A DNA stretch of 64,000 nt. Origin: a bacterium. GTDB taxonomy: Bacteria; Patescibacteriota; Microgenomatia; Curtissbacterales; GWA2-41-24. The stretch is from positions 33,343 through 97,342 of the forward strand of contig JAKAJD010000002.1 in NCBI GenBank assembly GCA_021813945.1. Reading direction: 5' to 3'. The position numbers were made by a program, and so were the translations under genes. Under the pieces are notes generated by a model that saw only the letters and a list, made by a program, of their open reading frames with translations, ran no database searches and was not told the origin of the DNA. Below are positions 1 to 64,000 of the stretch, in pieces; position 1 is the first letter of the stretch, and the number at the start of each line of letters is the position of its first letter.

Positions 1-201
1 CTGGCTGCGGCAAAAAAGCCACATGTTCAGTGACTTGAGCCGTCCATCGTCAAGGCCTGGCCTTGGCCTAAGCCGTATCTTGGAAAAAGGCCTGATCTTT
101 ATATCCAATTTATTTGACTTCACACTACGCTTCTGCCTAATATGGAATTAGAACTCGAGTTTCTAAAACGCCGAGCTTTCAAAGCGGAAGGACAGCCTGC
201 A

Positions 202-2673
202 ATGAAGCCCAAATTTAATCTGCCGTGGTTTTCTAAATACTTATTCTCATTCTTTCTCGTCGCCTTCGTTTTTCTTCTTGCCGGATATATCACAAAACCA
301 GCCAATGCCGCATTTTTTAACATAGTTGATCCGCCAACCTGGTCAGGCGACAATGTGACCTTTAAATGGGACAATCCTGGAACCTCAGCTGCAGTTTTAA
401 TCATTGTTGACTGGGACGACCCAACACATCCATCGGTGTATGACAGTGCAGCCAAAGGTGTATCTCTTTTGGGTAAAACTCAACTAACCGTTTCTACGAC
501 AGATTGGAATATCGCAGTTCACCCACCTGATGGTAGGTTTAAAGTTTCAATTGTCGTCGGTTTGACACTGGTTTCAAACGAAGTAATTTTTACGGTTCCT
601 GTGGTTGGCGCACCCTTATGCGCCTTTACATTCACCCCTACCTCGGTAGCACCAAGTGGACAATTCTTCATACAAAATATAAATGGTGTTGCCGGAAATC
701 CGTTTACTGCCGGATTAAAGGACAGCTCCGGTAGTATTTTATCTAATCCTCCTACTCAAAGTGGCAATTTCCCAGCTTCAAGCTTAACATTCACTGCCCC
801 CTCAAGTGCGGGAAATTATACAGTCTTCGTCCAAGATAATTCCACTAGCCCAGCTACTCAATGTGTAATCCCAGGCCTTTCAAGCAATATCTTAACCGTC
901 GGCTCTGCTTCTCCCCCACCCGGCACTGGCTGCAACATAGTGCCTGCCAATACCAGCTGGGACCCCTTAAAAGCCAGCGTTAACGGCTATGCAGTCACCT
1001 TCACCCTTCCAAAACCTTCAGATGGGATTGCCGGCATAGTCATCGAAAAAGACACAGACGGCACCGTCGCCCAGGATAGCGGCCCTTTGGCGTCTGGCAC
1101 TAACCAATGGATTTGGAACGCTCCAACCGGCTCAGACGGCTCGTATTGTGCCGCAATTTTTTGGACCACGTCTGCAGTTTCCACAGTCATACATTTTACC
1201 GTCCCAAGTGCTGGTAACGACACCTGTACCAGTAACGCTCTAAATTGGGTCAACGACGTCCGCTGCAAAGCTATAGGCGGCGGCTGGTTCGACAGTGATA
1301 TTTTTACCCTAGGCCAAGTTGGAGCCACATTTGACACTGGCAACGTCTTAGTCTGGGGTAAATCTCAACTTAATAGAAACATCAGTGATGCCACCCAAGG
1401 AAGAGGAGCACTTGCCTTAACCAGTAATTTGATTGCATCGCTGTATGCAGCTCCCCCGGCTTCCGGCGTCACTTATTTTGCCCAAAAAATCCAGGACTTA
1501 AACCCTGTCAGATCCGCTTATGCGGGTGCCGGCGGGCAATTCCCCGGTGGCATCGGCTATCAGGCCCTAGGACCGGTTCAAAAAATTTGGGTTGCATTTC
1601 GCAATATTTCCTATATCGGGTTCATAATAGTTTTTGTTGTCATGGGCTTTATGATCATGTTTCGGGCCCACATCTCCCCCCAAGCTGTTGCAACTGTCCA
1701 GGATTCTATCCCCAGAATCGTAATCGCGCTAATTTTGGTCACATTCAGTTACGCCATCGCCGGCTTTATGATCGATTTGATGTTTCTCTTTTTAAACATT
1801 GCAGTACAAGCTCTGGTTAGCACTCATTTGATTTCCAATGCTGACTTCGTTTTCAAAGATAACGTCTTCACGGTAATCTTTAGCAACTGGAAAGACGCGT
1901 TTGGAACCGTCTCTGATGCAATATCAAAAATAATCACTCAAACAATCGATCTTGGGATGTTCAATTTTGTATCTAAGGTGCTGGGATGGGCCGGTGGCAC
2001 ATTAGCAGGCTTGGTAGTTGGCATAGCCCTGCTCTTTATTATGTTCAGGGTATTTTTAATGCTTCTTATGGCCTACGTCATGATTATTCTTTTAACAATG
2101 TTCGCACCTTTCTTTTTCTTAATCCAGGCTCTTCCTGGCAATAACGGCGCCAAGGAGTGGTTTAAGCAAATGGCTTCCAATGTTGCCGTTTTCCCAGTTA
2201 CAGCTATGATGTTTATTTTTGCAGGCATCTTAAGTGGTATGACTGGTCTTGGCGGAACAGGATCCGGGGCAATTCAGCCAGCCCAAGTCGGCCAATTCCC
2301 GCTTTTGATTGGAGGATTGGATGCTGGCGCAATCGGAAATCTAATAGGTATTGGGTTTTTACTTATCACCCCCACTGCAGCCGACATGGTCAAAAACATG
2401 GTTGGCGGCGGCAGAGGCGGAGGCGGCGGTATGGGCAACATCGGCGCAGCGGCCCTTGGCGGGCTTGCTGGCGGCGCTGCAGTTGTAGGCGCAGCAGGCA
2501 GAGGAGCCGGCGGCGCACTAATCTCACGGGGCCCAATCGGCGGCTGGAGAAGAGCCCAAGAGGCAAGGCGTGGTGAAGAAGCGCAACGTACAGCTCACGC
2601 AGGCATTTACAGCAAAGAGTACCGTGAATGGCAAGAACAACTTGCCAAGACTAGAGCCAAAAAAGATGAGTAG
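202..2673 (+). CDS. VirB6/TrbL-like (PrgH/TcpH-type) polytopic membrane protein: N-terminal signal/TM, ~450-aa beta-rich extracellular domain, ~6 C-terminal TM helices, Gly-rich charged C-terminal tail
   Basis: Long ORF (table 142..2673). Start moved to the Met of MKPKF at 202, which has a GGAAGGA RBS 9 nt upstream and precedes the hydrophobic signal segment. The C-terminal half is multi-TM and Trp/Phe-rich like TrbL/VirB6. Family assignment is from architecture and genomic context only. Confidence 0.5.
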   Translation: MKPKFNLPWFSKYLFSFFLVAFVFLLAGYITKPANAAFFNIVDPPTWSGDNVTFKWDNPGTSAAVLIIVDWDDPTHPSVYDSAAKGVSLLGKTQLTVSTTDWNIAVHPPDGRFKVSIVVGLTLVSNEVIFTVPVVGAPLCAFTFTPTSVAPSGQFFIQNINGVAGNPFTAGLKDSSGSILSNPPTQSGNFPASSLTFTAPSSAGNYTVFVQDNSTSPATQCVIPGLSSNILTVGSASPPPGTGCNIVPANTSWDPLKASVNGYAVTFTLPKPSDGIAGIVIEKDTDGTVAQDSGPLASGTNQWIWNAPTGSDGSYCAAIFWTTSAVSTVIHFTVPSAGNDTCTSNALNWVNDVRCKAIGGGWFDSDIFTLGQVGATFDTGNVLVWGKSQLNRNISDATQGRGALALTSNLIASLYAAPPASGVTYFAQKIQDLNPVRSAYAGAGGQFPGGIGYQALGPVQKIWVAFRNISYIGFIIVFVVMGFMIMFRAHISPQAVATVQDSIPRIVIALILVTFSYAIAGFMIDLMFLFLNIAVQALVSTHLISNADFVFKDNVFTVIFSNWKDAFGTVSDAISKIITQTIDLGMFNFVSKVLGWAGGTLAGLVVGIALLFIMFRVFLMLLMAYVMIILLTMFAPFFFLIQALPGNNGAKEWFKQMASNVAVFPVTAMMFIFAGILSGMTGLGGTGSGAIQPAQVGQFPLLIGGLDAGAIGNLIGIGFLLITPTAADMVKNMVGGGRGGGGGMGNIGAAALGGLAGGAAVVGAAGRGAGGALISRGPIGGWRRAQEARRGEEAQRTAHAGIYSKEYREWQEQLAKTRAKKDE

Positions 2674-2675
2674 TT

Positions 2676-5600
2676 TCAGCGTGTTCCAGGTAAAGATTGT
2701 CTTGGCAACTGCTTAAAAAATTCCTTGACAGCTTCCCAAAAAGCCGAAAGCGGCGCATCAGCAACTAGGGTACCTTTAATGTCCCAAGCAATCCTGCGCC
2801 ACTTCTCTCCAAACCGTCTGATATACCTAAATGGCACTGTCCCGAAGAATTCTCCTAATGTTAGGCTTAATTCTTTATCCGTAAAAGGAACCTTCCCTCC
2901 AATTTTGGCAAAACCGAAAAACTTCGTCTTTTCCTTCTCTCCTTGTTTTCTTTCCATATCACCCTGTTGAATCATATCCTGTATGACTTGTTCACCACCG
3001 GCTGCGGTTAGATTAGGTCTGTCAAACAGATCACGCCGATACTTGCTCGCAAATCCCCAATGACCTCTGAATGCTAAAACTGCAAGTATGTGGTCTCTTG
3101 CAAACCTTGTTGAATATGCAAATCCTTTTACACGACTTATCATCGAAACCAGTTTGCTTTCAGTAGGATTACTCAGGTAGTCCTGAATCGTTTCCGGGCC
3201 TTCGGCTTCTAACCCTTTCTTAGCATCTGAAAAATAATCTATAAAACCGAACTTAGTCATCTCCTTATCCTTCGCCACCTGGCTAAACTTTGCCCCCTTA
3301 CTCGAAAAATACAGTGCCCCGTTCTTTATCATATCCATAATAACGACTGACTTCACCCAAGACACTGCTTCCTCATGATATGCCTTAGTGTCAATATCGT
3401 AATCCTTCATCATCTGCCTAATTCGCTGCTCAAAAACTCTTTTTTGATCAGGTGTCATAAACCTATCAGCCCATCGCACCATAAATGAAATCTGGGGCGT
3501 ATAGTAATGATGCTTGCCTGGAAACGCTTGTTTAAAAATCGTGTTCACTTCGTCCTGTTTAGCCCTTCCTCTATTTTCTACATCTTGGTTGAAGTGTGCC
3601 CAAAGGTCATCTCTCGCCCTTCCATGAAAAAGGTTTGTGCTGTGGTGAAATACTACACCGTCAAAATCATCATCAAACTTGCTTTTAGTGTCTTTCGAAT
3701 AAATCCTAATGTACTCCTGTGCACTCCACTGCATCATCCAAGTCCAATTAAATGCGTTATAATCAACAGAACCGAAAAAACCAACCTCCTCAAGCTCGTC
3801 AAAATCCGCATCCTTCAAATGCTCGAAAAATTTACGATACTCATCGCTATCTTCTTCGACAACGTCCTCCATGCTTGGATGGTACGTTCCCCTATAAACC
3901 TTAAGATCCATAGCTTTAAGCTTCTGAATAAGCCTTAACTGTTCTACTTCCCTCCAAACATCCAGATAAGATTTACCAACTCTAGTTTCCAAAAATTTAC
4001 GAATTTCACCCTCATCTTTCCCTAGTCTTCCCAAGAAATCGGCCAAGTCGCCCTTTAACCTCAATGCATGATCATTGCTAATCATCGCGTCGATATCATC
4101 TTGTTTCAAAGTTCCAAAAGCTCCATGGATTGTCCTCTTTTTGTGCCACTCATCAATCAATTCTCTTGTTTCTAAAATAAACTCCCGTCTTTCATCTACT
4201 AAACCTCTTTTTACCCCGCCTAACCTTGCCCAAACATCATCTACCCCGAGTGATTTCCCAGCCCACTTTCCACCAGGTTTTGTGTTGTCTGCAATCAACA
4301 TTGCGGTTCGTTTTCTGAAATAGTCCCTTAATTTATAGAACTCATATTCCCATTTGTCCCTATACGTTCTGCCATCAACCGTCACCGACTGCCTCCATTC
4401 ATCTTCAAGATCTCCAAAACCCTCTCTTGCCTTTATTCGCGACATTAAACTCGCGGAATAATTTCCATCCGTATCTATCGAGAGCCTCGTTAGCTCCTCA
4501 ATCATGTTCATCCTTATCCTGTCGTCATTTACATCCTTACTATAAATATCCTGCAAAGAGACATCATACGTATTTAGCCTTACGTATCTGGTTTTGCCAT
4601 CTTTACCCACCTCTTTAACATAAAACGGCCTCCCCCTTGTATCCTCACCAAATCTTTCAACATAATATTCAACGGTCGTTTCTTTCCTACCTTCAAAACC
4701 GTTGAGTACACCATCAACAGCCGCAGGATGCATATCTTTCTCCTCAAGCGTCATATAAACAGAAAGCATCAGCGCAGAAGCATCGATTCTATCAGCAAGC
4801 GCAGACCTTCTCTCTCTATCTTCTTTCGTCTCAGTTGGTAATACTTGAAGCATTGATTTGGCACTCTGAATCATAGGCCTTAACTCCTCTGGGCCCAGAT
4901 CAAGATCCTCCATAAAACTAAAGATACGTGCAATATTTTTAGGAACATCATCAGGATCGCCTGGAGATCTGAATATCTGGTGCTCTTCCAAAGCTCGCTC
5001 AAGTGTGTAATAGTACCGGCTGGCTTTCCACTGGCGAAGACCTATTGGGTCATCTTTATCTTTAACAGACCCTAAAATATCGGTAGAAGCCTCGTTCAAA
5101 TCACGCCAATCACTCAGCATCGCGCTTAAGTAATGGTTACCTTTTATGACCAAATCGCCAACCTTAGCCTTTTGGTTTTCTGTTGAGTCGTTTTCGTAAA
5201 TTTGTGTGTACCTGTTGTGAATTCTCCGATATAAGTGTGTATGTTCATCGTTCCAACTGATAAACTTGTTCGCGAAGTCAACTCCCCCAAGAGCTTCCAC
5301 AATTTTCTGCCTCCCACCAGCATCCTGAAGCCTATAGACATCGTTAATTGCCTTTGCCACTTCAAAAACATACCTTGCCGAAGCCATTTTTTGAGTTTCA
5401 GTACTGCCATCAGCATTTCTAAAAGGCACATCCACGAACATATCATCGGGGTTTACATGATCTATTTTTACAGCTTCTACGCGCTTAGTGGCCTCCTCAG
5501 CCATATCGGCAAACCTTTTCAATTCGCTGGCGCGATCAGCCCATTCGCCTGATGCCCTATCTTGCTTTAGCATATCTTTAATAAGAGCCTTTAAACCTGT

Positions 5601-6602
5601 GGTCACGGTAAGCAAATGCTCGGCCATTGGAGTTTCCCGATTACTCCTAGTCTCTAATTTCAAAAGTGAATCTACTTTTCTGGAAAGAATATCTCGCACT
5701 TCTGATACTTTAGGATCACTAGCCTCTAATGTTCCATCTAAAACTGCGTTATCGATTGCACTTTCTATATCCGGAAACTTTATTCTCTGAACTTCAAATG
5801 GCCTTAGTTTAGCGAGCTTAATCTCCCGTACGAACCTTTTGAATTTATCATCGATTGTGCTTAAATCTACTTCATCGATCTCCTCGTCAACAGTTTTGGT
5901 TCCACTAGCCCCTGGGCCACCAGTTTTTGGCTCCCAGTCACCTTTTCCTTTATAAGCAGACGAATATTTCTCAATCTTTTCCAGAGTTAAAAACTCACCA
6001 TCATCCAAATCTTTTGCACGCATGACTTCCTCACGTTTCAGTGCTTCTTCAACTCTCCGTTGGTCGCTTCCGGCAGCATATTTGAAATCATCATCAGCCG
6101 GGTCATCCACAACACTGTAATGGAAAATTATCTGCCCAATTGCCATAGCTTCTGTATCACTAATCTTGCCAATCTTCTCATCATCAAAAACTCCGCTTCG
6201 TTTAAGAAGTCGCCTGAAAAGATCCCTGTCTGTATCTGACTCCACGACTTCTTGCCCGTCTCGAATCCTGTTATAAGTAGTCGAGAGTGCTTGCGCCTCC
6301 GCAAATGAAACATGGGGATTCTGCGCAGAACCGGCTTCATTCATGCGCTTTAATACCTCTCGCAATCTTACAGGGTCGAGTGTCAGGCAGAAACTCTCCA
6401 CATCCATTCGCATATCTCCGGATGGCTTAAACCGGGTTTCCCTGGGCTTAGTCGCACTATTTTCTGGAGTAGGCCTTTCTAGTACCGCAACACCAGCCCC
6501 AACAGGCTGCTTTTCCACCACACCAGCATCAGGCATAACAAATATCCCTCCACCTTGAGCGTAGCTGGTTTGGGCAGCGTATGCAACATTTCTCTCGTTC
6601 AT
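2676..6602 (-). CDS. Large (1308 aa) highly charged soluble hypothetical protein; no TM, no Walker motifs, no recognisable catalytic motif
   Basis: Uninterrupted 3.9-kb ORF, divergent from the regulator gene. The composition is D/E/K/R/W-rich. I could find no known domain by eye. Confidence 0.6.
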   Translation of the reverse strand: MNERNVAYAAQTSYAQGGGIFVMPDAGVVEKQPVGAGVAVLERPTPENSATKPRETRFKPSGDMRMDVESFCLTLDPVRLREVLKRMNEAGSAQNPHVSFAEAQALSTTYNRIRDGQEVVESDTDRDLFRRLLKRSGVFDDEKIGKISDTEAMAIGQIIFHYSVVDDPADDDFKYAAGSDQRRVEEALKREEVMRAKDLDDGEFLTLEKIEKYSSAYKGKGDWEPKTGGPGASGTKTVDEEIDEVDLSTIDDKFKRFVREIKLAKLRPFEVQRIKFPDIESAIDNAVLDGTLEASDPKVSEVRDILSRKVDSLLKLETRSNRETPMAEHLLTVTTGLKALIKDMLKQDRASGEWADRASELKRFADMAEEATKRVEAVKIDHVNPDDMFVDVPFRNADGSTETQKMASARYVFEVAKAINDVYRLQDAGGRQKIVEALGGVDFANKFISWNDEHTHLYRRIHNRYTQIYENDSTENQKAKVGDLVIKGNHYLSAMLSDWRDLNEASTDILGSVKDKDDPIGLRQWKASRYYYTLERALEEHQIFRSPGDPDDVPKNIARIFSFMEDLDLGPEELRPMIQSAKSMLQVLPTETKEDRERRSALADRIDASALMLSVYMTLEEKDMHPAAVDGVLNGFEGRKETTVEYYVERFGEDTRGRPFYVKEVGKDGKTRYVRLNTYDVSLQDIYSKDVNDDRIRMNMIEELTRLSIDTDGNYSASLMSRIKAREGFGDLEDEWRQSVTVDGRTYRDKWEYEFYKLRDYFRKRTAMLIADNTKPGGKWAGKSLGVDDVWARLGGVKRGLVDERREFILETRELIDEWHKKRTIHGAFGTLKQDDIDAMISNDHALRLKGDLADFLGRLGKDEGEIRKFLETRVGKSYLDVWREVEQLRLIQKLKAMDLKVYRGTYHPSMEDVVEEDSDEYRKFFEHLKDADFDELEEVGFFGSVDYNAFNWTWMMQWSAQEYIRIYSKDTKSKFDDDFDGVVFHHSTNLFHGRARDDLWAHFNQDVENRGRAKQDEVNTIFKQAFPGKHHYYTPQISFMVRWADRFMTPDQKRVFEQRIRQMMKDYDIDTKAYHEEAVSWVKSVVIMDMIKNGALYFSSKGAKFSQVAKDKEMTKFGFIDYFSDAKKGLEAEGPETIQDYLSNPTESKLVSMISRVKGFAYSTRFARDHILAVLAFRGHWGFASKYRRDLFDRPNLTAAGGEQVIQDMIQQGDMERKQGEKEKTKFFGFAKIGGKVPFTDKELSLTLGEFFGTVPFRYIRRFGEKWRRIAWDIKGTLVADAPLSAFWEAVKEFFKQLPRQSLPGTR

Positions 6603-6647
6603 GTTGCACGTAGATTAACCTAGGCATAAAATGTGTGCTTGATATTT

Positions 6648-6667
6648 AGCTAACAGGAAGCTAACAG
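6648..6667. promoter_or_regulatory. Tandem direct repeat AGCTAACAG-GA-AGCTAACAG overlapping the -35 position of a TATAAT (6682..6687) upstream of the regulator gene; candidate operator
   Basis: Read directly from the sequence. The same GCTAAC core recurs at 8138..8246. Confidence 0.3.
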
Positions 6668-6717
6668 TTCACCCAGTTAGATATAATAGGGATATGTATT
6701 TTGCAACAACGGGGTAA

Positions 6718-7974
6718 ATGAAAATATTTGAATCAGATTTTCCTCCTGATTACCGGTCGGCCGAAATAAAAGCAATTTTGGCCTATATAACAACAGGCAA
6801 ATTCTGCCAGCTTATTTGCATACCAGGGGCCGGCAAGGCAACTATCCTTCGGCTTCTTGCCCATAACCGCAAGCTTTTAAAATCTCACCTCGGCGAAAAA
6901 GAAAAGGGCCTTCGTTTTGTCTATATCAACTTTTTCGAACTCACAAATTTTACAGAAGCCGAAATCATAAAGTTGCTGCTAATCGGTTTGGATGAAAAGT
7001 TCCAAAACTCAGACGACCCACTTCTTCTTGGTAGAGATCTTCATGAGGCAGTAAACCGTCTTTCCCAAAATGGCCAAACCATTATTTTTCTTTTTGACCA
7101 TTTCGACGAACACCAAAACCGGCTACCGCATACTTTTTTCCAAATGCTAAAAAGCCTGAGAAACTTGGCAAAATTCAAGTTTTCCGTTGTTTTCGCAACA
7201 AGAAGAGATCTTGCCGGTCTTGTCGATGAAGACATTCTCAAAGATTATTGGGATTTTTTTGTTGGCAATACTGTTTACTTAAAAGTCTACGACAAGGTTG
7301 CCGTAGAGTATTTATTCACACAAATTGAAAACGTTTTCGGCCAAAAAATTAAAGCCGAACAAAAAACGCAGATCACAAAATTAACAGGCGGCCATGCAAA
7401 GCTGACAAAAATAATCTCCGAGCTCGTTCTTGGTAAGGCTGTCAAACCCCAAACAGAAAATCTCCTAAAAGAGACCCCGGTCATGGCTGCTCTTTATGAA
7501 ATCTGGCTGTTTTTAACAAGTTCGGAACAACAGCTACTATCAAAAATCTCAGAAGGTAAAACTTCAGATCAAATAGATGAAAACCTTATCAAGTTAGACC
7601 TGGTTTCTTATCAAAACAAATTCACCATTCCATTACTGGAAGATTTTGTAAAAAGTGCCAAATTAAATGTCCAAACGAAAATTATCTTTGACCCCCAAAC
7701 CAATGAAATTAAAAGGGGTGAAAGTATCATCTCCGAAATTCTCTCCGCCCAAGAATATCGCTTGCTTAAATTTCTAATCGAAAATCCTAATAAAGTAATA
7801 GGTCGAGACGAAATAATTAAAGCGGTTTGGCCGCAAACCGAAGTTACAGAAGCGATAAGCGACGAGGCCATAGATCAAATGGTTTTTCGACTTAGAAAGA
7901 AGATAGAGGACGAGCCACAAAAACCCATCCACATTCAAACCGTAAAGGGCATAGGTCTCAAATTCGAACCCTAG
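6718..7974 (+). CDS. Transcriptional regulator: N-terminal P-loop ATPase (GAGKAT, Walker B-like FLFDHFDE) fused to a C-terminal OmpR/PhoB-type winged-helix DNA-binding domain
   Basis: The C-terminal ~100 aa (EYRLLKFLIENPNKVIGRDEI...VFRLRKKIE...IQTVKGIGLKF) match the trans_reg_C fold pattern. The N-terminus has a Walker A. Confidence 0.65.
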   Translation: MKIFESDFPPDYRSAEIKAILAYITTGKFCQLICIPGAGKATILRLLAHNRKLLKSHLGEKEKGLRFVYINFFELTNFTEAEIIKLLLIGLDEKFQNSDDPLLLGRDLHEAVNRLSQNGQTIIFLFDHFDEHQNRLPHTFFQMLKSLRNLAKFKFSVVFATRRDLAGLVDEDILKDYWDFFVGNTVYLKVYDKVAVEYLFTQIENVFGQKIKAEQKTQITKLTGGHAKLTKIISELVLGKAVKPQTENLLKETPVMAALYEIWLFLTSSEQQLLSKISEGKTSDQIDENLIKLDLVSYQNKFTIPLLEDFVKSAKLNVQTKIIFDPQTNEIKRGESIISEILSAQEYRLLKFLIENPNKVIGRDEIIKAVWPQTEVTEAISDEAIDQMVFRLRKKIEDEPQKPIHIQTVKGIGLKFEP

Positions 7975-8137
7975 CAAAATTTGTCGTCAGAATCATTAAC
8001 AAAGGTCAGGCCTTTGTTGGGATATTCATAGCCTAAGACCTGACCTTGAGATAAAGACTGGTCGGTCTCCATCAGCGATAGTTACCAAAACATATCCCAC
8101 CATATCATCAAATTTCTGTGAAAATCGCAAACTTTTG

Positions 8138-8246
8138 AAGCTAATGAGGCCACTTCTCGCACTTGATTTCATATGTTATGGTGGCATAGAAGCTAACCTA
8201 ACGCAAAAATTGCACCGCATTAATCTTTTGTCGTTAGTCGTTAGAC
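8138..8246. promoter_or_regulatory. Cluster of GAAGCTAA(C/T) / CTAAC / GTCGTTAG repeat motifs upstream of the PrgI-like/VirB4 operon
   Basis: GAAGCTAAT at 8138, GAAGCTAACCTAACGC at 8190, and tandem GTCGTTAGTCGTTAG at 8231. GTTAG is the reverse complement of CTAAC. Confidence 0.3.
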
Positions 8247-8252
8247 CTAAAA

Positions 8253-9803
8253 ATGGAGCAGCATCCTGTCCCGCAGCATATAGCGGCTTTTGAATTTAAA
8301 CTATTTGGCAACCTTACTGCAAGACAGTTTATAACTCTCATCTTTCCCCTTTCAATAGCAGCTATAACCTATTTCTCTTCACTTCCTATATTGGTGCGTA
8401 TACCCTTAGCTTTGACAATAGGCATCGTTGGCGCTTTTATTGCCCTTGTTCCTGTCGGCGGTAGACCTTTTGACAAATGGATTTTCGCCTTCATAAAAGC
8501 TGTGTCAGCCCCGACACAAAGAGTCTGGATAAAAGAAAAGCGGATCCCTGGATTTTTAAGTATTGTCACCAAACCTCCCCAAAAAGAGGTCAAAATTCCC
8601 CAGGAAATCACCGAAAAAGGTAGAGAAAGAATGATTGCTTATTTACGTTCTCTTCCAAAAGAAAATGTCACTTCTTTAGACATCAAGGAACAACTGGCCC
8701 TAGATAGGCTTGGCTTTCCGGCAAGCCAGTATGAAGGCAACTTGCCGCCCGCAATTCTTTGGCCCGTTAGCCCTTGGGAAGATAAATACGTAGCAATAGG
8801 GCAAGGCGAATCAGGTTATCTTTTGGGTTCTTTGCCACAAGTTGCTGGTCCGCTTGAGGAAATTCCCCAAAGCCAGACAGCTCCGGTTTTAGAACCCGAA
8901 CCAAGACCCCAAATAACATCCCAACAGGCTGCCCCATCAGCTGTTACGCGTGCAAAAATCCAGCCGCAAGCAAAACAGTTTACTCTTTCTGGCCTCGAAA
9001 AGCGCCTGGATCATAAACCACAGGAAATAATTGATCTTGCCAGACCCAGCGCCCATCTTGCCTCGGAAACAAACTATTCGCTCGACAACGTAATTCCCAT
9101 CAAAATCTCCGAGGGCCAATTTCGCCTTGTGCACGGAGTCGGCAACACCAGGGTCAGAAAGCTTCACTTTGCACCTCCAGCAAATTTTGATCTTTCTAAA
9201 CTACCAATTCGCGGAGAGCGCAAATTCGACATTTCAGACGAACTTAAAAAAAGATATCATTTCGAAGACGATTCTCCAGCAGTAGTTTTACCTATTCAAC
9301 AAGAAAAGATTCAAGCTGCACCGCAAGCAGTTGATGTTCCCGAGGCAAACCCAATACCCTTACCCAAACCAGAAGCCGTCCACTTACCCGACGAGCATCA
9401 TGCCAAACTAGCACCCAAACAGGAGGAAAAACCCAAAGTGGAAAAAAGTGAATTTTCTCAATTTTCTATATCGGATAAAGATCAAAACCAGCAAACTGGA
9501 AACGTCCAGCAAGCTCAAATCATTCCCCTAACTGACAAGCCAAACATCCTTTCGGGACTCGTAACAGACGAAAAAGGAAGCCCCATCGAAAGTGCCGTTC
9601 TGGTTGTCCGCGACGAAAGCGGAATACCGGTCAGAGCCTTAAAAACCAACAAGCTTGGCCAATTTCTTTCCGCCACCCCGCTTTCCAGCGGTAGCTACAC
9701 AATTGAGGCAGAAAGTGATCTTGCCTCCTTTAAACCAGTCTCAATACATTTAACCGGCCAAATTCTCGCTCCGATTGGAGTCAAAGGAGAAAGGATAAAC
9801 TAA
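8253..9803 (+). CDS. PrgI/VirB3-like N-terminal two-TM domain fused via a Pro/Gln-rich linker to a C-terminal carboxypeptidase-regulatory-like (CarboxypepD_reg / Cna-B-like) beta-sandwich domain
   Basis: The N-terminus (FEFKLFGNLTARQFITL...GGRPFDKWIFAF) matches the PrgI-family pattern. The C-terminus (GLVTDEKGSPIESAVLVV...GSYTIEAE) matches CarboxypepD_reg. Confidence 0.5.
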   Translation: MEQHPVPQHIAAFEFKLFGNLTARQFITLIFPLSIAAITYFSSLPILVRIPLALTIGIVGAFIALVPVGGRPFDKWIFAFIKAVSAPTQRVWIKEKRIPGFLSIVTKPPQKEVKIPQEITEKGRERMIAYLRSLPKENVTSLDIKEQLALDRLGFPASQYEGNLPPAILWPVSPWEDKYVAIGQGESGYLLGSLPQVAGPLEEIPQSQTAPVLEPEPRPQITSQQAAPSAVTRAKIQPQAKQFTLSGLEKRLDHKPQEIIDLARPSAHLASETNYSLDNVIPIKISEGQFRLVHGVGNTRVRKLHFAPPANFDLSKLPIRGERKFDISDELKKRYHFEDDSPAVVLPIQQEKIQAAPQAVDVPEANPIPLPKPEAVHLPDEHHAKLAPKQEEKPKVEKSEFSQFSISDKDQNQQTGNVQQAQIIPLTDKPNILSGLVTDEKGSPIESAVLVVRDESGIPVRALKTNKLGQFLSATPLSSGSYTIEAESDLASFKPVSIHLTGQILAPIGVKGERIN

Positions 9804-9804
9804 A

Positions 9805-10707
9805 GTGGCTCCTTCTGCCCAAAAAATTAAGGCTTCAACCCAAGAGCATTTGGATATTGAAGACATAACCGAAGACTTTGTAATTTTAAAAACCGGCTGG
9901 GTTGCTATGGTCCTTTCCACAACCGCAGTTAATTTTGACATCCTCTCCGAAGCCGAGCAAGATGCGACTATTTACGCTTATGGTGCCCTTTTAAATTCCC
10001 TAACCTTCCCCATCCAGATTTTAATCCGTTCCAAAAGAGCAGATATAACAGCCTATTATCAACATTTAGTCGAAGCGGAAAGAAACCAGCAAAACCCTGA
10101 TCTCAAACGCCAAATTCAAAAATATATGGACTTCATCCAGTCTACCGTTCAGCAAAAAACCATTCTTGACAAGCGCTTTTACCTTATACTTAGCTTTTCC
10201 CCAATCGAACTCGGCTTAACTGGCATCAAAAAACCTGCAAAAACCAGCAACAAAGAGCAACAAGTTCAAGACGCTAAAGTTGCCCTAGCGCCAAAACGCG
10301 AACATTTAATTAAACAAACGGCCCGCCTAGGTCTTACTACCAAACAGCTCACCACAAAAGAGTTAATTGAACTGTTTTATGACATTTACAATCCTGCTCC
10401 CACTGGCACCCAAAGAGTTATTCTGGACTCCGCCTCCTACACAACCCCCATGGTCGAGCCAGCCGTTGAAGTGCCAAGCCCCGCGCCGAATCAGCCACCA
10501 CCAACTTATACTCAGGAACCTTCCCAGGCACCTATACCACAACCAGCTTATGCCGATTCTCTGCCTAATATTAACGGGCAACAATCAGCCCCTTCACAAA
10601 TGGAGGCTCTGGAAAACCTCAAGGCGGCAACCGCCAAAGCCGCGCAATCAATACGCGGAGAACAGCAAATAAGTCCCAACCAAACAAACCAAACAATCCA
10701 GCAATGA
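9805..10707 (+). CDS. Hypothetical T4SS-associated protein, translationally coupled to VirB4 (ATGA overlap); Pro-rich C-terminus
   Basis: ORF lying between the PrgI-like and VirB4 genes. The N-terminal segment (DIEDITEDFVILKTGW...NFDILSEAEQDATIYAYGALLNSL) loosely resembles the N-terminal region of VirB4/TraC proteins. Confidence 0.45.
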   Translation: MAPSAQKIKASTQEHLDIEDITEDFVILKTGWVAMVLSTTAVNFDILSEAEQDATIYAYGALLNSLTFPIQILIRSKRADITAYYQHLVEAERNQQNPDLKRQIQKYMDFIQSTVQQKTILDKRFYLILSFSPIELGLTGIKKPAKTSNKEQQVQDAKVALAPKREHLIKQTARLGLTTKQLTTKELIELFYDIYNPAPTGTQRVILDSASYTTPMVEPAVEVPSPAPNQPPPTYTQEPSQAPIPQPAYADSLPNINGQQSAPSQMEALENLKAATAKAAQSIRGEQQISPNQTNQTIQQ

Positions 10708-12578
10708 ACCTCGTTAGCATTCTAAAACCAAAAAACAAAAACCCCCAGGAATCTTTAAGTGATAAGGAGAAACAGTGGTCGCAGAGCCTGGCCAAAGGTG
10801 TCGTTTCCGTCAAAGACATTATTGCTCCACCAGCCATCGAGGTTGACTTCGACTATATCAAAATCGGCTCAACCTACTTTCGTACTCTTTTTGTCGTCGG
10901 CTACCCAAGGTACGTCCAAGCCAATTGGCTTTCACCTCTAATTAATTTCGTCCACACTTTGGAAATTTCCATGTACCAATATCCGGTAGAAGCCAAAGGT
11001 GTTTTGGATGATCTTAAGCGTAAAGTTACCGAAATGGAAGCTACCATCGCATCTGACATCCAGCACGGTAAAGTCTTAGACCCTGCCGTTCAAGCTGCCC
11101 TAGAAGACGCCCAGATGCTTCAGGAAGAGCTGGTCAAAGGACAGGAGCGCTTTTTCCAGTTCGGCCTTTATGTCACCATCCCGGCCGACTCAAAAGAGGA
11201 GTTGGACCTGGTCACCAGACAGGTTGAATCGACAATGGGCGCCCTACTTTTGGTTCCTAAACACGCTACATTGCAAATGGAAGATGCCTTCAAAACAACT
11301 CTTCCTCAACAAACCGACCATCTCTATATCACCCGCAACATGGACACCACCTCCCTTGCCACAACTTTTCCATTCATCTCCTCATCGCTAACCTCCAACA
11401 CTGGCATCATGTACGGCATAAACGAGCACAATGGTTCGTTGGTTATTTTCGACCGATTCACTCAAGAAAACGCCAATTCCGTAATCTTTGCCAAATCCGG
11501 AGCCGGAAAATCTTACCTTGTCAAACTAGAGGCCCTAAGGTCGCTGATGTTTGGTACGGAAGTAATCGTCGTCGACCCTGAAGAAGAATATAAAAACCTT
11601 TGTGAAGCCATCGGTGGTGAATACATCACTTTTAGCTTTGACTCGCCGGCTAAAATTAACCCTTTTGACCTTTCGGGCGTTTATGAAGAAGGCGAAAACG
11701 AGCTTGGCTTAAAAATTCTTTCTCTTCACGGCTTTTTCAAAGTCGTCATGGGCAATATGAGCCCCGCCGAAGATGCGGTTTTAGACAAAGCCCTTGTTGA
11801 CACTTACAGACAAAAAGGCATTACTCCCGACCCGTCTACCCAGAAAAACGAGCCGCCTCTCATGGAAGATCTCTACAAGGTGCTACTCGGCATGGAAGAA
11901 GTTGAAGCCAAAAGCCTTGCTGATCGCATTGAAAAATTCGTCAAAGGTTCTTTAATCGGCATTTTTAACCAACAATCCAATATCGATCTGCGCAACACCT
12001 TTACCGTCTTTTCCGTCAAAAGCCTGGAGGAAGAACTTCGGCCAATTGCCATGTATCTCATTTTGGATTTTATCTGGACAAGAATTAAAAACGACATCCG
12101 AAAACGCCTTCTTGTTGTCGATGAGGCCTGGTACATGATGGAATTCCCAGACAGCGCTACCTTCCTTTATTCAATCGCCAAACGCGCTCGCAAATACTAC
12201 CTTGGCCTCACCACCATTTCCCAGGACGTTGAAGATTTTTTAAGTACTGATTACGGCAAAGCTATCGTCACTAACTCCTCCTTTCAAATACTTTTGAAAC
12301 AATCTCCTGCTGCAATCGACAAAGTTGCCGAAGTCTTTTACCTTTCCGAGGGTGAAAGGCACTTGCTTTTGGCAGCCGACGTTGGTGAAGGCATCTTTTT
12401 TGCTGGTCCTAACCATGTAGCGGTCCGTATTATGGCATCAGAAGAGGAACACGCCTTGGTTACTACCAACCCGGAAGAGCTAAAACAAAGACGAGATCAG
12501 CAAGAAGCAGCATCAGCACACCAAAACCAAGATTCCCAACCATCGCAAACACCATCTCTTCCAAACACATCTCAATAA
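10704..12578 (+). CDS. virB4: VirB4/TraC/TrsE-like type IV secretion ATPase
   Basis: Walker A FAKSGAGKSY and Walker B RLLVVDEAWYMM. The N-terminal segment IEVDFDYIKIGSTYFRTLFVVGYPRYV is typical of Gram-positive-type VirB4. Length is 624 aa. Confidence 0.8.
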   Translation: MNLVSILKPKNKNPQESLSDKEKQWSQSLAKGVVSVKDIIAPPAIEVDFDYIKIGSTYFRTLFVVGYPRYVQANWLSPLINFVHTLEISMYQYPVEAKGVLDDLKRKVTEMEATIASDIQHGKVLDPAVQAALEDAQMLQEELVKGQERFFQFGLYVTIPADSKEELDLVTRQVESTMGALLLVPKHATLQMEDAFKTTLPQQTDHLYITRNMDTTSLATTFPFISSSLTSNTGIMYGINEHNGSLVIFDRFTQENANSVIFAKSGAGKSYLVKLEALRSLMFGTEVIVVDPEEEYKNLCEAIGGEYITFSFDSPAKINPFDLSGVYEEGENELGLKILSLHGFFKVVMGNMSPAEDAVLDKALVDTYRQKGITPDPSTQKNEPPLMEDLYKVLLGMEEVEAKSLADRIEKFVKGSLIGIFNQQSNIDLRNTFTVFSVKSLEEELRPIAMYLILDFIWTRIKNDIRKRLLVVDEAWYMMEFPDSATFLYSIAKRARKYYLGLTTISQDVEDFLSTDYGKAIVTNSSFQILLKQSPAAIDKVAEVFYLSEGERHLLLAADVGEGIFFAGPNHVAVRIMASEEEHALVTTNPEELKQRRDQQEAASAHQNQDSQPSQTPSLPNTSQ

Positions 12579-12665
12579 CTTTAGATTTACTCCCCAGCCT
12601 TTTTCATCATTATTAAGTCTACTTTGCTTTAAGTTAGAAGTTGCTAGTATATTTAATTAGGCCCC

Positions 12666-14669
12666 ATGTCTGTTTTGGATAAAATCAAAAAACTTAAAAA
12701 TCTTAAAAACCTCAACCCCGAAAGCCAAGTATCGCAGCTTGCCAAAAAAGCCGCAATGTATCTATCTCTTGGTGTCTCAGCCGCATTTTTAGCCGCCTTG
12801 GCATATTTCGCCCACCTCGGAAAAGTTGCTTTCTTTGGTTTCAAAATCGGCGCAACTGCAGGTGGTACGGCAGGCGCAATATGGGGTGGATATATAGGTA
12901 TTCAAGTTGGAATCGCATTAGCACCATACACCTTTGGCATTTCATTGATAGTCGCCCCGCCCCTTGGAGTACTTATTGGTGCCATAGGTGGTGCCACCTT
13001 GCTGGGAATAGCCGGCGGTCTGATCGCCCTCGGCCTCGATCAAGGCTCTGCAGGCCTGGTTTCAACCGGAGTCGGAGCGGGTGTGGGAGGCATCATTGGC
13101 ACCTACGTAGCAGGCGCATTTATTTCGTTTGCAATTGGAGCGTGCGCAGCTACAGTCTTTGGGTGCCTTTTAGTGCCTATCGCAGTGGTATCCGCCCCAA
13201 TCATAATTGTAACCTTCAGTGCTATAGGAGCTGGTGCGGGTTACCTAATTGGCAACTATGTAATTGATCCTGTCAAATCTTATATTGGTGGAGTCTCGAT
13301 AAGTGGTTCCGCCTCAGGCTTCTTGTCTTGGCTTGGCGGGGGAATTACTGGATTGGGATCTTGGGCTGTGGGCGGTCTCTTCAGCCTTGGTGGCTTAGCA
13401 GTAGACGGTATAACCAGCATTGGTAGTAAGCTCTTGGGAACGCTTTCCACCAGCGCAGGTCCTCTTGCTGGGAAATTAGCGGGTATCTCAGTAGGGACAG
13501 CTTTCACATCGGCAGCTACACTGAGCTTACTTCAAACAGGGGTCCTAACCCCTGGGAAATTCGCAACAACCCAGACGGATATATCTAAACCGGCTGGGGC
13601 CAACCAATATGTAACCGTCACTAAAACCGCCAACCCTACTACAATCTCCAATTCAAGCTTACCAACCGACATCAACTACTTGGTTACAGTAAAGGTCAAT
13701 TCTTACGCCTTAACCAACGTCGTCTGCACCGATGTTACAACATTGAAAAAGAGTGATGGAACTACTCAAAACTTAACTAATACTTTAATAGGGCCCCTTT
13801 GCCCTTCACAACTTAACCCTGCCCAAGTTCTTACATTTAATCTTTCAACTCATGCGGACAACACTCCCGACTTTATCAATTCGACAGTTTCCAACACTTT
13901 CACCATTAACTTTGACGTCACCGGTGGAGGGGCTCCACCTCCCACGGGAGGCGGCGGCCCATGCAGTGCAAACAGCGGTTTTAATGCTCTCCTGCCTAAC
14001 CCTATACCACCAAGCGTCGGCGCCACATCACCCAGCTCTTTGCCTCCAGACCCTGCAATCATCCAGGCAGCCCAGCAAGCAACTTTGCAAACTGGCGTAC
14101 CTTGCGAAATGCTAGTCGGCATTCAATACCGCGAAGCCGGCTGGGATGCCAATAGCTCGTTTTTAAGCGGAACCACATTGTGTTCGTCAGGAAATTTTGC
14201 CATATGCAAACCGGAACCCAACATTACGTCTTCATCAGCATGTACCGGTTATGGCGGTACCTGGTACTCTGGCGGGTGCTATTTTACAAGTTTAAATCAA
14301 ACCGCTTTAGCATCAGCAAGTTACATTCTGGGCGAGGTCTCGTCACTTACTCGCGGGCCCGAACGCCCACCAAAAAATTACGATGAAATGATAGGAGCAA
14401 TGTCATATTATAATGGCGGCGGCAATGCTAATTGCGGAGCCGGGGTACCTTACACGGGGCCTTGCCCTGGCCCTATTGGGATTGACGATCCTTATGCAGT
14501 CAATCATTTTGATTCTGACCACGCAACAATGTACCTTCTCTATTGCAGCCAATATACCGACGCCAGCGGAGTTGTCCATGGGATACCTTGCGACCCTCCC
14601 CGAGTCTTAACAACAGACGGTGCGGCAACCGCAGCCAAAGAGTATTATTTAAAGATAGGCGGTCACTAG
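12666..14669 (+). CDS. Polytopic membrane protein with an extreme Gly-zipper N-terminal region (~280 aa, many GxxxG) and a Cys-rich extracellular C-terminal domain; possible cell-wall-lytic or adhesin-like function
   Basis: The composition comes from the translation. The C-terminal segment VPCEMLVGIQYREAGWD is weakly lysozyme/SLT-like but not convincing. Confidence 0.5.
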   Translation: MSVLDKIKKLKNLKNLNPESQVSQLAKKAAMYLSLGVSAAFLAALAYFAHLGKVAFFGFKIGATAGGTAGAIWGGYIGIQVGIALAPYTFGISLIVAPPLGVLIGAIGGATLLGIAGGLIALGLDQGSAGLVSTGVGAGVGGIIGTYVAGAFISFAIGACAATVFGCLLVPIAVVSAPIIIVTFSAIGAGAGYLIGNYVIDPVKSYIGGVSISGSASGFLSWLGGGITGLGSWAVGGLFSLGGLAVDGITSIGSKLLGTLSTSAGPLAGKLAGISVGTAFTSAATLSLLQTGVLTPGKFATTQTDISKPAGANQYVTVTKTANPTTISNSSLPTDINYLVTVKVNSYALTNVVCTDVTTLKKSDGTTQNLTNTLIGPLCPSQLNPAQVLTFNLSTHADNTPDFINSTVSNTFTINFDVTGGGAPPPTGGGGPCSANSGFNALLPNPIPPSVGATSPSSLPPDPAIIQAAQQATLQTGVPCEMLVGIQYREAGWDANSSFLSGTTLCSSGNFAICKPEPNITSSSACTGYGGTWYSGGCYFTSLNQTALASASYILGEVSSLTRGPERPPKNYDEMIGAMSYYNGGGNANCGAGVPYTGPCPGPIGIDDPYAVNHFDSDHATMYLLYCSQYTDASGVVHGIPCDPPRVLTTDGAATAAKEYYLKIGGH

Positions 14670-15256
14670 TGAAACTAAGTCTTACATCGGTCAAAAAAGA
14701 AACTCTCCCTTTAGCTATTTTGGCAACCATTATTATCATTCTATTGGGCTTTGTAATTACCCAGCAAATACTGAAAAACAGACCGTTCCAAACTGCACAA
14801 TTACCTCCCCCCATCAAACTTCAGCCCGTTGTTAATGGAAAATTTGACACAAATGCTCCAATAAGCCAAAAATCTAAAGCTTCGGTTGAGCTTTTAAAAC
14901 AACATCTGCCTTACAAAGCAGATTTTGTTAGTACAACAGGAGATAAAATAACCTACACCCTGTATGGCAAAACTATAGACCCTTATACATTGTATGTGGA
15001 TATATCCAATATAGATTTTTTAATACCTTCAACAAATCCCAATTATCCCAAAACTATTCAAGATTTCCGTGACACAGCTAATCATATTTTCGAATATATG
15101 AAACAATATAACGCCAACCCGTCAGATGTTTTTATTTCCTGGGGCAGCCAAGCATACATTCAAAACAACGCAGAGTTGTGGCTTACTGTTTCTGACAAAT
15201 TTCCACCCGTGGTAAAAAAGGATAACCAATATATTTTTGAAACACCGCCGAAATGA
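14669..15256 (+). CDS. Bitopic membrane protein (N-terminal TM, ~160-aa ectodomain); candidate VirB8-like subunit (speculative)
   Basis: The table ORF at 14543 overlaps the preceding gene. A GTG at 14669 overlaps the upstream TAG by 1 nt and precedes the TM helix LPLAILATIIIILLGFVI. Confidence 0.4.
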   Translation: MKLSLTSVKKETLPLAILATIIIILLGFVITQQILKNRPFQTAQLPPPIKLQPVVNGKFDTNAPISQKSKASVELLKQHLPYKADFVSTTGDKITYTLYGKTIDPYTLYVDISNIDFLIPSTNPNYPKTIQDFRDTANHIFEYMKQYNANPSDVFISWGSQAYIQNNAELWLTVSDKFPPVVKKDNQYIFETPPK

Positions 15257-15867
15257 TAAGAACGACTTTCTATATTCAGAAATTAAGATTAATAATCGCT
15301 ATTATCGACGCAATAATCATATTAATAATGTTCCCTTATACGGTTTTTGCCGCCAGCTTTTCCGGTTCCGCAACGGCCGTGACCATAATCGGCACCTCAT
15401 CATCTCAATGCCCACAAAGCTGGCCTTTGGCTCATGGTTACATCACTCAAGGACCTCAAGGAACAACAAGTCATTACCGGCTATATCCAAATGAGCAAGC
15501 AATTGACATCGGCGGCAATCCTACAGATACTCCTGCTTTCGCCACATTTTCTGGAACTGTGCTTGTTGCCCAAACCGACTATACCCCCGGTGTTGGTTAT
15601 GGCAGATATGTCGATATTCAAGGCACTTGCAATGGCGCTGCCTTTACAGGCCGCTGGGCTCACTTAGACTATATCGATGGAGCGGTCACAGTTGGAAGTA
15701 AGGTCAATTTCGGACAACTAATAGGAGGTATTGACAACACAGGTAATAGTGAGGGCACGCATTTGCATTATTCTTTTCTAGGTCTAACAATGGGAACACC
15801 ATACATCCCTCAAAATCCGGCTTTTTCGACGTGTAATTCAAACGTTGCTTGTAATATTAATTGGTAA
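15253..15867 (+). CDS. Secreted peptidase M23 (LytM-type) family protein
   Basis: Signal peptide present. M23 motifs are HYRLYPNEQAIDIGG and the C-terminal NSEGTHLHYSF (HxH). Confidence 0.8.
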   Translation: MIRTTFYIQKLRLIIAIIDAIIILIMFPYTVFAASFSGSATAVTIIGTSSSQCPQSWPLAHGYITQGPQGTTSHYRLYPNEQAIDIGGNPTDTPAFATFSGTVLVAQTDYTPGVGYGRYVDIQGTCNGAAFTGRWAHLDYIDGAVTVGSKVNFGQLIGGIDNTGNSEGTHLHYSFLGLTMGTPYIPQNPAFSTCNSNVACNINW

Positions 15868-16916
15868 ATATGTTTGACTTAACTACAATTCAAAAAAATA
15901 AATTTAAAATAGCTGCAGGGATTTTCCTGGTCCTAGTCTTAATCTTTATAAATTTGGCAATCTTAGGGAAAATACAAAGCAAAAGTAAAAAGACCTCAGA
16001 ACAGCCCCAGTCCCCAAAAATTCCAACGATTTACCAAAATCCAGCACAAAAGCAACCAAAACGCTTTGATTTTTCAACTCTGAATCAAATTGCATACCCG
16101 CAAAATCTTCCGGTATATACTGCACAGAAAAATCAGATCGACCTAAGTAAAGCGCAAGCCATTGCGGCTAAATTTTCCTTCACTGGAGAGCCATCGAAAG
16201 TCATTAACAGCACAGCAGACGGAACACAGTTTAGCTGGTTTGACAAAAATCGCATCTTGGCAATAAGCCAGACAACAATTAGGTTCGACGACCAAACTCA
16301 AAACTCTTCCAACTCGCTAGCAGAGGAAGACCTTAAAAATAAAGCCTCAGATTTTATTAATTCTTTACCCTTAATTGGGTCAGGTCTCGTATTAAATGAT
16401 AAAAAAACCGCCTACTACGCTTACAGCAACTCCAAGCTTATCAGTGCTTCATCTTTTGCTGATTCACAGTATGTCCAGTTTTCTTTTGACAGAAATCTGT
16501 CGAATAATCCAATATACAATTCGGCCTTAAATCCCTCTTACTTAACAATTTCAATCAAAAAAGATGGAAACATCAATCAACTTTACACTAAAATATTTTC
16601 AGATTTTACCGCCAATGGTCAATACCCGCTCAAAACATTGGATGAAGCAAAAAAGGAGATAGAAAATGGGCAAGGTAAAATTGTTAATACCTTCATGCCA
16701 GATAAAAACGGCCAAGCATTACAGCTCTATCAACTCCAGCCAAACGATATTTCAATTGCCAAATTTAACAACGTGGCCCTTGCCTATTTTTTGCCAGTCT
16801 CAACCTCAGAAAATATTGTGCCAATATTTGTTTTTACCGGCGATTTCCTAACCTACTCAAACCAAACAGGCAAAATAGTACTCTACTTACCGGCTATCCA
16901 AACCTCTCAACCTTAA
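15861..16916 (+). CDS. Bitopic membrane protein (N-terminal TM, ~310-aa ectodomain), hypothetical
   Basis: ORF with an N-terminal TM helix (IAAGIFLVLVLIFINLAILG). No domain recognised. Confidence 0.45.
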   Translation: MVNMFDLTTIQKNKFKIAAGIFLVLVLIFINLAILGKIQSKSKKTSEQPQSPKIPTIYQNPAQKQPKRFDFSTLNQIAYPQNLPVYTAQKNQIDLSKAQAIAAKFSFTGEPSKVINSTADGTQFSWFDKNRILAISQTTIRFDDQTQNSSNSLAEEDLKNKASDFINSLPLIGSGLVLNDKKTAYYAYSNSKLISASSFADSQYVQFSFDRNLSNNPIYNSALNPSYLTISIKKDGNINQLYTKIFSDFTANGQYPLKTLDEAKKEIENGQGKIVNTFMPDKNGQALQLYQLQPNDISIAKFNNVALAYFLPVSTSENIVPIFVFTGDFLTYSNQTGKIVLYLPAIQTSQP

Positions 16917-17201
16917 ATCTTTGATAATTTTTCCCCCGAGCTCTTTATTTATTGTCTCTCTCAGCCCGCTAAAGCGCATTTGAAGTTCGGCAGCGACAAT
17001 CTGCGGTGCAGAAACCGTCAGTACACCTCTCTTGTAAGATCTAACCTTAACCGCATCAAGCAAATCTTTAGGGAAATCAAAAAACTCTCTTTCAATCGAT
17101 GCTTTTGCAATTTGCCTTATTCTTAGAGCCAAAATCGCATCAGGGGTCTTTGATCGCGAAACAGAAGTACCAATAAGACTTCCTAAAGATTTAAAGGCCA
17201 T
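16887..17201 (-). CDS. dciA: DUF721-family protein (DciA-like helicase-loader candidate) downstream of dnaN
   Basis: 104 aa. The segment GVLTVSAPQIVAAELQMRFSGLRETIN fits the DUF721 pattern, and its position next to dnaA-dnaN is typical for DciA. Confidence 0.55.
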   Translation of the reverse strand: MAFKSLGSLIGTSVSRSKTPDAILALRIRQIAKASIEREFFDFPKDLLDAVKVRSYKRGVLTVSAPQIVAAELQMRFSGLRETINKELGGKIIKDLRLRGLDSR

Positions 17202-17213
17202 ACAAATTCTATT

Positions 17214-18353
17214 TTATCCCTGCAGTCTCACAGGCATCACGATATGAAAAAATTTGTCTTTGGGGTCAACTGATGTAATTTTCCCTGGGTTCAAACTCTC
17301 ATTCATCTCAAACACCACTTCATCCGAATTTATAACCGAAAGGGCCTCCAAAAGATATCTAAAATTAAAAGCTATTTCTCCGCCTTTTCCCTCTAGCTGA
17401 ACAGCAATCTGCGCATCCCCAGATCCAACTTGCGCTGTTGCAGCACTCAGACCCAAATTTCCTTGTCCGTTTTTGCCCGATTCAAGCTTTAGCTTAACAA
17501 TACTTCCCGATTCCCTTGCAAATATAGAAGCAGTTCTCACTACATTTATAAAATCTTGTTTGGAAGCAATAGCTCTTGATCCAAAATTTGTAGGAATAAT
17601 CTTTTGCCAAGCAGGAAATTCTCCCTCAATAAGCCGTGAAGTAAACTCAACGTCGCCGATTTTGAGGTTCACTTGACTAAGGTTATCAGCAATAACAATT
17701 GATACTTTACCACCCCCTCCTCCCGCTTCTCCAATAATCTTTGAAGCCTCCGCAACTGCCTTTGCTGGAATTACCATTCCTAAACCTGCCAAACCTTCAT
17801 TCGCCTCCACCGCTGTTTCGTCGTAACTTAGCCTGTAACCATCCGTTGCCACCATCACTAAACCTTTCTTTTGAAATTCACATAGAACCCCAGAAAGAAT
17901 CGGCCTGCTTTCATCCTGTGCCGCCGCAAAAGAAACTTTGGTAACGCTATCAACAAATTTCTGCCCATCAACGCCCACCACCTTTCCTCCACTAATTTTT
18001 GGGATTGCAGGAAACTCCTCAGTTGGCAAAGTAGCAAAGCGGGCACTATATCCTTTTGTAGAAACGACTGCCTCTTCACCTAGTTTCTCTAAAGTTATAT
18101 CTCCGTCCGGCAACTGAGAAACGTACTCTAGAAAAACCTTTCCGGGAACAGTAACTTTTCCCTCACTATCAACCCTGCATTCTGTACTTGCTTTTACTGC
18201 GGTTTCCAAATTTGTTGTTACAACCTCAAGTTTTGACCCGCCAGCACTAAGTAAAATGTTGGAAAGAATAGGTAAATTAGCTTTTGCCAATATAGATCTG
18301 CTGCCTACAATAAGCGTTCTTAAAAGATCAGCTTTCAAAACTACGGCTTTCAT
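17214..18353 (-). CDS. dnaN: DNA polymerase III beta sliding clamp
   Basis: 379 aa with a three-domain beta-clamp pattern, immediately downstream of dnaA. Confidence 0.9.
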   Translation of the reverse strand: MKAVVLKADLLRTLIVGSRSILAKANLPILSNILLSAGGSKLEVVTTNLETAVKASTECRVDSEGKVTVPGKVFLEYVSQLPDGDITLEKLGEEAVVSTKGYSARFATLPTEEFPAIPKISGGKVVGVDGQKFVDSVTKVSFAAAQDESRPILSGVLCEFQKKGLVMVATDGYRLSYDETAVEANEGLAGLGMVIPAKAVAEASKIIGEAGGGGGKVSIVIADNLSQVNLKIGDVEFTSRLIEGEFPAWQKIIPTNFGSRAIASKQDFINVVRTASIFARESGSIVKLKLESGKNGQGNLGLSAATAQVGSGDAQIAVQLEGKGGEIAFNFRYLLEALSVINSDEVVFEMNESLNPGKITSVDPKDKFFHIVMPVRLQG

Positions 18354-18578
18354 AATTGTTGGTGGACAGACCCTGGGGATTATAACACCTTCATTATAAA
18401 CACCTTAAACATTCAAATCTATACATACTAAGCAATATTCTAAAACGTAGTTGTAGTTTAATATATGTTGATAAGTTTAAACCTATTAATAAATTGTGCG
18501 CAGACTTATGTTCAAAAATGTGTGTAAAATTTTCAATTTAAAGTTAAATATTCGAAAAAAAGTGTGGAGAAAATACCT
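18354..18578. other. Candidate oriC / DNA-unwinding element: AT-rich dnaA-dnaN intergenic region with DnaA-box-like 9-mers
   Basis: TGTTGATAA (18467..18475), TGTGGAGAA near 18565, TTATAAACA near 18395, and very AT-rich runs. Confidence 0.5.
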
Positions 18579-19937
18579 TTATGCGTGGATTAGTGATTGA
18601 ATTCTCAAAATGTCATCCTTCCTTTTCTGATTTGCTGAAATCAGCCTACCGACTTTTTCAACACCGTGTATTACTGTTGAATGATCCCTTCCACCGGTGA
18701 TATCACCTATTTGCTCAAGCGGCAAACCCAATTCGGTCCTTAAAAAATACATCAAAACCTGCCTCGCCTGAACAATATTTGCCTTCCGGCTTGAGCCCCT
18801 TAAAGTAATTGAGTCAACTTTAAAATGTTTTGATACCACCTCCATTATTCGCCCTGGTGTGGGTGGGTTTTTTAAAGATGGCTTGTTACCAGAAACCGCT
18901 AATTTGATATCTTCAAAAGAAGCCTTACCGGCGTTTATTTTCATGTAAGCAAGCATGGAGGTTAAAATTCCTTCAAGCTCTCGCACACCTCCGGTACTCT
19001 CTTTAGCAACCCAATCGACAAGCTCTGGGTCTAAATGCATTCCCCGTTCTGCACATTTCGCGCGAATAATTGCGGTTCGCATTTCCAAATCTGGTAGCCC
19101 AATGTCGGCTGTCATCCCACCCAAAAATCGACTAACAAGCCTCTCCTTTAAGCGTCCCAAATCCCTGGGATGTCTGTCGCTGGCTAAAACCACCTGTTTC
19201 CCCGAAAGGCAAATTTCGTTGAATGTATGGAAAAATTCATCCTGCGTACTCTCTTTACCCGCCAAAAATTGAATATCGTCCACCAAAAGTAAATCGCAAG
19301 TGCGATATTTTTGCCTAAAAGAAGCTTGAGTTTTATTTCTCAAAGAATCCAAAAAATCATTTGTAAATTTTTCCGATGTCACATAAAGAACTTTTGCATC
19401 AATCACTGTTGAAAGTACCTGGTTACCAATAGCCTGCAAAAGATGGGTTTTTCCAACACCGACTGAACCGTAAATCATTAGAGGGTTGTAAGCACCACCC
19501 AAATTTCCTGCAACCTTTGTTGCTGCAAGGTAAGCAAGGTTATTGGAAAATCCAACCACAAAATTGGAAAAAGTGTGATTTGGATTCAACGAATCCAATC
19601 TTGTTTTTGCGGTGATCACCTCTTGGACAACACCGGTAAAAATAGGTGCCTTTATTGAATCTGTTTTTGGCTCCTTGTTGGCAACAACAAAAATTGCTGA
19701 AGTATCTTTAAACCCAGAATCTAAAATCGCCTTAGACACTGTGTCCTTGTAACGGTTTTCAATCTGTTCCTTGAGAAAATTGTTTTTAATTCCAACCACC
19801 AAAAGTAACTTTTCTCCATCTTCTTTTGAGTCCAAAACAAAGGACCCAGAAAACCATGTCCTAAAAGCCGACGCAGAAATTTGTAATTTTAGCCGAGAGC
19901 AAACATCACTCCAGACCTTTTGTCCGTCTTTTTGCAT
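18579..19937 (-). CDS. dnaA: Chromosomal replication initiator DnaA
   Basis: AAA+ Walker A GSVGVGKTHLLQAIGN, Walker B LLVDDIQF, and the C-terminal DNA-binding domain (VDSITLRGSSR...IGDITGGRDHSTVIH). Confidence 0.95.
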   Translation of the reverse strand: MQKDGQKVWSDVCSRLKLQISASAFRTWFSGSFVLDSKEDGEKLLLVVGIKNNFLKEQIENRYKDTVSKAILDSGFKDTSAIFVVANKEPKTDSIKAPIFTGVVQEVITAKTRLDSLNPNHTFSNFVVGFSNNLAYLAATKVAGNLGGAYNPLMIYGSVGVGKTHLLQAIGNQVLSTVIDAKVLYVTSEKFTNDFLDSLRNKTQASFRQKYRTCDLLLVDDIQFLAGKESTQDEFFHTFNEICLSGKQVVLASDRHPRDLGRLKERLVSRFLGGMTADIGLPDLEMRTAIIRAKCAERGMHLDPELVDWVAKESTGGVRELEGILTSMLAYMKINAGKASFEDIKLAVSGNKPSLKNPPTPGRIMEVVSKHFKVDSITLRGSSRKANIVQARQVLMYFLRTELGLPLEQIGDITGGRDHSTVIHGVEKVGRLISANQKRKDDILRIQSLIHA

Positions 19938-20151
19938 TCAATAGATTTGTATAAATTTGGAGCTTTGCGCGGTTTGCGCTCTTGCAGGCTTTTGAAGATC
20001 TTGCAGGTAAAAAAGATCTTGAATTTTTGCTCCGGAACTAATCATTGCAAAACTTATAAACACTTGTCAACACCCCAAAACACTTTGTGGATAAGTCCAA
20101 AAATTAGCCTCGCCTCTTGCAAATTTTATACTTCTCATATATGCTTTTCCC
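19938..20151. promoter_or_regulatory. dnaA/rpmH divergent promoter region with a perfect DnaA box TGTGGATAA (20087..20095), a TTATAAACA variant (20054..20062) and AAGATCTTG direct repeats
   Basis: Read directly from the sequence. This is the classic dnaA-rpmH divergence point. Confidence 0.5.
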
Positions 20152-20289
20152 ATGCCAAAGCGCACTTATCAGCCCAAAAAAAAGAAGAGAGCCAGAACGC
20201 ACGGATTTAGAAAAAGAATGCAAAAATCAGGAGGCAAAAAAGTCCTAAAAAGACGAAGGGCAAAAAACAGGTCGAAATTAGCCGTTTAA
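20152..20289 (+). CDS. rpmH: 50S ribosomal protein L34
   Basis: Not in the ORF table because it is under 60 aa. I translated it by hand as [45 protein letters not shown]. Confidence 0.85.
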
Positions 20290-20603
20290 TGTCATCTTCC
20301 TCAATAGGCAAGAATTTACCACCTAAAAAATTAACTGGCATAAGTTTGAACAGGGAGGGAAATAAATCTGATTTTGGGCTAATTTACAAAAAAAATCTAA
20401 AATCAAAACTTACAATTGTAATAACTAAAAAAATAGTTCCAAAAGCAGTTTCCAGAAATAGAATCAGACGGCTAATCAAGGAAGTACTGAGGAAAATAAA
20501 TCTAAAAGGAGATTTAAAAATAATTGTCAAACAGGACTTGTCCGGATTAAAATTACAAGACGTTAAAAAAAATCTCGAGCCGCAGATTAAAAAGCTAATT
20601 TAA
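20289..20603 (+). CDS. rnpA: RNase P protein component
   Basis: TAATG overlap with rpmH. The SRNRIRRLIKE motif is present. 104 aa. Confidence 0.85.
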   Translation: MSSSSIGKNLPPKKLTGISLNREGNKSDFGLIYKKNLKSKLTIVITKKIVPKAVSRNRIRRLIKEVLRKINLKGDLKIIVKQDLSGLKLQDVKKNLEPQIKKLI

Positions 20604-20800
20604 TGATTACAATTCTATATAACATTTACCATCTCATTTTTCCCTCGAAAATTAGATCCTGCAGATATGACCCAACCTGTTCTGAATACATGTTGGATGC
20701 CACCAAAAAGTACGGGTTGGCAAGAGGTCTCATCAAGGGTACCATCAGAATATTATCATGTCATCCGTTATCAAAAAGACCATACTTTGACCCGGCATAA
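20603..20800 (+). CDS. yidD: Membrane protein insertion efficiency factor YidD
   Basis: CRYDPTCSEYMLDATKKYG motif. TAATG overlap with rnpA. Confidence 0.85.
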   Translation: MITILYNIYHLIFPSKIRSCRYDPTCSEYMLDATKKYGLARGLIKGTIRILSCHPLSKRPYFDPA

Positions 20801-20803
20801 AAA

Positions 20804-21628
20804 ATGAATCCATTTGACGCGCTTCTAATTAACCCCATCCTAAACGTACTTATTGTTTTCTATAAGGCACTTATCTTTTTACATATTCCCGGCGCGCTTG
20901 GCCTTGCAATAATCTTTCTTACAGTATTAATTCGCCTTATCCTATGGCCCTTAACCGCAGCCCAGCTTAAAAGCACCCAAAAAATGGCAGCCCTAAAACC
21001 ACACCTTGATCGCATCAAGGCCGAACATGGTCACGACAAAGTTCGCCACCAAGAAGAAGTTACCAAACTCTACAAAGAACATGGAGTAAACCCTCTTGCT
21101 GGTTGTCTTCCACTTCTTGTTCAAATACCTGTCTTTATTGCTCTTTATAGAGTGCTTCTGGAAATAGTCGATCCGACAAAAACAGATTTTCTAACCAAGA
21201 TCAACTCAAAAATATATTTTCCTGCTATGCACCTTGATAAAATTCCCAACACCTTCTTTTTTGGCCTAAGACTGGAAGACAAACCGAGCAACTGGGCTCA
21301 TATTGGCTTTTTCATTTTGGTAATCCCGATTTTGACTGGGCTTTTCCAGTATGTTCAATCAAAGATGCTCATGCCGGCTGTCCAAACTCCCACAGTCAAA
21401 CCAAAAACCAGCGGCAAGGAAAAAGAAAGCATGGAAGACGCCATGGCCTCAATGCAATCCCAAATGTCTTTTATCATGCCGGCAATGATAGCCTTCTTTT
21501 CTTATGGGTTTCCAGTTGGCCTCTCGCTTTATTGGAACACTTTTACTATAATCGGCATCATTCAGCAGTATTTGATATCTGGCGCAGGTTCTTTTAATAA
21601 GTTTCTCCCAGAAAAATACAGAAAATAA
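20804..21628 (+). CDS. yidC: Membrane protein insertase YidC/Oxa1 (short form)
   Basis: 274-aa polytopic protein in the rnpA-yidD-yidC-jag syntenic context. Confidence 0.85.
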   Translation: MNPFDALLINPILNVLIVFYKALIFLHIPGALGLAIIFLTVLIRLILWPLTAAQLKSTQKMAALKPHLDRIKAEHGHDKVRHQEEVTKLYKEHGVNPLAGCLPLLVQIPVFIALYRVLLEIVDPTKTDFLTKINSKIYFPAMHLDKIPNTFFFGLRLEDKPSNWAHIGFFILVIPILTGLFQYVQSKMLMPAVQTPTVKPKTSGKEKESMEDAMASMQSQMSFIMPAMIAFFSYGFPVGLSLYWNTFTIIGIIQQYLISGAGSFNKFLPEKYRK

Positions 21629-21629
21629 A

Positions 21630-22103
21630 ATGGCAAAAACACAAGTAAACACTAAGTTAGATGAAAACCTTGTTGCCCAAAACGTCAAGGAATTAATTGA
21701 ACTCCTTGACGTTTCCGCAACTGCGGAAATATCCAAAATCGACAATACTTACTTCGTCGATGTTTCTTCCAAAGATTCATCACTTTTAATCGGCAAACTC
21801 GGTGCAAATCTCGAAAGCTTGCAATTTATTTTAGCTGTTCGCTTAAAATCACAAACAAAAAATGACGACTTTGAAGTTTTTCTCGATATAGACGGCTGGC
21901 GTAAACAAAAAGAGCAAAGGCTAGAAAAAATGGCAGATTCCATAGCAGGACGTGTAGAAGAAACCGGTAAAGAAGAAATTTTATATAATCTCAAACCATC
22001 AGAAAGAAGAGTAATTCATGCATATCTTACCAATCATCCGGCCGTGACTACCATTTCCGAAGGCGAAGGCGACTCAAGGTATTTGATAATCAAACCCAAG
22101 TAA
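21630..22103 (+). CDS. jag: Jag/KhpB-like KH + R3H RNA-binding protein
   Basis: C-terminal R3H motif (SERRVIHAYLTNHPAVTTISEGEG). It follows yidC. Confidence 0.8.
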   Translation: MAKTQVNTKLDENLVAQNVKELIELLDVSATAEISKIDNTYFVDVSSKDSSLLIGKLGANLESLQFILAVRLKSQTKNDDFEVFLDIDGWRKQKEQRLEKMADSIAGRVEETGKEEILYNLKPSERRVIHAYLTNHPAVTTISEGEGDSRYLIIKPK

Positions 22104-22128
22104 CTTAATCTGCTGTCCACAAAACCTG

Positions 22129-23352
22129 ATGCCAAAAAGAAAGATACTCTTTCTTCTCGTCCTAGCGGCTGTTCCAATTCAACTTGGAAAATTCTTTTTC
22201 CCTAATTACTCCTATGTACTTGGCATACCTATAGATTACCGAGCCCAAAATTTATATCTTTCCGACATAATCGTTCTTGCGTATCTTTTAACCTCAATCG
22301 TGACCTTATCATTATCGAAAAAAAAATTAAAATCAAACTTTGGAAAATTTTGCAAAGAAAGGTCATTTTACCTTTTTAGTCTATGCCTTTTTTTAAGTTA
22401 TCTTTTGGTGAATTCGCTTTTCTTCTCGATTTCCAAGTACGCATCCTTATACTTTTTTGCCAAATCCTTGGAATTTGGCCTGCTTTCCATTTTTGCCGCT
22501 TATGATTTTTCAGAAATAAAACTCAAGCCGCTTATTCCTCAAGTCATAACCTTCTCAATTATATGGCAGTCATCAATTGCCCTTTTGCAGTTTTTAAATC
22601 AGCGGTCTTTAGGATTTTGGATTTTAGGTGAAAGATCCTTTAATATCACAACTCCTGATATTGCCCATTTCGAGGTTTTTGGCTACCAGCTCTTGAGGCC
22701 ATACGGGACTTTCTCCCACCCCAACGTTTTGGGTGCTTTTTTAGTTATCTACACTCTAATTTTGATCTCTACTAGGCCAAACAAAACTACACTTTTTATT
22801 AGTCCCGCAACCACCGTTTTGACTTTCTCAAAAGGAGCAATTTTAACCTTGTTAACAGCCTCGATTATAATCTCAAAAAACTTAAAGGATTTTACTCTAA
22901 AAATCATTTTGCTTGGCGTGATAGCGCTAATGTTAGCCAGAATCGCCTCAACCACCCAGGTCGCCTCTGTTGCTGAGAGGCTAACCTTAATCAAGGCTGC
23001 TCTCGATATTTCCCTAAAAAACCTAATATTCGGGATCGGCTCCAATAATTTTATTCTCGAATTATCTAAATTAGATTTAACTTCTATATCTCAAATAAGA
23101 CTTCTTCAACCTGTTCATAATGTTTTTCTGCTTGTCCTTGTTGAAAATGGCCTAGTAGGACTTTTTCTTTTTGCCACCATGCTTTTTGCTGTTTCCCAAA
23201 AAGCCCAAACTAAAGAAAAAACTGCCATTTTTATTGCTATTTTGATCTTTGCCACAATCGATCACTTTCTTTGGACTCTTCAGCAAGGCCTTTTAATCTT
23301 CTGGCTTTCACTAAGCTTCATTTTAAGCTCGCAAAAGCAATCTGCTTCCTGA
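22129..23352 (+). CDS. O-antigen ligase/polymerase (Wzy_C)-like polytopic membrane protein
   Basis: ~12-TM protein. Architecture and context (next to a flippase) support the call, but the family motif is weak. Confidence 0.5.
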   Translation: MPKRKILFLLVLAAVPIQLGKFFFPNYSYVLGIPIDYRAQNLYLSDIIVLAYLLTSIVTLSLSKKKLKSNFGKFCKERSFYLFSLCLFLSYLLVNSLFFSISKYASLYFFAKSLEFGLLSIFAAYDFSEIKLKPLIPQVITFSIIWQSSIALLQFLNQRSLGFWILGERSFNITTPDIAHFEVFGYQLLRPYGTFSHPNVLGAFLVIYTLILISTRPNKTTLFISPATTVLTFSKGAILTLLTASIIISKNLKDFTLKIILLGVIALMLARIASTTQVASVAERLTLIKAALDISLKNLIFGIGSNNFILELSKLDLTSISQIRLLQPVHNVFLLVLVENGLVGLFLFATMLFAVSQKAQTKEKTAIFIAILIFATIDHFLWTLQQGLLIFWLSLSFILSSQKQSAS

Positions 23353-23367
23353 TATATTTACCATTAG

Positions 23368-24648
23368 ATGTTTAAAAAAGTAATTTATAATACGGCGTCA
23401 CAAATAGTTGGTAAATTCACAACAGCTACATCTAGTTTAATAATAACAATTTTAATTGGACGAACACTGGGCCCTGCTGGTTATGGAGACTTCACTAAAA
23501 TCTTTACATTCGTCGGCTATTTTTATACCTTTGCAGACTTTGGTTTTAACGCAATTTATATCAAGCAAGAAACCAAATCAGAAACCGGCAATTTAATCCG
23601 TTATCTTTTTGGATTACGTCTTCTAATATCCATTTCCTTAGCAATAGCGGCTATGCTTATAAGCCTTGCTCTTCCATATAACTCGGCGTTAGGTTTAGGC
23701 TTTAGCCCGCTTGTAAAAGTTGGAATCGCTATTGCTTCGCTGACTATAATTACCCAAGCACTTTTTACAACTGCGAATGCCGTTTTCCAAAAAAATTTAC
23801 GCTACGATCTTTCCACAATAGCCAGTGTCATTGGTACATTTTTAATTCTTGCCCTAACAATTTTGGCAGTTTTGGAAAAATCGCCGATTTTTTTCTACGT
23901 TGCCGCCTACGTATTTGGAGGCATAACTTTTGTAACAATTGCTTATTTTTTAATATTAAAAAAATTTAACCTTTCTATTTTGCCGCTATTTTCCAAAACC
24001 GTCTTTCAAAAGCTCCTAAGTGCTGCTTGGCCAATTGGCATGGCACTTATTTTTAACTTAATCTACTTTAGAGTTGATGTTTTAATTCTTTCCTACACTT
24101 GGCCATCTCAAGAGGTTGGTCTTTATGGTATTGCCTATCAGTTTTTTGAAGTTGCGCTGGCGGTTCCTATATTTTTTGCAAATGCTCTTTATCCTCTACT
24201 TTCAAATCTCTACATCCAAAGTCAAAGCGAATACCAAAAACAGACAAAGTTATGGACCTTAATCCTCTTTGTTTTTTCTCTTGCTCTTTCACTGGCTCTT
24301 ATGGTCGCCGCTGAAATTATCCCTATACTTTTAGGGTCTCGATTTGCCCCTTCAAAAACGGCACTTATAATTTTGGCACTTGGCATGCCTTTCTTTTTCA
24401 TCTCTGCTCTCTTTTGGCATATGATAATAATTCACAACAAACAAAAGACCCTAATTGCAATTTATGGTCTTGGGGCAATTTTCAATATCACATCAAATCT
24501 TATCTTTATTCCCAAATATGGTTTTTTGGCAGCAGCGATAACAACAGTTGCCTCAGAAGCACTTGTACTTCTTCTTTTGGCTCTGGTTTTAAAATCGCCT
24601 TTTGGCCGTGGTATTCCATCGCCCGTTGCCCCAAACACGCTCGAATGA
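23368..24648 (+). CDS. MOP-superfamily oligosaccharide flippase (Wzx/MurJ-like)
   Basis: 426-aa protein with ~12-14 TM helices. The pattern is that of a polysaccharide biosynthesis protein. Confidence 0.6.
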   Translation: MFKKVIYNTASQIVGKFTTATSSLIITILIGRTLGPAGYGDFTKIFTFVGYFYTFADFGFNAIYIKQETKSETGNLIRYLFGLRLLISISLAIAAMLISLALPYNSALGLGFSPLVKVGIAIASLTIITQALFTTANAVFQKNLRYDLSTIASVIGTFLILALTILAVLEKSPIFFYVAAYVFGGITFVTIAYFLILKKFNLSILPLFSKTVFQKLLSAAWPIGMALIFNLIYFRVDVLILSYTWPSQEVGLYGIAYQFFEVALAVPIFFANALYPLLSNLYIQSQSEYQKQTKLWTLILFVFSLALSLALMVAAEIIPILLGSRFAPSKTALIILALGMPFFFISALFWHMIIIHNKQKTLIAIYGLGAIFNITSNLIFIPKYGFLAAAITTVASEALVLLLLALVLKSPFGRGIPSPVAPNTLE

Positions 24649-24661
24649 TTAAAATACCTAC

Positions 24662-25063
24662 GTGATAGAAATTTACACAGATGGCGGCTCTCGCGGCAAT
24701 CCTGGTCCGGCAGCATATGGATTTATAGTCAAAAGCCAAGGGCAAACTATCCATAAGCAAAACGGCTACATCGGAATTGCCACAAACAATACCGCCGAGT
24801 ATACTGCGGTTTTAGAAGCGCTCAAATGGTTAACAGAAAAATTTAAAAATGAAAATTTGAAATTTTTTATGGATTCTCAACTTGTTGTTTCTCAAATGTC
24901 AGGTCTATATAAAGTCAAAAATAACAACATCCGCGATTTGCTTTTCAAAATTCGTGAGCTAGAGTCAAATTTTACAAGTGTTTCCCTAACTCATATTCCC
25001 CGAGAAGAAAATATGGAGGCAGACCGTCAAGTTAATCTTGCGCTAGATAACCATGGAGCTTAA
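24662..25063 (+). CDS. rnhA: Ribonuclease HI
   Basis: IEIYTDGGSRGNPGPAAYG...NNTAEY...DSQLVV with a conserved DEDD arrangement. GTG start. Confidence 0.85.
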   Translation: MIEIYTDGGSRGNPGPAAYGFIVKSQGQTIHKQNGYIGIATNNTAEYTAVLEALKWLTEKFKNENLKFFMDSQLVVSQMSGLYKVKNNNIRDLLFKIRELESNFTSVSLTHIPREENMEADRQVNLALDNHGA

Positions 25064-25619
25064 GAAATATTTCAAAACTGTCAAGAATGATTTTGTTTTA
25101 GCTTTAGCAATCGGTCTTATAATTGGCATTGTCTCTTACTTTAGCGCCCCACATATCCAGTCCGGTTTTAGATCCCAGAAAACCTTTTATCTGGCAAGCT
25201 CAGACACTCAGTCTGCTCAAGGTTACAATTTCGGCGGATATTTTTCGCAAAGCACTGCTATCAATGAAACTGACACCGCAGTTGCTGTGCTTGAGAGCCC
25301 AGATTTTCAAAGCTTAATACCCGGATCAAATGCTGCGATCGCGACTAGAAAGCTTGCTCCTCAAGTAATCCAAATCACAATTACCTCGAAAAATGCCGAT
25401 ATCACAAGGCAGGTTATGGAAAGGCTGCCTAATTTATTTAATCTTAAGATGCATGATTTGAATCCAAATGGGCCCAATCTTTCCTTAAATAAAATTTCTG
25501 ATGAAGTTGTTACCTCCTACCACTCAATTAATTCTAAATTCGTTTCAATAGCTGGTTTTATTTTTGGTATGATACTTGCCTTTTTGATCCTTGGCTTAAA
25601 AACATACCTGGAAATTTAA
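25053..25619 (+). CDS. Membrane protein with TM helices at both ends (Wzz/PCP-like topology, tentative)
   Basis: Topology only. Confidence 0.35.
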   Translation: MELKKYFKTVKNDFVLALAIGLIIGIVSYFSAPHIQSGFRSQKTFYLASSDTQSAQGYNFGGYFSQSTAINETDTAVAVLESPDFQSLIPGSNAAIATRKLAPQVIQITITSKNADITRQVMERLPNLFNLKMHDLNPNGPNLSLNKISDEVVTSYHSINSKFVSIAGFIFGMILAFLILGLKTYLEI

Positions 25620-28490
25620 ATGGAACCAACTGCCCCAAAGAAGCTGCATATATTAATAACTAATGCTGGTTCATATTTAGGGGCTTCGCTTTCAAAAGTT
25701 TTTTTATCCGAAGGCCACGTTGTTTTTGGTGTAGGAAATCTAAGTCCAACAGATGAAGTTTTAAAAAACCCCAATTTCACGTTTGCACAGCTAGATTTAG
25801 CCCAACCGATCCCTGCCCAATTCCCACACTTTGATTTAATTTTCAATCTGGTAAACGAACTCCCTCAAATAGGAAGTTTCAATCTATCTTCAAGTTTGCC
25901 GCCCCAAACAGCTAATTTGCTAAACATCGCCAAAGAGGGTAAAACTAAAGTTTTTTTTCTCGCTCCAATCACCTCAAATCCACAAATTTTTGAACATCTC
26001 GCACACGATCAAAATTTAAAGGAGAATCTAAAACTTCTTTTAGTGGGCAACGTTTACGGTCAAGATATGCCAGTTGTTCTTTCATGGGTAAATAACGCAA
26101 GTAAAAACGATTACTTTTCCGAGGGCAATATTCTTGCAAATCTAATTGGCCAAGCCTCCAAAACGGATAAAGTCATTCTAGAAAAGGAAGGTATAGAAAT
26201 GATCTACCCTACTTATATTGAAGATGCAACAGACGCAATTAAAAAACTCATTTTCTCAAAAGACCACAAAAACGTAAGATTTATTGTTTCACAACCAGCG
26301 GTAAGATCCCTTTCTGCAGCCTATGAAATTCAAACAGCAGCCAGAAGCGTGCTCTCAAAAGAGCTTAAACTCTTTTTTGCCGGAGAAAAACAACTTATAG
26401 AAAAAGTTCCGGAACCTATTATCAGAACATCAGATCTGGGGTACTCACCGAAATTCAACCTTCAAGAAGGTTTAAAATTAACCCTCGAATCGCTCAAAGA
26501 AAGAGAATTGGTTTCATACCAAGCAGCTTTTCAGCCTACTTTAAAATTAGAAACCCAGCATTCGCAAGCTATTGAACAAAAAAAGCAAAATCTCGCAAAA
26601 TCTTCTAAAAAAATTTTTAAAATGCCCAAACTTACAAACCGCTTTAACTTTAAAAAAGCGCTCTTTGCAGCAGCAGTAATAATAATTTTAATAATTGTCA
26701 AAACTGCCATAGATACCATTTGGGCGGTTCATAACCTGTCACAAGCAAAAATCGAAATAATGGCAGGAAATTTTAATAAAGCGCAAAAAGAAGCAGACTC
26801 AGCTGCTAAATCATTTAAAGCAGCCTACAATAAAGCAGCGATTTTAACATACCCAGTTAAGATTTTTTACAAAAAATCGCCGTCCCCAGCAGAAGTGTTT
26901 CTGGCAGCGCAAAAAAGTGCCCAATCAGCATCTTTTTTTATTCAAGGAACACAGTCATTTACTCAAAATATCAAATCTATTTTTGATAAAAACATGAATA
27001 CAGATTCAAACTATGACATTCCGACTGTTGACTATCAAAATGCCTACTTACTTTCATCTCAGTCAGAAGAATTGCTCAAAAACCTGCCTGTTCAGTTTCC
27101 GAAGTCAAAAATCGAAGCGGCAGAGAATTCAATTCAGACCTTAAAAAATCTTTCGCAGTCTGCGCTTGAACTGGTAAATTTCACAAATGACTTTGTTTCT
27201 CAAGACGGTAAAAAAACATATCTCGTACTTTTAGAAAACAATACTGAACTTAGACCAGGCGGCGGCTTTATCGGAAGTTACGCCATCGTTAATTTTGAAA
27301 AAGGCAAATTTCAGGATGTAATCGTTAGCGACATTTACAATATTGACGGCCAACTTAAGGAAAAAATTACTCCACCAGCTCAATTAACAGAAAAACTCGG
27401 TATCAAACAGCTTTATCTTCGTGATTCCAACTGGAGCACTGATTTTGCATTAAATGCAGCAACAGCCAAAGATTTTTACAAAAAGGAAACCGGTTCAGAC
27501 ATCAACGGTGTCATCTCAACTGATCTGACCTATATCCAGTGGCTTTTGGACAAAATTGGTCCCATCAAGCTTTCTGACTACAATGAGACAATAACCGCCC
27601 AAAATATTTTTGAAAGAGGAGAATACCATTCTGAAGTTGGCTTTTTCCCCGGATCAACACAAAAGAAGGATTTCTTCGCCACATTAACTGGTAGCCTTTT
27701 TCAAAATATTACAACCAACTTGGCCTCCACCCCGACTAAAGATCACCCGGCTCCTTGGGCCGGTATAATTCTGGCTACCAAAGACGCACTTGACCAGTCT
27801 CATTTAATGCTTTCTTTTGACGATCAAAATTTAGCCTCTTTTGTAAAAGGTAAAGGCTGGGATCATCCTCTTCCACCAACATTTTACAATCCGACAGACG
27901 ACACCAAAGGCACTCGAGATTTCCTGGCTCTTTCAGAAGCCAATCTCGGTGCAAATAAAGTCAACAGACTCATAGAAAGGAGCATTGACTACGAAATGAC
28001 AATCGGCAAAGACGCAGACTTGGTCGCAAAATTGAAAATAACTTACAAAAACAACAGCCAGGCAGACACTTGGCCAGCAGGAAAATACACTAATTATCTA
28101 AGAGTCTATACCCCATTTGCATCAAGCCTTTTCGCAATCCAAAACGGTGATGATACTAACCTCAAAGACGTTGAAGTTACAAATCAAAACAGTATGACAG
28201 TTTTTGGAACCTATGTGGAAGTACCAATTAAATCAACAAAAACAATCACCTTTACATACCGCATTCCTAAAAATATTAAACTGGAACAAGCTCCTTCTTA
28301 TAATTTTTACATTCAAAAACAGCCTGGAACAGATAAAGACCCTCTAGCCTTCCATTTTAATCTACCAGGCTATCTTGCAGTTAAATCAGTAAATGGTGAG
28401 CAGCAGTCATATCAAGATAAACAAAACATCCAAGTCAACACGGACCTTTCAGTAGATAGACGCTATGAAATAGATTTACTAAAAAAGTGA
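25620..28490 (+). CDS. Fusion protein: N-terminal NAD-dependent epimerase/dehydratase-like Rossmann domain + TM + C-terminal DUF4012 domain
   Basis: N-terminal LHILITNAGSYLGASL. The C-terminal segment LLENNTELRPGGGFIGSYAIVNF is the DUF4012 signature. Confidence 0.6.
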   Translation: MEPTAPKKLHILITNAGSYLGASLSKVFLSEGHVVFGVGNLSPTDEVLKNPNFTFAQLDLAQPIPAQFPHFDLIFNLVNELPQIGSFNLSSSLPPQTANLLNIAKEGKTKVFFLAPITSNPQIFEHLAHDQNLKENLKLLLVGNVYGQDMPVVLSWVNNASKNDYFSEGNILANLIGQASKTDKVILEKEGIEMIYPTYIEDATDAIKKLIFSKDHKNVRFIVSQPAVRSLSAAYEIQTAARSVLSKELKLFFAGEKQLIEKVPEPIIRTSDLGYSPKFNLQEGLKLTLESLKERELVSYQAAFQPTLKLETQHSQAIEQKKQNLAKSSKKIFKMPKLTNRFNFKKALFAAAVIIILIIVKTAIDTIWAVHNLSQAKIEIMAGNFNKAQKEADSAAKSFKAAYNKAAILTYPVKIFYKKSPSPAEVFLAAQKSAQSASFFIQGTQSFTQNIKSIFDKNMNTDSNYDIPTVDYQNAYLLSSQSEELLKNLPVQFPKSKIEAAENSIQTLKNLSQSALELVNFTNDFVSQDGKKTYLVLLENNTELRPGGGFIGSYAIVNFEKGKFQDVIVSDIYNIDGQLKEKITPPAQLTEKLGIKQLYLRDSNWSTDFALNAATAKDFYKKETGSDINGVISTDLTYIQWLLDKIGPIKLSDYNETITAQNIFERGEYHSEVGFFPGSTQKKDFFATLTGSLFQNITTNLASTPTKDHPAPWAGIILATKDALDQSHLMLSFDDQNLASFVKGKGWDHPLPPTFYNPTDDTKGTRDFLALSEANLGANKVNRLIERSIDYEMTIGKDADLVAKLKITYKNNSQADTWPAGKYTNYLRVYTPFASSLFAIQNGDDTNLKDVEVTNQNSMTVFGTYVEVPIKSTKTITFTYRIPKNIKLEQAPSYNFYIQKQPGTDKDPLAFHFNLPGYLAVKSVNGEQQSYQDKQNIQVNTDLSVDRRYEIDLLKK

Positions 28491-28571
28491 GTTGACCGCA
28501 AAGTCCTATATTTGTTATCATCCACCAGATGGACCTTCTAAATGGGGTCCATGCTTATTAAAAAAGAAACT

Positions 28572-29309
28572 ATGGAACAAACACCGTTGGCAGCACAAGC
28601 AAGAACGACTCTTGGCCGCAAGGTTAAAAAACTAAGGGCGGAAGGCCTCATCCCGGCTCACGTTTTTGGCCACAAAATAACAACCACCCATGTCCAGGTC
28701 AAATCTAGCGACTTTTCTAAGGTTTTCGAAAAAGTCGGAGAAACGGGAATTATCGATCTTACTGTCGATGGAAAAAAGAAACCAGTCTTGGTTAAAAACG
28801 TGCAAATACATCCTGTTTCCGGCGAGCCTCTACATATTGATTTCTATCAGGTTAACCTTTCTGAAAAAGTCAAAGTCAATGTGCCTTTGGAAATCACAGG
28901 CGAAGCACCAGCAGTTGAAAAGAAAATCGGCCTTCTTCTAACTCCTGTTTCAGAAATCGAAATTGAAGCGCTGCCTGCAGACCTTCCAGAAAATATCCAA
29001 GTAGATATTTCTAAACTGGAAAATATCGGCGACGAAATTAGAATTAAAGACCTTAAAATTGATAGGTCAAAAATTGAAATTCATACAGATGAAGAATTAA
29101 TTGTCGCCTCAATCGGAGAGCTCGTTACCAAAGAAATGGAAGCCCTTGAAGCGGAAGTTGAAGCCGAACAAGCAGAAGCAGCAGCCGAGTCAGCAGCGGC
29201 TGAGGGGGCAGAAGCTCCTGCAGAAGGCGAACAGAAAGCAGAAGGGGAACCCACTCCAGCAGAAGGTGGAGAATCCACCGAAAAACCTCAAGAAGAAAAG
29301 TCAGAATAA
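28572..29309 (+). CDS. rplY: 50S ribosomal protein L25 / general stress protein Ctc with an acidic Ala/Glu-rich C-terminal extension
   Basis: LAAQARTTLGRKVKKLRAEGLIPAHVFGHK matches the L25 N-terminus. Start moved to the Met at 28572. Confidence 0.8.
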   Translation: MEQTPLAAQARTTLGRKVKKLRAEGLIPAHVFGHKITTTHVQVKSSDFSKVFEKVGETGIIDLTVDGKKKPVLVKNVQIHPVSGEPLHIDFYQVNLSEKVKVNVPLEITGEAPAVEKKIGLLLTPVSEIEIEALPADLPENIQVDISKLENIGDEIRIKDLKIDRSKIEIHTDEELIVASIGELVTKEMEALEAEVEAEQAEAAAESAAAEGAEAPAEGEQKAEGEPTPAEGGESTEKPQEEKSE

Positions 29310-29474
29310 GTGCGGATAAATTTGCCTCTGTCAATTTTTTATACTGAGGAGTGTAACGACCAAGTGCGGTAATTATTGCGTTAAATATGCGTTAATATTG
29401 AACGTCTTGAGGGAAGTCGTAGGACGGATATTATGCGGTAATCTTGTTTACACTGAATGTAATGAAGTACAGAA

Positions 29475-31574
29475 TTATTTTGAGGTAGATGGCCAGTCCT
29501 CTATCATTATCGATTTTCTCTTAATTTCAAACTTTTGATACAACTCTTCTGTCAAAAACGGCATAAACGGATGCAGCAAAATCAAAACTTCCTTTAGTAC
29601 ATACTCTAGTGTCGGTTGTGCCTCTACCCTTCTTCCCTTTGACTGCTCAATATATTTGTCCGCAAATTGATGCCAAACAAATTCATAAATCTCATCCACT
29701 GCCAAATGTAATTCTAAAGATTCCAGATTTTTAGTCACCTTTTTAATAGTTTTTATTAATTCAGCCTCAATCCAAATATCATCCGCGTTTATAGTTTTAA
29801 CTTTTGAACTTTCAGATTTAAGATCAATTACATACCGCGCAACATTCCTCAACTTTGTCCCAAAATTACGAAAATTCTTTCCCCTCTCATCAAGCGAGGC
29901 TTTACTCACCCTCCCGTCACGCCCCGGGATTGCATATGTATAAAGTGCCATTCTGGTTGCATCCACTCCCCAATTGTCGATCAAATATTGCGGATCTATA
30001 CCATTGCCTAATGATTTTGAAAACTTTCGTCCCTCCAAATCTCTAAGCATCCCATGGAAAAACATTGTTTTAAAAGGAATATCATCGACAAAATATTTCG
30101 AAAGCATAATCATTCTGGCGATCCAAAGGTATTTAATTTCCGGGGCCGTTATTTCAAAATCCCAAGGAAAAAACTTAGCAAGGTCCGGATCAAATTCCCC
30201 TTTACCCTTTGAGGGTTCACCCTGAGCATTAGCGAAGGGCCACCCTAAAGTGGACATTGGCCAAAGGCCGGAAGAAAACCAGGTGTCTAAAACCTGTTCG
30301 TCCTGTTCCCATCCTTTACCCGGAGAATCAAGTGAAACTTTCATCTCACCGTCTTTATACCAAACAGGTATTCTATGCCCCCACCAAAGCGACCTGGAAA
30401 TACACCAGTCGTGAATCGAATCGAGCCATTCCACTAAAATCTTTTTGTAGTTTTTCGGCAAAAATTTAATCTTGTCGGAATTGATCTCATGAACAGCTTC
30501 TTTTGCAATCTCCCCTACTTTTACAAACCATTCTTCAGATATCAGAGGTTCAACAACGCTTTTGCACCTTTCGCAAACAGCAACGTTGTGGACGTAATCT
30601 TCAGTTTTGACAAGGATCCCCTTTTCCTCAAGTTCCCCAAGCATTGCCTCCCTCGCCTCGAGAACTTTCATGCCGGCATATTTTCCGGCAATATCGGTCA
30701 GTCGACCGTGTTTATCAATCACTTGAACAATAGGTAAATTATGGCGCTTGCCAATCTCGTAATCGGCAAAGTCATGACCAGGGGTGACCTTAATAACTCC
30801 TGTACCAAATTCAGGATCGACTGCCTTGTCTGAAACGACTTTCATTTTCTTTTTTCCAGCTAACGTTTCAATTTCAAATTCTTTGCCAACATATTGTTTG
30901 TACCTCTTGTCATCCGGATGAACCGCCATTGCCGTGTCGCCAAATTTCGTTTCGGGTCTTGCTGTCGCCAAAGTTAGTGGTCCGTATTTTAGAAAGTACA
31001 ATTTTTCTTTTCTTTCCTCGTACTCCAGCTCCGCGTTTTCTATAGCCGTATTATCTTTTGGACACCACTGGACTATGTATGGCCCTTTATAAATGAGCCC
31101 CCTATCCCAAAAAGTTTTAAACTCAAAAAAAACGGCTTTTCTTGGACCCTCATCCAAAGTAAAAACTTCCCGAGACCAATCAGCAGAAATTCCTAAAAAT
31201 CTCCAGGTGTGCGAAACGGATTTGTAAACTTCCTCTTTAAATTTCCAAGCTTCTTCAAGCCACTTTTCTCGACCCAACTTTTGTTTGGAAAGCTTTTCTC
31301 GTGCAATTTTCTTGTCGAAGGTTGACTCAAACTGAATGCCGGCGTGATCAACACCCGGAAGCAGTAAAACATTAAAACCTTGGAACCTCTTAAATCTTGC
31401 AACAGCATCGAGTACTGAATGCTGCATCGCGTGGCCAAGGTGTAACTCGCCGGTCAAATTAGGCGGAGGCATCAATAGGGAATAGGTCGGCTTTTTGGAT
31501 TTTATATCAGCGCCGAAATATCCATTATCTTCCCAAAATTTGTAAATATTTTTTGCGTCAAAACCACTCTTCAT
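29475..31574 (-). CDS. valS: Valyl-tRNA synthetase (compact, 699 aa)
   Basis: PPPNLTGELHLGHA (HIGH), GVDHAGIQFE, and KFSKSLGN (KMSKS). Confidence 0.85.
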   Translation of the reverse strand: MKSGFDAKNIYKFWEDNGYFGADIKSKKPTYSLLMPPPNLTGELHLGHAMQHSVLDAVARFKRFQGFNVLLLPGVDHAGIQFESTFDKKIAREKLSKQKLGREKWLEEAWKFKEEVYKSVSHTWRFLGISADWSREVFTLDEGPRKAVFFEFKTFWDRGLIYKGPYIVQWCPKDNTAIENAELEYEERKEKLYFLKYGPLTLATARPETKFGDTAMAVHPDDKRYKQYVGKEFEIETLAGKKKMKVVSDKAVDPEFGTGVIKVTPGHDFADYEIGKRHNLPIVQVIDKHGRLTDIAGKYAGMKVLEAREAMLGELEEKGILVKTEDYVHNVAVCERCKSVVEPLISEEWFVKVGEIAKEAVHEINSDKIKFLPKNYKKILVEWLDSIHDWCISRSLWWGHRIPVWYKDGEMKVSLDSPGKGWEQDEQVLDTWFSSGLWPMSTLGWPFANAQGEPSKGKGEFDPDLAKFFPWDFEITAPEIKYLWIARMIMLSKYFVDDIPFKTMFFHGMLRDLEGRKFSKSLGNGIDPQYLIDNWGVDATRMALYTYAIPGRDGRVSKASLDERGKNFRNFGTKLRNVARYVIDLKSESSKVKTINADDIWIEAELIKTIKKVTKNLESLELHLAVDEIYEFVWHQFADKYIEQSKGRRVEAQPTLEYVLKEVLILLHPFMPFLTEELYQKFEIKRKSIMIEDWPSTSK

Positions 31575-31946
31575 ATTTGCGCTTTCACGTCACAGAGAAA
31601 TTGGCCTGCTCCCACGTGCAAAAAAAAGGTCAAAATCTGAGTCATGTGGATAACATTAATGTCCTTATTCTACTTTCTAATTATTGCAGAGTCTATAAAA
31701 TATGTGAAATGCCGTGAAAGCTAAGTTTTAAAAAAAAATTAAAAACTCACAAAAGCCACAAAATTATCAAAAATATTCTAAATCTTAGAATTCTCTATAA
31801 ATTGCACAGTTTTTAAATGTAATCTTTCCCGCCAGAGGAAATGCTGGGAGATATTATTTCCTGTTCTAAGACCGTCGAAATAGTTTGTTTTGACGTACAA
31901 TTTAGCATAAAACGATTTTGAAAAATGGAGTGAAAATTTAGATGAT

Positions 31947-32951
31947 TCAATCAAAATGAAGGCCACTATCTGCTTGAATTGTCAAAGGATCAACAGGTTT
32001 GCCAGCAAAAAATGCGGCAGCTGCTATCATTGCTCCATTATCAACACTAAATCCGATTTTAGGAAAGTAGACTTCGGTTTTTGTTTCGCTCGCTACCCTT
32101 AAAAGGGCCCTCCTTAGCCTTTTATTGGCAGCTACACCCCCTCCTATAACTAGCGAGCGAACTTTATACGAAGTTGCAGACTTTTTAACCCGAGATGCAA
32201 TCGAGTCAACAACGGCATTTTCAAAGTAAAAAGCAACCATTGAAATATAATTATTTGTTAATTTAAGATGATTTTTCTCAACATATCTTACAACTGCAGT
32301 TTTTATACCTGAAAAAGAAAAGTCGGAATTATCCTTTCCTGCCATACTAACAGGAAAAGGATTTTTGCCTGCCACGCCACAGAAGCCTATTGCAGCTTTT
32401 TCAATTTGCGGCCCACCTGGGTAGGGAAGTCCCAAATACCTTGCAACCTTGTCAAATGCTTCTCCGGCAGCATCGTCCAGTGTAGATCCAATAAGATTAA
32501 AGTCTCTACTGTTTCTCATGTAAACTAAATCTGTGTGGCCACCAGAAACAACAAGTCCGATTAGCGGGAATTGTGGCAATCTTTTTGCTTCTAGCCAATT
32601 TGAGTAAATATGGCCAACCAGGTGGTTTACAGGAATTAAAGGCTTTTCCCAAGCTAACGCTAAAGCTTTTGCACTCTCGACTCCAACCAAAAGAGAGCCT
32701 ATTAGCCCTGGCCCGTATGAAACGGCTATGGCATCAATTGAATCAAAGTTAACGTCTTTGACAGCGGAAGCCAAAGTAGGGACTAAAACCTTAACTTGCT
32801 CACGTGCCGCAACCTCAGGTACTACACCACCAAATCTTGCATGCTCCAAAGCAGAGGTGGCCAAGCTGTTTGCCAAAACTTTTGTGCCATTTTCAACTAC
32901 AGCAGCGCCTGTCTCGTCACAAGTAGATTCTATTCCCAGAATTTTCATCAA
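31947..32951 (-). CDS. tsaD: tRNA N6-adenosine threonylcarbamoyltransferase TsaD (Kae1/YgjD family)
   Basis: MMKILGIESTCDETGAAVV and HxxGH metal-binding motifs. Confidence 0.9.
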   Translation of the reverse strand: MMKILGIESTCDETGAAVVENGTKVLANSLATSALEHARFGGVVPEVAAREQVKVLVPTLASAVKDVNFDSIDAIAVSYGPGLIGSLLVGVESAKALALAWEKPLIPVNHLVGHIYSNWLEAKRLPQFPLIGLVVSGGHTDLVYMRNSRDFNLIGSTLDDAAGEAFDKVARYLGLPYPGGPQIEKAAIGFCGVAGKNPFPVSMAGKDNSDFSFSGIKTAVVRYVEKNHLKLTNNYISMVAFYFENAVVDSIASRVKKSATSYKVRSLVIGGGVAANKRLRRALLRVASETKTEVYFPKIGFSVDNGAMIAAAAFFAGKPVDPLTIQADSGLHFD

Positions 32952-32953
32952 AA

Positions 32954-33490
32954 TTAAAGCTGGAAGCTGGCAATATCACCTTCGTGAATGCCGTATAAAT
33001 CCGAAAGACCCGCATTAACCTCAAGCACATACTTTGCAGCACCGGCGGGCTTGTACTGTGTAAGCTGAAGGTCATTTTTTCCAAGTTCCGGTGAGAGATT
33101 TTTGGCAATACTCACAACTTTTTTGCTTTCGTCAATCCATATAATATCAATTGCGAATTTCATGTCTTTCATCCAAAAAACATAAGAGTCACTTTTGTCA
33201 AAAACAAAAAGCATACCTTGATCAAGGGGCAGGGAATCGACCTTTGAAAGCCCTTTTTGGCGATCACTGGAATTAGCTGCAATCTTGGCCTTAACGTTAA
33301 GCTTGCCGATTGAAACATTAGTCGCATCAGTGGAAATCTTTGTGCTTGTCCCGGAAGCGGAAGACGTACCGCTAACACCAAAACCGCCGCGCAAAATTCC
33401 GGTAGTCCCAAAAAAATTTCCAAATAGAATAAGAACTATAATAATGACGAACAGACCACCGATTACAGAAAGATCTTTCTTCACAAGCAA
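32954..33490 (-). CDS. DUF192-family secreted/membrane-anchored protein
   Basis: QGMLFVFDK...FWMKDMKFAIDIIWID matches the DUF192 core. Confidence 0.7.
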   Translation of the reverse strand: MLVKKDLSVIGGLFVIIIVLILFGNFFGTTGILRGGFGVSGTSSASGTSTKISTDATNVSIGKLNVKAKIAANSSDRQKGLSKVDSLPLDQGMLFVFDKSDSYVFWMKDMKFAIDIIWIDESKKVVSIAKNLSPELGKNDLQLTQYKPAGAAKYVLEVNAGLSDLYGIHEGDIASFQL

Positions 33491-33525
33491 AATTATATAT
33501 CAGTTGAAGATATTTAAGAAGAATC

Positions 33526-35400
33526 TTAACCAGTTCCGACCAAAAATACTGCTTGCCAAGGTTTGAAATTAGAGTAAAAAGCCTTATCAATCACCAGTTG
33601 GTCTCCTTTGTAGACTTTTTGCGTAAAGGCACTTTTGGCACCCCAGGCTGCAAAATCAACTTGCTTGACTGTTCCTTTTGGCAAGCTAGGGTCATCTTGA
33701 TATAAAGGTGGCGGGGGAGGGACCTGACTTGTGATTATCGGGTCGGAGATCTCAACACGTCTACCGTCTAATGTTCCATAAATATCAACCTCAATTTTAG
33801 CGTTCGCAGGATCCATAACGGCTTGAATCAAAATATGTTTCTCTGTGTCGTTTTTAAATTTTAAATCGACAGAAGGGGACCATATGGTTGCATCAAGTCC
33901 AGCCCCAAATCCGCGTTGCTCGTAATAGCCGACTCTGTAAGCATGGGCAGTTCTCTCAAGTATTGGAAAACCTGCATTCAAAGCCGCCCTAAAAACCGTT
34001 GTTGAAACCTGGCAAATTCCGCCCCCGTCGTCTAAAACAGTTCTTCCCGAAGAAATTACATAGGCTTGTTTAAAACCTTGAGCGGCAGAAACCGGCCCAA
34101 CTAGTTTATCAAAAGAAAAGGTTTCACCAGGCGGTACTAAAGTGCCGCTTATAAGACTGGCCCCCAAGCCGATATTGAATATTCTGTTTGGAATCGATCC
34201 AGCGTAATAAGAAACACCTCGGCCAATGAGATCTTTAATACCTAAAGAGTTTACCTCAGGGTTTGCAATCTCTGCTTTTGTAATATGTACAGGTAGATCA
34301 ATGTTAATATTTTTAGCTTCATCTATATTTTCGATAGACACTTTTGAAAGCAGCAAATTTTTAGTTTGCAAAACATCCAGCTTTTGCCCATCCTGTGCAG
34401 GCTGAAATTGTGTAATTTTTCCATTTTCAAATTTTAAGGTTGCATTAACTGTTGGCTTATTAACGCTTGTCGCGATATCAGCTATAAATGCATCGAGTTT
34501 CTGCTGATTCAGTGATAAATCTAGTTCAGGAGGTGAAGCAGAATCTATGCTTGCAGTTTTAATATAGATATCACTACCCAAATTTAATGACATAAAACTT
34601 CCGTCTTCATAATCTGTAGGTTGAAATTGCAAAATCGAAAGCAAACTCTCTCCGGTTAAATTCCACTTGTCGTAGCCATAAACTAAGTTGATATTTCGCG
34701 CATTTAGCTCGTTCACTTTTACTAAAGCTTTCTGCGCTTGCTCCTTGGCAATAATCGGCTTAATTTCAATCATTTCAGCCTTAATTGGCGCATGGGAGAG
34801 GTTGTTAATATCTGCCTTTAGATTATCAGCGAGTAAAGATTCATCAATTACTTTCCCCGTGATTTCATCAACAATCACTGGTTTTGCTCCAGAAATGTCA
34901 ATGGATGCATCTTTAGCCGCTTTCTCAAACGAAGAAAGCTTCGAGGACAAATTTTGAGAAAACAAATCATAATCAACTGCATACGAAGGCGATATGTTAA
35001 CAGGTCGAAATGGCAAGATCAGTCTCTGAACGAATATCGAAGCCGGTTCGCCACTTCTGCCTATTTCCATCAGGCGATTTAAAGTCTTTTGCTTATCGAA
35101 AGAAAATCCCAATTCAGAATCTGTAATACTGAAACTTTTATTATCCACATTAACAACAAGTGGGCTATTTTTAAAATTATCTATAGTATTTGATACGAAA
35201 ATGCCCGCCTGCTGCTGGTCCATTCCCATCATGCTTTTTCCAGCAAAATAAACACCCGGAACAATTTTATTGGCGTAGTAAAGGTTATAAATTAAAATGA
35301 GGAATAAAACAAAGAATCCAACTCCGATTAAGACGAACTTATATTTCTTTAAAAAGAGTGGTTTCGAAGCATTTATTTCTTTTTTTTTCGGTCTGGGCAT
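33526..35400 (-). CDS. VanW-domain protein, membrane-anchored
   Basis: N-terminal TM. The C-terminal GGGICQVSTTVFRAALNAGFPILERTAHAYRVGYY is a VanW signature. Confidence 0.8.
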   Translation of the reverse strand: MPRPKKKEINASKPLFLKKYKFVLIGVGFFVLFLILIYNLYYANKIVPGVYFAGKSMMGMDQQQAGIFVSNTIDNFKNSPLVVNVDNKSFSITDSELGFSFDKQKTLNRLMEIGRSGEPASIFVQRLILPFRPVNISPSYAVDYDLFSQNLSSKLSSFEKAAKDASIDISGAKPVIVDEITGKVIDESLLADNLKADINNLSHAPIKAEMIEIKPIIAKEQAQKALVKVNELNARNINLVYGYDKWNLTGESLLSILQFQPTDYEDGSFMSLNLGSDIYIKTASIDSASPPELDLSLNQQKLDAFIADIATSVNKPTVNATLKFENGKITQFQPAQDGQKLDVLQTKNLLLSKVSIENIDEAKNINIDLPVHITKAEIANPEVNSLGIKDLIGRGVSYYAGSIPNRIFNIGLGASLISGTLVPPGETFSFDKLVGPVSAAQGFKQAYVISSGRTVLDDGGGICQVSTTVFRAALNAGFPILERTAHAYRVGYYEQRGFGAGLDATIWSPSVDLKFKNDTEKHILIQAVMDPANAKIEVDIYGTLDGRRVEISDPIITSQVPPPPPLYQDDPSLPKGTVKQVDFAAWGAKSAFTQKVYKGDQLVIDKAFYSNFKPWQAVFLVGTG

Positions 35401-35483
35401 GAATTGAAAATCGAATAATTTGTAAGCGTCTTGGCTCTGAGCTTATGATATCATAGAAATAGGCCAGTCTATATTCAAATTAC

Positions 35484-36788
35484 TTGAAAAAAGAACAGAA
35501 AAAAGTGATCAGGTTTTTTCCTAAATTTGCCGCAATTTTAATATTGAGCTTAGCACTTTCTGCGTGTTCTATTATCCCCCTGAAAAAAAGCAGTGGACCG
35601 GTAACTATAAAACTTTGGGGTTTATGGGAGTCAGCAACGACCATGAATCAGGTAATAAACGATTACAAAAAATCTCACCCCGACGTTAACGTTGTTTATG
35701 AGAAAAAGAGCGTTCAACAATATCGTGAGTCGCTTCAAACTCAAGTTCAGGCCGGAAAAGGGCCGGATATATTTATGTTTCACAATACCTGGACGCCAAT
35801 GCTTAAAAATGAACTTACAGCTGTACCTTCAAGCGTAGTTTCACCTTCTGATTTTAAAGCCAATTATTTCCCGACAATTGCCTCGGACATGCGCAATTCT
35901 ACCGGAAGTTATGTTGGAGTGCCTGCCGGCATTGACGGTTTGGGTTTGTATTGGAATCAGGATATTTTTAACGCTGCGGGCATTGTAGCCCCTCCAACTA
36001 CCTGGCAAGATTTAGCCCAGGTCGCTGCCAAATTAACAGTCAGAGACACATCAGGAAACATCCGAACTGCAGGTATTGCCCTAGGTACTGCATCTAACGT
36101 GGATCAATTCTCCGACATTTTGGGCATGATGATTATGCAAAATGGGGGAGATCTTAAAAAGCCTACAAGTCAACTAACAGCTGATGCTCTAGACTATTAC
36201 ACCCATTTTGCCAAAGGTCAAAACCGTGTTTGGGACGAAACTTTACCTTCTTCAACAATTGCTTTTGCCGGCGGCAATTTGGCAATGTATCTTGGCCCAA
36301 GCTGGCGTGCTGCCGAAATCAAACAAGCAAACCCACTTTTGAATTTCAAAGTTGCGCCAGTGCCGCAACTTCAAGGTGGTAAGCTCGCTTGGGCTAGCTA
36401 CTGGGCCTATGGAGTATCAGCCAAAAGCCCTAACCAAAAAGCGGCTTGGGATTTTGTTAAATACCTTCAAGATGACCAAACTCTCATAAAAATCTATAGC
36501 GAAGATGCCAAAACTCCCGGCATGTTGTTTGGAGAACCATATCCTAAAGTAGCTCTAGCCCAAAAGCTGGGCGCAGACCCGATAGTAGGTGCCTTCGTTT
36601 CAGATGCACCGTACATGCGGTCCTTTCCTATGGCATCAAGAACATATGATAATGGCCTAAACGACCAAATCATAAAAGCCTACGAAGATGCGGTCAATAA
36701 AGTGTTAGCAGGCTCAGCTCCTTCATCAGCCCTAACAACAACCGCCACCAACGTCCAAAACGTCCTCAATCGCTTCGGCGCGCAGTAA
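35484..36788 (+). CDS. ABC transporter extracellular solute-binding lipoprotein (family 1, sugar-type); no cognate permease/ATPase in the window
   Basis: Lipobox LALSACS, and SBP_bac_1-like length and pattern. Confidence 0.7.
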   Translation: MKKEQKKVIRFFPKFAAILILSLALSACSIIPLKKSSGPVTIKLWGLWESATTMNQVINDYKKSHPDVNVVYEKKSVQQYRESLQTQVQAGKGPDIFMFHNTWTPMLKNELTAVPSSVVSPSDFKANYFPTIASDMRNSTGSYVGVPAGIDGLGLYWNQDIFNAAGIVAPPTTWQDLAQVAAKLTVRDTSGNIRTAGIALGTASNVDQFSDILGMMIMQNGGDLKKPTSQLTADALDYYTHFAKGQNRVWDETLPSSTIAFAGGNLAMYLGPSWRAAEIKQANPLLNFKVAPVPQLQGGKLAWASYWAYGVSAKSPNQKAAWDFVKYLQDDQTLIKIYSEDAKTPGMLFGEPYPKVALAQKLGADPIVGAFVSDAPYMRSFPMASRTYDNGLNDQIIKAYEDAVNKVLAGSAPSSALTTTATNVQNVLNRFGAQ

Positions 36789-36835
36789 AATCTTAAAACT
36801 TGCCATAAATAACCACTCACTGTTATATTTGCCGC

Positions 36836-37732
36836 GTGAATAATTCCGCCTCAGTAATTGCCGCCTTAATCTATCATGGCTTATTTGATTATCCCTTAAC
36901 TGCTGAAGAAATTCACAAATTCCAGACAAAAAAAACAACTCTAGTTCAAACTCGAAAAGAGCTCGAAAAATTAATTAAAGACAGAAAAATATTAAGAAAA
37001 GGTGAGTTCTACTTTTTAGGTAAAAATAAAAAACTTGCCACTATTCGCAAAAACCGCCAAAAGATATCAGCAAAAAAATTAAAACGTGCAAAATTTTATG
37101 CAAATATTCTTAAGTCAATTCCTACAATAAAATTGGTTGCTATATCAGGTGCGTTGGCGATGGAAAACAGCACCATGTCAGATGATATAGATTTTTTGAT
37201 AATTGCGGCTAAAAACTCGCTTTGGACAACTCGATTTCTGTCAAACATAATGCTTCTACCCTTCAAACGTGATTCCAAAAGCCAAAAGCAAAAAGACAAA
37301 GCCTGTTTGAATCTCTTCGTAGACGAATTGGGCCTTAAAATAAAAGAGCAAAATCTTTACAAAGCGCACGAAATTTGTCAGGTGAAAGTACTATGGGATA
37401 GAAATGGCACTTATCAAAAATTTTTGAATGCTAACAGATGGATCAAAAAATTTCTGCCAAATTGGACACCGGAATACAAATCAAAGCTCTCAAAGAGGGG
37501 AGTCACTAAGTGGTCTCCGATTCCTGGAAACTGGAGTCTTCTCGAAATTCTTCTTAAGAATTTTCAACTTAGCTACATGAAATCAAAAATAACAACCGAA
37601 AAAATAGGGGAGCATCAGCTCTTTTTCCATCCAGGCCACACGCAATCTAAAGTCTTAAAGGATTATCGAAATTTGACAAATAAGCTCTTCAGATCTACAA
37701 TCACCCCTCATGGATCCAGAAAAAAGGCCTAG
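36836..37732 (+). CDS. Pol-beta-superfamily nucleotidyltransferase-fold protein (hypothetical)
   Basis: ISGALAMENSTMSDDIDFLII fits the hG[GS]x9-13DhD pattern. Confidence 0.4.
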   Translation: MNNSASVIAALIYHGLFDYPLTAEEIHKFQTKKTTLVQTRKELEKLIKDRKILRKGEFYFLGKNKKLATIRKNRQKISAKKLKRAKFYANILKSIPTIKLVAISGALAMENSTMSDDIDFLIIAAKNSLWTTRFLSNIMLLPFKRDSKSQKQKDKACLNLFVDELGLKIKEQNLYKAHEICQVKVLWDRNGTYQKFLNANRWIKKFLPNWTPEYKSKLSKRGVTKWSPIPGNWSLLEILLKNFQLSYMKSKITTEKIGEHQLFFHPGHTQSKVLKDYRNLTNKLFRSTITPHGSRKKA

Positions 37733-37790
37733 TTTTTTGGCCAGAGCCAAAACTGCTGGTGAACGCCTCTTAAAAGAAGAGTTCGGCGGT

Positions 37791-37991
37791 ATGCTGATTT
37801 TAGTCAGAAAATCTCAACAGGGAATATGGATTCAGAGTGATAAAGGTGATGTTTGGGTTAGAGTGCTTAGTGTTGAAAGAGACAGAGTCAAACTTGGTAT
37901 TACCGCTCCCAGGGATGTTAAGGTTATGCGCCAAGAGCTACTTACAGGAGATGCTCCTCCACAAGCACATCCTAAAAAGCCTCGTTCTTGA
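37791..37991 (+). CDS. csrA: Carbon storage regulator CsrA
   Basis: MLILVRKSQQGIWIQ...VRVLSVERDRVKLGITAPRDVKVMRQEL aligns to the CsrA consensus. Start taken at an internal Met of table ORF 37710. Confidence 0.75.
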   Translation: MLILVRKSQQGIWIQSDKGDVWVRVLSVERDRVKLGITAPRDVKVMRQELLTGDAPPQAHPKKPRS

Positions 37992-38049
37992 CAAAAACGA
38001 ACCTAATTTGAGATAATTCTAGCGGGCACCCCAAGCGGGTGTATTTTTT

Positions 38050-39669
38050 TTGAATACAAAGTTCATCTTCGTTTCAGGCGGTGTCATTTCCGGAATCGGA
38101 AAAGGCATAGCCACCTCTTCAATTGCCCTTATTTTAAAATCTCGAGGCTTTAGGGTGACTGCCATGAAAGCCGATCCATACTTAAACGTTGATGCCGGAA
38201 CTCTAAATCCAATAGAGCACGGCGAAGTATTTGTTTTGGACGACGGCATGGAGTGCGACCAGGATCTTGGTAATTACGAACGCTTTTTAGAACAAAACCT
38301 CAATTCCACCAACTACATGACAACCGGCCAAGTTTTCAAATCCATAATAGATAGGGAAAGGTCCCTAGGCTACGAAGGCAAAACTGTCGAATTTTTCCAA
38401 GACCCGCCAAGAGAAATAATAAGCCGCATCTTAAAGTGCGCCAAAACCAACAAAGCCGAAATCGTCGTGTTTGAAGTTGGCGGAACAGTAGGGGAATACC
38501 AAAACCTTCTATTTTTGGAAGCCAACCGTCTTTTAAAACTCGAACACCCCCGCGACGTATTACACGTCCATGTTACTTATCTTCCAATCCCATCATCGGT
38601 TGGAGAGATGAAATCTAAACCAGCCCAAATGTCTATTCAACAGCTGGCTTCCTCCGGTATTGTCGCCGATTTTGTTCTGGCTCGCTCTCAGTTTGCTGTA
38701 GACGAAAAACGACGCGAGAAAATAGCCATCGCCTGCGGTTTGCAAAAAGAAGATATTCTTTCTGCGCCCGACGTTGAAAATATCTATCAAGTGCCTCTAA
38801 ATTTCGAAAATCAGGGCCTTTCCGAAAAAATCCTCAAAAAATTAAATACAAAACCGCGAAAATCAAACCTTGCAGACTGGAAAGTCATGGTCAATTCGGC
38901 TTTAACTGCCAAAAAACATGCCAAAATCGCTATGGTTGGCAAATACTTTTCGACCGGTGATTACACTTTATCTGATGCATATTTATCAGTCATAGAATCA
39001 ATAAAACACGCCGCCGCCTGCTTTGACATCAAACCGAAAATGTCTTGGATCGATTCCGCCCAAATCGAAAAGGAAGGAACAGACATGCTCAAAGGCTTTG
39101 ACGCCATTATTGTCCCAGGCGGTTATGGTACTCGTGCGGTCGAGGGCATCGTCCAATCCATAAAATATGCCCGCGAAAACAAAGTGCCTTATTTTGGCCT
39201 CTGCTACGGTATGCAACAGGCGGCAGTAGAATTTGCCCGAAACGTCCTTGGTTATAAAGATGCCAACACCACCGAAATTAATCCCAAAACTAAGCACCCA
39301 ATAATTCATGTTATGGATTCTCAAAAGGATTTGGTCAAATACCACAAACTTGGTGGTACCCAGCGCCTTGGCTCTTGGGAATGGAAAGCCAAACCTGGCA
39401 CGATTTTTGCCAAAGCCTACAAATCGCAAACCGGCGCCGATCGCCACCGCCACCGATACGAATTTAACAATATATATAGGGAAGAATTTGAAAAGCACGG
39501 CATGGTAATTTCAGCCACCACCAAAGACGGTTATTTGGTCGAGGCACTAGAGCTAAAAGACCATCCGTTTTTCATTGGTACCCAGTTCCATCCCGAACTT
39601 AAATCACGCCCTCTGCACCCGCACCCTCTCTACATGGCCTTCATGGAAGCGGTCGCGAAGCAAAAGTAG
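38050..39669 (+). CDS. pyrG: CTP synthase
   Basis: FIFVSGGVISGIGKGIATSS, glutamine amidotransferase C-terminus (GLCYGMQ). TTG start. Confidence 0.95.
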   Translation: MNTKFIFVSGGVISGIGKGIATSSIALILKSRGFRVTAMKADPYLNVDAGTLNPIEHGEVFVLDDGMECDQDLGNYERFLEQNLNSTNYMTTGQVFKSIIDRERSLGYEGKTVEFFQDPPREIISRILKCAKTNKAEIVVFEVGGTVGEYQNLLFLEANRLLKLEHPRDVLHVHVTYLPIPSSVGEMKSKPAQMSIQQLASSGIVADFVLARSQFAVDEKRREKIAIACGLQKEDILSAPDVENIYQVPLNFENQGLSEKILKKLNTKPRKSNLADWKVMVNSALTAKKHAKIAMVGKYFSTGDYTLSDAYLSVIESIKHAAACFDIKPKMSWIDSAQIEKEGTDMLKGFDAIIVPGGYGTRAVEGIVQSIKYARENKVPYFGLCYGMQQAAVEFARNVLGYKDANTTEINPKTKHPIIHVMDSQKDLVKYHKLGGTQRLGSWEWKAKPGTIFAKAYKSQTGADRHRHRYEFNNIYREEFEKHGMVISATTKDGYLVEALELKDHPFFIGTQFHPELKSRPLHPHPLYMAFMEAVAKQK

Positions 39670-39684
39670 AGTATAATAGCTTCA

Positions 39685-39951
39685 ATGAAGGTCGAATTAG
39701 CTATACCTAATCCGGACTTTGATGCGGCTTGGCAGTGGATTGAATCTAACGGCGAGCTTATACGTGCAACTTATCCCGGCGAACATATTCAAGTCGCTAA
39801 TGACCCCACGAATCCTGTTAAGGGTCACGGAAAAACTCTGGAAGAATCATTAAGAATGATAGATAAAGACATGCTACGTAGTACACCACTTATTAGCTAC
39901 CGGGTTCCTGGACCATCCGATGGAACTATTTATGTGTGCGATCATCCATAA
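39685..39951 (+). CDS. Hypothetical small protein
   Basis: ORF only. Confidence 0.3.
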   Translation: MKVELAIPNPDFDAAWQWIESNGELIRATYPGEHIQVANDPTNPVKGHGKTLEESLRMIDKDMLRSTPLISYRVPGPSDGTIYVCDHP

Positions 39952-39965
39952 AAACGCGCAACCCC

Positions 39966-40021
39966 TTGACAAATAAAAAACAATTGCTAAAATATTAGCA
40001 GTCACGAACATCAAGTGCTCG
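39966..40021 (+). promoter_or_regulatory. groESL promoter (TTGACA-N16-TAAAAT at 39966..39993) followed by a degenerate CIRCE-like inverted repeat TTAGCAGTC-N9-AAGTGCTCG (39995..40021)
   Basis: Read from the sequence. The left half matches the CIRCE consensus TTAGCACTC-N9-GAGTGCTAA at 8 of 9 positions and the right half at 6 of 9. Confidence 0.4.
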
Positions 40022-40062
40022 TGATTTTTTCTCTAAAAACTGTCCAAAATAAGAATCGATCA

Positions 40063-40347
40063 ATGATTAAACCTTTAGCCGGATACGTCTTAATAGAACC
40101 TGCTCCCAAAGAAACTAAAACGGCCAGTGGAATTGTCCTACCGGAATCGGCAGAAGAAAAACCCCAAGAGGGAAAAGTTATCGCCTGTGGAGATGACCTC
40201 CTCGAAGAAGGCAAAACTGTAAAATGCCCTGTTAAAGTAGGGGACAAAGTCATCTACAAAAAATGGGGCGGAAACGAACTCAAATCCGAAGGTAAAGACC
40301 TAATGCTCATTAAATTCGACGATTTAATGGCAATTGTAGCAAAATAA
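40063..40347 (+). CDS. groES: Co-chaperonin GroES
   Basis: [13 protein letters not shown]...KVIYKKWGG. Start taken at an internal Met of the table ORF. Confidence 0.9.
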
Positions 40348-40348
40348 C

Positions 40349-41971
40349 ATGGCTAAACAACTTTTATACGCAGAAGAAGCAAGAACAAAACTAAAAGCAG
40401 GTGTCGACAAGCTCGCAGCCGCAGTCGCAACCACCCTTGGTCCAAAAGGCAGAAATGTAGCTTTAGATAAAAAATGGGGCGCTCCCAATGTTATCCACGA
40501 CGGAGTAACAGTCGCCAAAGAAATTGAACTCGAAGACCCATTCGAAAACATGGGCGCATCTCTTGTTAAAGAAGCAGCTTCGAAAACCAACGATTCGGCA
40601 GGCGACGGAACCACAACGGCAACAGTTCTAGCTCAAGCCATAATCGAAGAAGGCTTAAAAAACGTAACTGCTGGCGCCAACCCAATGATTCTTAAACATG
40701 GTGTTGAAAAAGCAACCGACGCAGTTGTAGCGGAACTTAAAAAGATGGCCAAAAAGGTCGCAGGAGCTGAAGAAATTGAAAAAATAGCCACCATTTCGGC
40801 TGCTGATTCCACAATCGGCAAAATGATAGCCGATGCTTTAGACAAGGTCGGTTCCGACGGTGTAGTCACGGTAGAAGAATCCAAAGGCTTGGAAACATAC
40901 GTTGACACCAAAGAAGGTATGGAATTTGACCGCGGATTTGTCTCTCCATACTTTGTCACCGACACCGACAAAATGAAGGCTATTGTCGACGATGCCCATA
41001 TTCTCATAACCGATCAAAAAATTGCCTCTTTAAACGATCTTCTCCAATTTTTAGAAAACTTTGTCAAGGTTAGCAAAAACCTAGTTATTATTGCCGATGA
41101 GGTGGAAGGCGAAGCACTAGCCACATTGGTCATCAACAGAATCAAAAGCACTTTTAACGTTCTGGCTGTCAAAGCTCCAGGCTTTGGTGACCGCCGAAAA
41201 GAAATGCTTGAAGACATTGCCACTCTCACAGGAGGAAATGTTATTTCTGAGGATATGGGCAGAAAGCTGGAATCTGTCACAATTGAAGATCTGGGTCGCG
41301 CCGACCAGGTTATCTCCGACAAAGAAAACACAATAATTGTCGGCGGCAAAGGAACCAAAAGCGCAATCGATGGCCGCATTAAGCAAATCAAAAACGAAAT
41401 TGAGCAAACAGACTCCGATTTTGATCGCGAAAAGCTTCAGGAACGTTTGGCTAAACTTTCCGGCGGAGTAGCTGTCATCAACGTCGGTGCTGCCACAGAA
41501 ATCGAACTCAAGGAGAAGAAAGAAAGAGTAGACGACGCGGTTCATGCAACCAAAGCTGCCGTTGAAGAAGGCTATGTTGTGGGCGGTGGAGTCGCCTTGG
41601 TTCGCGCTGCCAAATCTCTTGAAAAACTCGCAAACACCACAGAAGGCGACGAAAGAATCGGAGTCGAAATAGTCAGAGACGCACTCAATAAACCCCTGGC
41701 AATGCTTGCCAAAAACGCAGGAATCGACAGCGGCTGGGCAGTCAAAGAGGTAGAAAAAGCAACCGGAAATGTTGGCTTAAACGCCCTAAACGGTAAATTC
41801 GAGGATTTAGTAGCAGCCGGTGTTATTGACCCTGTAAAAGTCACCAGATCTGCACTTCAAAATGCAGCTTCAGTTGCTATGATGGTTTTAACCACAGAAG
41901 CCCTTGTTACCGACCTTCCCGAAAAAGAAAAAGGCCCAATAATGCCGCCGGGCGGAATGGGCGACTATTAA
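40349..41971 (+). CDS. groEL: Chaperonin GroEL
   Basis: [11 protein letters not shown]...[11 protein letters not shown]...C-terminal GGM. Confidence 0.95.
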
Positions 41972-41980
41972 GGCCAAACT

Positions 41981-42691
41981 TCACTTCAAAACAATCTTGA
42001 TCATCGCATTTCCCACGTTGGCCGCAAAATCAGTCATATCGGTTTTTGCCTGAATTCTGTAGGTTTTTGGTCCGTAATTAAAAGGAATTTTTCCTGAAGT
42101 CCTAAATTCTCCTGTTCCTGAGGATGAAGATATTTCGCTTTCATAAAACGGATTATTGTCGTTAACGTTGATTATTCTAGCCCAGGCTTTGCCATTCCCA
42201 TTATCTACCCAAATTGAGGCTTGAAACACCATATAATCTATTGGCGGATACTGCGTGGTGTCTATTATAACTTGCGCTCCGCTTAAATCGGCATAGGTTC
42301 CACTTTTTGTTGAACCAGAGCCAATCGGAATATAAATCTCTTTTTGAGGTGTTTGGATAATGGTCTGGGTTTCTTTCTGTACTACAGTTTGTACCGGCTG
42401 GGATTGACTTTGGTTTTGAGGCTGGGTTTGTGCCTGTGGCGCAGGAGTCGACTGTACTTGGCTTGATGGTGATGGGGTCTGCGATACCAGTGGTATAGAA
42501 GCCGGTGAACTAAAACCAAGAGATCCGGGCGGACTTGCTGCTACGGTTCCTTTATCAGTCGCAGTTTGAAAAGTCTCATTAGGGTTTTTTTTAAAAATCC
42601 ACCAGTTCAAAAGAACCAAATCGAAAAGTGCCACAACCAAAATTGCCAAACCAATTTTAGAAAGGATTTTGGATGCCAGAGATTGTTCCAT
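41981..42691 (-). CDS. Membrane-anchored secreted protein with a Ser/Pro/Gln-rich linker, hypothetical
   Basis: N-terminal TM, low-complexity linker, C-terminal beta-rich domain. Confidence 0.45.
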   Translation of the reverse strand: MEQSLASKILSKIGLAILVVALFDLVLLNWWIFKKNPNETFQTATDKGTVAASPPGSLGFSSPASIPLVSQTPSPSSQVQSTPAPQAQTQPQNQSQSQPVQTVVQKETQTIIQTPQKEIYIPIGSGSTKSGTYADLSGAQVIIDTTQYPPIDYMVFQASIWVDNGNGKAWARIINVNDNNPFYESEISSSSGTGEFRTSGKIPFNYGPKTYRIQAKTDMTDFAANVGNAMIKIVLK

Positions 42692-42726
42692 AGGCAGTAA
42701 CCCTATTTTAGTAGCAAAAAGGGTTC

Positions 42727-43377
42727 TTGTCTAAAGATATTTCAAAAAGTCATTATGATAAACTTAAAGTTGGCATGGAGCACAAGCCGCCTCCAAAAGG
42801 CAAAAAGAAGAAACTCCAAAAATTACTGGGAAGCGGAGAAGAAGTTGTCTACGTTACATCAATTGGCCCCAGGTATTTTTGGGTGAACATGATAATACTT
42901 CTTTTTATTCCATTAATTCTAACTTACGTCGCCATTTTCATGTTCTTTGGCGTATTTTCAATCCCAAATTACGAGTGGATTAAATACCTGGGCGTTATTC
43001 CTCTTTTGATTCTCATCTACAACACACCGAAATATTCACATCTTATTCGCATGAAACAATCATTCACATATGCTCTCACAAATAGAAGGTTTATGATAAT
43101 CCGCGGAATTTTCTCCAGAAAAATAGTAACTGCTCCCTTAACTGCTATCACCCACGTCACTATTGAACAGTCATTTATTCAAAGGTTTATTTATAATACT
43201 GGCCATTTGGTCATTATCACCGCTGGGTTTGATCAAAGGGAAATAGTTATCGAAAATATTGGAAATCCAGTCGAATTTAAAATAATGATCGAGGAATTAA
43301 CCAGAAAAATAGAAGATTCCTGGGAAGGTGAGGACGAGAAAAAAGAAACGTTTAAGTTGCGTTCGCTCTCTGCTTAA
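42727..43377 (+). CDS. Membrane protein with a bacterial PH (bPH_2/DUF304-like) domain
   Basis: Two TM helices followed by FTYALTNRRFMIIRGIFSRKIVTAPLTAITHVTIEQS. TTG start at 42727, or ATG at 42775. Confidence 0.5.
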   Translation: MSKDISKSHYDKLKVGMEHKPPPKGKKKKLQKLLGSGEEVVYVTSIGPRYFWVNMIILLFIPLILTYVAIFMFFGVFSIPNYEWIKYLGVIPLLILIYNTPKYSHLIRMKQSFTYALTNRRFMIIRGIFSRKIVTAPLTAITHVTIEQSFIQRFIYNTGHLVIITAGFDQREIVIENIGNPVEFKIMIEELTRKIEDSWEGEDEKKETFKLRSLSA

Positions 43378-44135
43378 TTATCCGGTAGCACAGAGGAAGG
43401 GTTTATCATAACTCCATTATCAAAAACTTCTATATGAACGTGCGGCCCGGTTGTGTGGCCGGTTAGTCCAATATTCCCAATTTTTGTAGTTTCGGAAATC
43501 ACGTTTCCTACCCCTACGTCAATTTGGCTCATATGTGCATAAAGGGTCTTCAAGCCGTCGCCGTGGTCTATAACCACAGTATCACCATGCCCATCCGTCA
43601 TATACCCTGCAAACTCCACTTTGCCACCGCCTAATGGGTATATAGGTGTACCGTAAGAGGCTGCAATGTCATCAGCATGGTGATAAGAACTAAATCCCTG
43701 GGTTATGATTCCATCTGAAACCGGCATTCTAAAATCAAAAGGAGATCTTTTTGAGCTAACACTTGCTTGAAGTAGGGTTTCCTCAGGATTTTGGGATTCA
43801 CTATTTTTTGCAACTAAAATTTGTTGACCGTTAACTTTGATTTCAGGCTCTTTTGCCTTAAAATATGAAGCACCCATATTCGTCAAAAACAGCAACACGA
43901 TAAGGATCAAAGTAAACTTTGAAAAGAGTCTAATTCTAGGTCTTATGGCAATTTGCCTTTGAACACCCTTAAATCCACGTTTTATAGCTTGAAAAGCTTC
44001 CATCTTCGCGTATTTACGAACTATTCGGCTGTATTTGTTTTTGAAAACGACAAACTTAAAGGAGCGCCTTATGGCTCTTTTGCCAAGTACCACTTGTCTT
44101 TTTATAGACTTTTTAAGTTGTTTTTTTAACTTCAT
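43374..44135 (-). CDS. Peptidase M23 family protein (second copy), membrane-anchored
   Basis: HHADDIAASYGTPIY...HGDTVVIDHGDG...GPHVHIEV. Confidence 0.8.
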   Translation of the reverse strand: MKLKKQLKKSIKRQVVLGKRAIRRSFKFVVFKNKYSRIVRKYAKMEAFQAIKRGFKGVQRQIAIRPRIRLFSKFTLILIVLLFLTNMGASYFKAKEPEIKVNGQQILVAKNSESQNPEETLLQASVSSKRSPFDFRMPVSDGIITQGFSSYHHADDIAASYGTPIYPLGGGKVEFAGYMTDGHGDTVVIDHGDGLKTLYAHMSQIDVGVGNVISETTKIGNIGLTGHTTGPHVHIEVFDNGVMINPSSVLPDN

Positions 44136-44355
44136 TTATTCAAATTCCTCAAAAAAATCCCACAAAAACCTAATTCAAAAAGCAGGGGATTAATATGGAC
44201 TATTCAGCCCATAGTGAGGAATTTATTAGGCCAAAGTATACCATAATTCAAAGGTAAAGTCAAATAGTCACCAACAGCTAATAAGTCCTATAGTAAGAGC
44301 AGGGAATACTCTAAATTATTGCTTATTTCTAATCTAAAATGTTAACTTAAATCCA

Positions 44356-45186
44356 ATGCCTCGTGACAAAATTAGCCAGTCAAATGGAAAAATACTTAAG
44401 GCCTTGTCAGTCATATTAGTTTATTTCTTAGCCGGGTTTATTCTTTCCGGGTGCAACCTCACAGCTTTTTCCAAACCTGCAGCTCTCCAGATAACATCGG
44501 TTCCAGATTCATCCGTGTTTATGGATGGCAAGCTGCTTGGCAAAACCCCTTTCTATTCTGATCAGCTTTCACCGGGTGATCACACAGTTAAACTTTCAGC
44601 TTCGCTATCAAGCTATAGTGCCAGAATAAGCTTAACTTCAGGTACACTAACGGTCGTAAATCGCGAACTGGCTGACAATTTTTTAGCTCAATCCGGCGAA
44701 AATCTTTGGCTAGACCCTGGTTTATCAGGAACGTTCTTAGTCTCACGCCCAGAAGGGACGGAAATTACAATAGATGGCAAATTCTATGGCAATGCCACAA
44801 AACTCATTCAGAACTTGGAAGATGGTGACCACCAAGTACAACTTACAAAAGCCGGTTATGTAACTCGTCAGTTTCAAATTAAAACTTCCTCGAAGTACAG
44901 GCTCAATGCCGATATCACCTTAGCTTCTGAAATTGCCAGGGGCCAAGTAGCAGTTGCTGAACCAAGTCCCCAGGTTCAAGTCAAAAAAGTCGAAGTTCTT
45001 AAAACACCGCAAGGGTTTTTGAGAGTCAGAAAAGATGCTTCCCTAACAAGTGATGAAATTGGCAGAGTCTCGACTGGAGACCAGTTAGAAGTTATTCAGG
45101 AAACAGACGACTGGGTAAAAGTTCTTTTCGGCGACAACAAACAAGGTTGGATTTCCAAAACTTACACCAAAGATATTGCTCAATAA
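44356..45186 (+). CDS. Lipoprotein with PEGA domains and a C-terminal SH3b domain
   Basis: Lipobox LSGCN. PEGA-like segments PDSSVFMDGKLLGKTP and PEGTEITIDGKFYG. SH3b segment GFLRVRKDASLTSDEIGRVSTGDQLEV...WVKV. Confidence 0.7.
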   Translation: MPRDKISQSNGKILKALSVILVYFLAGFILSGCNLTAFSKPAALQITSVPDSSVFMDGKLLGKTPFYSDQLSPGDHTVKLSASLSSYSARISLTSGTLTVVNRELADNFLAQSGENLWLDPGLSGTFLVSRPEGTEITIDGKFYGNATKLIQNLEDGDHQVQLTKAGYVTRQFQIKTSSKYRLNADITLASEIARGQVAVAEPSPQVQVKKVEVLKTPQGFLRVRKDASLTSDEIGRVSTGDQLEVIQETDDWVKVLFGDNKQGWISKTYTKDIAQ

Positions 45187-45249
45187 TTGAGCTTACTATT
45201 CATACCTCTTAACCTTGATTCTTACTAGCTGATACTCGATACTTAAATT

Positions 45250-45789
45250 ATGGTTGCCAAAAGCCTTATCAAATTAATAGATGAAGCGATTTTTCCCGCT
45301 TTAACCCTGGTTGTTGCCAAAATGCTGGGACTTCTTTTGAGTGCTTATTTTCTTTCCCTACCCTTTGAAATCAAAACTAGAGCGTTTTTGGGCCTTATGC
45401 CCGCTCTAAACTTTTTAAGTATTTCAGACTATATTAAAGCTGAAAATTACTCTAACCTTGCCATGTTTCTAGCAGCTGCAATAGGAGCAGCTTTTATTTT
45501 GGCAAGAGCTTATTTTTTCCATGAAAGCCATATTCACCCTAATCTCCAAGCAAAACTAGCTAGTTTTAATTTGGAAAGCATTATTGCCCCAAGCTACCAT
45601 TTGTATCATCAGGCTTTAATTTGGTTAATTTTTGTTTGGATGACCGTCGGCTTCCTGGTCGTGTCAACATTTCTTAAAATTACATATCCTCAAATATCGA
45701 TAATTGCCTTTATTCTAGCTGCTAATCTTTCTTGGATTTTTGCAATCGATGTTGAAAAAGAAATAGAAATAACAAGATCTATCGAATGA
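45250..45789 (+). CDS. Hypothetical polytopic membrane protein
   Basis: ORF with hydrophobic segments. Confidence 0.4.
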   Translation: MVAKSLIKLIDEAIFPALTLVVAKMLGLLLSAYFLSLPFEIKTRAFLGLMPALNFLSISDYIKAENYSNLAMFLAAAIGAAFILARAYFFHESHIHPNLQAKLASFNLESIIAPSYHLYHQALIWLIFVWMTVGFLVVSTFLKITYPQISIIAFILAANLSWIFAIDVEKEIEITRSIE

Positions 45790-46226
45790 AAATAACACCT
45801 CAAGCAGCAGTAGCTAATTTTATTGCGACCTTTTTACTTGTTGCCCTTATCATAACTCCCATTTACTTTGCCAAAAATTTTTCCCAGGTCGCTGGAGTCA
45901 AAACAGAATCTCGATATTTGCTAATATCCCAAACGGACAAATTCCCTAATATGACTTTCACGCAAAACAGCAACATATATCAGCTCTCATTCACTAAGCA
46001 AAGCCAAAATCAGGCATATTTGAGCGTTTTTATTATCAATAACCCCACTCAAAGTCCCCAAAAATACACTCTTAAAACTCAATCACCAGAAACGAACCTT
46101 TTTTTTGGCGATGACCTTAACAATTTACAAAATTCAGCTATTGCACCTCCCGGCTCATCAATTCCCATTAGTATCATAACCAAATCTACTTCTCAGTCTG
46201 ATCTGATATCATTTACCATCAACTAG
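45786..46226 (+). CDS. Hypothetical membrane-anchored protein
   Basis: ORF with 4-nt overlap to the upstream gene and an N-terminal TM. Confidence 0.4.
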   Translation: MKITPQAAVANFIATFLLVALIITPIYFAKNFSQVAGVKTESRYLLISQTDKFPNMTFTQNSNIYQLSFTKQSQNQAYLSVFIINNPTQSPQKYTLKTQSPETNLFFGDDLNNLQNSAIAPPGSSIPISIITKSTSQSDLISFTIN

Positions 46227-46265
46227 CTCAAGATAATTCAAGTCAAAAAGTCTAAAAGTAAAAAA

Positions 46266-47381
46266 TCACTGCAGATAATGAAGAAGCCTTGTCGGGAGAA
46301 TATCAGCGCCATAAATTACCACAAAAACCAAAAATACCCATACCACAACAGTTACAAGTAGCGGCGTGTCGGAAAGCAAAATTCTCTCTGGTGATTCACC
46401 TTCCTTTTTCTCATAAATTACATAAAGATATCTCATAACTCCATAAATCACAAAAGGTACACTTCCCATAAGCCATTTGGATGCCAAAAAGGTTCGAGGC
46501 AAATAGTCACCGAAAAGAACCAATACCTGAGGACCCGCAGAAGGAGGCGGTTGCAAAAAAGTAAACATTGTATACGAAAACCAGCAAGCTGTAGCAAACA
46601 TTACAGTCAAAGAATCCAAAAGTGTTTCGGGATAATGATGAAGAATTTCCCTTGTGTTAAGGTCCTTAACGCCTGCACCCAAAAGAAGTGTGCGCTCTGA
46701 TCGTCTTTTTCCTATGGCTAAAAATAATGCTAGAGAGGCAACCGTCAATATAAACCAGACGGTTACATGTGCGTCTATCAAAACTGCTCCGGTATAAACC
46801 CTTAGCAAAAATCCCGAAGCAATTGCCATCACATCAATTAAAATCAAAGATCTCAAAAACAAAGAGTAGGCTACTTGCAGTATTGCGTAAGCAAAAATAC
46901 CCCAAAAGAAAAAAGTTCCCAGCCCCCTAGCTAAAGTTAATGAGACCAAAACCAAAACCACAGCAGCAACGGATGCAACCTGGCGGCTAATTCTTCCTGC
47001 GGCAATGGGCCTTTTACTTTTAAAGGGGTGAGCTAAATCTGCCTTAAGATCTATGATGTCGTTCAGGATATAAATTCCCGAGGTCATCATCGAAAACACA
47101 AAAAAACCATAAATCGTCAGAAAAAATTTATCTGGATTAAAAAAGGCACCCTCAAATACGAGCGGTGCAAATATGGCGAGATTTTTTAACCATTGCCTGG
47201 GCCTTGCTGAAACAAGAACCCAAAATGGCAGCCATACTATGCCCGGCCCTTTGTTTGTAAATTGGTATTTAGCCAAACTAAACCTCCTAAAATTATTATA
47301 CCGATTAAGGCACCGGCAAAAACTTTCCCATTGCTTGGTAAAATTAGGGCAACGGCACCCAAAATAGCACACAAAAACCAA
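46266..47381 (-). CDS. UbiA-family prenyltransferase (decaprenyl-phosphate phosphoribosyltransferase-like, COG0382)
   Basis: RPRQWLKN, NDIIDLKADLAHPFKSKRPIAAGRIS (NDxxDxxxD), second D-rich motif. The annotated N-terminus overlaps the upstream gene by 145 nt, so the start is uncertain. Confidence 0.7.
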   Translation of the reverse strand: MVFVCYFGCRCPNFTKQWESFCRCLNRYNNFRRFSLAKYQFTNKGPGIVWLPFWVLVSARPRQWLKNLAIFAPLVFEGAFFNPDKFFLTIYGFFVFSMMTSGIYILNDIIDLKADLAHPFKSKRPIAAGRISRQVASVAAVVLVLVSLTLARGLGTFFFWGIFAYAILQVAYSLFLRSLILIDVMAIASGFLLRVYTGAVLIDAHVTVWFILTVASLALFLAIGKRRSERTLLLGAGVKDLNTREILHHYPETLLDSLTVMFATACWFSYTMFTFLQPPPSAGPQVLVLFGDYLPRTFLASKWLMGSVPFVIYGVMRYLYVIYEKKEGESPERILLSDTPLLVTVVVWVFLVFVVIYGADILPTRLLHYLQ

Positions 47382-48325
47382 TAAAACAAGGCAACTTGCC
47401 TTTGCGAAAAACCAATTTCCAAGAGTCTATGATGAAGATGACCCCTGTCTCCCAAAAAAGGAGATTTACCCGAAGCTATTCTTCTAATAACTGTAAAAAC
47501 ACCATCAGTTAAAGGCACTGCCATAACCAGAATTGCGGTTCCAACTTTTGCACCGGAAATAATGGAAAGAACAGCAATTAAAAATCCTAAAAAATATGAT
47601 GCCGAGTCGCCTGGAAAAATTTTTGCCGGATAAAAATTAAAGACTAAAAATCCCAGTGTTGCTCCGGCTCCTACTAAGGCGAGTTTGGCAACCATCATTT
47701 GTGTCGGGTCGACAAGCGAAAATCTTAAAGAAACAGCAAAGATTATAAAAAGAGCTACAAATGCAATGCCACCAAGTTGCCCGTCCACACCTGCCGAAAA
47801 GTTAACCATGTTAATAACCCAGATAATCCAAAAGACTGCAAAAAGATCTGCTATAACATAAATTGAATGGGTTCCAGCAAAATTGATTACAATTCTTAAT
47901 GTATCGAGCCTTATAATCTCTCCCAATCCAAAACCACCAAAAACATTAAGTGGGTTTGCAATAAAAGAAATTCCAATCCCAAATCCAACTACAACTAAAC
48001 TAGCGGCAATTTGCATTGCGAATTTAATCCATTTGCCCAAATCAGATCTATCGTCCCAAATACCTCCTAAAGTAAGAATAGCGCCTCCTAATAAAATTCC
48101 AGCGATTTGCTTCGTCGGACCTATCGTAAAAAGTACTGTAGCCAAAAATGAAAGAAAAATTGCCAAACCTCCCGCTCTAGGCACTGTTTTTTTATGAAGT
48201 ATGGCAGGATGCGCATGTTTTTTGGGATCATCAACCATTCCAAATTTTGTAGCAAATATCATGGTTACTGGAATTAAAATCAAAGAAAGCCCCAAAGCTG
48301 TTAAAAACAATAAAAAAAGACTCAT
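47237..48325 (-). CDS. Glycosyltransferase family 4 polyprenyl-phosphate sugar-1-phosphate transferase (MraY/WecA-like)
   Basis: ~10 TM helices, PRAGGLAIFLSF, and a DD-containing loop. Confidence 0.7.
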   Translation of the reverse strand: MSLFLLFLTALGLSLILIPVTMIFATKFGMVDDPKKHAHPAILHKKTVPRAGGLAIFLSFLATVLFTIGPTKQIAGILLGGAILTLGGIWDDRSDLGKWIKFAMQIAASLVVVGFGIGISFIANPLNVFGGFGLGEIIRLDTLRIVINFAGTHSIYVIADLFAVFWIIWVINMVNFSAGVDGQLGGIAFVALFIIFAVSLRFSLVDPTQMMVAKLALVGAGATLGFLVFNFYPAKIFPGDSASYFLGFLIAVLSIISGAKVGTAILVMAVPLTDGVFTVIRRIASGKSPFLGDRGHLHHRLLEIGFSQRQVALFYWFLCAILGAVALILPSNGKVFAGALIGIIILGGLVWLNTNLQTKGRA

Positions 48326-48756
48326 GCGATAAGTGAAATTATCTTGAAAAGATCATAAAAAGTAGCAATACCAACAACCAAAGCCGAAATAACCAATATT
48401 CTGTGCAAAAATCTATCCTCACCAAATATAGTAACTGCCAAAAGAAAATTTAAACTGCTAAAAATTGCAGTGGCTCCGGGTAAGATAAAAAGTTCATAAG
48501 GATTTGCAAGAACTGCCTCGCCCCATGGATGTGAATAAAAAAGCGGCAGTTGCGGCGGCAGCTTATGCCAAGAAACCAAAAGTAACAGAATTTGCAAAAC
48601 TACAGATCCCAGGCAAATAATAAATCCCCAAAAAAAGAATTTATCAGCCGCAAAATTTTTTTGAGCCTCCCGCCTAATTTCGAGTTTTCTGAATGGATTA
48701 TCTCTTATTCCCGAGCTGGTTGGAACGAAGGATGCATTTGCTTTTATATAACTCAT
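48322..48756 (-). CDS. Hypothetical small polytopic membrane protein
   Basis: ORF overlapping its neighbour by 4 nt; hydrophobic. Confidence 0.4.
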   Translation of the reverse strand: MSYIKANASFVPTSSGIRDNPFRKLEIRREAQKNFAADKFFFWGFIICLGSVVLQILLLLVSWHKLPPQLPLFYSHPWGEAVLANPYELFILPGATAIFSSLNFLLAVTIFGEDRFLHRILVISALVVGIATFYDLFKIISLIA

Positions 48757-48761
48757 AAAGT

Positions 48762-50252
48762 CTATCTTCCACTGTCCTTAACAAACACCTCAGCGCCGTT
48801 TATTTTTGCAACCGAAGTATACCTATTCGCAAGAAGCTTCTCAAGGCCTTCAAAATAACCTATCGAACTTTGGGGTTTGATGATATACGTTGGGGGATTT
48901 TTCTCTAGAGCTCGACTAACTTCCTCCTTGCCATTTGGAACTCCAAAAACATGAAACGAAGTCACGTATCTTGATGGGTTATGAAGATCTGCTATTGCAT
49001 AGAGCCAGGAAATATCTCCCCAAATATAAACCGATTTACCACTGGCCTTATTAAAATATAAAAAGTCAGAAAGTGCCATAATGGTATTAACATTTTTATC
49101 AAAAAAATCGTTATAAGCCCCTTCATTTTTGGCTCCTGTCGAATAGTCGACAAAATTGCGCCAATATCGAATCTGGTTAATCGGGCCGCCTGTTATAAAG
49201 TCCGAAAAAATTAATCTCGTCAGAAAAAGTAGTGGTATAAAAAAGCAAACCGCAAAAATTACCTTAGTTCTGTCGAGCTTAATTTTGGAAAAAGAAATTG
49301 AAGCCAAAAGAAGTGCGGTGCCTGGAGTTGCCTGGACCAAATAGTGTCCGTAAGTTCTCCCCGAAAAATAACTGCCTAAAAAAGAAATTGCCATCCACAG
49401 CAAAAAAAGGTGCCAAACTTCAACTTTTTTAAATTTAACTTTTTTGTAAAATCCATACAAAAAGGCCGCTAAAAGCGGCAAATATTTTGCAATATTTATA
49501 AGTTTCGCGTATTTAGGGCTTTCATTTAGGTAGATACGATAATATGTGTAAGCTGCGAATATGTAGTCACCGACTAGATGTTTTGGAGCAAAGTAGAAAA
49601 TTGTGACAATATATGGGATTAGAAACCCGAAAGTTAGTGCAAAACCCTTTTTAAAAAAATCAAAAAAATTCTCACTAGAAAGAAACAAAAACAACCCCAA
49701 AGCGCCAGCCTCAAATGCCCCAACCTGCTTATATAAAGACGCTATCGCAAATAGTATGCCTGCTAAAAAGCAAGATAACAAATCGAACTTTCGCTTAATA
49801 GCAACCATCATTGCAAGCGAAATTGGCAAGATCATAAATATCTCGGTTAAAGCCAAATCCCCTTCGATAAGCCTTAGTGATGTAATAAACCCAAAGATAC
49901 CGGCAGCCAAAAGCGCTCTTTTTTCGCCCAATACTTCTTGTGCAATTTCGTAAATCACAGCCGCAGTTGCAACTACCACCAAAGCTGCAACCAAATGCAG
50001 CCAAAACATCGAAACCCCGAAAACTTTAAAAATTGCCTGATATGTTAGATAAATCATCGGTGGTTTGTTATCCCAGGCAGTTTGGTACAAAACCCCTCCT
50101 TGATTTAAATTCCTCGCAACAGCAGCAAAAATACCCTCGTCTCCGTACCAGAATGGCTCAAAAATAGAAGGAAATCTCAAAAGAAATGTAGCAAAAAAGA
50201 TAAGGGAAAGAAAAATATGATGTGTCCTAAAATCTTTAACTAATTTTTTCAT
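48762..50252 (-). CDS. GT-C fold membrane glycosyltransferase (GT39/GT83, ArnT/PMT-like)
   Basis: Multi-TM N-terminal half with a DE-containing first loop (FWYGDEGIF) and a soluble C-terminal domain. Confidence 0.6.
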   Translation of the reverse strand: MKKLVKDFRTHHIFLSLIFFATFLLRFPSIFEPFWYGDEGIFAAVARNLNQGGVLYQTAWDNKPPMIYLTYQAIFKVFGVSMFWLHLVAALVVVATAAVIYEIAQEVLGEKRALLAAGIFGFITSLRLIEGDLALTEIFMILPISLAMMVAIKRKFDLLSCFLAGILFAIASLYKQVGAFEAGALGLFLFLSSENFFDFFKKGFALTFGFLIPYIVTIFYFAPKHLVGDYIFAAYTYYRIYLNESPKYAKLINIAKYLPLLAAFLYGFYKKVKFKKVEVWHLFLLWMAISFLGSYFSGRTYGHYLVQATPGTALLLASISFSKIKLDRTKVIFAVCFFIPLLFLTRLIFSDFITGGPINQIRYWRNFVDYSTGAKNEGAYNDFFDKNVNTIMALSDFLYFNKASGKSVYIWGDISWLYAIADLHNPSRYVTSFHVFGVPNGKEEVSRALEKNPPTYIIKPQSSIGYFEGLEKLLANRYTSVAKINGAEVFVKDSGR

Positions 50253-51616
50253 TGAGCCTTAAGTTTAAACCCATGATCTTTTATCTCAGTTGTGGGGCCT
50301 GGAGTCATCAAAAATACTTTGCCGCCAATGTCATCACTTAAAGTGACTTTACCGTCTAAAACGTATGTATCCAAAAGACTTTTTCCCGAAAACTGGACTA
50401 ATCCTTCAGGTAAAACCACTAGCTTATTGGTTAAGTTATTTCTTTCCTTATAATAAATTACTTCGGCAAAAGAAGGCAAAACCGTCACAATCGTATCACT
50501 GCTTTTAATTTTACTAACGACATTTTCGCTGTACTGCTCCCTAAAACCTCTAGGCTGGCTTGCAAAAGTTAAATAATCTATAACCAAACTTAAAATTAAA
50601 ATAAAACCAACACTAATTCTAAAAAGTTTCTCAGGTAATTTTTGAGATGCTTGCACAACTATCATCGAAAGTGGAATTGAGGCGCCAATTAAATATCTCC
50701 AGAAAAAAATGGGCCTGAAGGGAAACCTAACACCATCTATTTTTAGCCCTGGCAAAGAAGCCAGAATAAAGGGTACGATTGCCCATAACCATACCAAAAG
50801 ATAAGGTTTTTCAAATTTTTTATGGACTAGATGTTGAATTACACTTACAAGAAGAAGAATAATTGAAATCGAAAATAAAATAGTTCTCCAAATCGACTGA
50901 CTTTCGCCACCCAAAATTCGCTCGAATGCGTCAAAATACGTTTGTTTGAAATCAATAGGTGGAATCCAGTAGCTTGAGCCTACAGAGGCTATTTGGCCCA
51001 AAAGCACCTTAAGCCAAGGCAAAAAGAGAACCCCAATGATGGTATAAAGACCCATCATTCGCCAAAAAATTTTGCGATCAAAAAGTAAAAGATATAACCC
51101 CTGCGCTCCCAAGACAAACAGCATGTAGTAGTGGGTATAAACGCCTAAAGTGGTAAAAAGTATAAAAGAAACGGCTCGAAATTTATTGATTTTTTTTGAA
51201 AGCTCTAAAAGAAAAAAGACCGAACCGGTTGCGGCAAATGCAAACATTGTATAATTTCTAGCCTCAAATGCGTATCTAAAAAAAATAGGGTTTAGCGCCA
51301 CAACTGCTGCAGAAACAATACCGAACTGATGCCCCCTTACATAAGAGGCAAGCTTATAAACCATAAAAACTGTCAGAAAAAAGAAAACAATTGAGGGAAT
51401 TCTACTTATCACCTCTGTAGGCGGAAAAAATTTATACACAAGCTCAATTACGGTGTAATAACCAGGTGGGTGAAAATCCGCTGCAGTGGTTTTGAGCATC
51501 TGGTTATATGGTAGCCTTGAAATCATTGAGGTCCACGCCTCATCACCCCAAAATCCGCGGCTCAAATAGTTTTGGGCAAGTAAAGTAAACACACCTAGTC
51601 CTAAGTATATGCTCAA
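50249..51616 (-). CDS. GT-C fold membrane glycosyltransferase (GT39/GT83, ArnT/PMT-like), paralogue
   Basis: FWGDEAWT in the first loop, ~11 TM helices, and a 4-nt overlap with the downstream paralogue. Confidence 0.6.
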   Translation of the reverse strand: MSIYLGLGVFTLLAQNYLSRGFWGDEAWTSMISRLPYNQMLKTTAADFHPPGYYTVIELVYKFFPPTEVISRIPSIVFFFLTVFMVYKLASYVRGHQFGIVSAAVVALNPIFFRYAFEARNYTMFAFAATGSVFFLLELSKKINKFRAVSFILFTTLGVYTHYYMLFVLGAQGLYLLLFDRKIFWRMMGLYTIIGVLFLPWLKVLLGQIASVGSSYWIPPIDFKQTYFDAFERILGGESQSIWRTILFSISIILLLVSVIQHLVHKKFEKPYLLVWLWAIVPFILASLPGLKIDGVRFPFRPIFFWRYLIGASIPLSMIVVQASQKLPEKLFRISVGFILILSLVIDYLTFASQPRGFREQYSENVVSKIKSSDTIVTVLPSFAEVIYYKERNNLTNKLVVLPEGLVQFSGKSLLDTYVLDGKVTLSDDIGGKVFLMTPGPTTEIKDHGFKLKAQ

Positions 51617-51666
51617 AAATTCTCTCTGACAATTAACCTCCCCCTAAAATATGTATAATAAAATTA

Positions 51667-52368
51667 ATGCCCGTAAAAAGAAGCCAAAATAAAGAAAAAA
51701 ATTACAACCTTTCATCTTCTTGGATCATAAATAACACTTCAGGCCTTTTTTTTGGATTTATCTTAGTTTCAGCAGTTGGTTTAGTTTATAGTCTGGTTTT
51801 GTCAATGGACCCAGCACTTAAAGTTTCTGGCTATGCTGTTATATTTGCAGGCATACTTCAGGGTACAATTTTGGCTGAGTGGCAAATTAAAGCGCTCAAA
51901 AGCTCATTTCCGAAGATAAATGCGATAAATTGGATCCTCCTTACCGCAATAGCCTCGGGCTTGGTTTGGTTTTCTGTTATTGCCCTACCTGTATCTAAGA
52001 TTTTTCCAACCGTATCTCAAGAATCTACAAGACAAACTTTTGTTTATACTCAAGCTGCCAAATCATTAAGCATCGGTTTACTTTTCACCTCAACAATAAG
52101 CTTTCTTGCCGGCCTATTCTTAGGGTATATAGTTAGCTTTCTTCAGTGGCTTGAACTTGGAAGGCACGTTAAAACGTCATTTGCTTGGATTTTCTACAGT
52201 TCTCTGGCTTGGGCCTTTGGCTTCAGCTCAATCATAATTTTGTTAACTAAGCTTCCTTACACTAATCTATCAACCCTAGTCTTATCAGCTATACTAACTT
52301 TTCTAGTAAGTTCCTTTATCATTTCCATGGTATCTCTTTTAGGAGTGCTGGCTCTTAAGAAGAAATAA
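51667..52368 (+). CDS. Hypothetical polytopic membrane protein
   Basis: ORF; hydrophobic. Confidence 0.4.
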   Translation: MPVKRSQNKEKNYNLSSSWIINNTSGLFFGFILVSAVGLVYSLVLSMDPALKVSGYAVIFAGILQGTILAEWQIKALKSSFPKINAINWILLTAIASGLVWFSVIALPVSKIFPTVSQESTRQTFVYTQAAKSLSIGLLFTSTISFLAGLFLGYIVSFLQWLELGRHVKTSFAWIFYSSLAWAFGFSSIIILLTKLPYTNLSTLVLSAILTFLVSSFIISMVSLLGVLALKKK

Positions 52369-53454
52369 TTAGTGAGCCCCAGACAGCTCTTCCTTCCAGT
52401 CATTAAAACGTTTTGTCAGATCAATACTGTCAAGTGGGAAACTCCCTAAGTTAAATTTTCCAAATCCGTAATTTAAAAGAGTTGCCGCCGCCATGTCTCT
52501 ATCTTGGATAGAACTTGCTCCGGAGATTATGGCCATTAATTTATGCCCTTCACGCTCGGAAGTTACAATTGTTGAATAACCTGCATTTTCCGTATAACCA
52601 ATTTTTAATCCATCAACACCTGGATAAGTTCCCAAAAGGGCATTCCAGTTAGGTAAATCGTAAAGTTTATGATTTTGATTGGCATCAAGCTTCTTATATA
52701 AGTCAGAGGCAGCATTGGCAATATCAGGATAGTTCACTTTTGCATCATGGGCAATTATTGCCAAGTCGTAAACGGTTGAAAAGTGATTTGCATCATCAAG
52801 ACCCGTTGCTGTTACAAAATGCGAATCGGCAGCCCCTAATTTTGAAAGCTTAAAATTTACCAGGCCCATAAAGCCGGATAGGCCTATTCTGTATTCGGAC
52901 CCTATTGAATCTGCTATTGCTTGGGCCGCATCATTAGCACTTGTCATAATGGCTCCCCCTATAGCTTCATCCAATGTTAATTTTTCCCCAGTTTTTAATC
53001 CTAAAATTGTCGGGATTTGTCCGCTGGCATTGTCCGTTACGGAAATCAAATGTTCGCCTCTTGCCAAATCCAGTGCCGTTGTCACAGTCGCCAGCTTAGA
53101 AAGGGAAGCGGGAGCAATTTTCTGCTTTAGGTTCATCGACCATAAAACGTCTCCTGTGTCAAAATCTAAGATTGCACCCGCCTTAATAATCGGCAGTGTG
53201 TCCAAGTATTCACCGGAACCCCAGCCTTTTGGGTGCCAAGTTGAATCGCCTTTAATATTCGCCTGTGCGGCAACCAGTGTAGATTTACTATCCAGAACTG
53301 TAGCAGAGGTTCCTTTTTGCACACTTGGATTCACCACAAACATCAAAGCAATAAGCGCTGACATGATAAAAATTACCAAAATCCTTTTATTGAAAAACCT
53401 CAGTAAGTCTAAAAATCTAAAAAGCCTGTTTTGTAAAGTTGAAAGTGAAATCAT
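52369..53454 (-). CDS. dacA: D-alanyl-D-alanine carboxypeptidase (peptidase S11, PBP5/DacA-like)
   Basis: SxxK (ASLSKL), SxN (TSAND) and KxG (KIGYT) motifs, plus an N-terminal TM/signal. Confidence 0.75.
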   Translation of the reverse strand: MISLSTLQNRLFRFLDLLRFFNKRILVIFIMSALIALMFVVNPSVQKGTSATVLDSKSTLVAAQANIKGDSTWHPKGWGSGEYLDTLPIIKAGAILDFDTGDVLWSMNLKQKIAPASLSKLATVTTALDLARGEHLISVTDNASGQIPTILGLKTGEKLTLDEAIGGAIMTSANDAAQAIADSIGSEYRIGLSGFMGLVNFKLSKLGAADSHFVTATGLDDANHFSTVYDLAIIAHDAKVNYPDIANAASDLYKKLDANQNHKLYDLPNWNALLGTYPGVDGLKIGYTENAGYSTIVTSEREGHKLMAIISGASSIQDRDMAAATLLNYGFGKFNLGSFPLDSIDLTKRFNDWKEELSGAH

Positions 53455-54680
53455 AGCTTATACGCCAGTTCGCTTGGTGCAAATTTTTCCTTAAGAAGTG
53501 CCCATAAATTATTATCACCAGAATCATATCCCAAGGCCCATATTCCCACTCCCGCCAAATTCTTTTCTTTTGCAAAATCATACTTTAGGCCAAGCGAATT
53601 CTTGTCCTCCATATAGACAACATGCCATCCCTCATTGTCCCAATAGCCCCTCCATGAAACTTTAGCTGTGTTATCCCACCCTCCAACAGGAGTTGTCGCG
53701 AGAAGTTTTTCTGAGTCTGCCTTATCAGCTGTTGTTGGAGTGGCCTCTGTCCAGCTGACGCTATCTGAACGGGGTGACGGATTGTAAGCATAATAATTCC
53801 AGCCATAATAAGGAACGCCAAGAATAATTTTTCGGGGATCGGCTACTTTTATAAAATCGTCAACTGCAGTTGAAACATCATACCAGAATGGACCGTGGCC
53901 ATCGTTGTAACCATAAAGAGGCGCGGAAGGGCCAATAGATTTTGAATCTGGGGTGTAATAATCGTAAGCCATCATAAATATTCCATCAGTAGATTTTGAA
54001 AGAGATGAAATATCGTATATTTTATCGAAGCGTACTGATGATGCCAAAACCGAAACAGTCACATATGGGTTATTAAGCCGTTTATGGAGTTCTCCACTAT
54101 AAAATGCCATAAATTTAGAAAATTGTGATTTTAAAGAATCATCAGATGGAATATATTCGAAATCTATGTTCACGCCATCCAAATTTCGGCTTTTTAAAAC
54201 ATCTACAGAATCATCCGCAAGCCGGCTCCAAGCACTTTCGTCTCCCAAAAAAGTTTCAATATCGGCCGAATTCATTTGCGTTAAAGTAACAACTTTTCTA
54301 ACCTTATGGTCGTTCGCATTTTTGAAAAGGGAAGCAAGCCTTGGTCCATTAAAGGTTTCCCATTCGAAAGATGTTTTATCAATCGACCCGTCGGAATTAA
54401 CCGGCAGCGAAAAATATGCAAAAGTTGTAAGAGTATTCCAATCCACGTTATCTAACTTATCCAACAACCAGAAAGGTGCAAAACCGAAAACTTCGCTAGA
54501 TTTATGCACTACTGGCTGCAAATGAAGCATGCCCTGAATACTTTTGTTTTTTGAGATCAATAATGAACCCAAAAAATATGTTCCAATGATCAAAACCGCA
54601 ACCAGGATAAAAAGCCCAAAAAAAAAGATTCTCCGGAGGGGATCTGGCAGATTTAAGTCCATGAGTTGCGACTTTACCAA
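53451..54680 (-). CDS. Glycoside hydrolase family 18 (chitinase/YaaH-like) protein, membrane-anchored
   Basis: LDGVNIDFEY matches the DGxDxDWE catalytic motif. Confidence 0.65.
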   Translation of the reverse strand: MVKSQLMDLNLPDPLRRIFFFGLFILVAVLIIGTYFLGSLLISKNKSIQGMLHLQPVVHKSSEVFGFAPFWLLDKLDNVDWNTLTTFAYFSLPVNSDGSIDKTSFEWETFNGPRLASLFKNANDHKVRKVVTLTQMNSADIETFLGDESAWSRLADDSVDVLKSRNLDGVNIDFEYIPSDDSLKSQFSKFMAFYSGELHKRLNNPYVTVSVLASSVRFDKIYDISSLSKSTDGIFMMAYDYYTPDSKSIGPSAPLYGYNDGHGPFWYDVSTAVDDFIKVADPRKIILGVPYYGWNYYAYNPSPRSDSVSWTEATPTTADKADSEKLLATTPVGGWDNTAKVSWRGYWDNEGWHVVYMEDKNSLGLKYDFAKEKNLAGVGIWALGYDSGDNNLWALLKEKFAPSELAYKL

Positions 54681-54736
54681 GTGAAAACTTGCATGTCAAA
54701 TTTTAGCTTCAAGGCCAAAAACGATATAATCAATAT

Positions 54737-54994
54737 ATGGATGTACCAAAAGGTGAACCGGAGAAAATCGCCGATATAACAGCTAGAAAAATAATCGACC
54801 TCATTGGCCGCCCCGCTCCTGTCAAACGAATCCGAAATAGCCAACTCGCATCTGCAATCTTAGGGGCGGTAGGTTTTGCTCTTTTTATGAGCGGAGCAGG
54901 TAGAATCCTCGGTGATATTTCGCCACTCACTTCAATTTTTTTGGGAATTTTAGTAATGGTTATTGCAGGGGTTCTATTTCAAAAACTTCAATAA
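54737..54994 (+). CDS. Hypothetical small membrane protein
   Basis: ORF with a C-terminal hydrophobic helix. Confidence 0.3.
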   Translation: MDVPKGEPEKIADITARKIIDLIGRPAPVKRIRNSQLASAILGAVGFALFMSGAGRILGDISPLTSIFLGILVMVIAGVLFQKLQ

Positions 54995-55043
54995 CTTCAA
55001 TAACTTGTCTGCCAAGCCTAGGTAAATATTGATTGAATCGTTT

Positions 55044-56093
55044 TTAATTTTCAGGTCTCCACTCACCAGTAGTAAAATCAAGCCCTTTTTTCCCTATATT
55101 TAGCCAATACTTATTTTCTTCAGCGCTAATGTAGTTATTTGAATCAGCCGCACTTGCCCCAATAACATTCATTGCATGTGCAAGTCTCACAAAAAGAGGT
55201 AAAGTTTTTAGCTCATTTTCGCTTAAGCTAATCCCGGCTTTCTGATACTCACTAAGCGCCCATGAGTACATGTCTGGAAATTTTTCAGGATCTTTGGGAT
55301 CAAACAGAAGGTCGCTGCACAGTACAGCCAAGTCGACAATCCGTGGATACCAGTTAGCAACAGAAAAATCAATAATATAAATTTTTCCGTCACTATGCCT
55401 CATAACGTTTGTCGATCTAATGTCTCCGTGAACAAAAGCTTGTGGCAAATCATCTGGCCTGACTAAACTCAATTCGCCCAGCAAACTTTCAATAGTTTGC
55501 CTTTGTCTTTCTTCGATTCGCTCTTTATTTTTCTGGTAAGTTTCTGAAGCATTCGTTATTGCCCACGAGTCTTTTACAGGTGTTGGTTGATATTGGCAAC
55601 TGTTAATTTTGGCAGTTTCTTGAACTACTGCAGCCAGCTCATTTGTACTCAATTGCTCTTGGCTTTCCCACACATTTCCTCCATCTAAATATTCCATAGT
55701 ACATACCCAAACATCACTGTCGCCAATAGATATAGTTGTTAAAGGGGAATGTTCACTATTTGAGTAAATAAACGGAGTTGTTACCTTGCCCCTTCCTAGA
55801 GCTGCTTGAATCATCTCGATATACCTAACGCATTCTTCTTGGCTTCTCCAAGCTGCAAAACATTTTGTGAAGAATTTTCCGTTTGAAGTTTCTAAAACTA
55901 AATTAAAATCTTCGTAACCGTTCTGTTTTATTTCGTGACCTACATAGCTGCCAAAATCATAATTTGCTACAACAGCCTCCATGAATGGTTTTAAATCACC
56001 ATGATAGGCAATTCGTTCTTGAGAACCGATACCTGGATAACTTGAAGGGTGTCTCTCAATTTTTCCAAAGCTCATTGTTGGATCAAATATCAA
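55044..56093 (-). CDS. Aminoglycoside/choline-kinase-like phosphotransferase (APH family)
   Basis: VHGDIRSTNVM and IIDFSVANW (Brenner and DFG-like motifs). Confidence 0.65.
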   Translation of the reverse strand: MIFDPTMSFGKIERHPSSYPGIGSQERIAYHGDLKPFMEAVVANYDFGSYVGHEIKQNGYEDFNLVLETSNGKFFTKCFAAWRSQEECVRYIEMIQAALGRGKVTTPFIYSNSEHSPLTTISIGDSDVWVCTMEYLDGGNVWESQEQLSTNELAAVVQETAKINSCQYQPTPVKDSWAITNASETYQKNKERIEERQRQTIESLLGELSLVRPDDLPQAFVHGDIRSTNVMRHSDGKIYIIDFSVANWYPRIVDLAVLCSDLLFDPKDPEKFPDMYSWALSEYQKAGISLSENELKTLPLFVRLAHAMNVIGASAADSNNYISAEENKYWLNIGKKGLDFTTGEWRPEN

Positions 56094-56136
56094 ATATCAA
56101 GCATTCTCAGTTACTCTATTCACAGAAAGGGTCTAG

Positions 56137-57627
56137 TTAGACCTTCTCAGTTACTCTATATTCGAGATATTTTCCAAGCATCAGCCTTGTGTGAGCATCA
56201 ATTCCTGGTAAAGCGGTAAAAATTAAAGTTACAATTGGCATTAGGATAAATTCAAGTGGCATAGTAAGTTTTTTGAAAAGAGTTGCATGTTCAGATCTTT
56301 TTGGCCTTTGCCTCAAATCGACAACTAAAATAACTGCTAAAAATAGCCAGCAAGTCGTAAGTATCCCAAAAGAAATCCTAGGTAAATTTTGTCCCATTAC
56401 AGTTTGTGCAAATACTGGGTTTAAAAGCACTGGAATTGTTGCACCAAGTGTAACTGCAAACCAATTTACAGGCCAAAGGAAATGATCTTCTAATACAATA
56501 AAAACCCTTACAGTTTTTTTCCAAAAAGGGATGCGCGTTGAAGTTAGCCATTTTTTTATAAAGTAGGCATCATCAGAAACCCCCCAAGCCCAGCGTTTTT
56601 CCTGTTCATATAAATTAAGTAGCGATTTGAAATAACTTGTTGATTCAGCAGCATCGGTAATTGCCGAAAGAAATATTGGTTCAACATCAACGTTTCCGTC
56701 TTTGGCAAAAAAAGTTTTAAAAAATATCCTGAAATCCTCAGGTATTACGTCGACGTCCCAATATCCAACATCGTCTAAAAGTTTCATAGACACCGAATAG
56801 ATCGAGCAGTTAACCAACCTATCTGTCCTCGAATTAACAGCAGTCTGCCAAACTGAAGAAAGTGAACTAATGACCCTAATTGGCGCCGGTACTCTCCAAA
56901 TATTTGCATAAAATAAAACAACCGGCTGCCAAAATCTTAAATATCTGTGCCTGCTAGTTAGAAAGTTATAAGTTAGGCATGAAAAATATTTAGGTGAAAG
57001 CTCGCCGTCTGCATCTTTAGATGTAACAGTCATCATTTTTATATCCATTTTCTTGTCTATTATTAGCTGTTGTTTTGCGACCTTAACCGCATAAGCTTGG
57101 TTGGATGACTTTCCTTTAACTTCTCTTGCGATATCTGGATGGAAAGTCACAATCAAATTCGCAAACGCACCCTTATATTTTTTGGTTAAAATCTGCGCTT
57201 TTTCATAAGCATCATTGCCTTCCCGCTCTTCAAAGGCTAAAACGACCGAAATTTGCTTTTTGTTAAAATCCTGTTTAAGCAAGGATTCAATTCCACGGGT
57301 AATAGTTCCGAGCGGTTCTTTGTAAGTTGGCACAATTACCAAATGATGAATTTTTTTGTAACCTTTAATTTTTTTGGCGTCAGTTAACCAATCGTATTTT
57401 TCACTAGCTCTAAGTTTCAAGTGTGAAACCACTGCAGAAATAGCCATGGCTGCCGATTTATAAAACCAGAAAATATCAAAAAGAATAATATAGTAGGCAA
57501 CGTAATGAGGAATCCAAAAAGAACCCCAAACCGGAAAAAGTATTAAAGTCCACGAAAAAGTCCCTGGCAAAATTTCCAGGAACCGGTGTACCGGTCTATC
57601 GTGTCGCTCAACGAAGTCCTTAACCAT
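56137..57627 (-). CDS. Membrane-embedded glycosyltransferase family 2 (processive synthase-like architecture)
   Basis: LVIVPTYKEP..., GKSSNQAYAV, and TM helices at both ends. Confidence 0.55.
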   Translation of the reverse strand: MVKDFVERHDRPVHRFLEILPGTFSWTLILFPVWGSFWIPHYVAYYIILFDIFWFYKSAAMAISAVVSHLKLRASEKYDWLTDAKKIKGYKKIHHLVIVPTYKEPLGTITRGIESLLKQDFNKKQISVVLAFEEREGNDAYEKAQILTKKYKGAFANLIVTFHPDIAREVKGKSSNQAYAVKVAKQQLIIDKKMDIKMMTVTSKDADGELSPKYFSCLTYNFLTSRHRYLRFWQPVVLFYANIWRVPAPIRVISSLSSVWQTAVNSRTDRLVNCSIYSVSMKLLDDVGYWDVDVIPEDFRIFFKTFFAKDGNVDVEPIFLSAITDAAESTSYFKSLLNLYEQEKRWAWGVSDDAYFIKKWLTSTRIPFWKKTVRVFIVLEDHFLWPVNWFAVTLGATIPVLLNPVFAQTVMGQNLPRISFGILTTCWLFLAVILVVDLRQRPKRSEHATLFKKLTMPLEFILMPIVTLIFTALPGIDAHTRLMLGKYLEYRVTEKV

Positions 57628-57662
57628 ACTATCCTCTAGTAATTATACAAATTGGAATTTTA

Positions 57663-58475
57663 TCATAATCGGAACAAATTTTGCGCGTTGGAAGATGTGG
57701 CAGTGGCAATATCATCAAAAGACTGGTTTCTGATTTTACTTAGGAAGCTAGCAATTATTTTAACATTCTCTGGTGTATTTTTCTTGCCACGCAAAGGCTC
57801 TGGAGAAAGGAAAGGGGAATCCGTCTCAACAAGAATTCTCTCAATAGGTGCCGTTTTGGCAACTTCTTGGATCTCAGAAGCGTTTTTGAACGTTACAATT
57901 CCTGAAAACGAAACGTAAAATCCTAAATTCAAAGCTTTCTCCATTGCTCTGAAATCACCGGTCCATGAATGAAAAACGCCTCTTAATTTGGAGTTTGGAG
58001 TTTGGAATTTGGGAATTTGGTCAAATATTTCATCCCAAGCATTCCTACAATGAACAATCAAAGGCAAATTCAAATCAGCCGCCAATTCTATTTGTTCGTC
58101 AAATAATCTTCTCTGAAATTCTTTCTCTTTATCACTTGTTTCTGGTCTTTGGCTACTTGTTTCCAAATGAAAATCCAACCCGCATTCACCAATTCCGACA
58201 ACTCTTTTAGATGATTTGGCAATTTTTTCCAACTCGCCAATCAATTTATCACCATATTGATCGATATCAGTTCTCCCATCTTCCGGATGAATTCCACAAG
58301 TTGCGTAAATCGAAATATCATTGTCTGAGTATTTTTCCGCAATCTCAATGCATTTTTTTGATCCTTCAATCGATGTTCCAATTGTCACAATTTTCAAAAC
58401 TCCAGCCTGCTTGGCTCGATAAATTGTACCTTCCAAATCTTCAACAAAATCCAGATGGGCGTGTGAATCAAGCAT
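57663..58475 (-). CDS. tatD: TatD-family metal-dependent DNase/hydrolase
   Basis: MLDSHAHLDF...IGECGLD...HCR...ETDSPF. Confidence 0.85.
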   Translation of the reverse strand: MLDSHAHLDFVEDLEGTIYRAKQAGVLKIVTIGTSIEGSKKCIEIAEKYSDNDISIYATCGIHPEDGRTDIDQYGDKLIGELEKIAKSSKRVVGIGECGLDFHLETSSQRPETSDKEKEFQRRLFDEQIELAADLNLPLIVHCRNAWDEIFDQIPKFQTPNSKLRGVFHSWTGDFRAMEKALNLGFYVSFSGIVTFKNASEIQEVAKTAPIERILVETDSPFLSPEPLRGKKNTPENVKIIASFLSKIRNQSFDDIATATSSNAQNLFRL

Positions 58476-59903
58476 TTAAATTCGGGGAAACAAAGGTTTC
58501 TCAGCAGTTACCTTTCCGGTAAACTGATTTAAAATTTTTACAGAAGTTTGGGGCAAAAATGGACCTAAATTAAATGCAATTTCGCGAATTTCCTGGGCAA
58601 TCGGTGAAATCACTTGCTTTAGATCAGCACCTTCAAGCTCCCATGGTTTTTCTTCGTTAATTTTTTTATCCAGTTTTGAAATTTCCTCCCAAAGTGAAAG
58701 AATTGCTAAATCAAATCTGTAATTTCTTAAATTATTAGAGACAGCATTTTTAAAAAAGAAATTTTTCTTTGGAGGTAAAGCAAGATTTGTATCACTTGCA
58801 AGCCGTGCCACTCTTGCCACCAAATTACCTAACCCGTTTGCCAACTCACCATTATATAAATCACGAAATCGGTTTAGAGAAAAGTCACCATCACCCCATG
58901 CCGGAATCTCACGCAATAAATAAAATCGGACGGCTTCAGACCCAAAGTCACTTACCAAATTAAAAGGGTCAATCACATTACCTAAAGTCTTGGAAATTTT
59001 TTGTCCGTCAACTGTAATGTAACCGTGTACAAACTCTTCATCCGGCAGTGGCAAACCAGCCGATTGAAGCATTGCTATCCAATAAACAGCATGAAATCTT
59101 AAAATTCCTTTCCCTAATACCTGAATTTTTTTGGAATTTGCATCCTCCCAAAATTTGTTAAATAGTTTTTGATCAGAACCTCCATATCCCAATGCCGTCA
59201 AATACGTCGTCAACGCATCAAACCAAACATACATAACCTGCGAATCGTCACCTGGCACCGGCACACCCCAGCCTCGGGCGCGTTCTCTTGACCTGGAAAT
59301 GGAAAAATCTTCGAGTCCACTTTTTATAAAACTCAAAACCTCATTCTTTCTCGTTTGTGGAACAATCAAAAGTTTATCTTTTTCAATTAAATTTTCTAGA
59401 AATTTTTGATAGTTTGACAGGTTAAAGAAATAGTTTTCCTCCTCAACTTCATCTGGTTCGGTTAAATGCTCAGGGCACTTGCCACTAACGAGCTCGTCTG
59501 GTGTATAAAATAACTCACAGCCGATACAATACAAGCCGCGATACTGCTTTTTATAAATATCTTCTTTTTTACAAAGCGACCAGAGTTTTTGTGCACCGTA
59601 AAAATGCTCCTTAGAGCTTGTCCTGTTAAAAACATCAAACGTTAAATTCAAAGCGCCCTTAAGGTCAAAAAATCGCTTTGAGTATTTATCAACCAAATCC
59701 TTAGTTTCAACACCTTCTTTTTCCGCCGCCTGAACATTTTTCAGGGAATTTTCATCCGCTCCATCCGAATAAAAAGTCTCATATCCCAAAGCTCTGTAAA
59801 ACCTTGCCAAACAATCGGCTTGCACGTACTCCAGCGCATGTCCTACATGTGGTGCCGCATTAACATAAGGAATTGCCTGTGCTATGTAAATATGCTTTTT
59901 CAT
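58476..59903 (-). CDS. metG: Methionyl-tRNA synthetase (compact, 475 aa)
   Basis: PYVNAAPHVGHA and KISKTLGN. Confidence 0.9.
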   Translation of the reverse strand: MKKHIYIAQAIPYVNAAPHVGHALEYVQADCLARFYRALGYETFYSDGADENSLKNVQAAEKEGVETKDLVDKYSKRFFDLKGALNLTFDVFNRTSSKEHFYGAQKLWSLCKKEDIYKKQYRGLYCIGCELFYTPDELVSGKCPEHLTEPDEVEEENYFFNLSNYQKFLENLIEKDKLLIVPQTRKNEVLSFIKSGLEDFSISRSRERARGWGVPVPGDDSQVMYVWFDALTTYLTALGYGGSDQKLFNKFWEDANSKKIQVLGKGILRFHAVYWIAMLQSAGLPLPDEEFVHGYITVDGQKISKTLGNVIDPFNLVSDFGSEAVRFYLLREIPAWGDGDFSLNRFRDLYNGELANGLGNLVARVARLASDTNLALPPKKNFFFKNAVSNNLRNYRFDLAILSLWEEISKLDKKINEEKPWELEGADLKQVISPIAQEIREIAFNLGPFLPQTSVKILNQFTGKVTAEKPLFPRI

Positions 59904-60014
59904 AAGGTCCGATTATATCCAGAAAAGCCTTACTAATCCATTCTCAATCAATTATTATTTGAAGGATATATCAAGTTAAATTATAATCGACAGAAAAATC
60001 TAACAGAAGCCATC

Positions 60015-60839
60015 ATGAATTTGCAAAATATTTCCCAGTATTATGATTCAATGTTACCTTTTTACCGTATTCGCTTCAGCACCAGCTACGGCTTTCATGT
60101 TGGTTATTATGATGAAGATACAAAAAGTAGAAAGGATGCAATTCTCAACTTAAACAAATTAATGGCAGAAAAGGCCGAAATAAAAGATGGAGACCTAATC
60201 TTGGATTCGGGCTGCGGCGTAGGAGGTAGTTGCCTTTGGCTAGTCGATAATTATGATGTAAAAACTATTGGAATAACAATCTCGAAAAAGCAGTTGGATG
60301 TAGCAAAAAAACTGGCTAAAAATTCAAGAATCTCAAAAAAGGCACAGTACTACTTAAGAGATTATACAAAAACTGGTTTCGAAGAAAATATGTTTGATGT
60401 GATTTGGGCAGCAGAGAGTGTTTGCTATGCAACAAGCAAGCCCGATTTCTTAAAAGAATCGTACAGAATTTTAAAAAAAGGTGGTCGCTTGATTGTTGCA
60501 GATGGAATCCTAAAAAGAAAACCAAAAGACGAGAAAGAAAAAAAGCTTTTAGTACAACTTAACAATGGATATGCATTAGAAAATAATACTTTACAAAAAG
60601 ATTTTGAAGCAGACTTGACTAGAGCAAAATTTAAGAAAATAAAATATTTGGATATAAGTAAACGTATTCTTCCTGGTCTGAAGATTCCCTACAAAATCTT
60701 TGTACCAATAGCAACTTTAACTGAAAAGTTAATGCTAACCCCAAAATCTTTGACAGGGACACTTAAAGCAAGCGCTGCCCTTAAAGAACTTGTCAAAAAC
60801 GGTTTGGTGAAATACATGATTTTTTATGCTGAAAAGTAG
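60015..60839 (+). CDS. Class I SAM-dependent methyltransferase (Methyltransf_11/CFA-synthase-like)
   Basis: ILDSGCGVGGSCLWL motif I and RILKKGGRLIV post-I. Confidence 0.75.
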   Translation: MNLQNISQYYDSMLPFYRIRFSTSYGFHVGYYDEDTKSRKDAILNLNKLMAEKAEIKDGDLILDSGCGVGGSCLWLVDNYDVKTIGITISKKQLDVAKKLAKNSRISKKAQYYLRDYTKTGFEENMFDVIWAAESVCYATSKPDFLKESYRILKKGGRLIVADGILKRKPKDEKEKKLLVQLNNGYALENNTLQKDFEADLTRAKFKKIKYLDISKRILPGLKIPYKIFVPIATLTEKLMLTPKSLTGTLKASAALKELVKNGLVKYMIFYAEK

Positions 60840-60841
60840 TC

Positions 60842-62245
60842 TTAACGGAGAGGATACTTTGAGGGCGATCTAATGATTGAAATTAAGCCTCCCAAGTATG
60901 ACATTTTGTATTTTCCTTTCACTGTAACTTTTTCCCATACATCCGGTAAAGTTTGCCTAGCGAAAAACTTTCTTCTTAAGTAGTCATATTTTTTGAAATC
61001 GTAAATTTCCCAGAAATCTTTTTTAGAATAATAACTGTGCGCATACATAACCTTCCTTCCCCCCAAAGCTTTAAGTTTTTTCTCGATAACATGATTTAAG
61101 CTAAGAAGTGTTTCAACTGATTCGCTTTGCCTTTGCCATACTCCAATGTCTAAAGAGTCCTCATTTACAAAAGTTGGTGAAAGAAATCTCTCTCCCGTTC
61201 TTTTTAAAGGACATAACCATATTGGGTATATTTTTATTTTTTTATGGCAGAAGTCCAAAAATTTTTGGGCACTTTTGTTAGGCAAAATTAGATCCTGAAT
61301 GATGGAATTTTGGGGGCTTTTTAAAGCTTGTAGGAGCCGATACATTCGGTGTGTTTTAAATATTGGGTTTAATAAAAACCGAGTAATCCTATTAAAAGGA
61401 ACTTTGTATGTTTTAAGAATAAATTTACCGGTCCAAAACGCTCCGCGGTCGTATCTGAATAAATATTCACGGATTGGAATGGTCTCATTCCAGATTTTAT
61501 ATTTTTTTGCTATCTCTTCTGCGTGCACATAGAACCAGTCATCAGTTGCTTTTGAAAAGGTAGAAACAGGTGATTCTTCTTTATCGTCCATGGTTCCCAC
61601 CATTACTACTCCCAAATTTTTTGAAAAAAGAATACCATCCACAAAATCAACATTTTTCTTTGTATTGTTTTTTATAACGTTTAGCACCTTTTTAAAACTG
61701 GTTGTTCGAATATAGGTAAGCCGCACGTATTTTTTAGCTGGAATCAATTTGAGCTTTGCACATGTGGTTATCCCGATAGAGCCGTATGAACTAGCAATTC
61801 CATGAAACAAATCCGAATTTTTGCTTTTGCTCACATTTAATGTTTTTCCGTTCCCAAGCACAATTTCATATTCGCTGAAACTTTCGTCAAACAGTCCCCA
61901 TTTAAATGAGCTACTTTCACCGGCACCACCCTGGATTCCTCCACCCACGGTAATTCCAGGAAATTCCATAACAACGGGAGGTATAAGTCCATACTTCAGA
62001 GTCTCATCAACAAGCCTATCCATTGGAACATTTGGCTCAACTATTGCATATCTTCTAGTCTTGTTAACATTTAATACCTGATCAAAATTGCTAATATCTA
62101 TAATTTCATTTTTCTTAAAAGAAAGAACTCTCGTTGAATTTGATGACCCATGGTAAATTCTCACTTTTCTTGCAAGTCTATAATTTTCTGCCATTTCAAG
62201 ACTCAGCATAGAAACCTTGCTAACGTGGTTTTTAGACAACTCCAT
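60842..62245 (-). CDS. FAD-binding oxidoreductase (FAD_binding_4; DprE1/ALO-like)
   Basis: RYAIVEPNVPMDRLVDETLKYGL...GITVGGGIQGGAGESSSFKWG. Start taken at the internal Met MELSKN, 2 nt after the PBP stop. Confidence 0.7.
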   Translation of the reverse strand: MELSKNHVSKVSMLSLEMAENYRLARKVRIYHGSSNSTRVLSFKKNEIIDISNFDQVLNVNKTRRYAIVEPNVPMDRLVDETLKYGLIPPVVMEFPGITVGGGIQGGAGESSSFKWGLFDESFSEYEIVLGNGKTLNVSKSKNSDLFHGIASSYGSIGITTCAKLKLIPAKKYVRLTYIRTTSFKKVLNVIKNNTKKNVDFVDGILFSKNLGVVMVGTMDDKEESPVSTFSKATDDWFYVHAEEIAKKYKIWNETIPIREYLFRYDRGAFWTGKFILKTYKVPFNRITRFLLNPIFKTHRMYRLLQALKSPQNSIIQDLILPNKSAQKFLDFCHKKIKIYPIWLCPLKRTGERFLSPTFVNEDSLDIGVWQRQSESVETLLSLNHVIEKKLKALGGRKVMYAHSYYSKKDFWEIYDFKKYDYLRRKFFARQTLPDVWEKVTVKGKYKMSYLGGLISIIRSPSKYPLR

Positions 62246-62247
62246 AA

Positions 62248-64000
62248 TTATGGATGAGGAGAAGGTGAAGGTGTTGGAGGAGCTGCAGTCTGGGGGCATG
62301 AAACACAATATTGCTTATCCTGATAAACATCTTTAACTACAACTTGGTCTTGCTCCTCTGCATTTGGTGATCCGGCGGAAACGACCTGGCCTGTTGTTTT
62401 ATCAATCCAAAACTTTGCCTTAACGAATGTGTCCTGTTTAGGCTCGGTTCCAGATATAAAATACTCAAAATGGTTGTTTGGACAGGAGTCGTTTTTTGAT
62501 CCACCTGTTGTGCCACAGACATTAATTCCGACCACACCGCTTGGCACATTAAACGATTCGTTAATTTTATCTTTCAAAACATAAGCCATAATCTGATTCC
62601 AGATAGGAGCAGCACCGGTAATACCGGATGCCAGATATTGATTCATCGGCGTATTATCATTATTTCCTACCCAAACCGCAGTAAGATAGGTTGGCGTATA
62701 GCCAATAGTCCAGTTATCCCGCTTATCGTCCGTCGTACCTGTTTTAACCGCAACGGTTTTACCTGGGATAACGAGCCCACTGGTTGGTCCAAACTCCATA
62801 AGCCTTGCCGAATTATCAGAAAGAATTGACGACATCAAAAACGATGTTTGGGGAGAAAGTACTCTTGTACCAGAACGTGGCGTCGATTCTTCAATGACAT
62901 GATCTTGTGCATCCTCGACTTTTAAAATCGGATTTAAATCAACCCTCTTACCTTGGTTTGCAAAAACTCCAAAAGCAGTTGCCATGTCAACCATTTTTAC
63001 CTCGCCGCCGCCTAATGTTAGTGAAAGGCCATAACGTGAAGGATCGGTAAAAGTAGTAATGCCCATAGCCTCGGCTTGAGTAATCATTGCCGGGACACCA
63101 TTTAAGGCAAGAACCTTAACAGCCGGAATATTGAATGAATTACCCAGGGCGATTCTTACCGTTACTGCCCCATGGAATTTCCCGTCGTAATTTACCGGTC
63201 TATACGGCCGGGGACCACCAGAAAAAGTCGTTGGCACATCCATGATTATTGTGGCCGGTGTAATCAGTTTATGTTCAAGTGCGGTTGCGTAGTTTATCGG
63301 CTTAATTGAAGATCCAGGCTGCCTCAGTGCCGTTGTTAAATTTACCGCTCCGTCAATTGAAGTATCAAAATAATCCTTAGAACCAACCATTGCTAAAATT
63401 TCTCCGGTAGATGGTTTCGTCACTAAAGCTGCGCCGTTTGTTACATGCAAATATCCGAGTTTATCAATATTAGACTTCACAATCTCTTCTGCTTTTTCCT
63501 GTAAATCTAAATCCAACGTAGTGGTTACCTTGAGTCCTCCTCTAGAAACAACAGCATCACCATATTTCTCGGCCAAATATTCTCTGACAAACATTACAAA
63601 GTGTGGAGCTTTTATATTTGTTGCTGATGGCTTGAAATCCAACGCCTCCTTTCCTGCCTCATCGGCTTGCGCTTGAGTGATGTAATGCTCATCCACCATT
63701 CGTTTTAAAACCAGAAGTTGCCTGTCCTTTGCCCTTTGAGGGTCTTGGCCATAAGGCGAATAGTAAGTTGGTGCTGCAGGAAGACCGGCCAAAAGAGCAG
63801 ATTGTGCAAGATCCAAATCCTTAACCGATTTGCCAAAGTACTGCTCGCTCGCAGCCTCGACCCCAAATGCTGTTCCACCGTATGGCACTTGATTTAAATA
63901 CATCTCTAAAATCTTATCTTTGGAAAAAGCCATCTCGACCCGAAAAGCCAAGTACAGCTCTTTCGCCTTTCTTGTCAAAGTTCTCTCAGGGGAAAGAAAC
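62248..64000 (-). CDS. Class A penicillin-binding protein (transglycosylase + transpeptidase), 5'-truncated by the window edge
   Basis: The GT51 motif segment ILEMYLNQVPYGGTAFGVEAASEQYFGK lies at the window end. Transpeptidase motifs are SxxK (GSSIKP) and KTGT. The ORF runs off the window. Confidence 0.8.
   Translation of the reverse strand, partial: FLSPERTLTRKAKELYLAFRVEMAFSKDKILEMYLNQVPYGGTAFGVEAASEQYFGKSVKDLDLAQSALLAGLPAAPTYYSPYGQDPQRAKDRQLLVLKRMVDEHYITQAQADEAGKEALDFKPSATNIKAPHFVMFVREYLAEKYGDAVVSRGGLKVTTTLDLDLQEKAEEIVKSNIDKLGYLHVTNGAALVTKPSTGEILAMVGSKDYFDTSIDGAVNLTTALRQPGSSIKPINYATALEHKLITPATIIMDVPTTFSGGPRPYRPVNYDGKFHGAVTVRIALGNSFNIPAVKVLALNGVPAMITQAEAMGITTFTDPSRYGLSLTLGGGEVKMVDMATAFGVFANQGKRVDLNPILKVEDAQDHVIEESTPRSGTRVLSPQTSFLMSSILSDNSARLMEFGPTSGLVIPGKTVAVKTGTTDDKRDNWTIGYTPTYLTAVWVGNNDNTPMNQYLASGITGAAPIWNQIMAYVLKDKINESFNVPSGVVGINVCGTTGGSKNDSCPNNHFEYFISGTEPKQDTFVKAKFWIDKTTGQVVSAGSPNAEEQDQVVVKDVYQDKQYCVSCPQTAAPPTPSPSPHP

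Follow-up and report, generated by a model that had tools for sequence, protein, structure and literature searches.

The gene that directly follows virB4 in the 64,000-nucleotide stretch of DNA analysed here (hereinafter the window) encodes a 667-residue protein (hereinafter the target) that we read, with a probability of roughly 0.6, as a membrane-tethered wall hydrolase of a conjugation-derived chromosomal T4SS of Patescibacteria (Microgenomatia-like), and that would by analogy serve as a functional counterpart of VirB1, PrgK, TraG (pIP501) and CwlT. The target is made up of four parts: a Lys-rich N-terminus, a glycine-zipper domain, a DUF11-type sandwich and a Cys-rich head (Table 1).

Table 1 Positions of the target gene, its parts and its operon neighbours in the window
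Feature	Position	Strand	Basis
VirB4 ATPase (CD1110 / MPF-FATA type), directly upstream of target	10704..12578	+	NCBIfam NF045971 E=1e-114; Pfam P-loop_TraG
Target gene, 667 aa + TAG: anchor, stalk, lysozyme-like head	12666..14669	+	ATG-to-TAG ORF
Lys-rich N-terminus, aa 1-30	12666..12755	+	Composition: 7 K, 1 D, 1 E
Glycine-zipper membrane domain (predicted), aa ~31-297	12756..13556	+	AF2, hydropathy, GxxxG enrichment
Core zipper run G58-x3-G62-x3-G66-x3-G70-x3-G74-x3-G78	12837..12899	+	Family alignments
DUF11-type Ig-like beta-sandwich stalk, aa ~312-420	13599..13925	+	AF2, Foldseek, hhalign
Gly/Pro linker GGAPPPTGGGG, aa 421-431	13926..13958	+	Sequence
Cys-rich lysozyme-like head, aa 432-667 (236 aa)	13959..14666	+	AF2, Foldseek
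Codon GAA for E490, candidate catalytic glutamate	14133..14135	+	Conservation, hhalign
Partner gene p195, N-terminal TM anchor + ~130-aa domain	14669..15256	+	Gene call
Free-standing M23 peptidase, own N-terminal hydrophobic segment	15253..15867	+	Pfam Peptidase_M23 E=1.2e-13

The open reading frame delimited by the first-pass annotation, a reading of the letters alone, is exact, and its start lies 88 nt after the end of VirB4. The ORF is real and conserved: an identical protein (P0001) is found on several public contigs of up to 976 kb, and homologues share 45-60% identity over their full length. The target has no Pfam or NCBIfam match at E<=0.1, the Pfam SLT, CHAP and NlpC models included. 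Some relatives carry a helical N-terminal extension of 450-500 aa, and a tblastn search of the window for this extension as a separate gene found nothing. Low-complexity words saturated the homologue search with an anchor-and-stalk profile, which gained few members, and recall in the genome scan, which used an alignment of 7 close sequences, was limited to 11 loci.

The gene row in the window comprises a PrgI fusion, a TrsD-like gene, VirB4, the target, p195, M23 and p351, beside dnaN/dnaA, and this layout is the one published for the Patescibacteria T4SS (PMC12102498). Adjacency to VirB4 is seen in L001, L002, L008, L009, L012, L014 and L016, and the lysozyme-like gene lies directly 3' of VirB4 in 5 of 13 loci (L008, L009, L012, L014 and L016). 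In L010, L011, L013, L017 and L018 the lysozyme-like gene is located near T4SS_pilin genes or near homologues of an 843-aa polytopic protein, which is also encoded in the window and has seven or more hydrophobic segments. A GTG start overlapping the target's stop codon opens the partner gene p195. Of 13 related loci with the lysozyme-like gene, 12 have a p195 homologue (~195 aa) directly behind it, whereas all three loci with an M23 head lack one; a sequence and profile search of p195 against PDB sequences found nothing.

The first-pass annotation described the region that follows the N-terminus as almost entirely Gly/Ala/Ile/Val with dozens of GxxxG motifs. The region is indeed strongly Gly/Ala/aliphatic (G 21%, A 15%, I 10% and V 8% over aa 31-300), but the wording was too strong given 12% L and 9% S, and the GxxxG motifs number 20, which is still an enrichment over composition-preserving shuffles (11.6 +/- 2.7, p=0.003). 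The longer GxxxGxxxG motif occurs 10 times, compared with 2.3 in such shuffles (p=0.0006). Within the core zipper run, G58, G62, G66, G70 and G74 are invariant in a 25-sequence family alignment and G78 is at least 90% conserved in 14-sequence alignments. Gly-zipper Pfam families match 5 of 14 relatives of the target (best Gly-zipper_Omp, E=2.3e-6), and the target itself matches none of the Gly-zipper models PF13488, PF13441 and PF05433. With Gly-zipper_Omp, Gly-zipper_YMGG and Rick_17kDa_Anti it shares (G/A)xxxG registers repeated over several helical turns; these families are small (1-2 helices), in contrast to the target's multi-helix domain of ~270 aa, which is fused to enzymes.

That this region is a membrane domain, as had been proposed, agrees with structure prediction for aa ~31-207 and is uncertain for aa 207-297, where pLDDT falls to 24-34. 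AF2 places five helices of 34-42 residues each at 18-51, 53-89, 93-126, 129-162 and 166-207 (pLDDT ~65-90), followed by a weakly hydrophobic Gly/Ser segment (aa 207-267) and a last hydrophobic segment (aa ~268-296); family-averaged hydropathy stays on a plateau, free of charges, over aa 35-190 and peaks at 275-290. The membrane domain is thus predicted to contain five helices at moderate confidence and up to two more, and the topology is not settled because poor modelling extends over aa 207-311. Because an odd number of predicted TM helices follows the Lys-rich N-terminus, the head is placed outside the membrane; the N-in/head-out arrangement so predicted, with aa 1-30 probably cytoplasmic, is indicated by the helices, by the Lys content of the N-terminus and by the Cys pairs that co-vary in the head, with aa 207-311 poorly modelled. 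A Foldseek search of the PDB with the target model, whose membrane part is moderately confident, returned beta-sandwich matches only and no membrane protein. A tandem array of VirB2-like pilins was also considered for the Gly-rich domain and found no support from Pfam on relatives or from Foldseek; a search of the window for VirB2-like pilin arrays found no candidate small two-TM ORFs.

The segment that follows had been taken for an Asn/Thr/Ser-rich spacer. A disordered mid-region is ruled out by the AF2 fold, which has pLDDT 87-94 over aa 316-419, and by hhalign, in which the family profile aligns with the DUF11 domain of P0079 (itself validated by Pfam, E=2.4e-10) with a probability of 91.6% and E=8e-7 over aa 314-405. 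Foldseek finds only Ig-like sandwiches for this part. DUF11 (PF01345) is matched by 16 of 83 proteins bearing the lysozyme-like head and the target alone falls below the Pfam threshold; by the profile alignment, aa ~312-420 are homologous to DUF11. The Gly/Pro linker behind the stalk is modelled at pLDDT <50 (aa 422-431).

The AF2 model of the head is confident (pLDDT 95, pTM 0.91). In the PDB, Foldseek ranks MltF first (E=0.046, probability 0.96), ahead of goose lysozyme, MltE, FlgJ and phiKZ gp144, and the matches in BFVD are SLT, LT_GEWL, a tail lysin and the PRD1 transglycosylase. Nearly all matches in both databases thus belong to the lysozyme superfamily, and all are weak (E >= 0.02, TM-score ~0.3) and align just 120-145 of the 236 residues. 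Sequence models (Pfam, NCBIfam) do not assign the head to SLT, to GH23 or to any other hydrolase family; a Pfam scan of 83 head-bearing relatives placed no hydrolase model over the head at E<=0.01, and a profile search with the head had no match among PDB sequences at E<=10. The weak fold matches suggest that the head is a divergent member of the lysozyme superfamily; it also has a conserved Glu of catalytic type.

This residue, E490, is present in 151 of 151 domain sequences and is the head's one invariant acidic residue. It sits at the C-terminal end of helix 49-60 in the head model and in hhalign aligns with the catalytic E64 of MltE in motif I (ExS/G; P=0.006, probability 6%; MltE sequence checked against PDB 3t36). 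The suggestion of a weak lysozyme/SLT-like segment finds some support both in the fold and in the catalytic motif. In its likeness to GH23 enzymes (MltE, MltF, MltC and goose-type lysozyme), the head combines a helical lysozyme-type core suggested by fold search, an invariant Glu that ends a helix after a hydrophobic 'LxGIxxxE', and a YNGG segment that recalls the AYNxG motif. It departs from GH23 in that only about half of its length superposes, in an additional Cys-rich subdomain, where two to five Cys pairs are conserved, and in an invariant N589/C590/C600/D607 block unknown in GH23; no GLMQ motif, canonical in family-1 lytic transglycosylases, is apparent in the head. Two residues of the target differ from the consensus of the head family (H487->Q and D629->Q).

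The target head contains 10 Cys, which form five co-varying pairs in the 151-sequence alignment: 526/538 (phi 1.0), 590/600, 627/642, 433/480 and a private pair, 506/514. This co-variation supports a pairing of the cysteines and fits an extracytoplasmic location; the domain with many paired cysteines noticed in the first-pass annotation measures 236 aa rather than ~280. The head is an uncatalogued domain family without a Pfam model. It occurs in 185 cluster representatives, nearly always at the C-terminus, and the clusters that are named or placed belong to CPR bacteria; one homologue bears the JGI name 'lysozyme family protein' and one member (P0154) is a T4SS_pilin fusion.

The anchor and stalk are not tied to this head. 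P0011-P0023 combine a target-type anchor and stalk with an M23 peptidase as head, and P0010 combines them with an HExxH domain; for the alternative head of P0009, a search of PDB sequences gave no match. The M23 domain that is fused to the target-type anchor in P0017 and P0011 is a separate gene in the window, and its free-standing product shares 53% identity (E=8e-54) with the C-terminal head fused to the Curtissbacteria homologue P0017. A modular anchor-and-stalk thus carries alternative hydrolase heads.

Compared with PrgK (pCF10), TraG (pIP501), CwlT (ICEBs1) and TcpG (pCW3), the target shares the setting of a Gram-positive-type T4SS operon beside VirB4, a glycosidase-type domain that is predicted to be membrane-tethered and extracytoplasmic, alongside a peptidase (of M23/LytM, CHAP or NlpC-P60 type in this comparison), and a presumed job in opening the cell wall for the apparatus. 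It differs from them in its inserted DUF11 stalk, in a glycosidase-like family that is missed by SLT, CHAP and Glucosaminidase models, and in the dedicated ~195-aa partner gene beside it; the VirB1-type union of glycosidase and peptidase in one protein is not found, as the M23 is separate here and fused in sister lineages. The polytopic glycine-zipper anchor, a predicted bundle of 5-7 helices, is a counterpoint to this comparison, being unlike the single TM helix or signal peptide of these proteins and in particular the single-pass anchors of PrgK, TraG and CwlT. The remark that no well-known T4SS component is so arranged holds for the architecture, which a literature search on glycine zippers and T4SS hydrolases did not find described, but not for the predicted function, given these four analogues.

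A further comparison is offered by Southlakia epibionticum, in which lysozyme-like and peptidase T4SS genes downstream of virB4 are reported essential (PMC12102498; PMC10633639). In strain ML1, too, the T4SS cluster is of the Patescibacteria type, lies near the chromosomal origin and lacks a relaxase, and downstream of virB4 it encodes glycosidase-type and peptidase-type wall hydrolases that are reported essential for epibiotic growth. There, SEML1_0006 has two lysozyme-like domains and a Cys protease domain and SEML1_0007 is an M15B-like peptidase, so that PF18013, PF01832 and a CHAP-like domain stand against the uncatalogued family and M23 of the target locus; a glycine-zipper anchor or DUF11 stalk is not reported for ML1. 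According to a 2025 survey, VirB1 homologues are rarely linked to virB4 in most classes (PMC12102498).

In the mechanism that we propose, the Lys-rich N-terminus would remain cytoplasmic, five to seven glycine-zipper helices would anchor the target beside the VirB4/PrgI translocon and probably make it self-associate, and the chain would leave the membrane on the outside, where the DUF11 beta-sandwich may serve as a spacer or stalk. The highly divergent GH23-like head, presumably stabilised by disulfides, would cleave peptidoglycan glycan strands locally, with E490 as the putative general acid, while the M23 endopeptidase encoded two genes downstream would cut peptide cross-links, and the two together could open a wall gap for the secretion apparatus or pilus. 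The ~195-aa partner, which is co-inherited and anchored in the membrane, probably regulates or restrains the lysozyme head. Of the two roles that the first-pass annotation had offered, that of a surface-exposed lytic tip is favoured by the lysozyme-type head, the odd TM count and the M23 and HExxH replacements in sister proteins, the activity itself being predicted.

The substrate could instead be the wall of the bacterial host of the CPR cell, with the head (together with M23) acting as a weapon that eases the entry of T4SS or pilus into the host or feeds the episymbiont, and with p195 as its immunity protein or inhibitor. The lysozyme-like gene and p195 make up a strict two-gene cassette in 12 of 13 loci, and loci with an M23 head lack p195, a pattern that recalls effector-immunity pairs or the SagA-PhiA pair of the Brucella T4SS (PMC8334348); p195 is predicted to be anchored on the head's side of the membrane, heads are swappable as in polymorphic toxins, and the Saccharibacteria T4SS is essential for epibiotic growth and is devoid of a relaxase (PMC10633639; PMC12102498). 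We nevertheless regard a host-directed role as unlikely. The target appears integral to the producer's membrane (5-7 helices) with no cleavage or release signal seen, which limits its reach past its own envelope; an effector signal of T4SS type, such as XVIPCD, is not apparent, the C-terminus being the catalytic domain itself, and the fixed place in the core operon, where start and stop codons overlap, resembles that of a structural component. A non-catalytic head, which would dock the apparatus on peptidoglycan or a host glycan with DUF11 as an adhesin-type stalk, deserves very little credence. Surface proteins and adhesins often contain DUF11, the Foldseek matches include the CLIPPER domain of a fibrillar adhesin, and catalytically dead hydrolase domains can occur in T4SS hydrolases, such as the LytM domain of PrgK. 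The departures of the target from consensus at H487 and D629 would fit such a role, but both positions vary throughout its sub-clade and not in the target alone, and E490 and the YNGGGNxNC / DDxY / H619 block are fully kept.

The other role offered at first, a pore or channel element, would make the zipper bundle an oligomeric T4SS channel, the 'missing' VirB6 of Microgenomatia, to which the hydrolase head would be an accessory. VirB6 homologues are reported scarce in Microgenomatia (PMC12102498), and like VirB6, TrbL, PrgH, ConG and TcpH, polytopic inner-membrane proteins beside VirB4 that sometimes have a large extracytoplasmic C-terminal region, the target is polytopic (at least 5 predicted TM helices) and near VirB4, which a target-type gene always adjoins in this clade. 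Its polytopic charge-free domain has an invariant multi-turn GxxxG zipper, a motif that typifies tightly packed oligomeric helices, and the extra 450-500 aa of the long forms, a cytoplasmic domain on the predicted topology, could dock onto ATPases. Several observations make a channel distinctly improbable. No sequence or fold similarity to the VirB6-type proteins is detected: neither the target nor 14 relatives match VirB6, TrbL or PrgH in Pfam/NCBIfam at E<=1, and Foldseek against the PDB finds no match to VirB6/TrwI or any other membrane protein; nor is a glycine-zipper composition a VirB6 trait. The post-VirB4 proteins of Parcubacteria and Levyibacteria have a single hydrophobic segment (in L009, L016, L017, L018 and L020 the same-position genes have one segment and no zipper), so that the polytopic domain, which these counterparts at the same position in other CPR classes lack, does not belong to the conserved core. 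The better VirB6 candidate is the window's 843-aa protein, homologues of which accompany the lysozyme/p195 cassette in other loci and which is similar in size to the VirB6-like SEML1_0013 of S. epibionticum (PMC10633639); against PDB sequences it gave one meaningless match (E=2.1). A combined scheme, in which the zipper bundle is a self-assembling ring or channel that replaces VirB6 in a clade of Microgenomatia and bears interchangeable wall-degrading heads (lysozyme-like, M23 or HExxH) at the apparatus tip to breach the host envelope, with p195 as immunity protein, is at least as doubtful, and if true it would constitute a polymorphic, T4SS-integrated host-penetration device.

On the reading of the target as a membrane-tethered wall hydrolase, an unannotated conserved gene right after virB4 receives a predicted wall-hydrolase role in Patescibacteria, which make up a large share of bacterial diversity and in whose sole genetically tractable lineage a chromosomal T4SS with an incomplete parts list is essential for life on the host cell. 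Newly defined here are a lysozyme-like domain family with E490 as catalytic candidate, a strictly co-inherited partner gene (p195) and a modular anchor-and-stalk with alternative hydrolase heads. They bear on how an ultra-small episymbiont gets its secretion machine across its own wall and perhaps across that of its host.

Identical copies of the 667-aa protein encoded 88 nt downstream of the VirB4 gene occur on several public contigs, the longest of 976 kb, and full-length homologues share 45–60% identity with it, so the gene is real and under selection. Residues 31–300 are dominated by small and aliphatic side chains (G 21%, A 15%, L 12%, I 10%, S 9%, V 8%). The protein holds 20 GxxxG motifs versus 11.6 ± 2.7 in shuffled sequences (p = 0.003) and ten GxxxGxxxG motifs versus 2.3 (p = 0.0006), and the zipper register G58-62-66-70-74 is invariant in a 25-member family alignment, in keeping with the glycine-zipper character described in the first-pass annotation; G78 is at least 90% conserved in 14-sequence alignments. 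No Pfam or NCBIfam model matched the protein itself, and glycine-zipper Pfam families are matched by 5 of 14 relatives.

Features of the T4SS operon and its flank, in gene order
Feature	Position	Strand	Remarks
843-aa polytopic protein	142-2673	+	at least 7 hydrophobic segments; no Pfam match
1308-aa protein	2676-6602	-	no TM segments, no family match
418-aa AAA+/winged-helix regulator candidate	6718-7974	+	N-terminal AAA_22-type ATPase, C-terminal OmpR/PhoB-type winged helix
PrgI (VirB3-like) fusion	8253-9803	+	PrgI plus ~420-aa Pro/Gln-rich extension
TrsD/TraC-like, 300 aa	9805-10707	+	resembles N-terminal part of VirB4
VirB4 ATPase, 624 aa	10704-12578	+	Gram-positive CD1110 type, NCBIfam E=1e-114
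667-aa anchor-stalk-head protein	12666-14669	+	ATG start, TAG stop
p195, 195 aa	14669-15256	+	N-terminal TM anchor; GTG start overlaps stop codon of 667-aa gene
M23 peptidase, free-standing	15253-15867	+	own hydrophobic N-terminus
351-aa TM-anchored protein	15861-16916	+	last gene of operon; no family match
dnaN + dnaA	17214-19937	-	immediately downstream of operon

AlphaFold2 modelling of residues 1–431 (25-sequence alignment, mean pLDDT 66) predicts five long helices (18–51, 53–89, 93–126, 129–162 and 166–207; pLDDT ~65–90), with pLDDT of 24–34 over residues 207–311. The family-averaged hydropathy profile shows a plateau without conserved charges (residues ~35–190), a zone of mild hydrophobicity that likewise lacks charges (196–265) and a final peak (275–290) that falls steeply at K298/D305. 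Together with the Lys-rich N-terminus (seven Lys within the first 28 residues), the helix model and hydropathy profile suggest a polytopic, N-in/C-out anchor of five, possibly seven, helices. Residues 316–419, at first taken for part of an Asn/Thr/Ser-rich spacer, are instead modelled as a folded beta-sandwich (pLDDT 87–94), and the family profile aligns with the DUF11 domain of protein P0079 (hhalign probability 91.6%, E = 8e-7), a Pfam-validated reference (Pfam E = 2.4e-10). A Gly/Pro linker (421–431) directly follows this stalk.

The remainder of the protein (residues 432–667) forms a Cys-rich head that is covered by no Pfam family. An exhaustive HMMER search with residues 425–667 (E ≤ 1e-3) retrieved 185 cluster representatives carrying the head, nearly always at the C-terminus, in proteins of ~100–2,400 aa, one of which bears the JGI name 'lysozyme family protein'; domains co-occurring with it among 83 relatives are DUF11 (16), T4SS_pilin (3), Gly-zipper (2) and M23 (1). 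E490 is conserved in 100% of a 151-sequence head alignment and G502, N589, C590, C600, D607 and G652 in at least 99%, while the ten head cysteines form five co-varying pairs (526/538 with phi 1.0, 590/600, 627/642, 433/480 and 506/514), the last of them private to this protein.

The AlphaFold2 model of the head (41-sequence alignment) reaches pLDDT 95 and pTM 0.91. A Foldseek search against the PDB gave no match at E < 1e-3, and nearly all of the best 50 matches, all weak, are lysozyme-superfamily enzymes, led by MltF (E = 0.046, probability 0.96) and followed by goose-type lysozyme, MltE, MltC, FlgJ, phiKZ gp144, phi6 P5 and GH124, with superpositions at TM-scores of ~0.3 across 120–145 columns. 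The fold search of a viral library was similar in outcome (SLT, LT_GEWL, tail lysins, PRD1 transglycosylase). Aligned by hhalign with E. coli MltE (sequence identical to PDB 3t36), the family profile places E490 exactly on catalytic E64 (LVGIQYREAGWDANS vs AIIAIESGGNPNA), over 37 columns with P = 0.006 and a probability of only 6%. One helix of the model has E490 at its C-terminal end, the position that the catalytic Glu takes in GH23 enzymes. We conclude that the head, whose faint lysozyme/SLT-like character had been noticed from the sequence, probably belongs to the lysozyme-like superfamily as a strongly diverged member, with GH23 as the nearest family and with an extra Cys-rich subdomain.

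In Curtissbacteria and related contigs (loci L001, L002 and L008), homologues sharing the anchor occupy the same post-VirB4 slot; in L003 the homologue adjoins the VirB4 cluster in divergent orientation, and in L007 it lies on a contig that ends before any VirB4; dnaN/dnaA lie beside each of these loci. The VirB4 gene of L003 (1878-5504, 1208 aa) carries Intein_splicing and LAGLIDADG domains and appears to contain an intein. In many anchor homologues an M23 peptidase replaces the lysozyme-like head at the C-terminus, and in one an HExxH domain does so; the window's free-standing M23 shares 53% identity (E = 8e-54) with the C-terminal head fused in the Curtissbacteria homologue P0017. A single anchor-and-stalk chassis thus bears hydrolase heads that are interchangeable, and the free and fused M23 forms point to a gene split or head replacement between lineages. 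The HExxH-bearing member is the L007 protein P0010 (1653-3671), which has the same anchor and stalk and a C-terminal domain with a zincin-like HELGH motif; the 188-aa gene after it has no clear relation to p195.

A scan of species-representative genomes and tblastn with the window's proteins located the lysozyme-like gene directly 3' of VirB4 in L008, L009 (Parcubacteria), L012, L014 and L016 (Levyibacteria), and near T4SS_pilin genes in L010 and L011; one head-family member, P0154, is fused to T4SS_pilin. Lysozyme-like proteins from beyond the window's clade show a single hydrophobic segment and no zipper. In 12 of the 13 loci whose downstream sequence is available, spanning several CPR lineages, the lysozyme-like gene is followed by a p195 homologue, whereas none of the three M23-head loci has one. 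p195, which has no Pfam or PDB match, tracks the lysozyme head specifically and is predicted to share its compartment; the simplest reading is that it regulates or inhibits the head, and an immunity function is a further candidate role.

The adjoining dnaN/dnaA, followed by rnpA/yidC-type genes, place the T4SS cluster at the chromosomal origin, a location reported for Paceibacteria and Microgenomatia. The layout matches the published Patescibacteria T4SS, which is MPF-FATA-like, near dnaA and usually without a relaxase (PMC12102498). The match of the 624-aa VirB4 to VirB4 models is confined to their C-terminal two-thirds, and the start of its gene is overlapped by the TrsD/TraC-like gene, TrsD being the commonest VirB4 neighbour in Patescibacteria in a published survey (PMC12102498). 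The PrgI-fusion extension ends in a CarboxypepD_reg-like beta-sandwich, and this fusion is also present in L003 and L008. Directly upstream of the T4SS genes, the 418-aa ATPase/winged-helix protein is possibly a dedicated regulator; L008 has a 426-aa Trans_reg_C protein at that place. The 351-aa protein is 35% identical to its positional counterpart in Curtissbacteria L002, and in size and layout it is reminiscent of TcpC/ConB-type VirB8-like proteins. The 1308-aa protein is conserved in the same place in Curtissbacteria L001 and L002 (29% identity over 1112 aa), and a possible counterpart is SEML1_0011 of Southlakia epibionticum, a 'T4SS protein' of ~1000 aa. G+C is 0.42–0.47 over the T4SS region (window 1-16000) versus ~0.35–0.42 in most of the remaining window, a difference that could be due in part to proteins rich in Gly, Ala and Pro, or to acquisition of the cluster from a foreign source.

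The first-pass annotation had also considered the 667-aa protein as the pore of the apparatus. In the published system, few VirB6 homologues are reported from Microgenomatia, and VirB1 seldom occurs close to virB4 (PMC12102498). The polytopic protein in this slot could be read as a VirB6-like channel subunit. This reading is weak because no similarity was found (in a Foldseek search of the PDB the 1–431 model hit nothing but Ig-like beta-sandwiches, with no VirB6/TrwI or other membrane protein among them), because the polytopic domain is lineage-specific, and because the 843-aa protein fits VirB6 better. The latter is similar in size to VirB6-like SEML1_0013, as listed in the supplementary table of PMC10633639, and its homologues travel with the lysozyme/p195 cassette, 1–4 kb downstream of it in L011, L013, L017 and L018, and it could be the diverged VirB6 counterpart 'missing' in Microgenomatia; its sole family match, to an NCBIfam Mycoplasma ICE conjugal-transfer family, is non-significant (E = 0.86). 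It is also conceivable that the head is directed at a host, with p195 as the immunity protein, but the integral-membrane tether speaks against a long reach.

T4SS-associated wall hydrolases are an already known kind of component. The model with the best support sees the 667-aa protein as a T4SS module for peptidoglycan hydrolysis that is tethered to the membrane; glycan strands would be cut by its lysozyme-like head, and peptide cross-links by the M23 enzyme encoded nearby. Analogues would be PrgK, TraG(pIP501), CwlT and TcpG of monoderm conjugation systems, and the lysozyme-like and peptidase genes downstream of virB4 in the S. epibionticum T4SS cluster, which are given as essential in PMC12102498 and the supplementary table of PMC10633639. 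The literature that was searched does not describe this architecture. What is new is a lysozyme-like family absent from the catalogues, the partner gene that strictly accompanies it, a glycine-zipper and DUF11 chassis with swappable heads, and a proposed role for an unannotated post-virB4 gene in CPR genomes.

Follow-up and report, generated by a model that had tools for sequence, protein, structure and literature searches.

Does a bacterium of the candidate phyla radiation (CPR) make a lipid-linked pentose and pass it to glycosyltransferases of the GT-C fold? The question is raised by a Curtissbacteria locus within a 64,000-nt stretch of contig JAKAJD010000002.1 (GCA_021813945.1), here called the window. 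An initial annotation joined eight genes spread over 16 kb into one cluster following actinobacterial arabinan logic; the open reading frames it named all lie at the coordinates it gave, and every named domain was found (Table 1). The 16-kb cluster is nevertheless a composite. Its core genes are associated across relatives, whereas the APH kinase, the methyltransferase, and the FAD protein are unsupported as members, and genes for an S11 DD-carboxypeptidase, GH18, TatD, and MetRS interrupt the eight.

Table 1. Coordinates of the envelope-glycan genes and neighboring features in the window.
Feature	Coordinates	Strand	Remarks
Putative polyprenyl-phosphate 5-phosphoribosyltransferase (PPPRS), UbiA fold, Rv3806c type	46266-47276	-	336 aa; mechanical ORF extends to 47381
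Predicted polyprenyl-phosphate HexNAc-1-phosphate transferase (PNPT; WecA/TagO-like MraY paralogue; GT4)	47237-48325	-	362 aa; PF00953
h144 small membrane protein	48322-48756	-	~3 TM helices; conserved
GT-C a (PMT_2)	48762-50252	-	496 aa; PF13231
GT-C b (PMT_2)	50249-51616	-	455 aa; PF13231
Membrane-integrated processive-synthase-like GT2 (predicted hyaluronan/cellulose-synthase fold)	56137-57627	-	496 aa
Outside unit: 233-aa membrane protein (h233), S11 DD-carboxypeptidase, GH18, 85-aa ORF, APH-family kinase	51667-56093		
Outside unit: Cfa/CMAS-like SAM methyltransferase	60015-60839	+	CMAS/Methyltransf_11
Outside unit: putative BfaA/DHCR24-like FAD reductase	60842-62245	-	FAD_binding_4
PEGA-PEGA-SH3b lipoprotein	44356-45186	+	domain search
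h179 polytopic membrane protein	45250-45789	+	sequence
h146 single-TM protein	45786-46226	+	sequence

Positions 46266-51616 (minus strand) form a translationally coupled operon encoding two GT-C enzymes, a 144-aa membrane protein (h144), a WecA-like phosphotransferase (GT4), and a UbiA-fold enzyme. Its junctions consist of 4-nt overlaps (GT-C b/GT-C a and h144/GT4), one 5-nt gap, and one 40-nt overlap. The GT2 gene belongs to the unit too and in relatives adjoins the operon without a break. The core is read as a six-gene envelope-glycan module common to Microgenomates and WWE3.

The likeliest start codon of the UbiA gene is TTG 47276, because an AGGAGG lies 7 nt upstream and the resulting 336-aa length matches homologues and public gene calls; this Shine-Dalgarno sequence is located within the 3′ end of the preceding GT4 gene. 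The protein is a PF01040 member (53.5 bits) and is read as a putative PPPRS on account of its 34% identity to M. tuberculosis Rv3806c over 220 positions and its retention of 11 PRPP/Mg-binding residues. Experimentally proven PPPRS enzymes share 31-34% identity (PMC11127046). In a PDB sequence search, Rv3806c is the sole match (8j8j, E 1e-27), and the NCBIfam decaprenyl-phosphate phosphoribosyltransferase (DPPRS) models score 205, 185, and 131 bits, the highest (NF008977) being below its curated cutoff of 234. In Rv3806c, PRPP and Mg are bound by R22, K28, Y70, N73, D77, K87, R90, Q135, Y138, K143, and Y157 (PMC10994848). The counterparts here, in the same order, are R25, K31, Y69, N72, D76, K86, R89, Q134, Y137, R142, and F156, so that 11/11 positions are kept, two of them as changes (K143 to R142 and Y157 to F156). 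Across 80 CPR homologues, the 11 positions are invariant or conservatively substituted.

An ordinary prenyltransferase of quinone, heme O, chlorophyll, or archaeal-type ether lipid synthesis, making no pentose donor, would also belong to PF01040 and could fall under the curated DPPRS cutoff, but this identity is scarcely credible for the UbiA protein. Models of the ubiquinone (4-hydroxybenzoate), heme O, chlorophyll, and archaeal ether-lipid prenyltransferases do not exceed 41 bits, whereas DPPRS reaches 205. Quinone pathways are not generally known from CPR, and no gene for quinone or heme synthesis was evident in the window. The phosphoribose-specific contacts K28, Y70, Q135, and Y157 (Rv3806c numbering), which ordinary UbiA enzymes do not conserve (PMC10994848), are conserved in the CPR homologues. 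The original assignment to the decaprenyl-phosphate phosphoribosyltransferase type therefore holds, and the protein is neither a quinone nor an ether-lipid prenyltransferase.

The GT4 protein matches Glycos_transf_4 (PF00953, 111.7 bits). Among NCBIfam models, ECA_wecA is best at 105 bits and MraY reaches 50 bits, both below their cutoffs; PDB matches are MraY and GPT, and the sequence contains WDDRSD, NMVNFSAGVDG, PGDSAS, and HLHH motifs. h144 matched no family above threshold in domain and NCBIfam searches. A conserved loop after TM1 carries the motif W-x-K-L-P-P-x-x-P-x-F-Y-S-x-P-W-G-E, and the protein could conceivably be an accessory subunit or flippase. On the other side of the UbiA gene, the PEGA-SH3b lipoprotein, h179, and h146 are conserved neighbors related to the operon by position alone; PEGA-SH3 adjoins UbiA in 59/67 loci, and the corresponding count for h179, WWE3 included, is 32/72.

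GT-C a and GT-C b match PMT_2 (PF13231) at 41.6 and 42.9 bits. GT-C b is a distant paralogue, with only 26% identity to GT-C a around a common FW(Y)GDE motif. GT-C a has an invariant D38-E39 loop-1 motif and no PDB match by sequence. Foldseek with its AF2 model (pLDDT 82) returned STT3, ArnT (TM 0.56), AglB, PglB, PMT, AftD, and AftA; ArnT and STT3 match no worse than AftA or AftD, and the modeled fold does not reveal the donor. Sources annotate these proteins as GT39-like.

The window GT2 protein has no Pfam match, while its homologues carry precomputed PF13632. Its invariant motifs are D205-x-D207, E297-D298, and Q342-x-x-R345-W346 (D/DxD/ED/QxxRW). The AF2 model is of moderate confidence (pLDDT 71), and its best Foldseek matches are Chlorella-virus and Xenopus hyaluronan synthases and BcsA (E 3e-9 to 1e-6, TM ~0.5), which suggests a fold of the hyaluronan/cellulose-synthase type. 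Motifs, homologues, and model all bear out the earlier description of a membrane GT2 at 56137-57627.

UbiA homologues are found in at least 566 genomes at species level, and neighborhoods were compared at 81 loci carrying one, up to 10 kb on each side. Near the UbiA gene, GT4 occurs in 66 of the 81, GT2 in 45, h144 in 40, and GT-C a in 38. With denominators corrected for the flank available, the counts are 64/73 for GT4, which there shares the strand of UbiA, 43/56 for GT2, and 38/63 for any GT-C. Even across phylum-level divergence, GT4 and UbiA are immediate neighbors in 57/65 loci; h144 lies between GT-C/GT2 and GT4 in 41/69, the gene immediately upstream of GT-C or h144 is GT2 in 43/56, and both GT-C genes occur together in 14/58. 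The order GT2-[0-2 GT-C]-h144-GT4-UbiA is repeated in species genomes of Microgenomates and WWE3, from Curtissbacteria to WWE3. Chance does not nearly account for the conserved association of these core genes. For the kinase, the methyltransferase, and the FAD protein, linkage to the core is not supported: their genes and those for the S11 peptidase and GH18 each turn up near UbiA in 0-5 of the 81 loci (FAD 0, methyltransferase 1, APH 1), and h233 in 1.

The genes at 51667-56093 occur only in the closest Curtissbacteria (L003, L004, and L007). In L001, L006, L014, and all other lineages they are missing and GT2 abuts GT-C or h144; the segment is a lineage-specific insertion outside the conserved unit. 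It includes the APH kinase (domain score 60.6 bits), whose place in the pathway is not sustained by its presence in one locus.

CPR synteny alone is no proof of shared function. MetRS, TatD, GroEL, and an M23 peptidase are also kept in the same block, and PPPRS, WecA-like, GT-C, and GT2 proteins might serve separate envelope processes, such as the priming of a wall polymer, exopolysaccharide production by a synthase, and O-glycosylation of proteins from a hexose donor, and be neighbors only through the high synteny of CPR genomes. Many lineages lose GT-C while keeping UbiA, GT4, and GT2; the block is without GT-C genes in ~40% of loci, so PPPRS is not strictly dependent on an adjacent GT-C. 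In WWE3, two unrelated genes part GT4 from UbiA. Against mere adjacency stand the CDS overlaps and Shine-Dalgarno coupling that join GT-C b, GT-C a, h144, GT4, and UbiA, and the persistence of the GT4-UbiA pair at phylum-level divergence. In Microgenomates, insertions separate GT2 from GT-C or lie outside the unit, and none interrupts the h144-GT4-UbiA run. Moreover, GT4, UbiA, and both GT-C proteins come from families acting on polyprenyl-phosphate-linked substrates, and GT2 is membrane-embedded too. Separate processes are accordingly an unlikely explanation, though one that retains some weight.

The FAD protein had been proposed as the DprE1 of a full decaprenylphosphoryl-arabinose-type (DPA) route, in which UbiA makes the donor and GT-C enzymes polymerize arabinofuranose. 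Its gene starts at 62245, as originally annotated. Both it and DprE1 belong to the FAD_binding_4/VAO superfamily (FAD_binding_4, 49 bits), and DprE1 is nominally its best single NCBIfam model, but at 43 bits (E 3.5e-11) against a cutoff of 500 and over residues 69-224, the FAD-binding subdomain, only. PDB DprE1 chains score 18-26 bits, lower than cytokinin oxidases and GLDH. Near full-length similarity lies elsewhere: residues 27-415 align with a Tsukamurella FAD oxidoreductase (E 3e-44) from an SRPBCC/FAD-oxidoreductase-SAM-MT operon of bfaA/bfaB type, and a provisional DHCR24 sequence aligns end to end (E 9e-63). The gene is absent near UbiA in 81/81 loci, MetRS and TatD lie between it and the operon, and the window holds no DprE2-like SDR. 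PBP1A directly abuts MetRS in L006, L017, and L018, and the FAD/methyltransferase pair is therefore an insertion here. The DprE1 step fails, even though glycolate and lactate oxidases, the alternative named in the initial annotation, are not literally the closest proteins either, and the full arabinan route is very improbable.

The FAD protein is better read as a putative BfaA/DHCR24-like reductase, an unrelated lipid-modifying enzyme beside a Cfa-like methyltransferase. A comparable FAD and methyltransferase pair occurs in Variovorax. The BfaA/BfaB 10-methyl fatty acid system (PMC5660069, PMC7791843) shares near full-length homology of the FAD oxidoreductase and an adjoining Cfa/CMAS-family methyltransferase gene. 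It differs in that the two genes are convergent here, not co-directional, and that the methyltransferase has 274 aa and matches a BfaB-like enzyme over 125 residues. A further difference is the host, a CPR bacterium presumed unable to synthesize fatty acids. The methyltransferase, near UbiA in one locus, drops out of the pathway as well; neither it nor the FAD, kinase, GH18, or S11 gene belongs there.

The locus is best read, as first suggested, as supplying a lipid-linked pentose to GT-C enzymes that act outside the cytoplasm, because the putative PPPRS shares its operon with a WecA-like transferase and two GT-C genes. Given its homology and active-site conservation, the UbiA-fold enzyme would move 5-phosphoribose from PRPP to polyprenyl phosphate at the cytoplasmic face. 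Removal of the 5-phosphate and flipping of polyprenyl-P-ribofuranose would follow. In the window, neither a phosphatase (PAP2 or HAD) nor a flippase (MATE, GtrA, or SMR type) nor an epimerase was recognized, and h144 or h179 would be the only local candidates for the flippase or phosphatase step. Outside the membrane, one or two GT-C enzymes of modeled fold would put the pentofuranose on an acceptor. This is probably a glycan that begins as polyprenyl-PP-HexNAc made by the WecA-like transferase and/or is polymerized and exported by the hyaluronan-synthase-like GT2, roles proposed because both genes are in the operon. No DprE1/DprE2-type or other epimerase and no DprE2-like reductase/SDR occurs in the window or repeatedly beside UbiA homologues. 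The lack of an epimerase makes ribofuranose most likely, and the donor is probably polyprenyl-P-ribofuranose, not its arabinose counterpart.

The acceptor could also be a protein, with the same donor chemistry and PMT_2 GT-C enzymes O-glycosylating pilins or S-layer/surface proteins. CPR cells have abundant pili, and the PMT_2 matches, the GT39 label, and STT3, PglB, and PMT among the fold matches are in keeping with this. However, PMT_2 is broad and also takes in ArnT-like lipid/glycan transferases, no pilin or S-layer gene lies within the conserved block, and the WecA-like primer enzyme and processive GT2 synthase point to a glycan. A precedent exists in TfpW, which arabinosylates the Pseudomonas aeruginosa pilin (PMC11127046). 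That system likewise pairs a PPPRS homologue with a GT-C, but it has DprE1/E2 homologues and an adjoining pilin gene, neither of which is found here. A protein acceptor is improbable, and a glycan remains preferred.

The CPR operon most likely resembles the first steps of mycobacterial arabinan synthesis (Rv3806c, Rv3807c, DprE1/DprE2, Rv3789, and Aft/Emb GT-C, with WecA priming arabinogalactan). Shared features are a UbiA-fold PRPP:polyprenyl-phosphate phosphoribosyltransferase (putative in the CPR), whose active-site residues are the same, a primer enzyme of WecA type, and GT-C enzymes that act, or here would act, outside the membrane. In contrast, DprE1/DprE2, the PAP2 phosphatase (Rv3807c), and the GtrA-family flippase (Rv3789) were not detected in the CPR window. 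The CPR GT-C proteins are short and PMT_2-type, not Emb/Aft with carbohydrate-binding domains; a hyaluronan-synthase-like GT2 and h144 are added; and the host is a CPR bacterium with a ~1 Mb genome and, likely, ribofuranose as the sugar. In Gtr and GacI-GacJ-GacK-GacL systems, a GT2 polyprenyl-P-sugar synthase, a small membrane partner, a flippase, and a GT-C carry out hexose modification. They resemble the operon in the lipid-P-sugar donor, the small membrane protein, and the external GT-C, but the donor synthase here would be a UbiA-fold PRPP enzyme, not a GtrB-like GT2, and the GT2 has QxxRW and a synthase fold, not GtrB architecture.

PPPRS, flippase, and GT-C systems put Ribf, Xylf, or Araf on glycans, and more elaborate ones have several GT-C genes (PMC11127046). 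The three-component system of Citrobacter youngae O1/O2 comprises ORF15 (PPPRS-PRP), ORF14 (MATE), and ORF12 (GT136 GT-C) (Kelly et al. 2024, PMC11127046). There, too, PPPRS-made polyprenyl-P-Ribf is used by a GT-C for extracytoplasmic glycosylation, with ribofuranose the default sugar without an epimerase. The CPR operon lacks the fused HAD phosphoribose phosphatase and the MATE flippase, its GT-C enzymes are PMT_2 without a C-terminal CBM, and its PPPRS is coupled to PNPT and a processive GT2. It is also a vertically conserved core block of Microgenomates and WWE3, not a variable O-antigen accessory.

On balance, the operon fairly probably produces a ribose-type sugar on a lipid carrier and adds it to a surface glycan, as a six-gene PPPRS/GT-C envelope-glycan module. 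PPPRS and GT-C pentofuranose logic is already known; what is new here would be a variant of it in a new lineage, the CPR.

The UbiA homologue has the membrane fold of the UbiA superfamily (PF01040, 53.5 bits; cutoff 34.2). Its best NCBIfam hits are three models of decaprenyl-phosphate phosphoribosyltransferase (DPPRS; 205, 185, and 131 bits), and the top score is about 160 bits higher than that of every model unrelated to DPPRS. NF008977 (205 bits against a curated cutoff of 234) and NF008978 (185 bits against 207) are both near misses. A fourth, related model describes a UbiA fusion protein with an additional domain and scores 149 bits; prenyltransferase models of the ubiquinone, heme O, chlorophyll, and archaeal ether-lipid types reach at most 41 bits. 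The sole PDB sequence matches are two Rv3806c entries (E 1e-27; 34% identity over 220 aligned positions), and residues 20-242 align to 8j8j. The proven polyprenyl-phosphate 5-phosphoribosyltransferases (PPPRS) of M. tuberculosis, P. aeruginosa, and C. youngae are 31-34% identical to one another (PMC11127046).

The Rv3806c structure identified the residues that contact Mg, pyrophosphate, ribose, and the 5'-phosphate, and ordinary UbiA enzymes do not conserve its phosphoribose contacts (PMC10994848). Eleven binding residues of Rv3806c (R22, K28, Y70, N73, D77, K87, R90, Q135, Y138, K143, and Y157) all have counterparts in the window protein: nine are identical, Lys-143 is replaced by Arg, and Tyr-157 is replaced by Phe, which also occupies this position in some mycobacteria (PMC10994848). 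Among 80 homologues from the candidate phyla radiation (CPR), the 11 Mg, pyrophosphate, and phosphoribose positions are invariant or conservatively substituted. Because the DPPRS models lead, Rv3806c is the only match in the PDB, and the binding residues are kept, we conclude that the UbiA homologue is a predicted PPPRS, in agreement with the initial annotation of a decaprenyl-phosphate phosphoribosyltransferase type. Profile scores and active-site mapping serve here as a proxy for phylogeny in placing the subfamily. The true start of the gene is TTG 47276, with AGGAGG 7 nt upstream within the preceding gene; the resulting 336 residues are also the length found in homologues and public gene calls. 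The family of this PPPRS homologue is large, with 1192 representative clusters at E ≤ 1e-30.

By its sequence, GT4 belongs to the PNPT superfamily and is WecA/TagO-like. It matches PF00953 with 111.7 bits and carries the PNPT motifs DDxxD, NxxNxxxGxDG, GDxxS, and HxHH (seen as DD, NxxN..GxDG, GDS, and HLHH). The possibility that it is the housekeeping MraY was rejected because the NCBIfam WecA model scores twice as high as that of MraY (105 versus 50 bits, each below its own cutoff).

GT-C a and GT-C b are tandem proteins that Pfam assigns to PMT_2. PDB searches with single sequences and profiles returned nothing significant for either protein or for GT2, so folds were assigned from AlphaFold2 (AF2) models and Foldseek. 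The model of GT-C a (pLDDT 82) finds STT3, ArnT, AglB, PglB, AftD, and AftA as its best matches. An Asp-Glu pair in loop 1 of GT-C a is invariant, and a GDE motif is common to both proteins. A PPPRS gene thus has a gene of this fold close by in the same operon, as in three-component pentofuranose systems.

The 144-residue membrane protein h144 (proteins of this kind are named by their length) matches no known family. It occupies the equivalent position in 41 of 69 related loci and has a strongly conserved extracytoplasmic loop after its first transmembrane helix, W-x-K-L-P-P-x-x-P-x-F-Y-S-x-P-W-G-E. Pfam searches at E up to 1 with h144, h179, h233, h236, and other recurrent neighbours gave only noise and one weak DUF1648 match, which came from one h144 family member.

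In the order GT-C b, GT-C a, h144, GT4, UbiA, the genes are separated by a 4-nt overlap, a 5-nt gap, a 4-nt overlap, and a 40-nt overlap. As read from this spacing, five of the six genes of the conserved unit are translationally coupled in the window genome. The transcription unit was defined independently of promoter and terminator predictions; the promoter scan of the window is at chance level (38 found, 37.4 expected), and terminator-like sites number 19 against 12.7 expected, about 1.5 SD.

Positions of features in the window (TM, transmembrane)
Feature	Position	Strand	Description
Type IV secretion-like region	142-14669		
Large ORF	142-2673		843 aa, no Pfam match
Large ORF	2676-6602		1308 aa, no Pfam match
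Regulator	6718-7974		AAA + Trans_reg_C
PrgI-family protein	8253-9803		
TraG/VirB4-like ATPase	10704-12578		
Large ORF	12666-14669		667 aa, no Pfam match
Origin-like region	17214-22103		dnaN, dnaA, rnpA, yidC, jag
Wzy_C gene	22129-23352		
Wzx-like gene	23368-24648		Polysacc_synt
DUF4012 protein	25620-28490		956 aa
VanW + PG_binding_4 protein	33526-35400		624 aa
PEGA-PEGA-SH3b lipoprotein	44356-45186		lipobox LSGC
UbiA (predicted PPPRS)	46266-47276	-	last gene of run
GT4	47237-48325	-	PF00953, PNPT superfamily
h144	48322-48756	-	about 3 TM helices
GT-C a	48762-50252	-	PMT_2, GT-C fold
GT-C b	50249-51616	-	first gene of run; very distant paralogue of GT-C a
Insertion	51667-56093		233-aa membrane protein, S11 DD-carboxypeptidase, membrane-anchored GH18, 85-aa ORF, APH-family kinase
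GT2	56137-57627		496 aa
MetRS	58476-59903		short 475-aa form, C-terminal domain unmatched
SAM methyltransferase	60015-60839	+	
FAD protein	60842-62245	-	

GT2 is a synthase-type, probably processive, glycosyltransferase, as read from its motifs and modelled fold. It has a GT-A domain with N- and C-terminal transmembrane helices and the D, DxD, (T)ED, and QxxRW motifs of processive synthases, with D205-A-D207, E297-D298, and Q342-E-K-R-W346 invariant. The helix and strand layout is taken from an AF2 model of moderate quality (pLDDT 71), for which Foldseek ranks hyaluronan synthases (HAS) and BcsA at the top with whole-length matches (E down to 3e-9, TM about 0.5). A GtrB-like polyprenyl-P-sugar synthase was considered and rejected because of the QxxRW motif and the synthase fold.

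A pattern scan that took a single genome for each GTDB species found relatives encoded at no fewer than 566 loci. The best 80 of these belong to Curtiss-, Beckwith-, Woese-, Collier-, Gottesman-, Chisholm-, and Blackburnbacteria, other Microgenomates, and WWE3. Neighbourhoods were compared by tblastn and ORF clustering at 81 loci, including as much as 10 kb of sequence to each side, and partners were counted among loci having enough flank. GT4 lies near UbiA in 64 of 73 loci, always on the same strand, and abuts it in 57 of 65. A synthase-like GT2 (43/56) and h144 (41/69) also recur, as does at least one GT-C gene (38/63), with two present in 14 of 58 loci. The recurrent order is MetRS-TatD-GT2-[0-2 GT-C]-h144-GT4-UbiA, and the six genes are contiguous in locus L001, on a 978-kb contig. 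On sequence, structure, and synteny, PPPRS, PNPT, one or two GT-C proteins, and the synthase-like GT2 form a conserved unit. An exact-cluster look-up returned no names.

On the other side of UbiA, the recurrent order continues with a PEGA-SH3 lipoprotein, the most constant PPPRS neighbour there (59 of 67 loci), an M23 peptidase, and GroEL; a bPH_2 protein and GroES also lie beyond the lipoprotein. In 18 WWE3-type loci (among L043-L080), a gene for a Wzy_C protein (O-antigen ligase/polymerase-like) lies about 1.8 kb downstream of UbiA. The window has its own Wzy_C and Wzx-like genes about 22 kb from the operon, followed by the DUF4012 gene. Many related MAG contigs (L002, L008-L010, L017-L020, and others) are titled ‘uncultured Gammaproteobacteria’, ‘Pseudomonadales’, ‘Saccharibacteria’, or, in one case, ‘Spirochaetia’. 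They have Microgenomates/WWE3 gene order and 44-85% identity to the window UbiA protein, and the titles appear to be placeholders or taxonomic errors.

The closest homologues of the window proteins are from Candidatus Curtissbacteria (Microgenomates, CPR), and NCBI assembly GCA_027349345.1 and one 976-kb contig encode proteins identical to those of the window. All ORFs named in the initial annotation are present at the coordinates it gave, with the UbiA, Glycos_transf_4, PMT_2 (two proteins), APH, CMAS/Methyltransf, and FAD_binding_4 domains it assigned. Its single cluster of about 16 kb (46266-62245) does not hold as a unit, because genes absent from that annotation intervene: those for the 144-aa and 233-aa membrane proteins, S11 DD-carboxypeptidase, GH18, TatD, and MetRS. 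The APH, methyltransferase, and FAD genes are also not conserved near UbiA: among the 81 loci, APH, h233, and the methyltransferase each occur near it once, and the FAD gene in none.

GT2 and GT-C b are separated by an inserted S11/GH18 block in the window and in the loci most closely related to it (L003, L004, and L007). In the window the block additionally carries h233, the 85-residue h85, and APH, of which h233 and h85 are common to L003. APH, GH18, and S11 were rejected as pathway members because conservation of the operon does not extend to them. GH18 carries the motif DGVNIDFE, in which Asn replaces the usual middle Asp. Its proximity to a GT2 resembling chitin/hyaluronan synthases hints that the polymer contains GlcNAc, but this pairing is seen in only 5 of 81 loci. 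Elsewhere in the window, cumulative GC skew falls monotonically over all 64 kb and does not turn at dnaA, and an Rfam scan of the full window gave zero matches.

The FAD protein, which had been proposed as the DprE1 of the pathway, is instead BfaA/DHCR24-like. Its match to the DprE1 model reaches 43 bits (cutoff 500) and is confined to the FAD-binding subdomain, and the GlcD and lactone-oxidase models score about equally. In the PDB, DprE1 chains (18-26 bits) fall below cytokinin oxidases and galactonolactone dehydrogenase. Residues 69-446 align (E 9e-63) with a sequence that we take to be human DHCR24, and a tblastn search of plasmids found full-length homologues annotated as ‘FAD-binding oxidoreductase’. 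DprE1, glycolate oxidase, and MurB were rejected as identities on length and full-length homology.

The methyltransferase is a short CMAS-family protein (80 bits). Its gene and that of the FAD reductase are convergent, 2 nt apart, and lie between PBP1A and MetRS; because PBP1A abuts MetRS in three other loci (L006, L017, and L018), the pair is an insertion in the window lineage. CPR bacteria are presumed lipid scavengers. The Tsukamurella homologue of the FAD protein lies in an SRPBCC | FAD-oxidoreductase - SAM-methyltransferase locus (L082), and the Variovorax homologue also adjoins a SAM methyltransferase. Compared pairwise with the actinobacterial counterparts, the FAD protein gives E 3e-44 and the methyltransferase E 2e-12, the latter a partial match. 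Such loci match the arrangement of the bfaA/bfaB genes for 10-methyl fatty acid synthesis (PMC5660069, PMC7791843), and from the match to PMC5660069 we infer that L082 is a true bfaAB locus. The window pair is better explained as a putative module that would methylate and then reduce a lipid double bond; it resembles bfaA/bfaB and, in a presumed lipid scavenger, might serve to remodel unsaturated chains of the acyl or isoprenoid type.

The initial annotation had also proposed a pentose donor pathway with actinobacterial DPA/arabinan-like logic. The combination of PPPRS and GT-C in one operon supports the donor part of this proposal, but DprE1, DprE2, and PAP2 were not found in the window; Pfam scans of its main ORFs contained no DprE2-type SDR or Rv3807c-type PAP2. 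Epimerase-, SDR-, PAP2-, HAD-, MATE-, and GtrA-like families do not recur within 10 kb of UbiA at the 81 loci. The only flippase-like gene in the window is the Wzx-type gene, 22 kb from the operon.

In the proposed pathway, PPPRS would convert PRPP to polyprenyl-P-5-phosphoribose, which would then be dephosphorylated and flipped; the local candidates are h144, with its three helices and KLPPxxPxFYSxPWGE loop, and h179. The GT-C enzymes would transfer the pentofuranose outside the membrane to a glycan that may be primed by the PNPT, made by the GT2 synthase, or both. Since no epimerase was detected in the window or recurrently near homologues, the sugar is most likely ribofuranose. Two caveats apply to this pathway: GT-C genes are missing from the block in many lineages, and the block also holds housekeeping genes. 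On a broader and tentative reading, to which we give rather little confidence, one ancestral pathway for a wall or surface glycopolymer would have been inherited vertically by both Microgenomates and WWE3. The HAS-like GT2 and WecA-like primer would build a glycan that ribofuranose from polyprenyl-P-ribose decorates or partly builds, and unrecognised proteins (candidates h144 and h179) would replace the usual phosphatase and flippase. In a more radical and speculative variant of this reading, the 5-phosphate would never be removed and the coupled PNPT would take polyprenyl-P-ribose-5-phosphate as its phosphate acceptor.

The proposed pathway parallels the DPA pathway and the three-component pentofuranose systems, in which ribofuranose is the default and DprE1/E2 or ORF13 epimerases lead to Araf or Xylf (PMC11127046). 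A PPPRS combined with a GT-C is an already known kind of system. Three-component systems include a phosphatase dedicated to phosphoribose (a fused HAD-PRP or a separate protein) and a flippase of the MATE or SMR/GtrA type, whereas no match to HAD, MatE, GtrA, or SMR lies in or beside the window operon. Compared with known PPPRS and GT-C systems, the window unit additionally contains a PNPT, h144, and a GT2 resembling hyaluronan synthases, uses PMT_2-type GT-C proteins, and is without a recognisable phosphatase, flippase, or epimerase. It is also a conserved core block, in contrast to the serotype accessory character of the known systems. The CPR lineage is new relative to known systems: PMC11127046 does not mention CPR, and a literature search for CPR or Patescibacteria with decaprenyl or polyprenyl glycan pathways returned nothing relevant.

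The FAD_binding_4 protein is an annotation trap, and together with the methyltransferase it may modify lipids, which would be notable for a presumed lipid-scavenging lineage. CPR organisms are hard to culture, and to our knowledge their cell-envelope composition is essentially unknown. A PRPP-fed, lipid-linked pentofuranose pathway in at least 566 species-level genomes predicts ribofuranose or an epimer on a surface glycan or glycoprotein, and h144 is a possible new component of such pathways. If true, the chemistry of Mycobacteriales walls, some O antigens, and pilins would extend to a very distant, genome-reduced lineage, and pentofuranose chemistry would look like core rather than accessory equipment in CPR.
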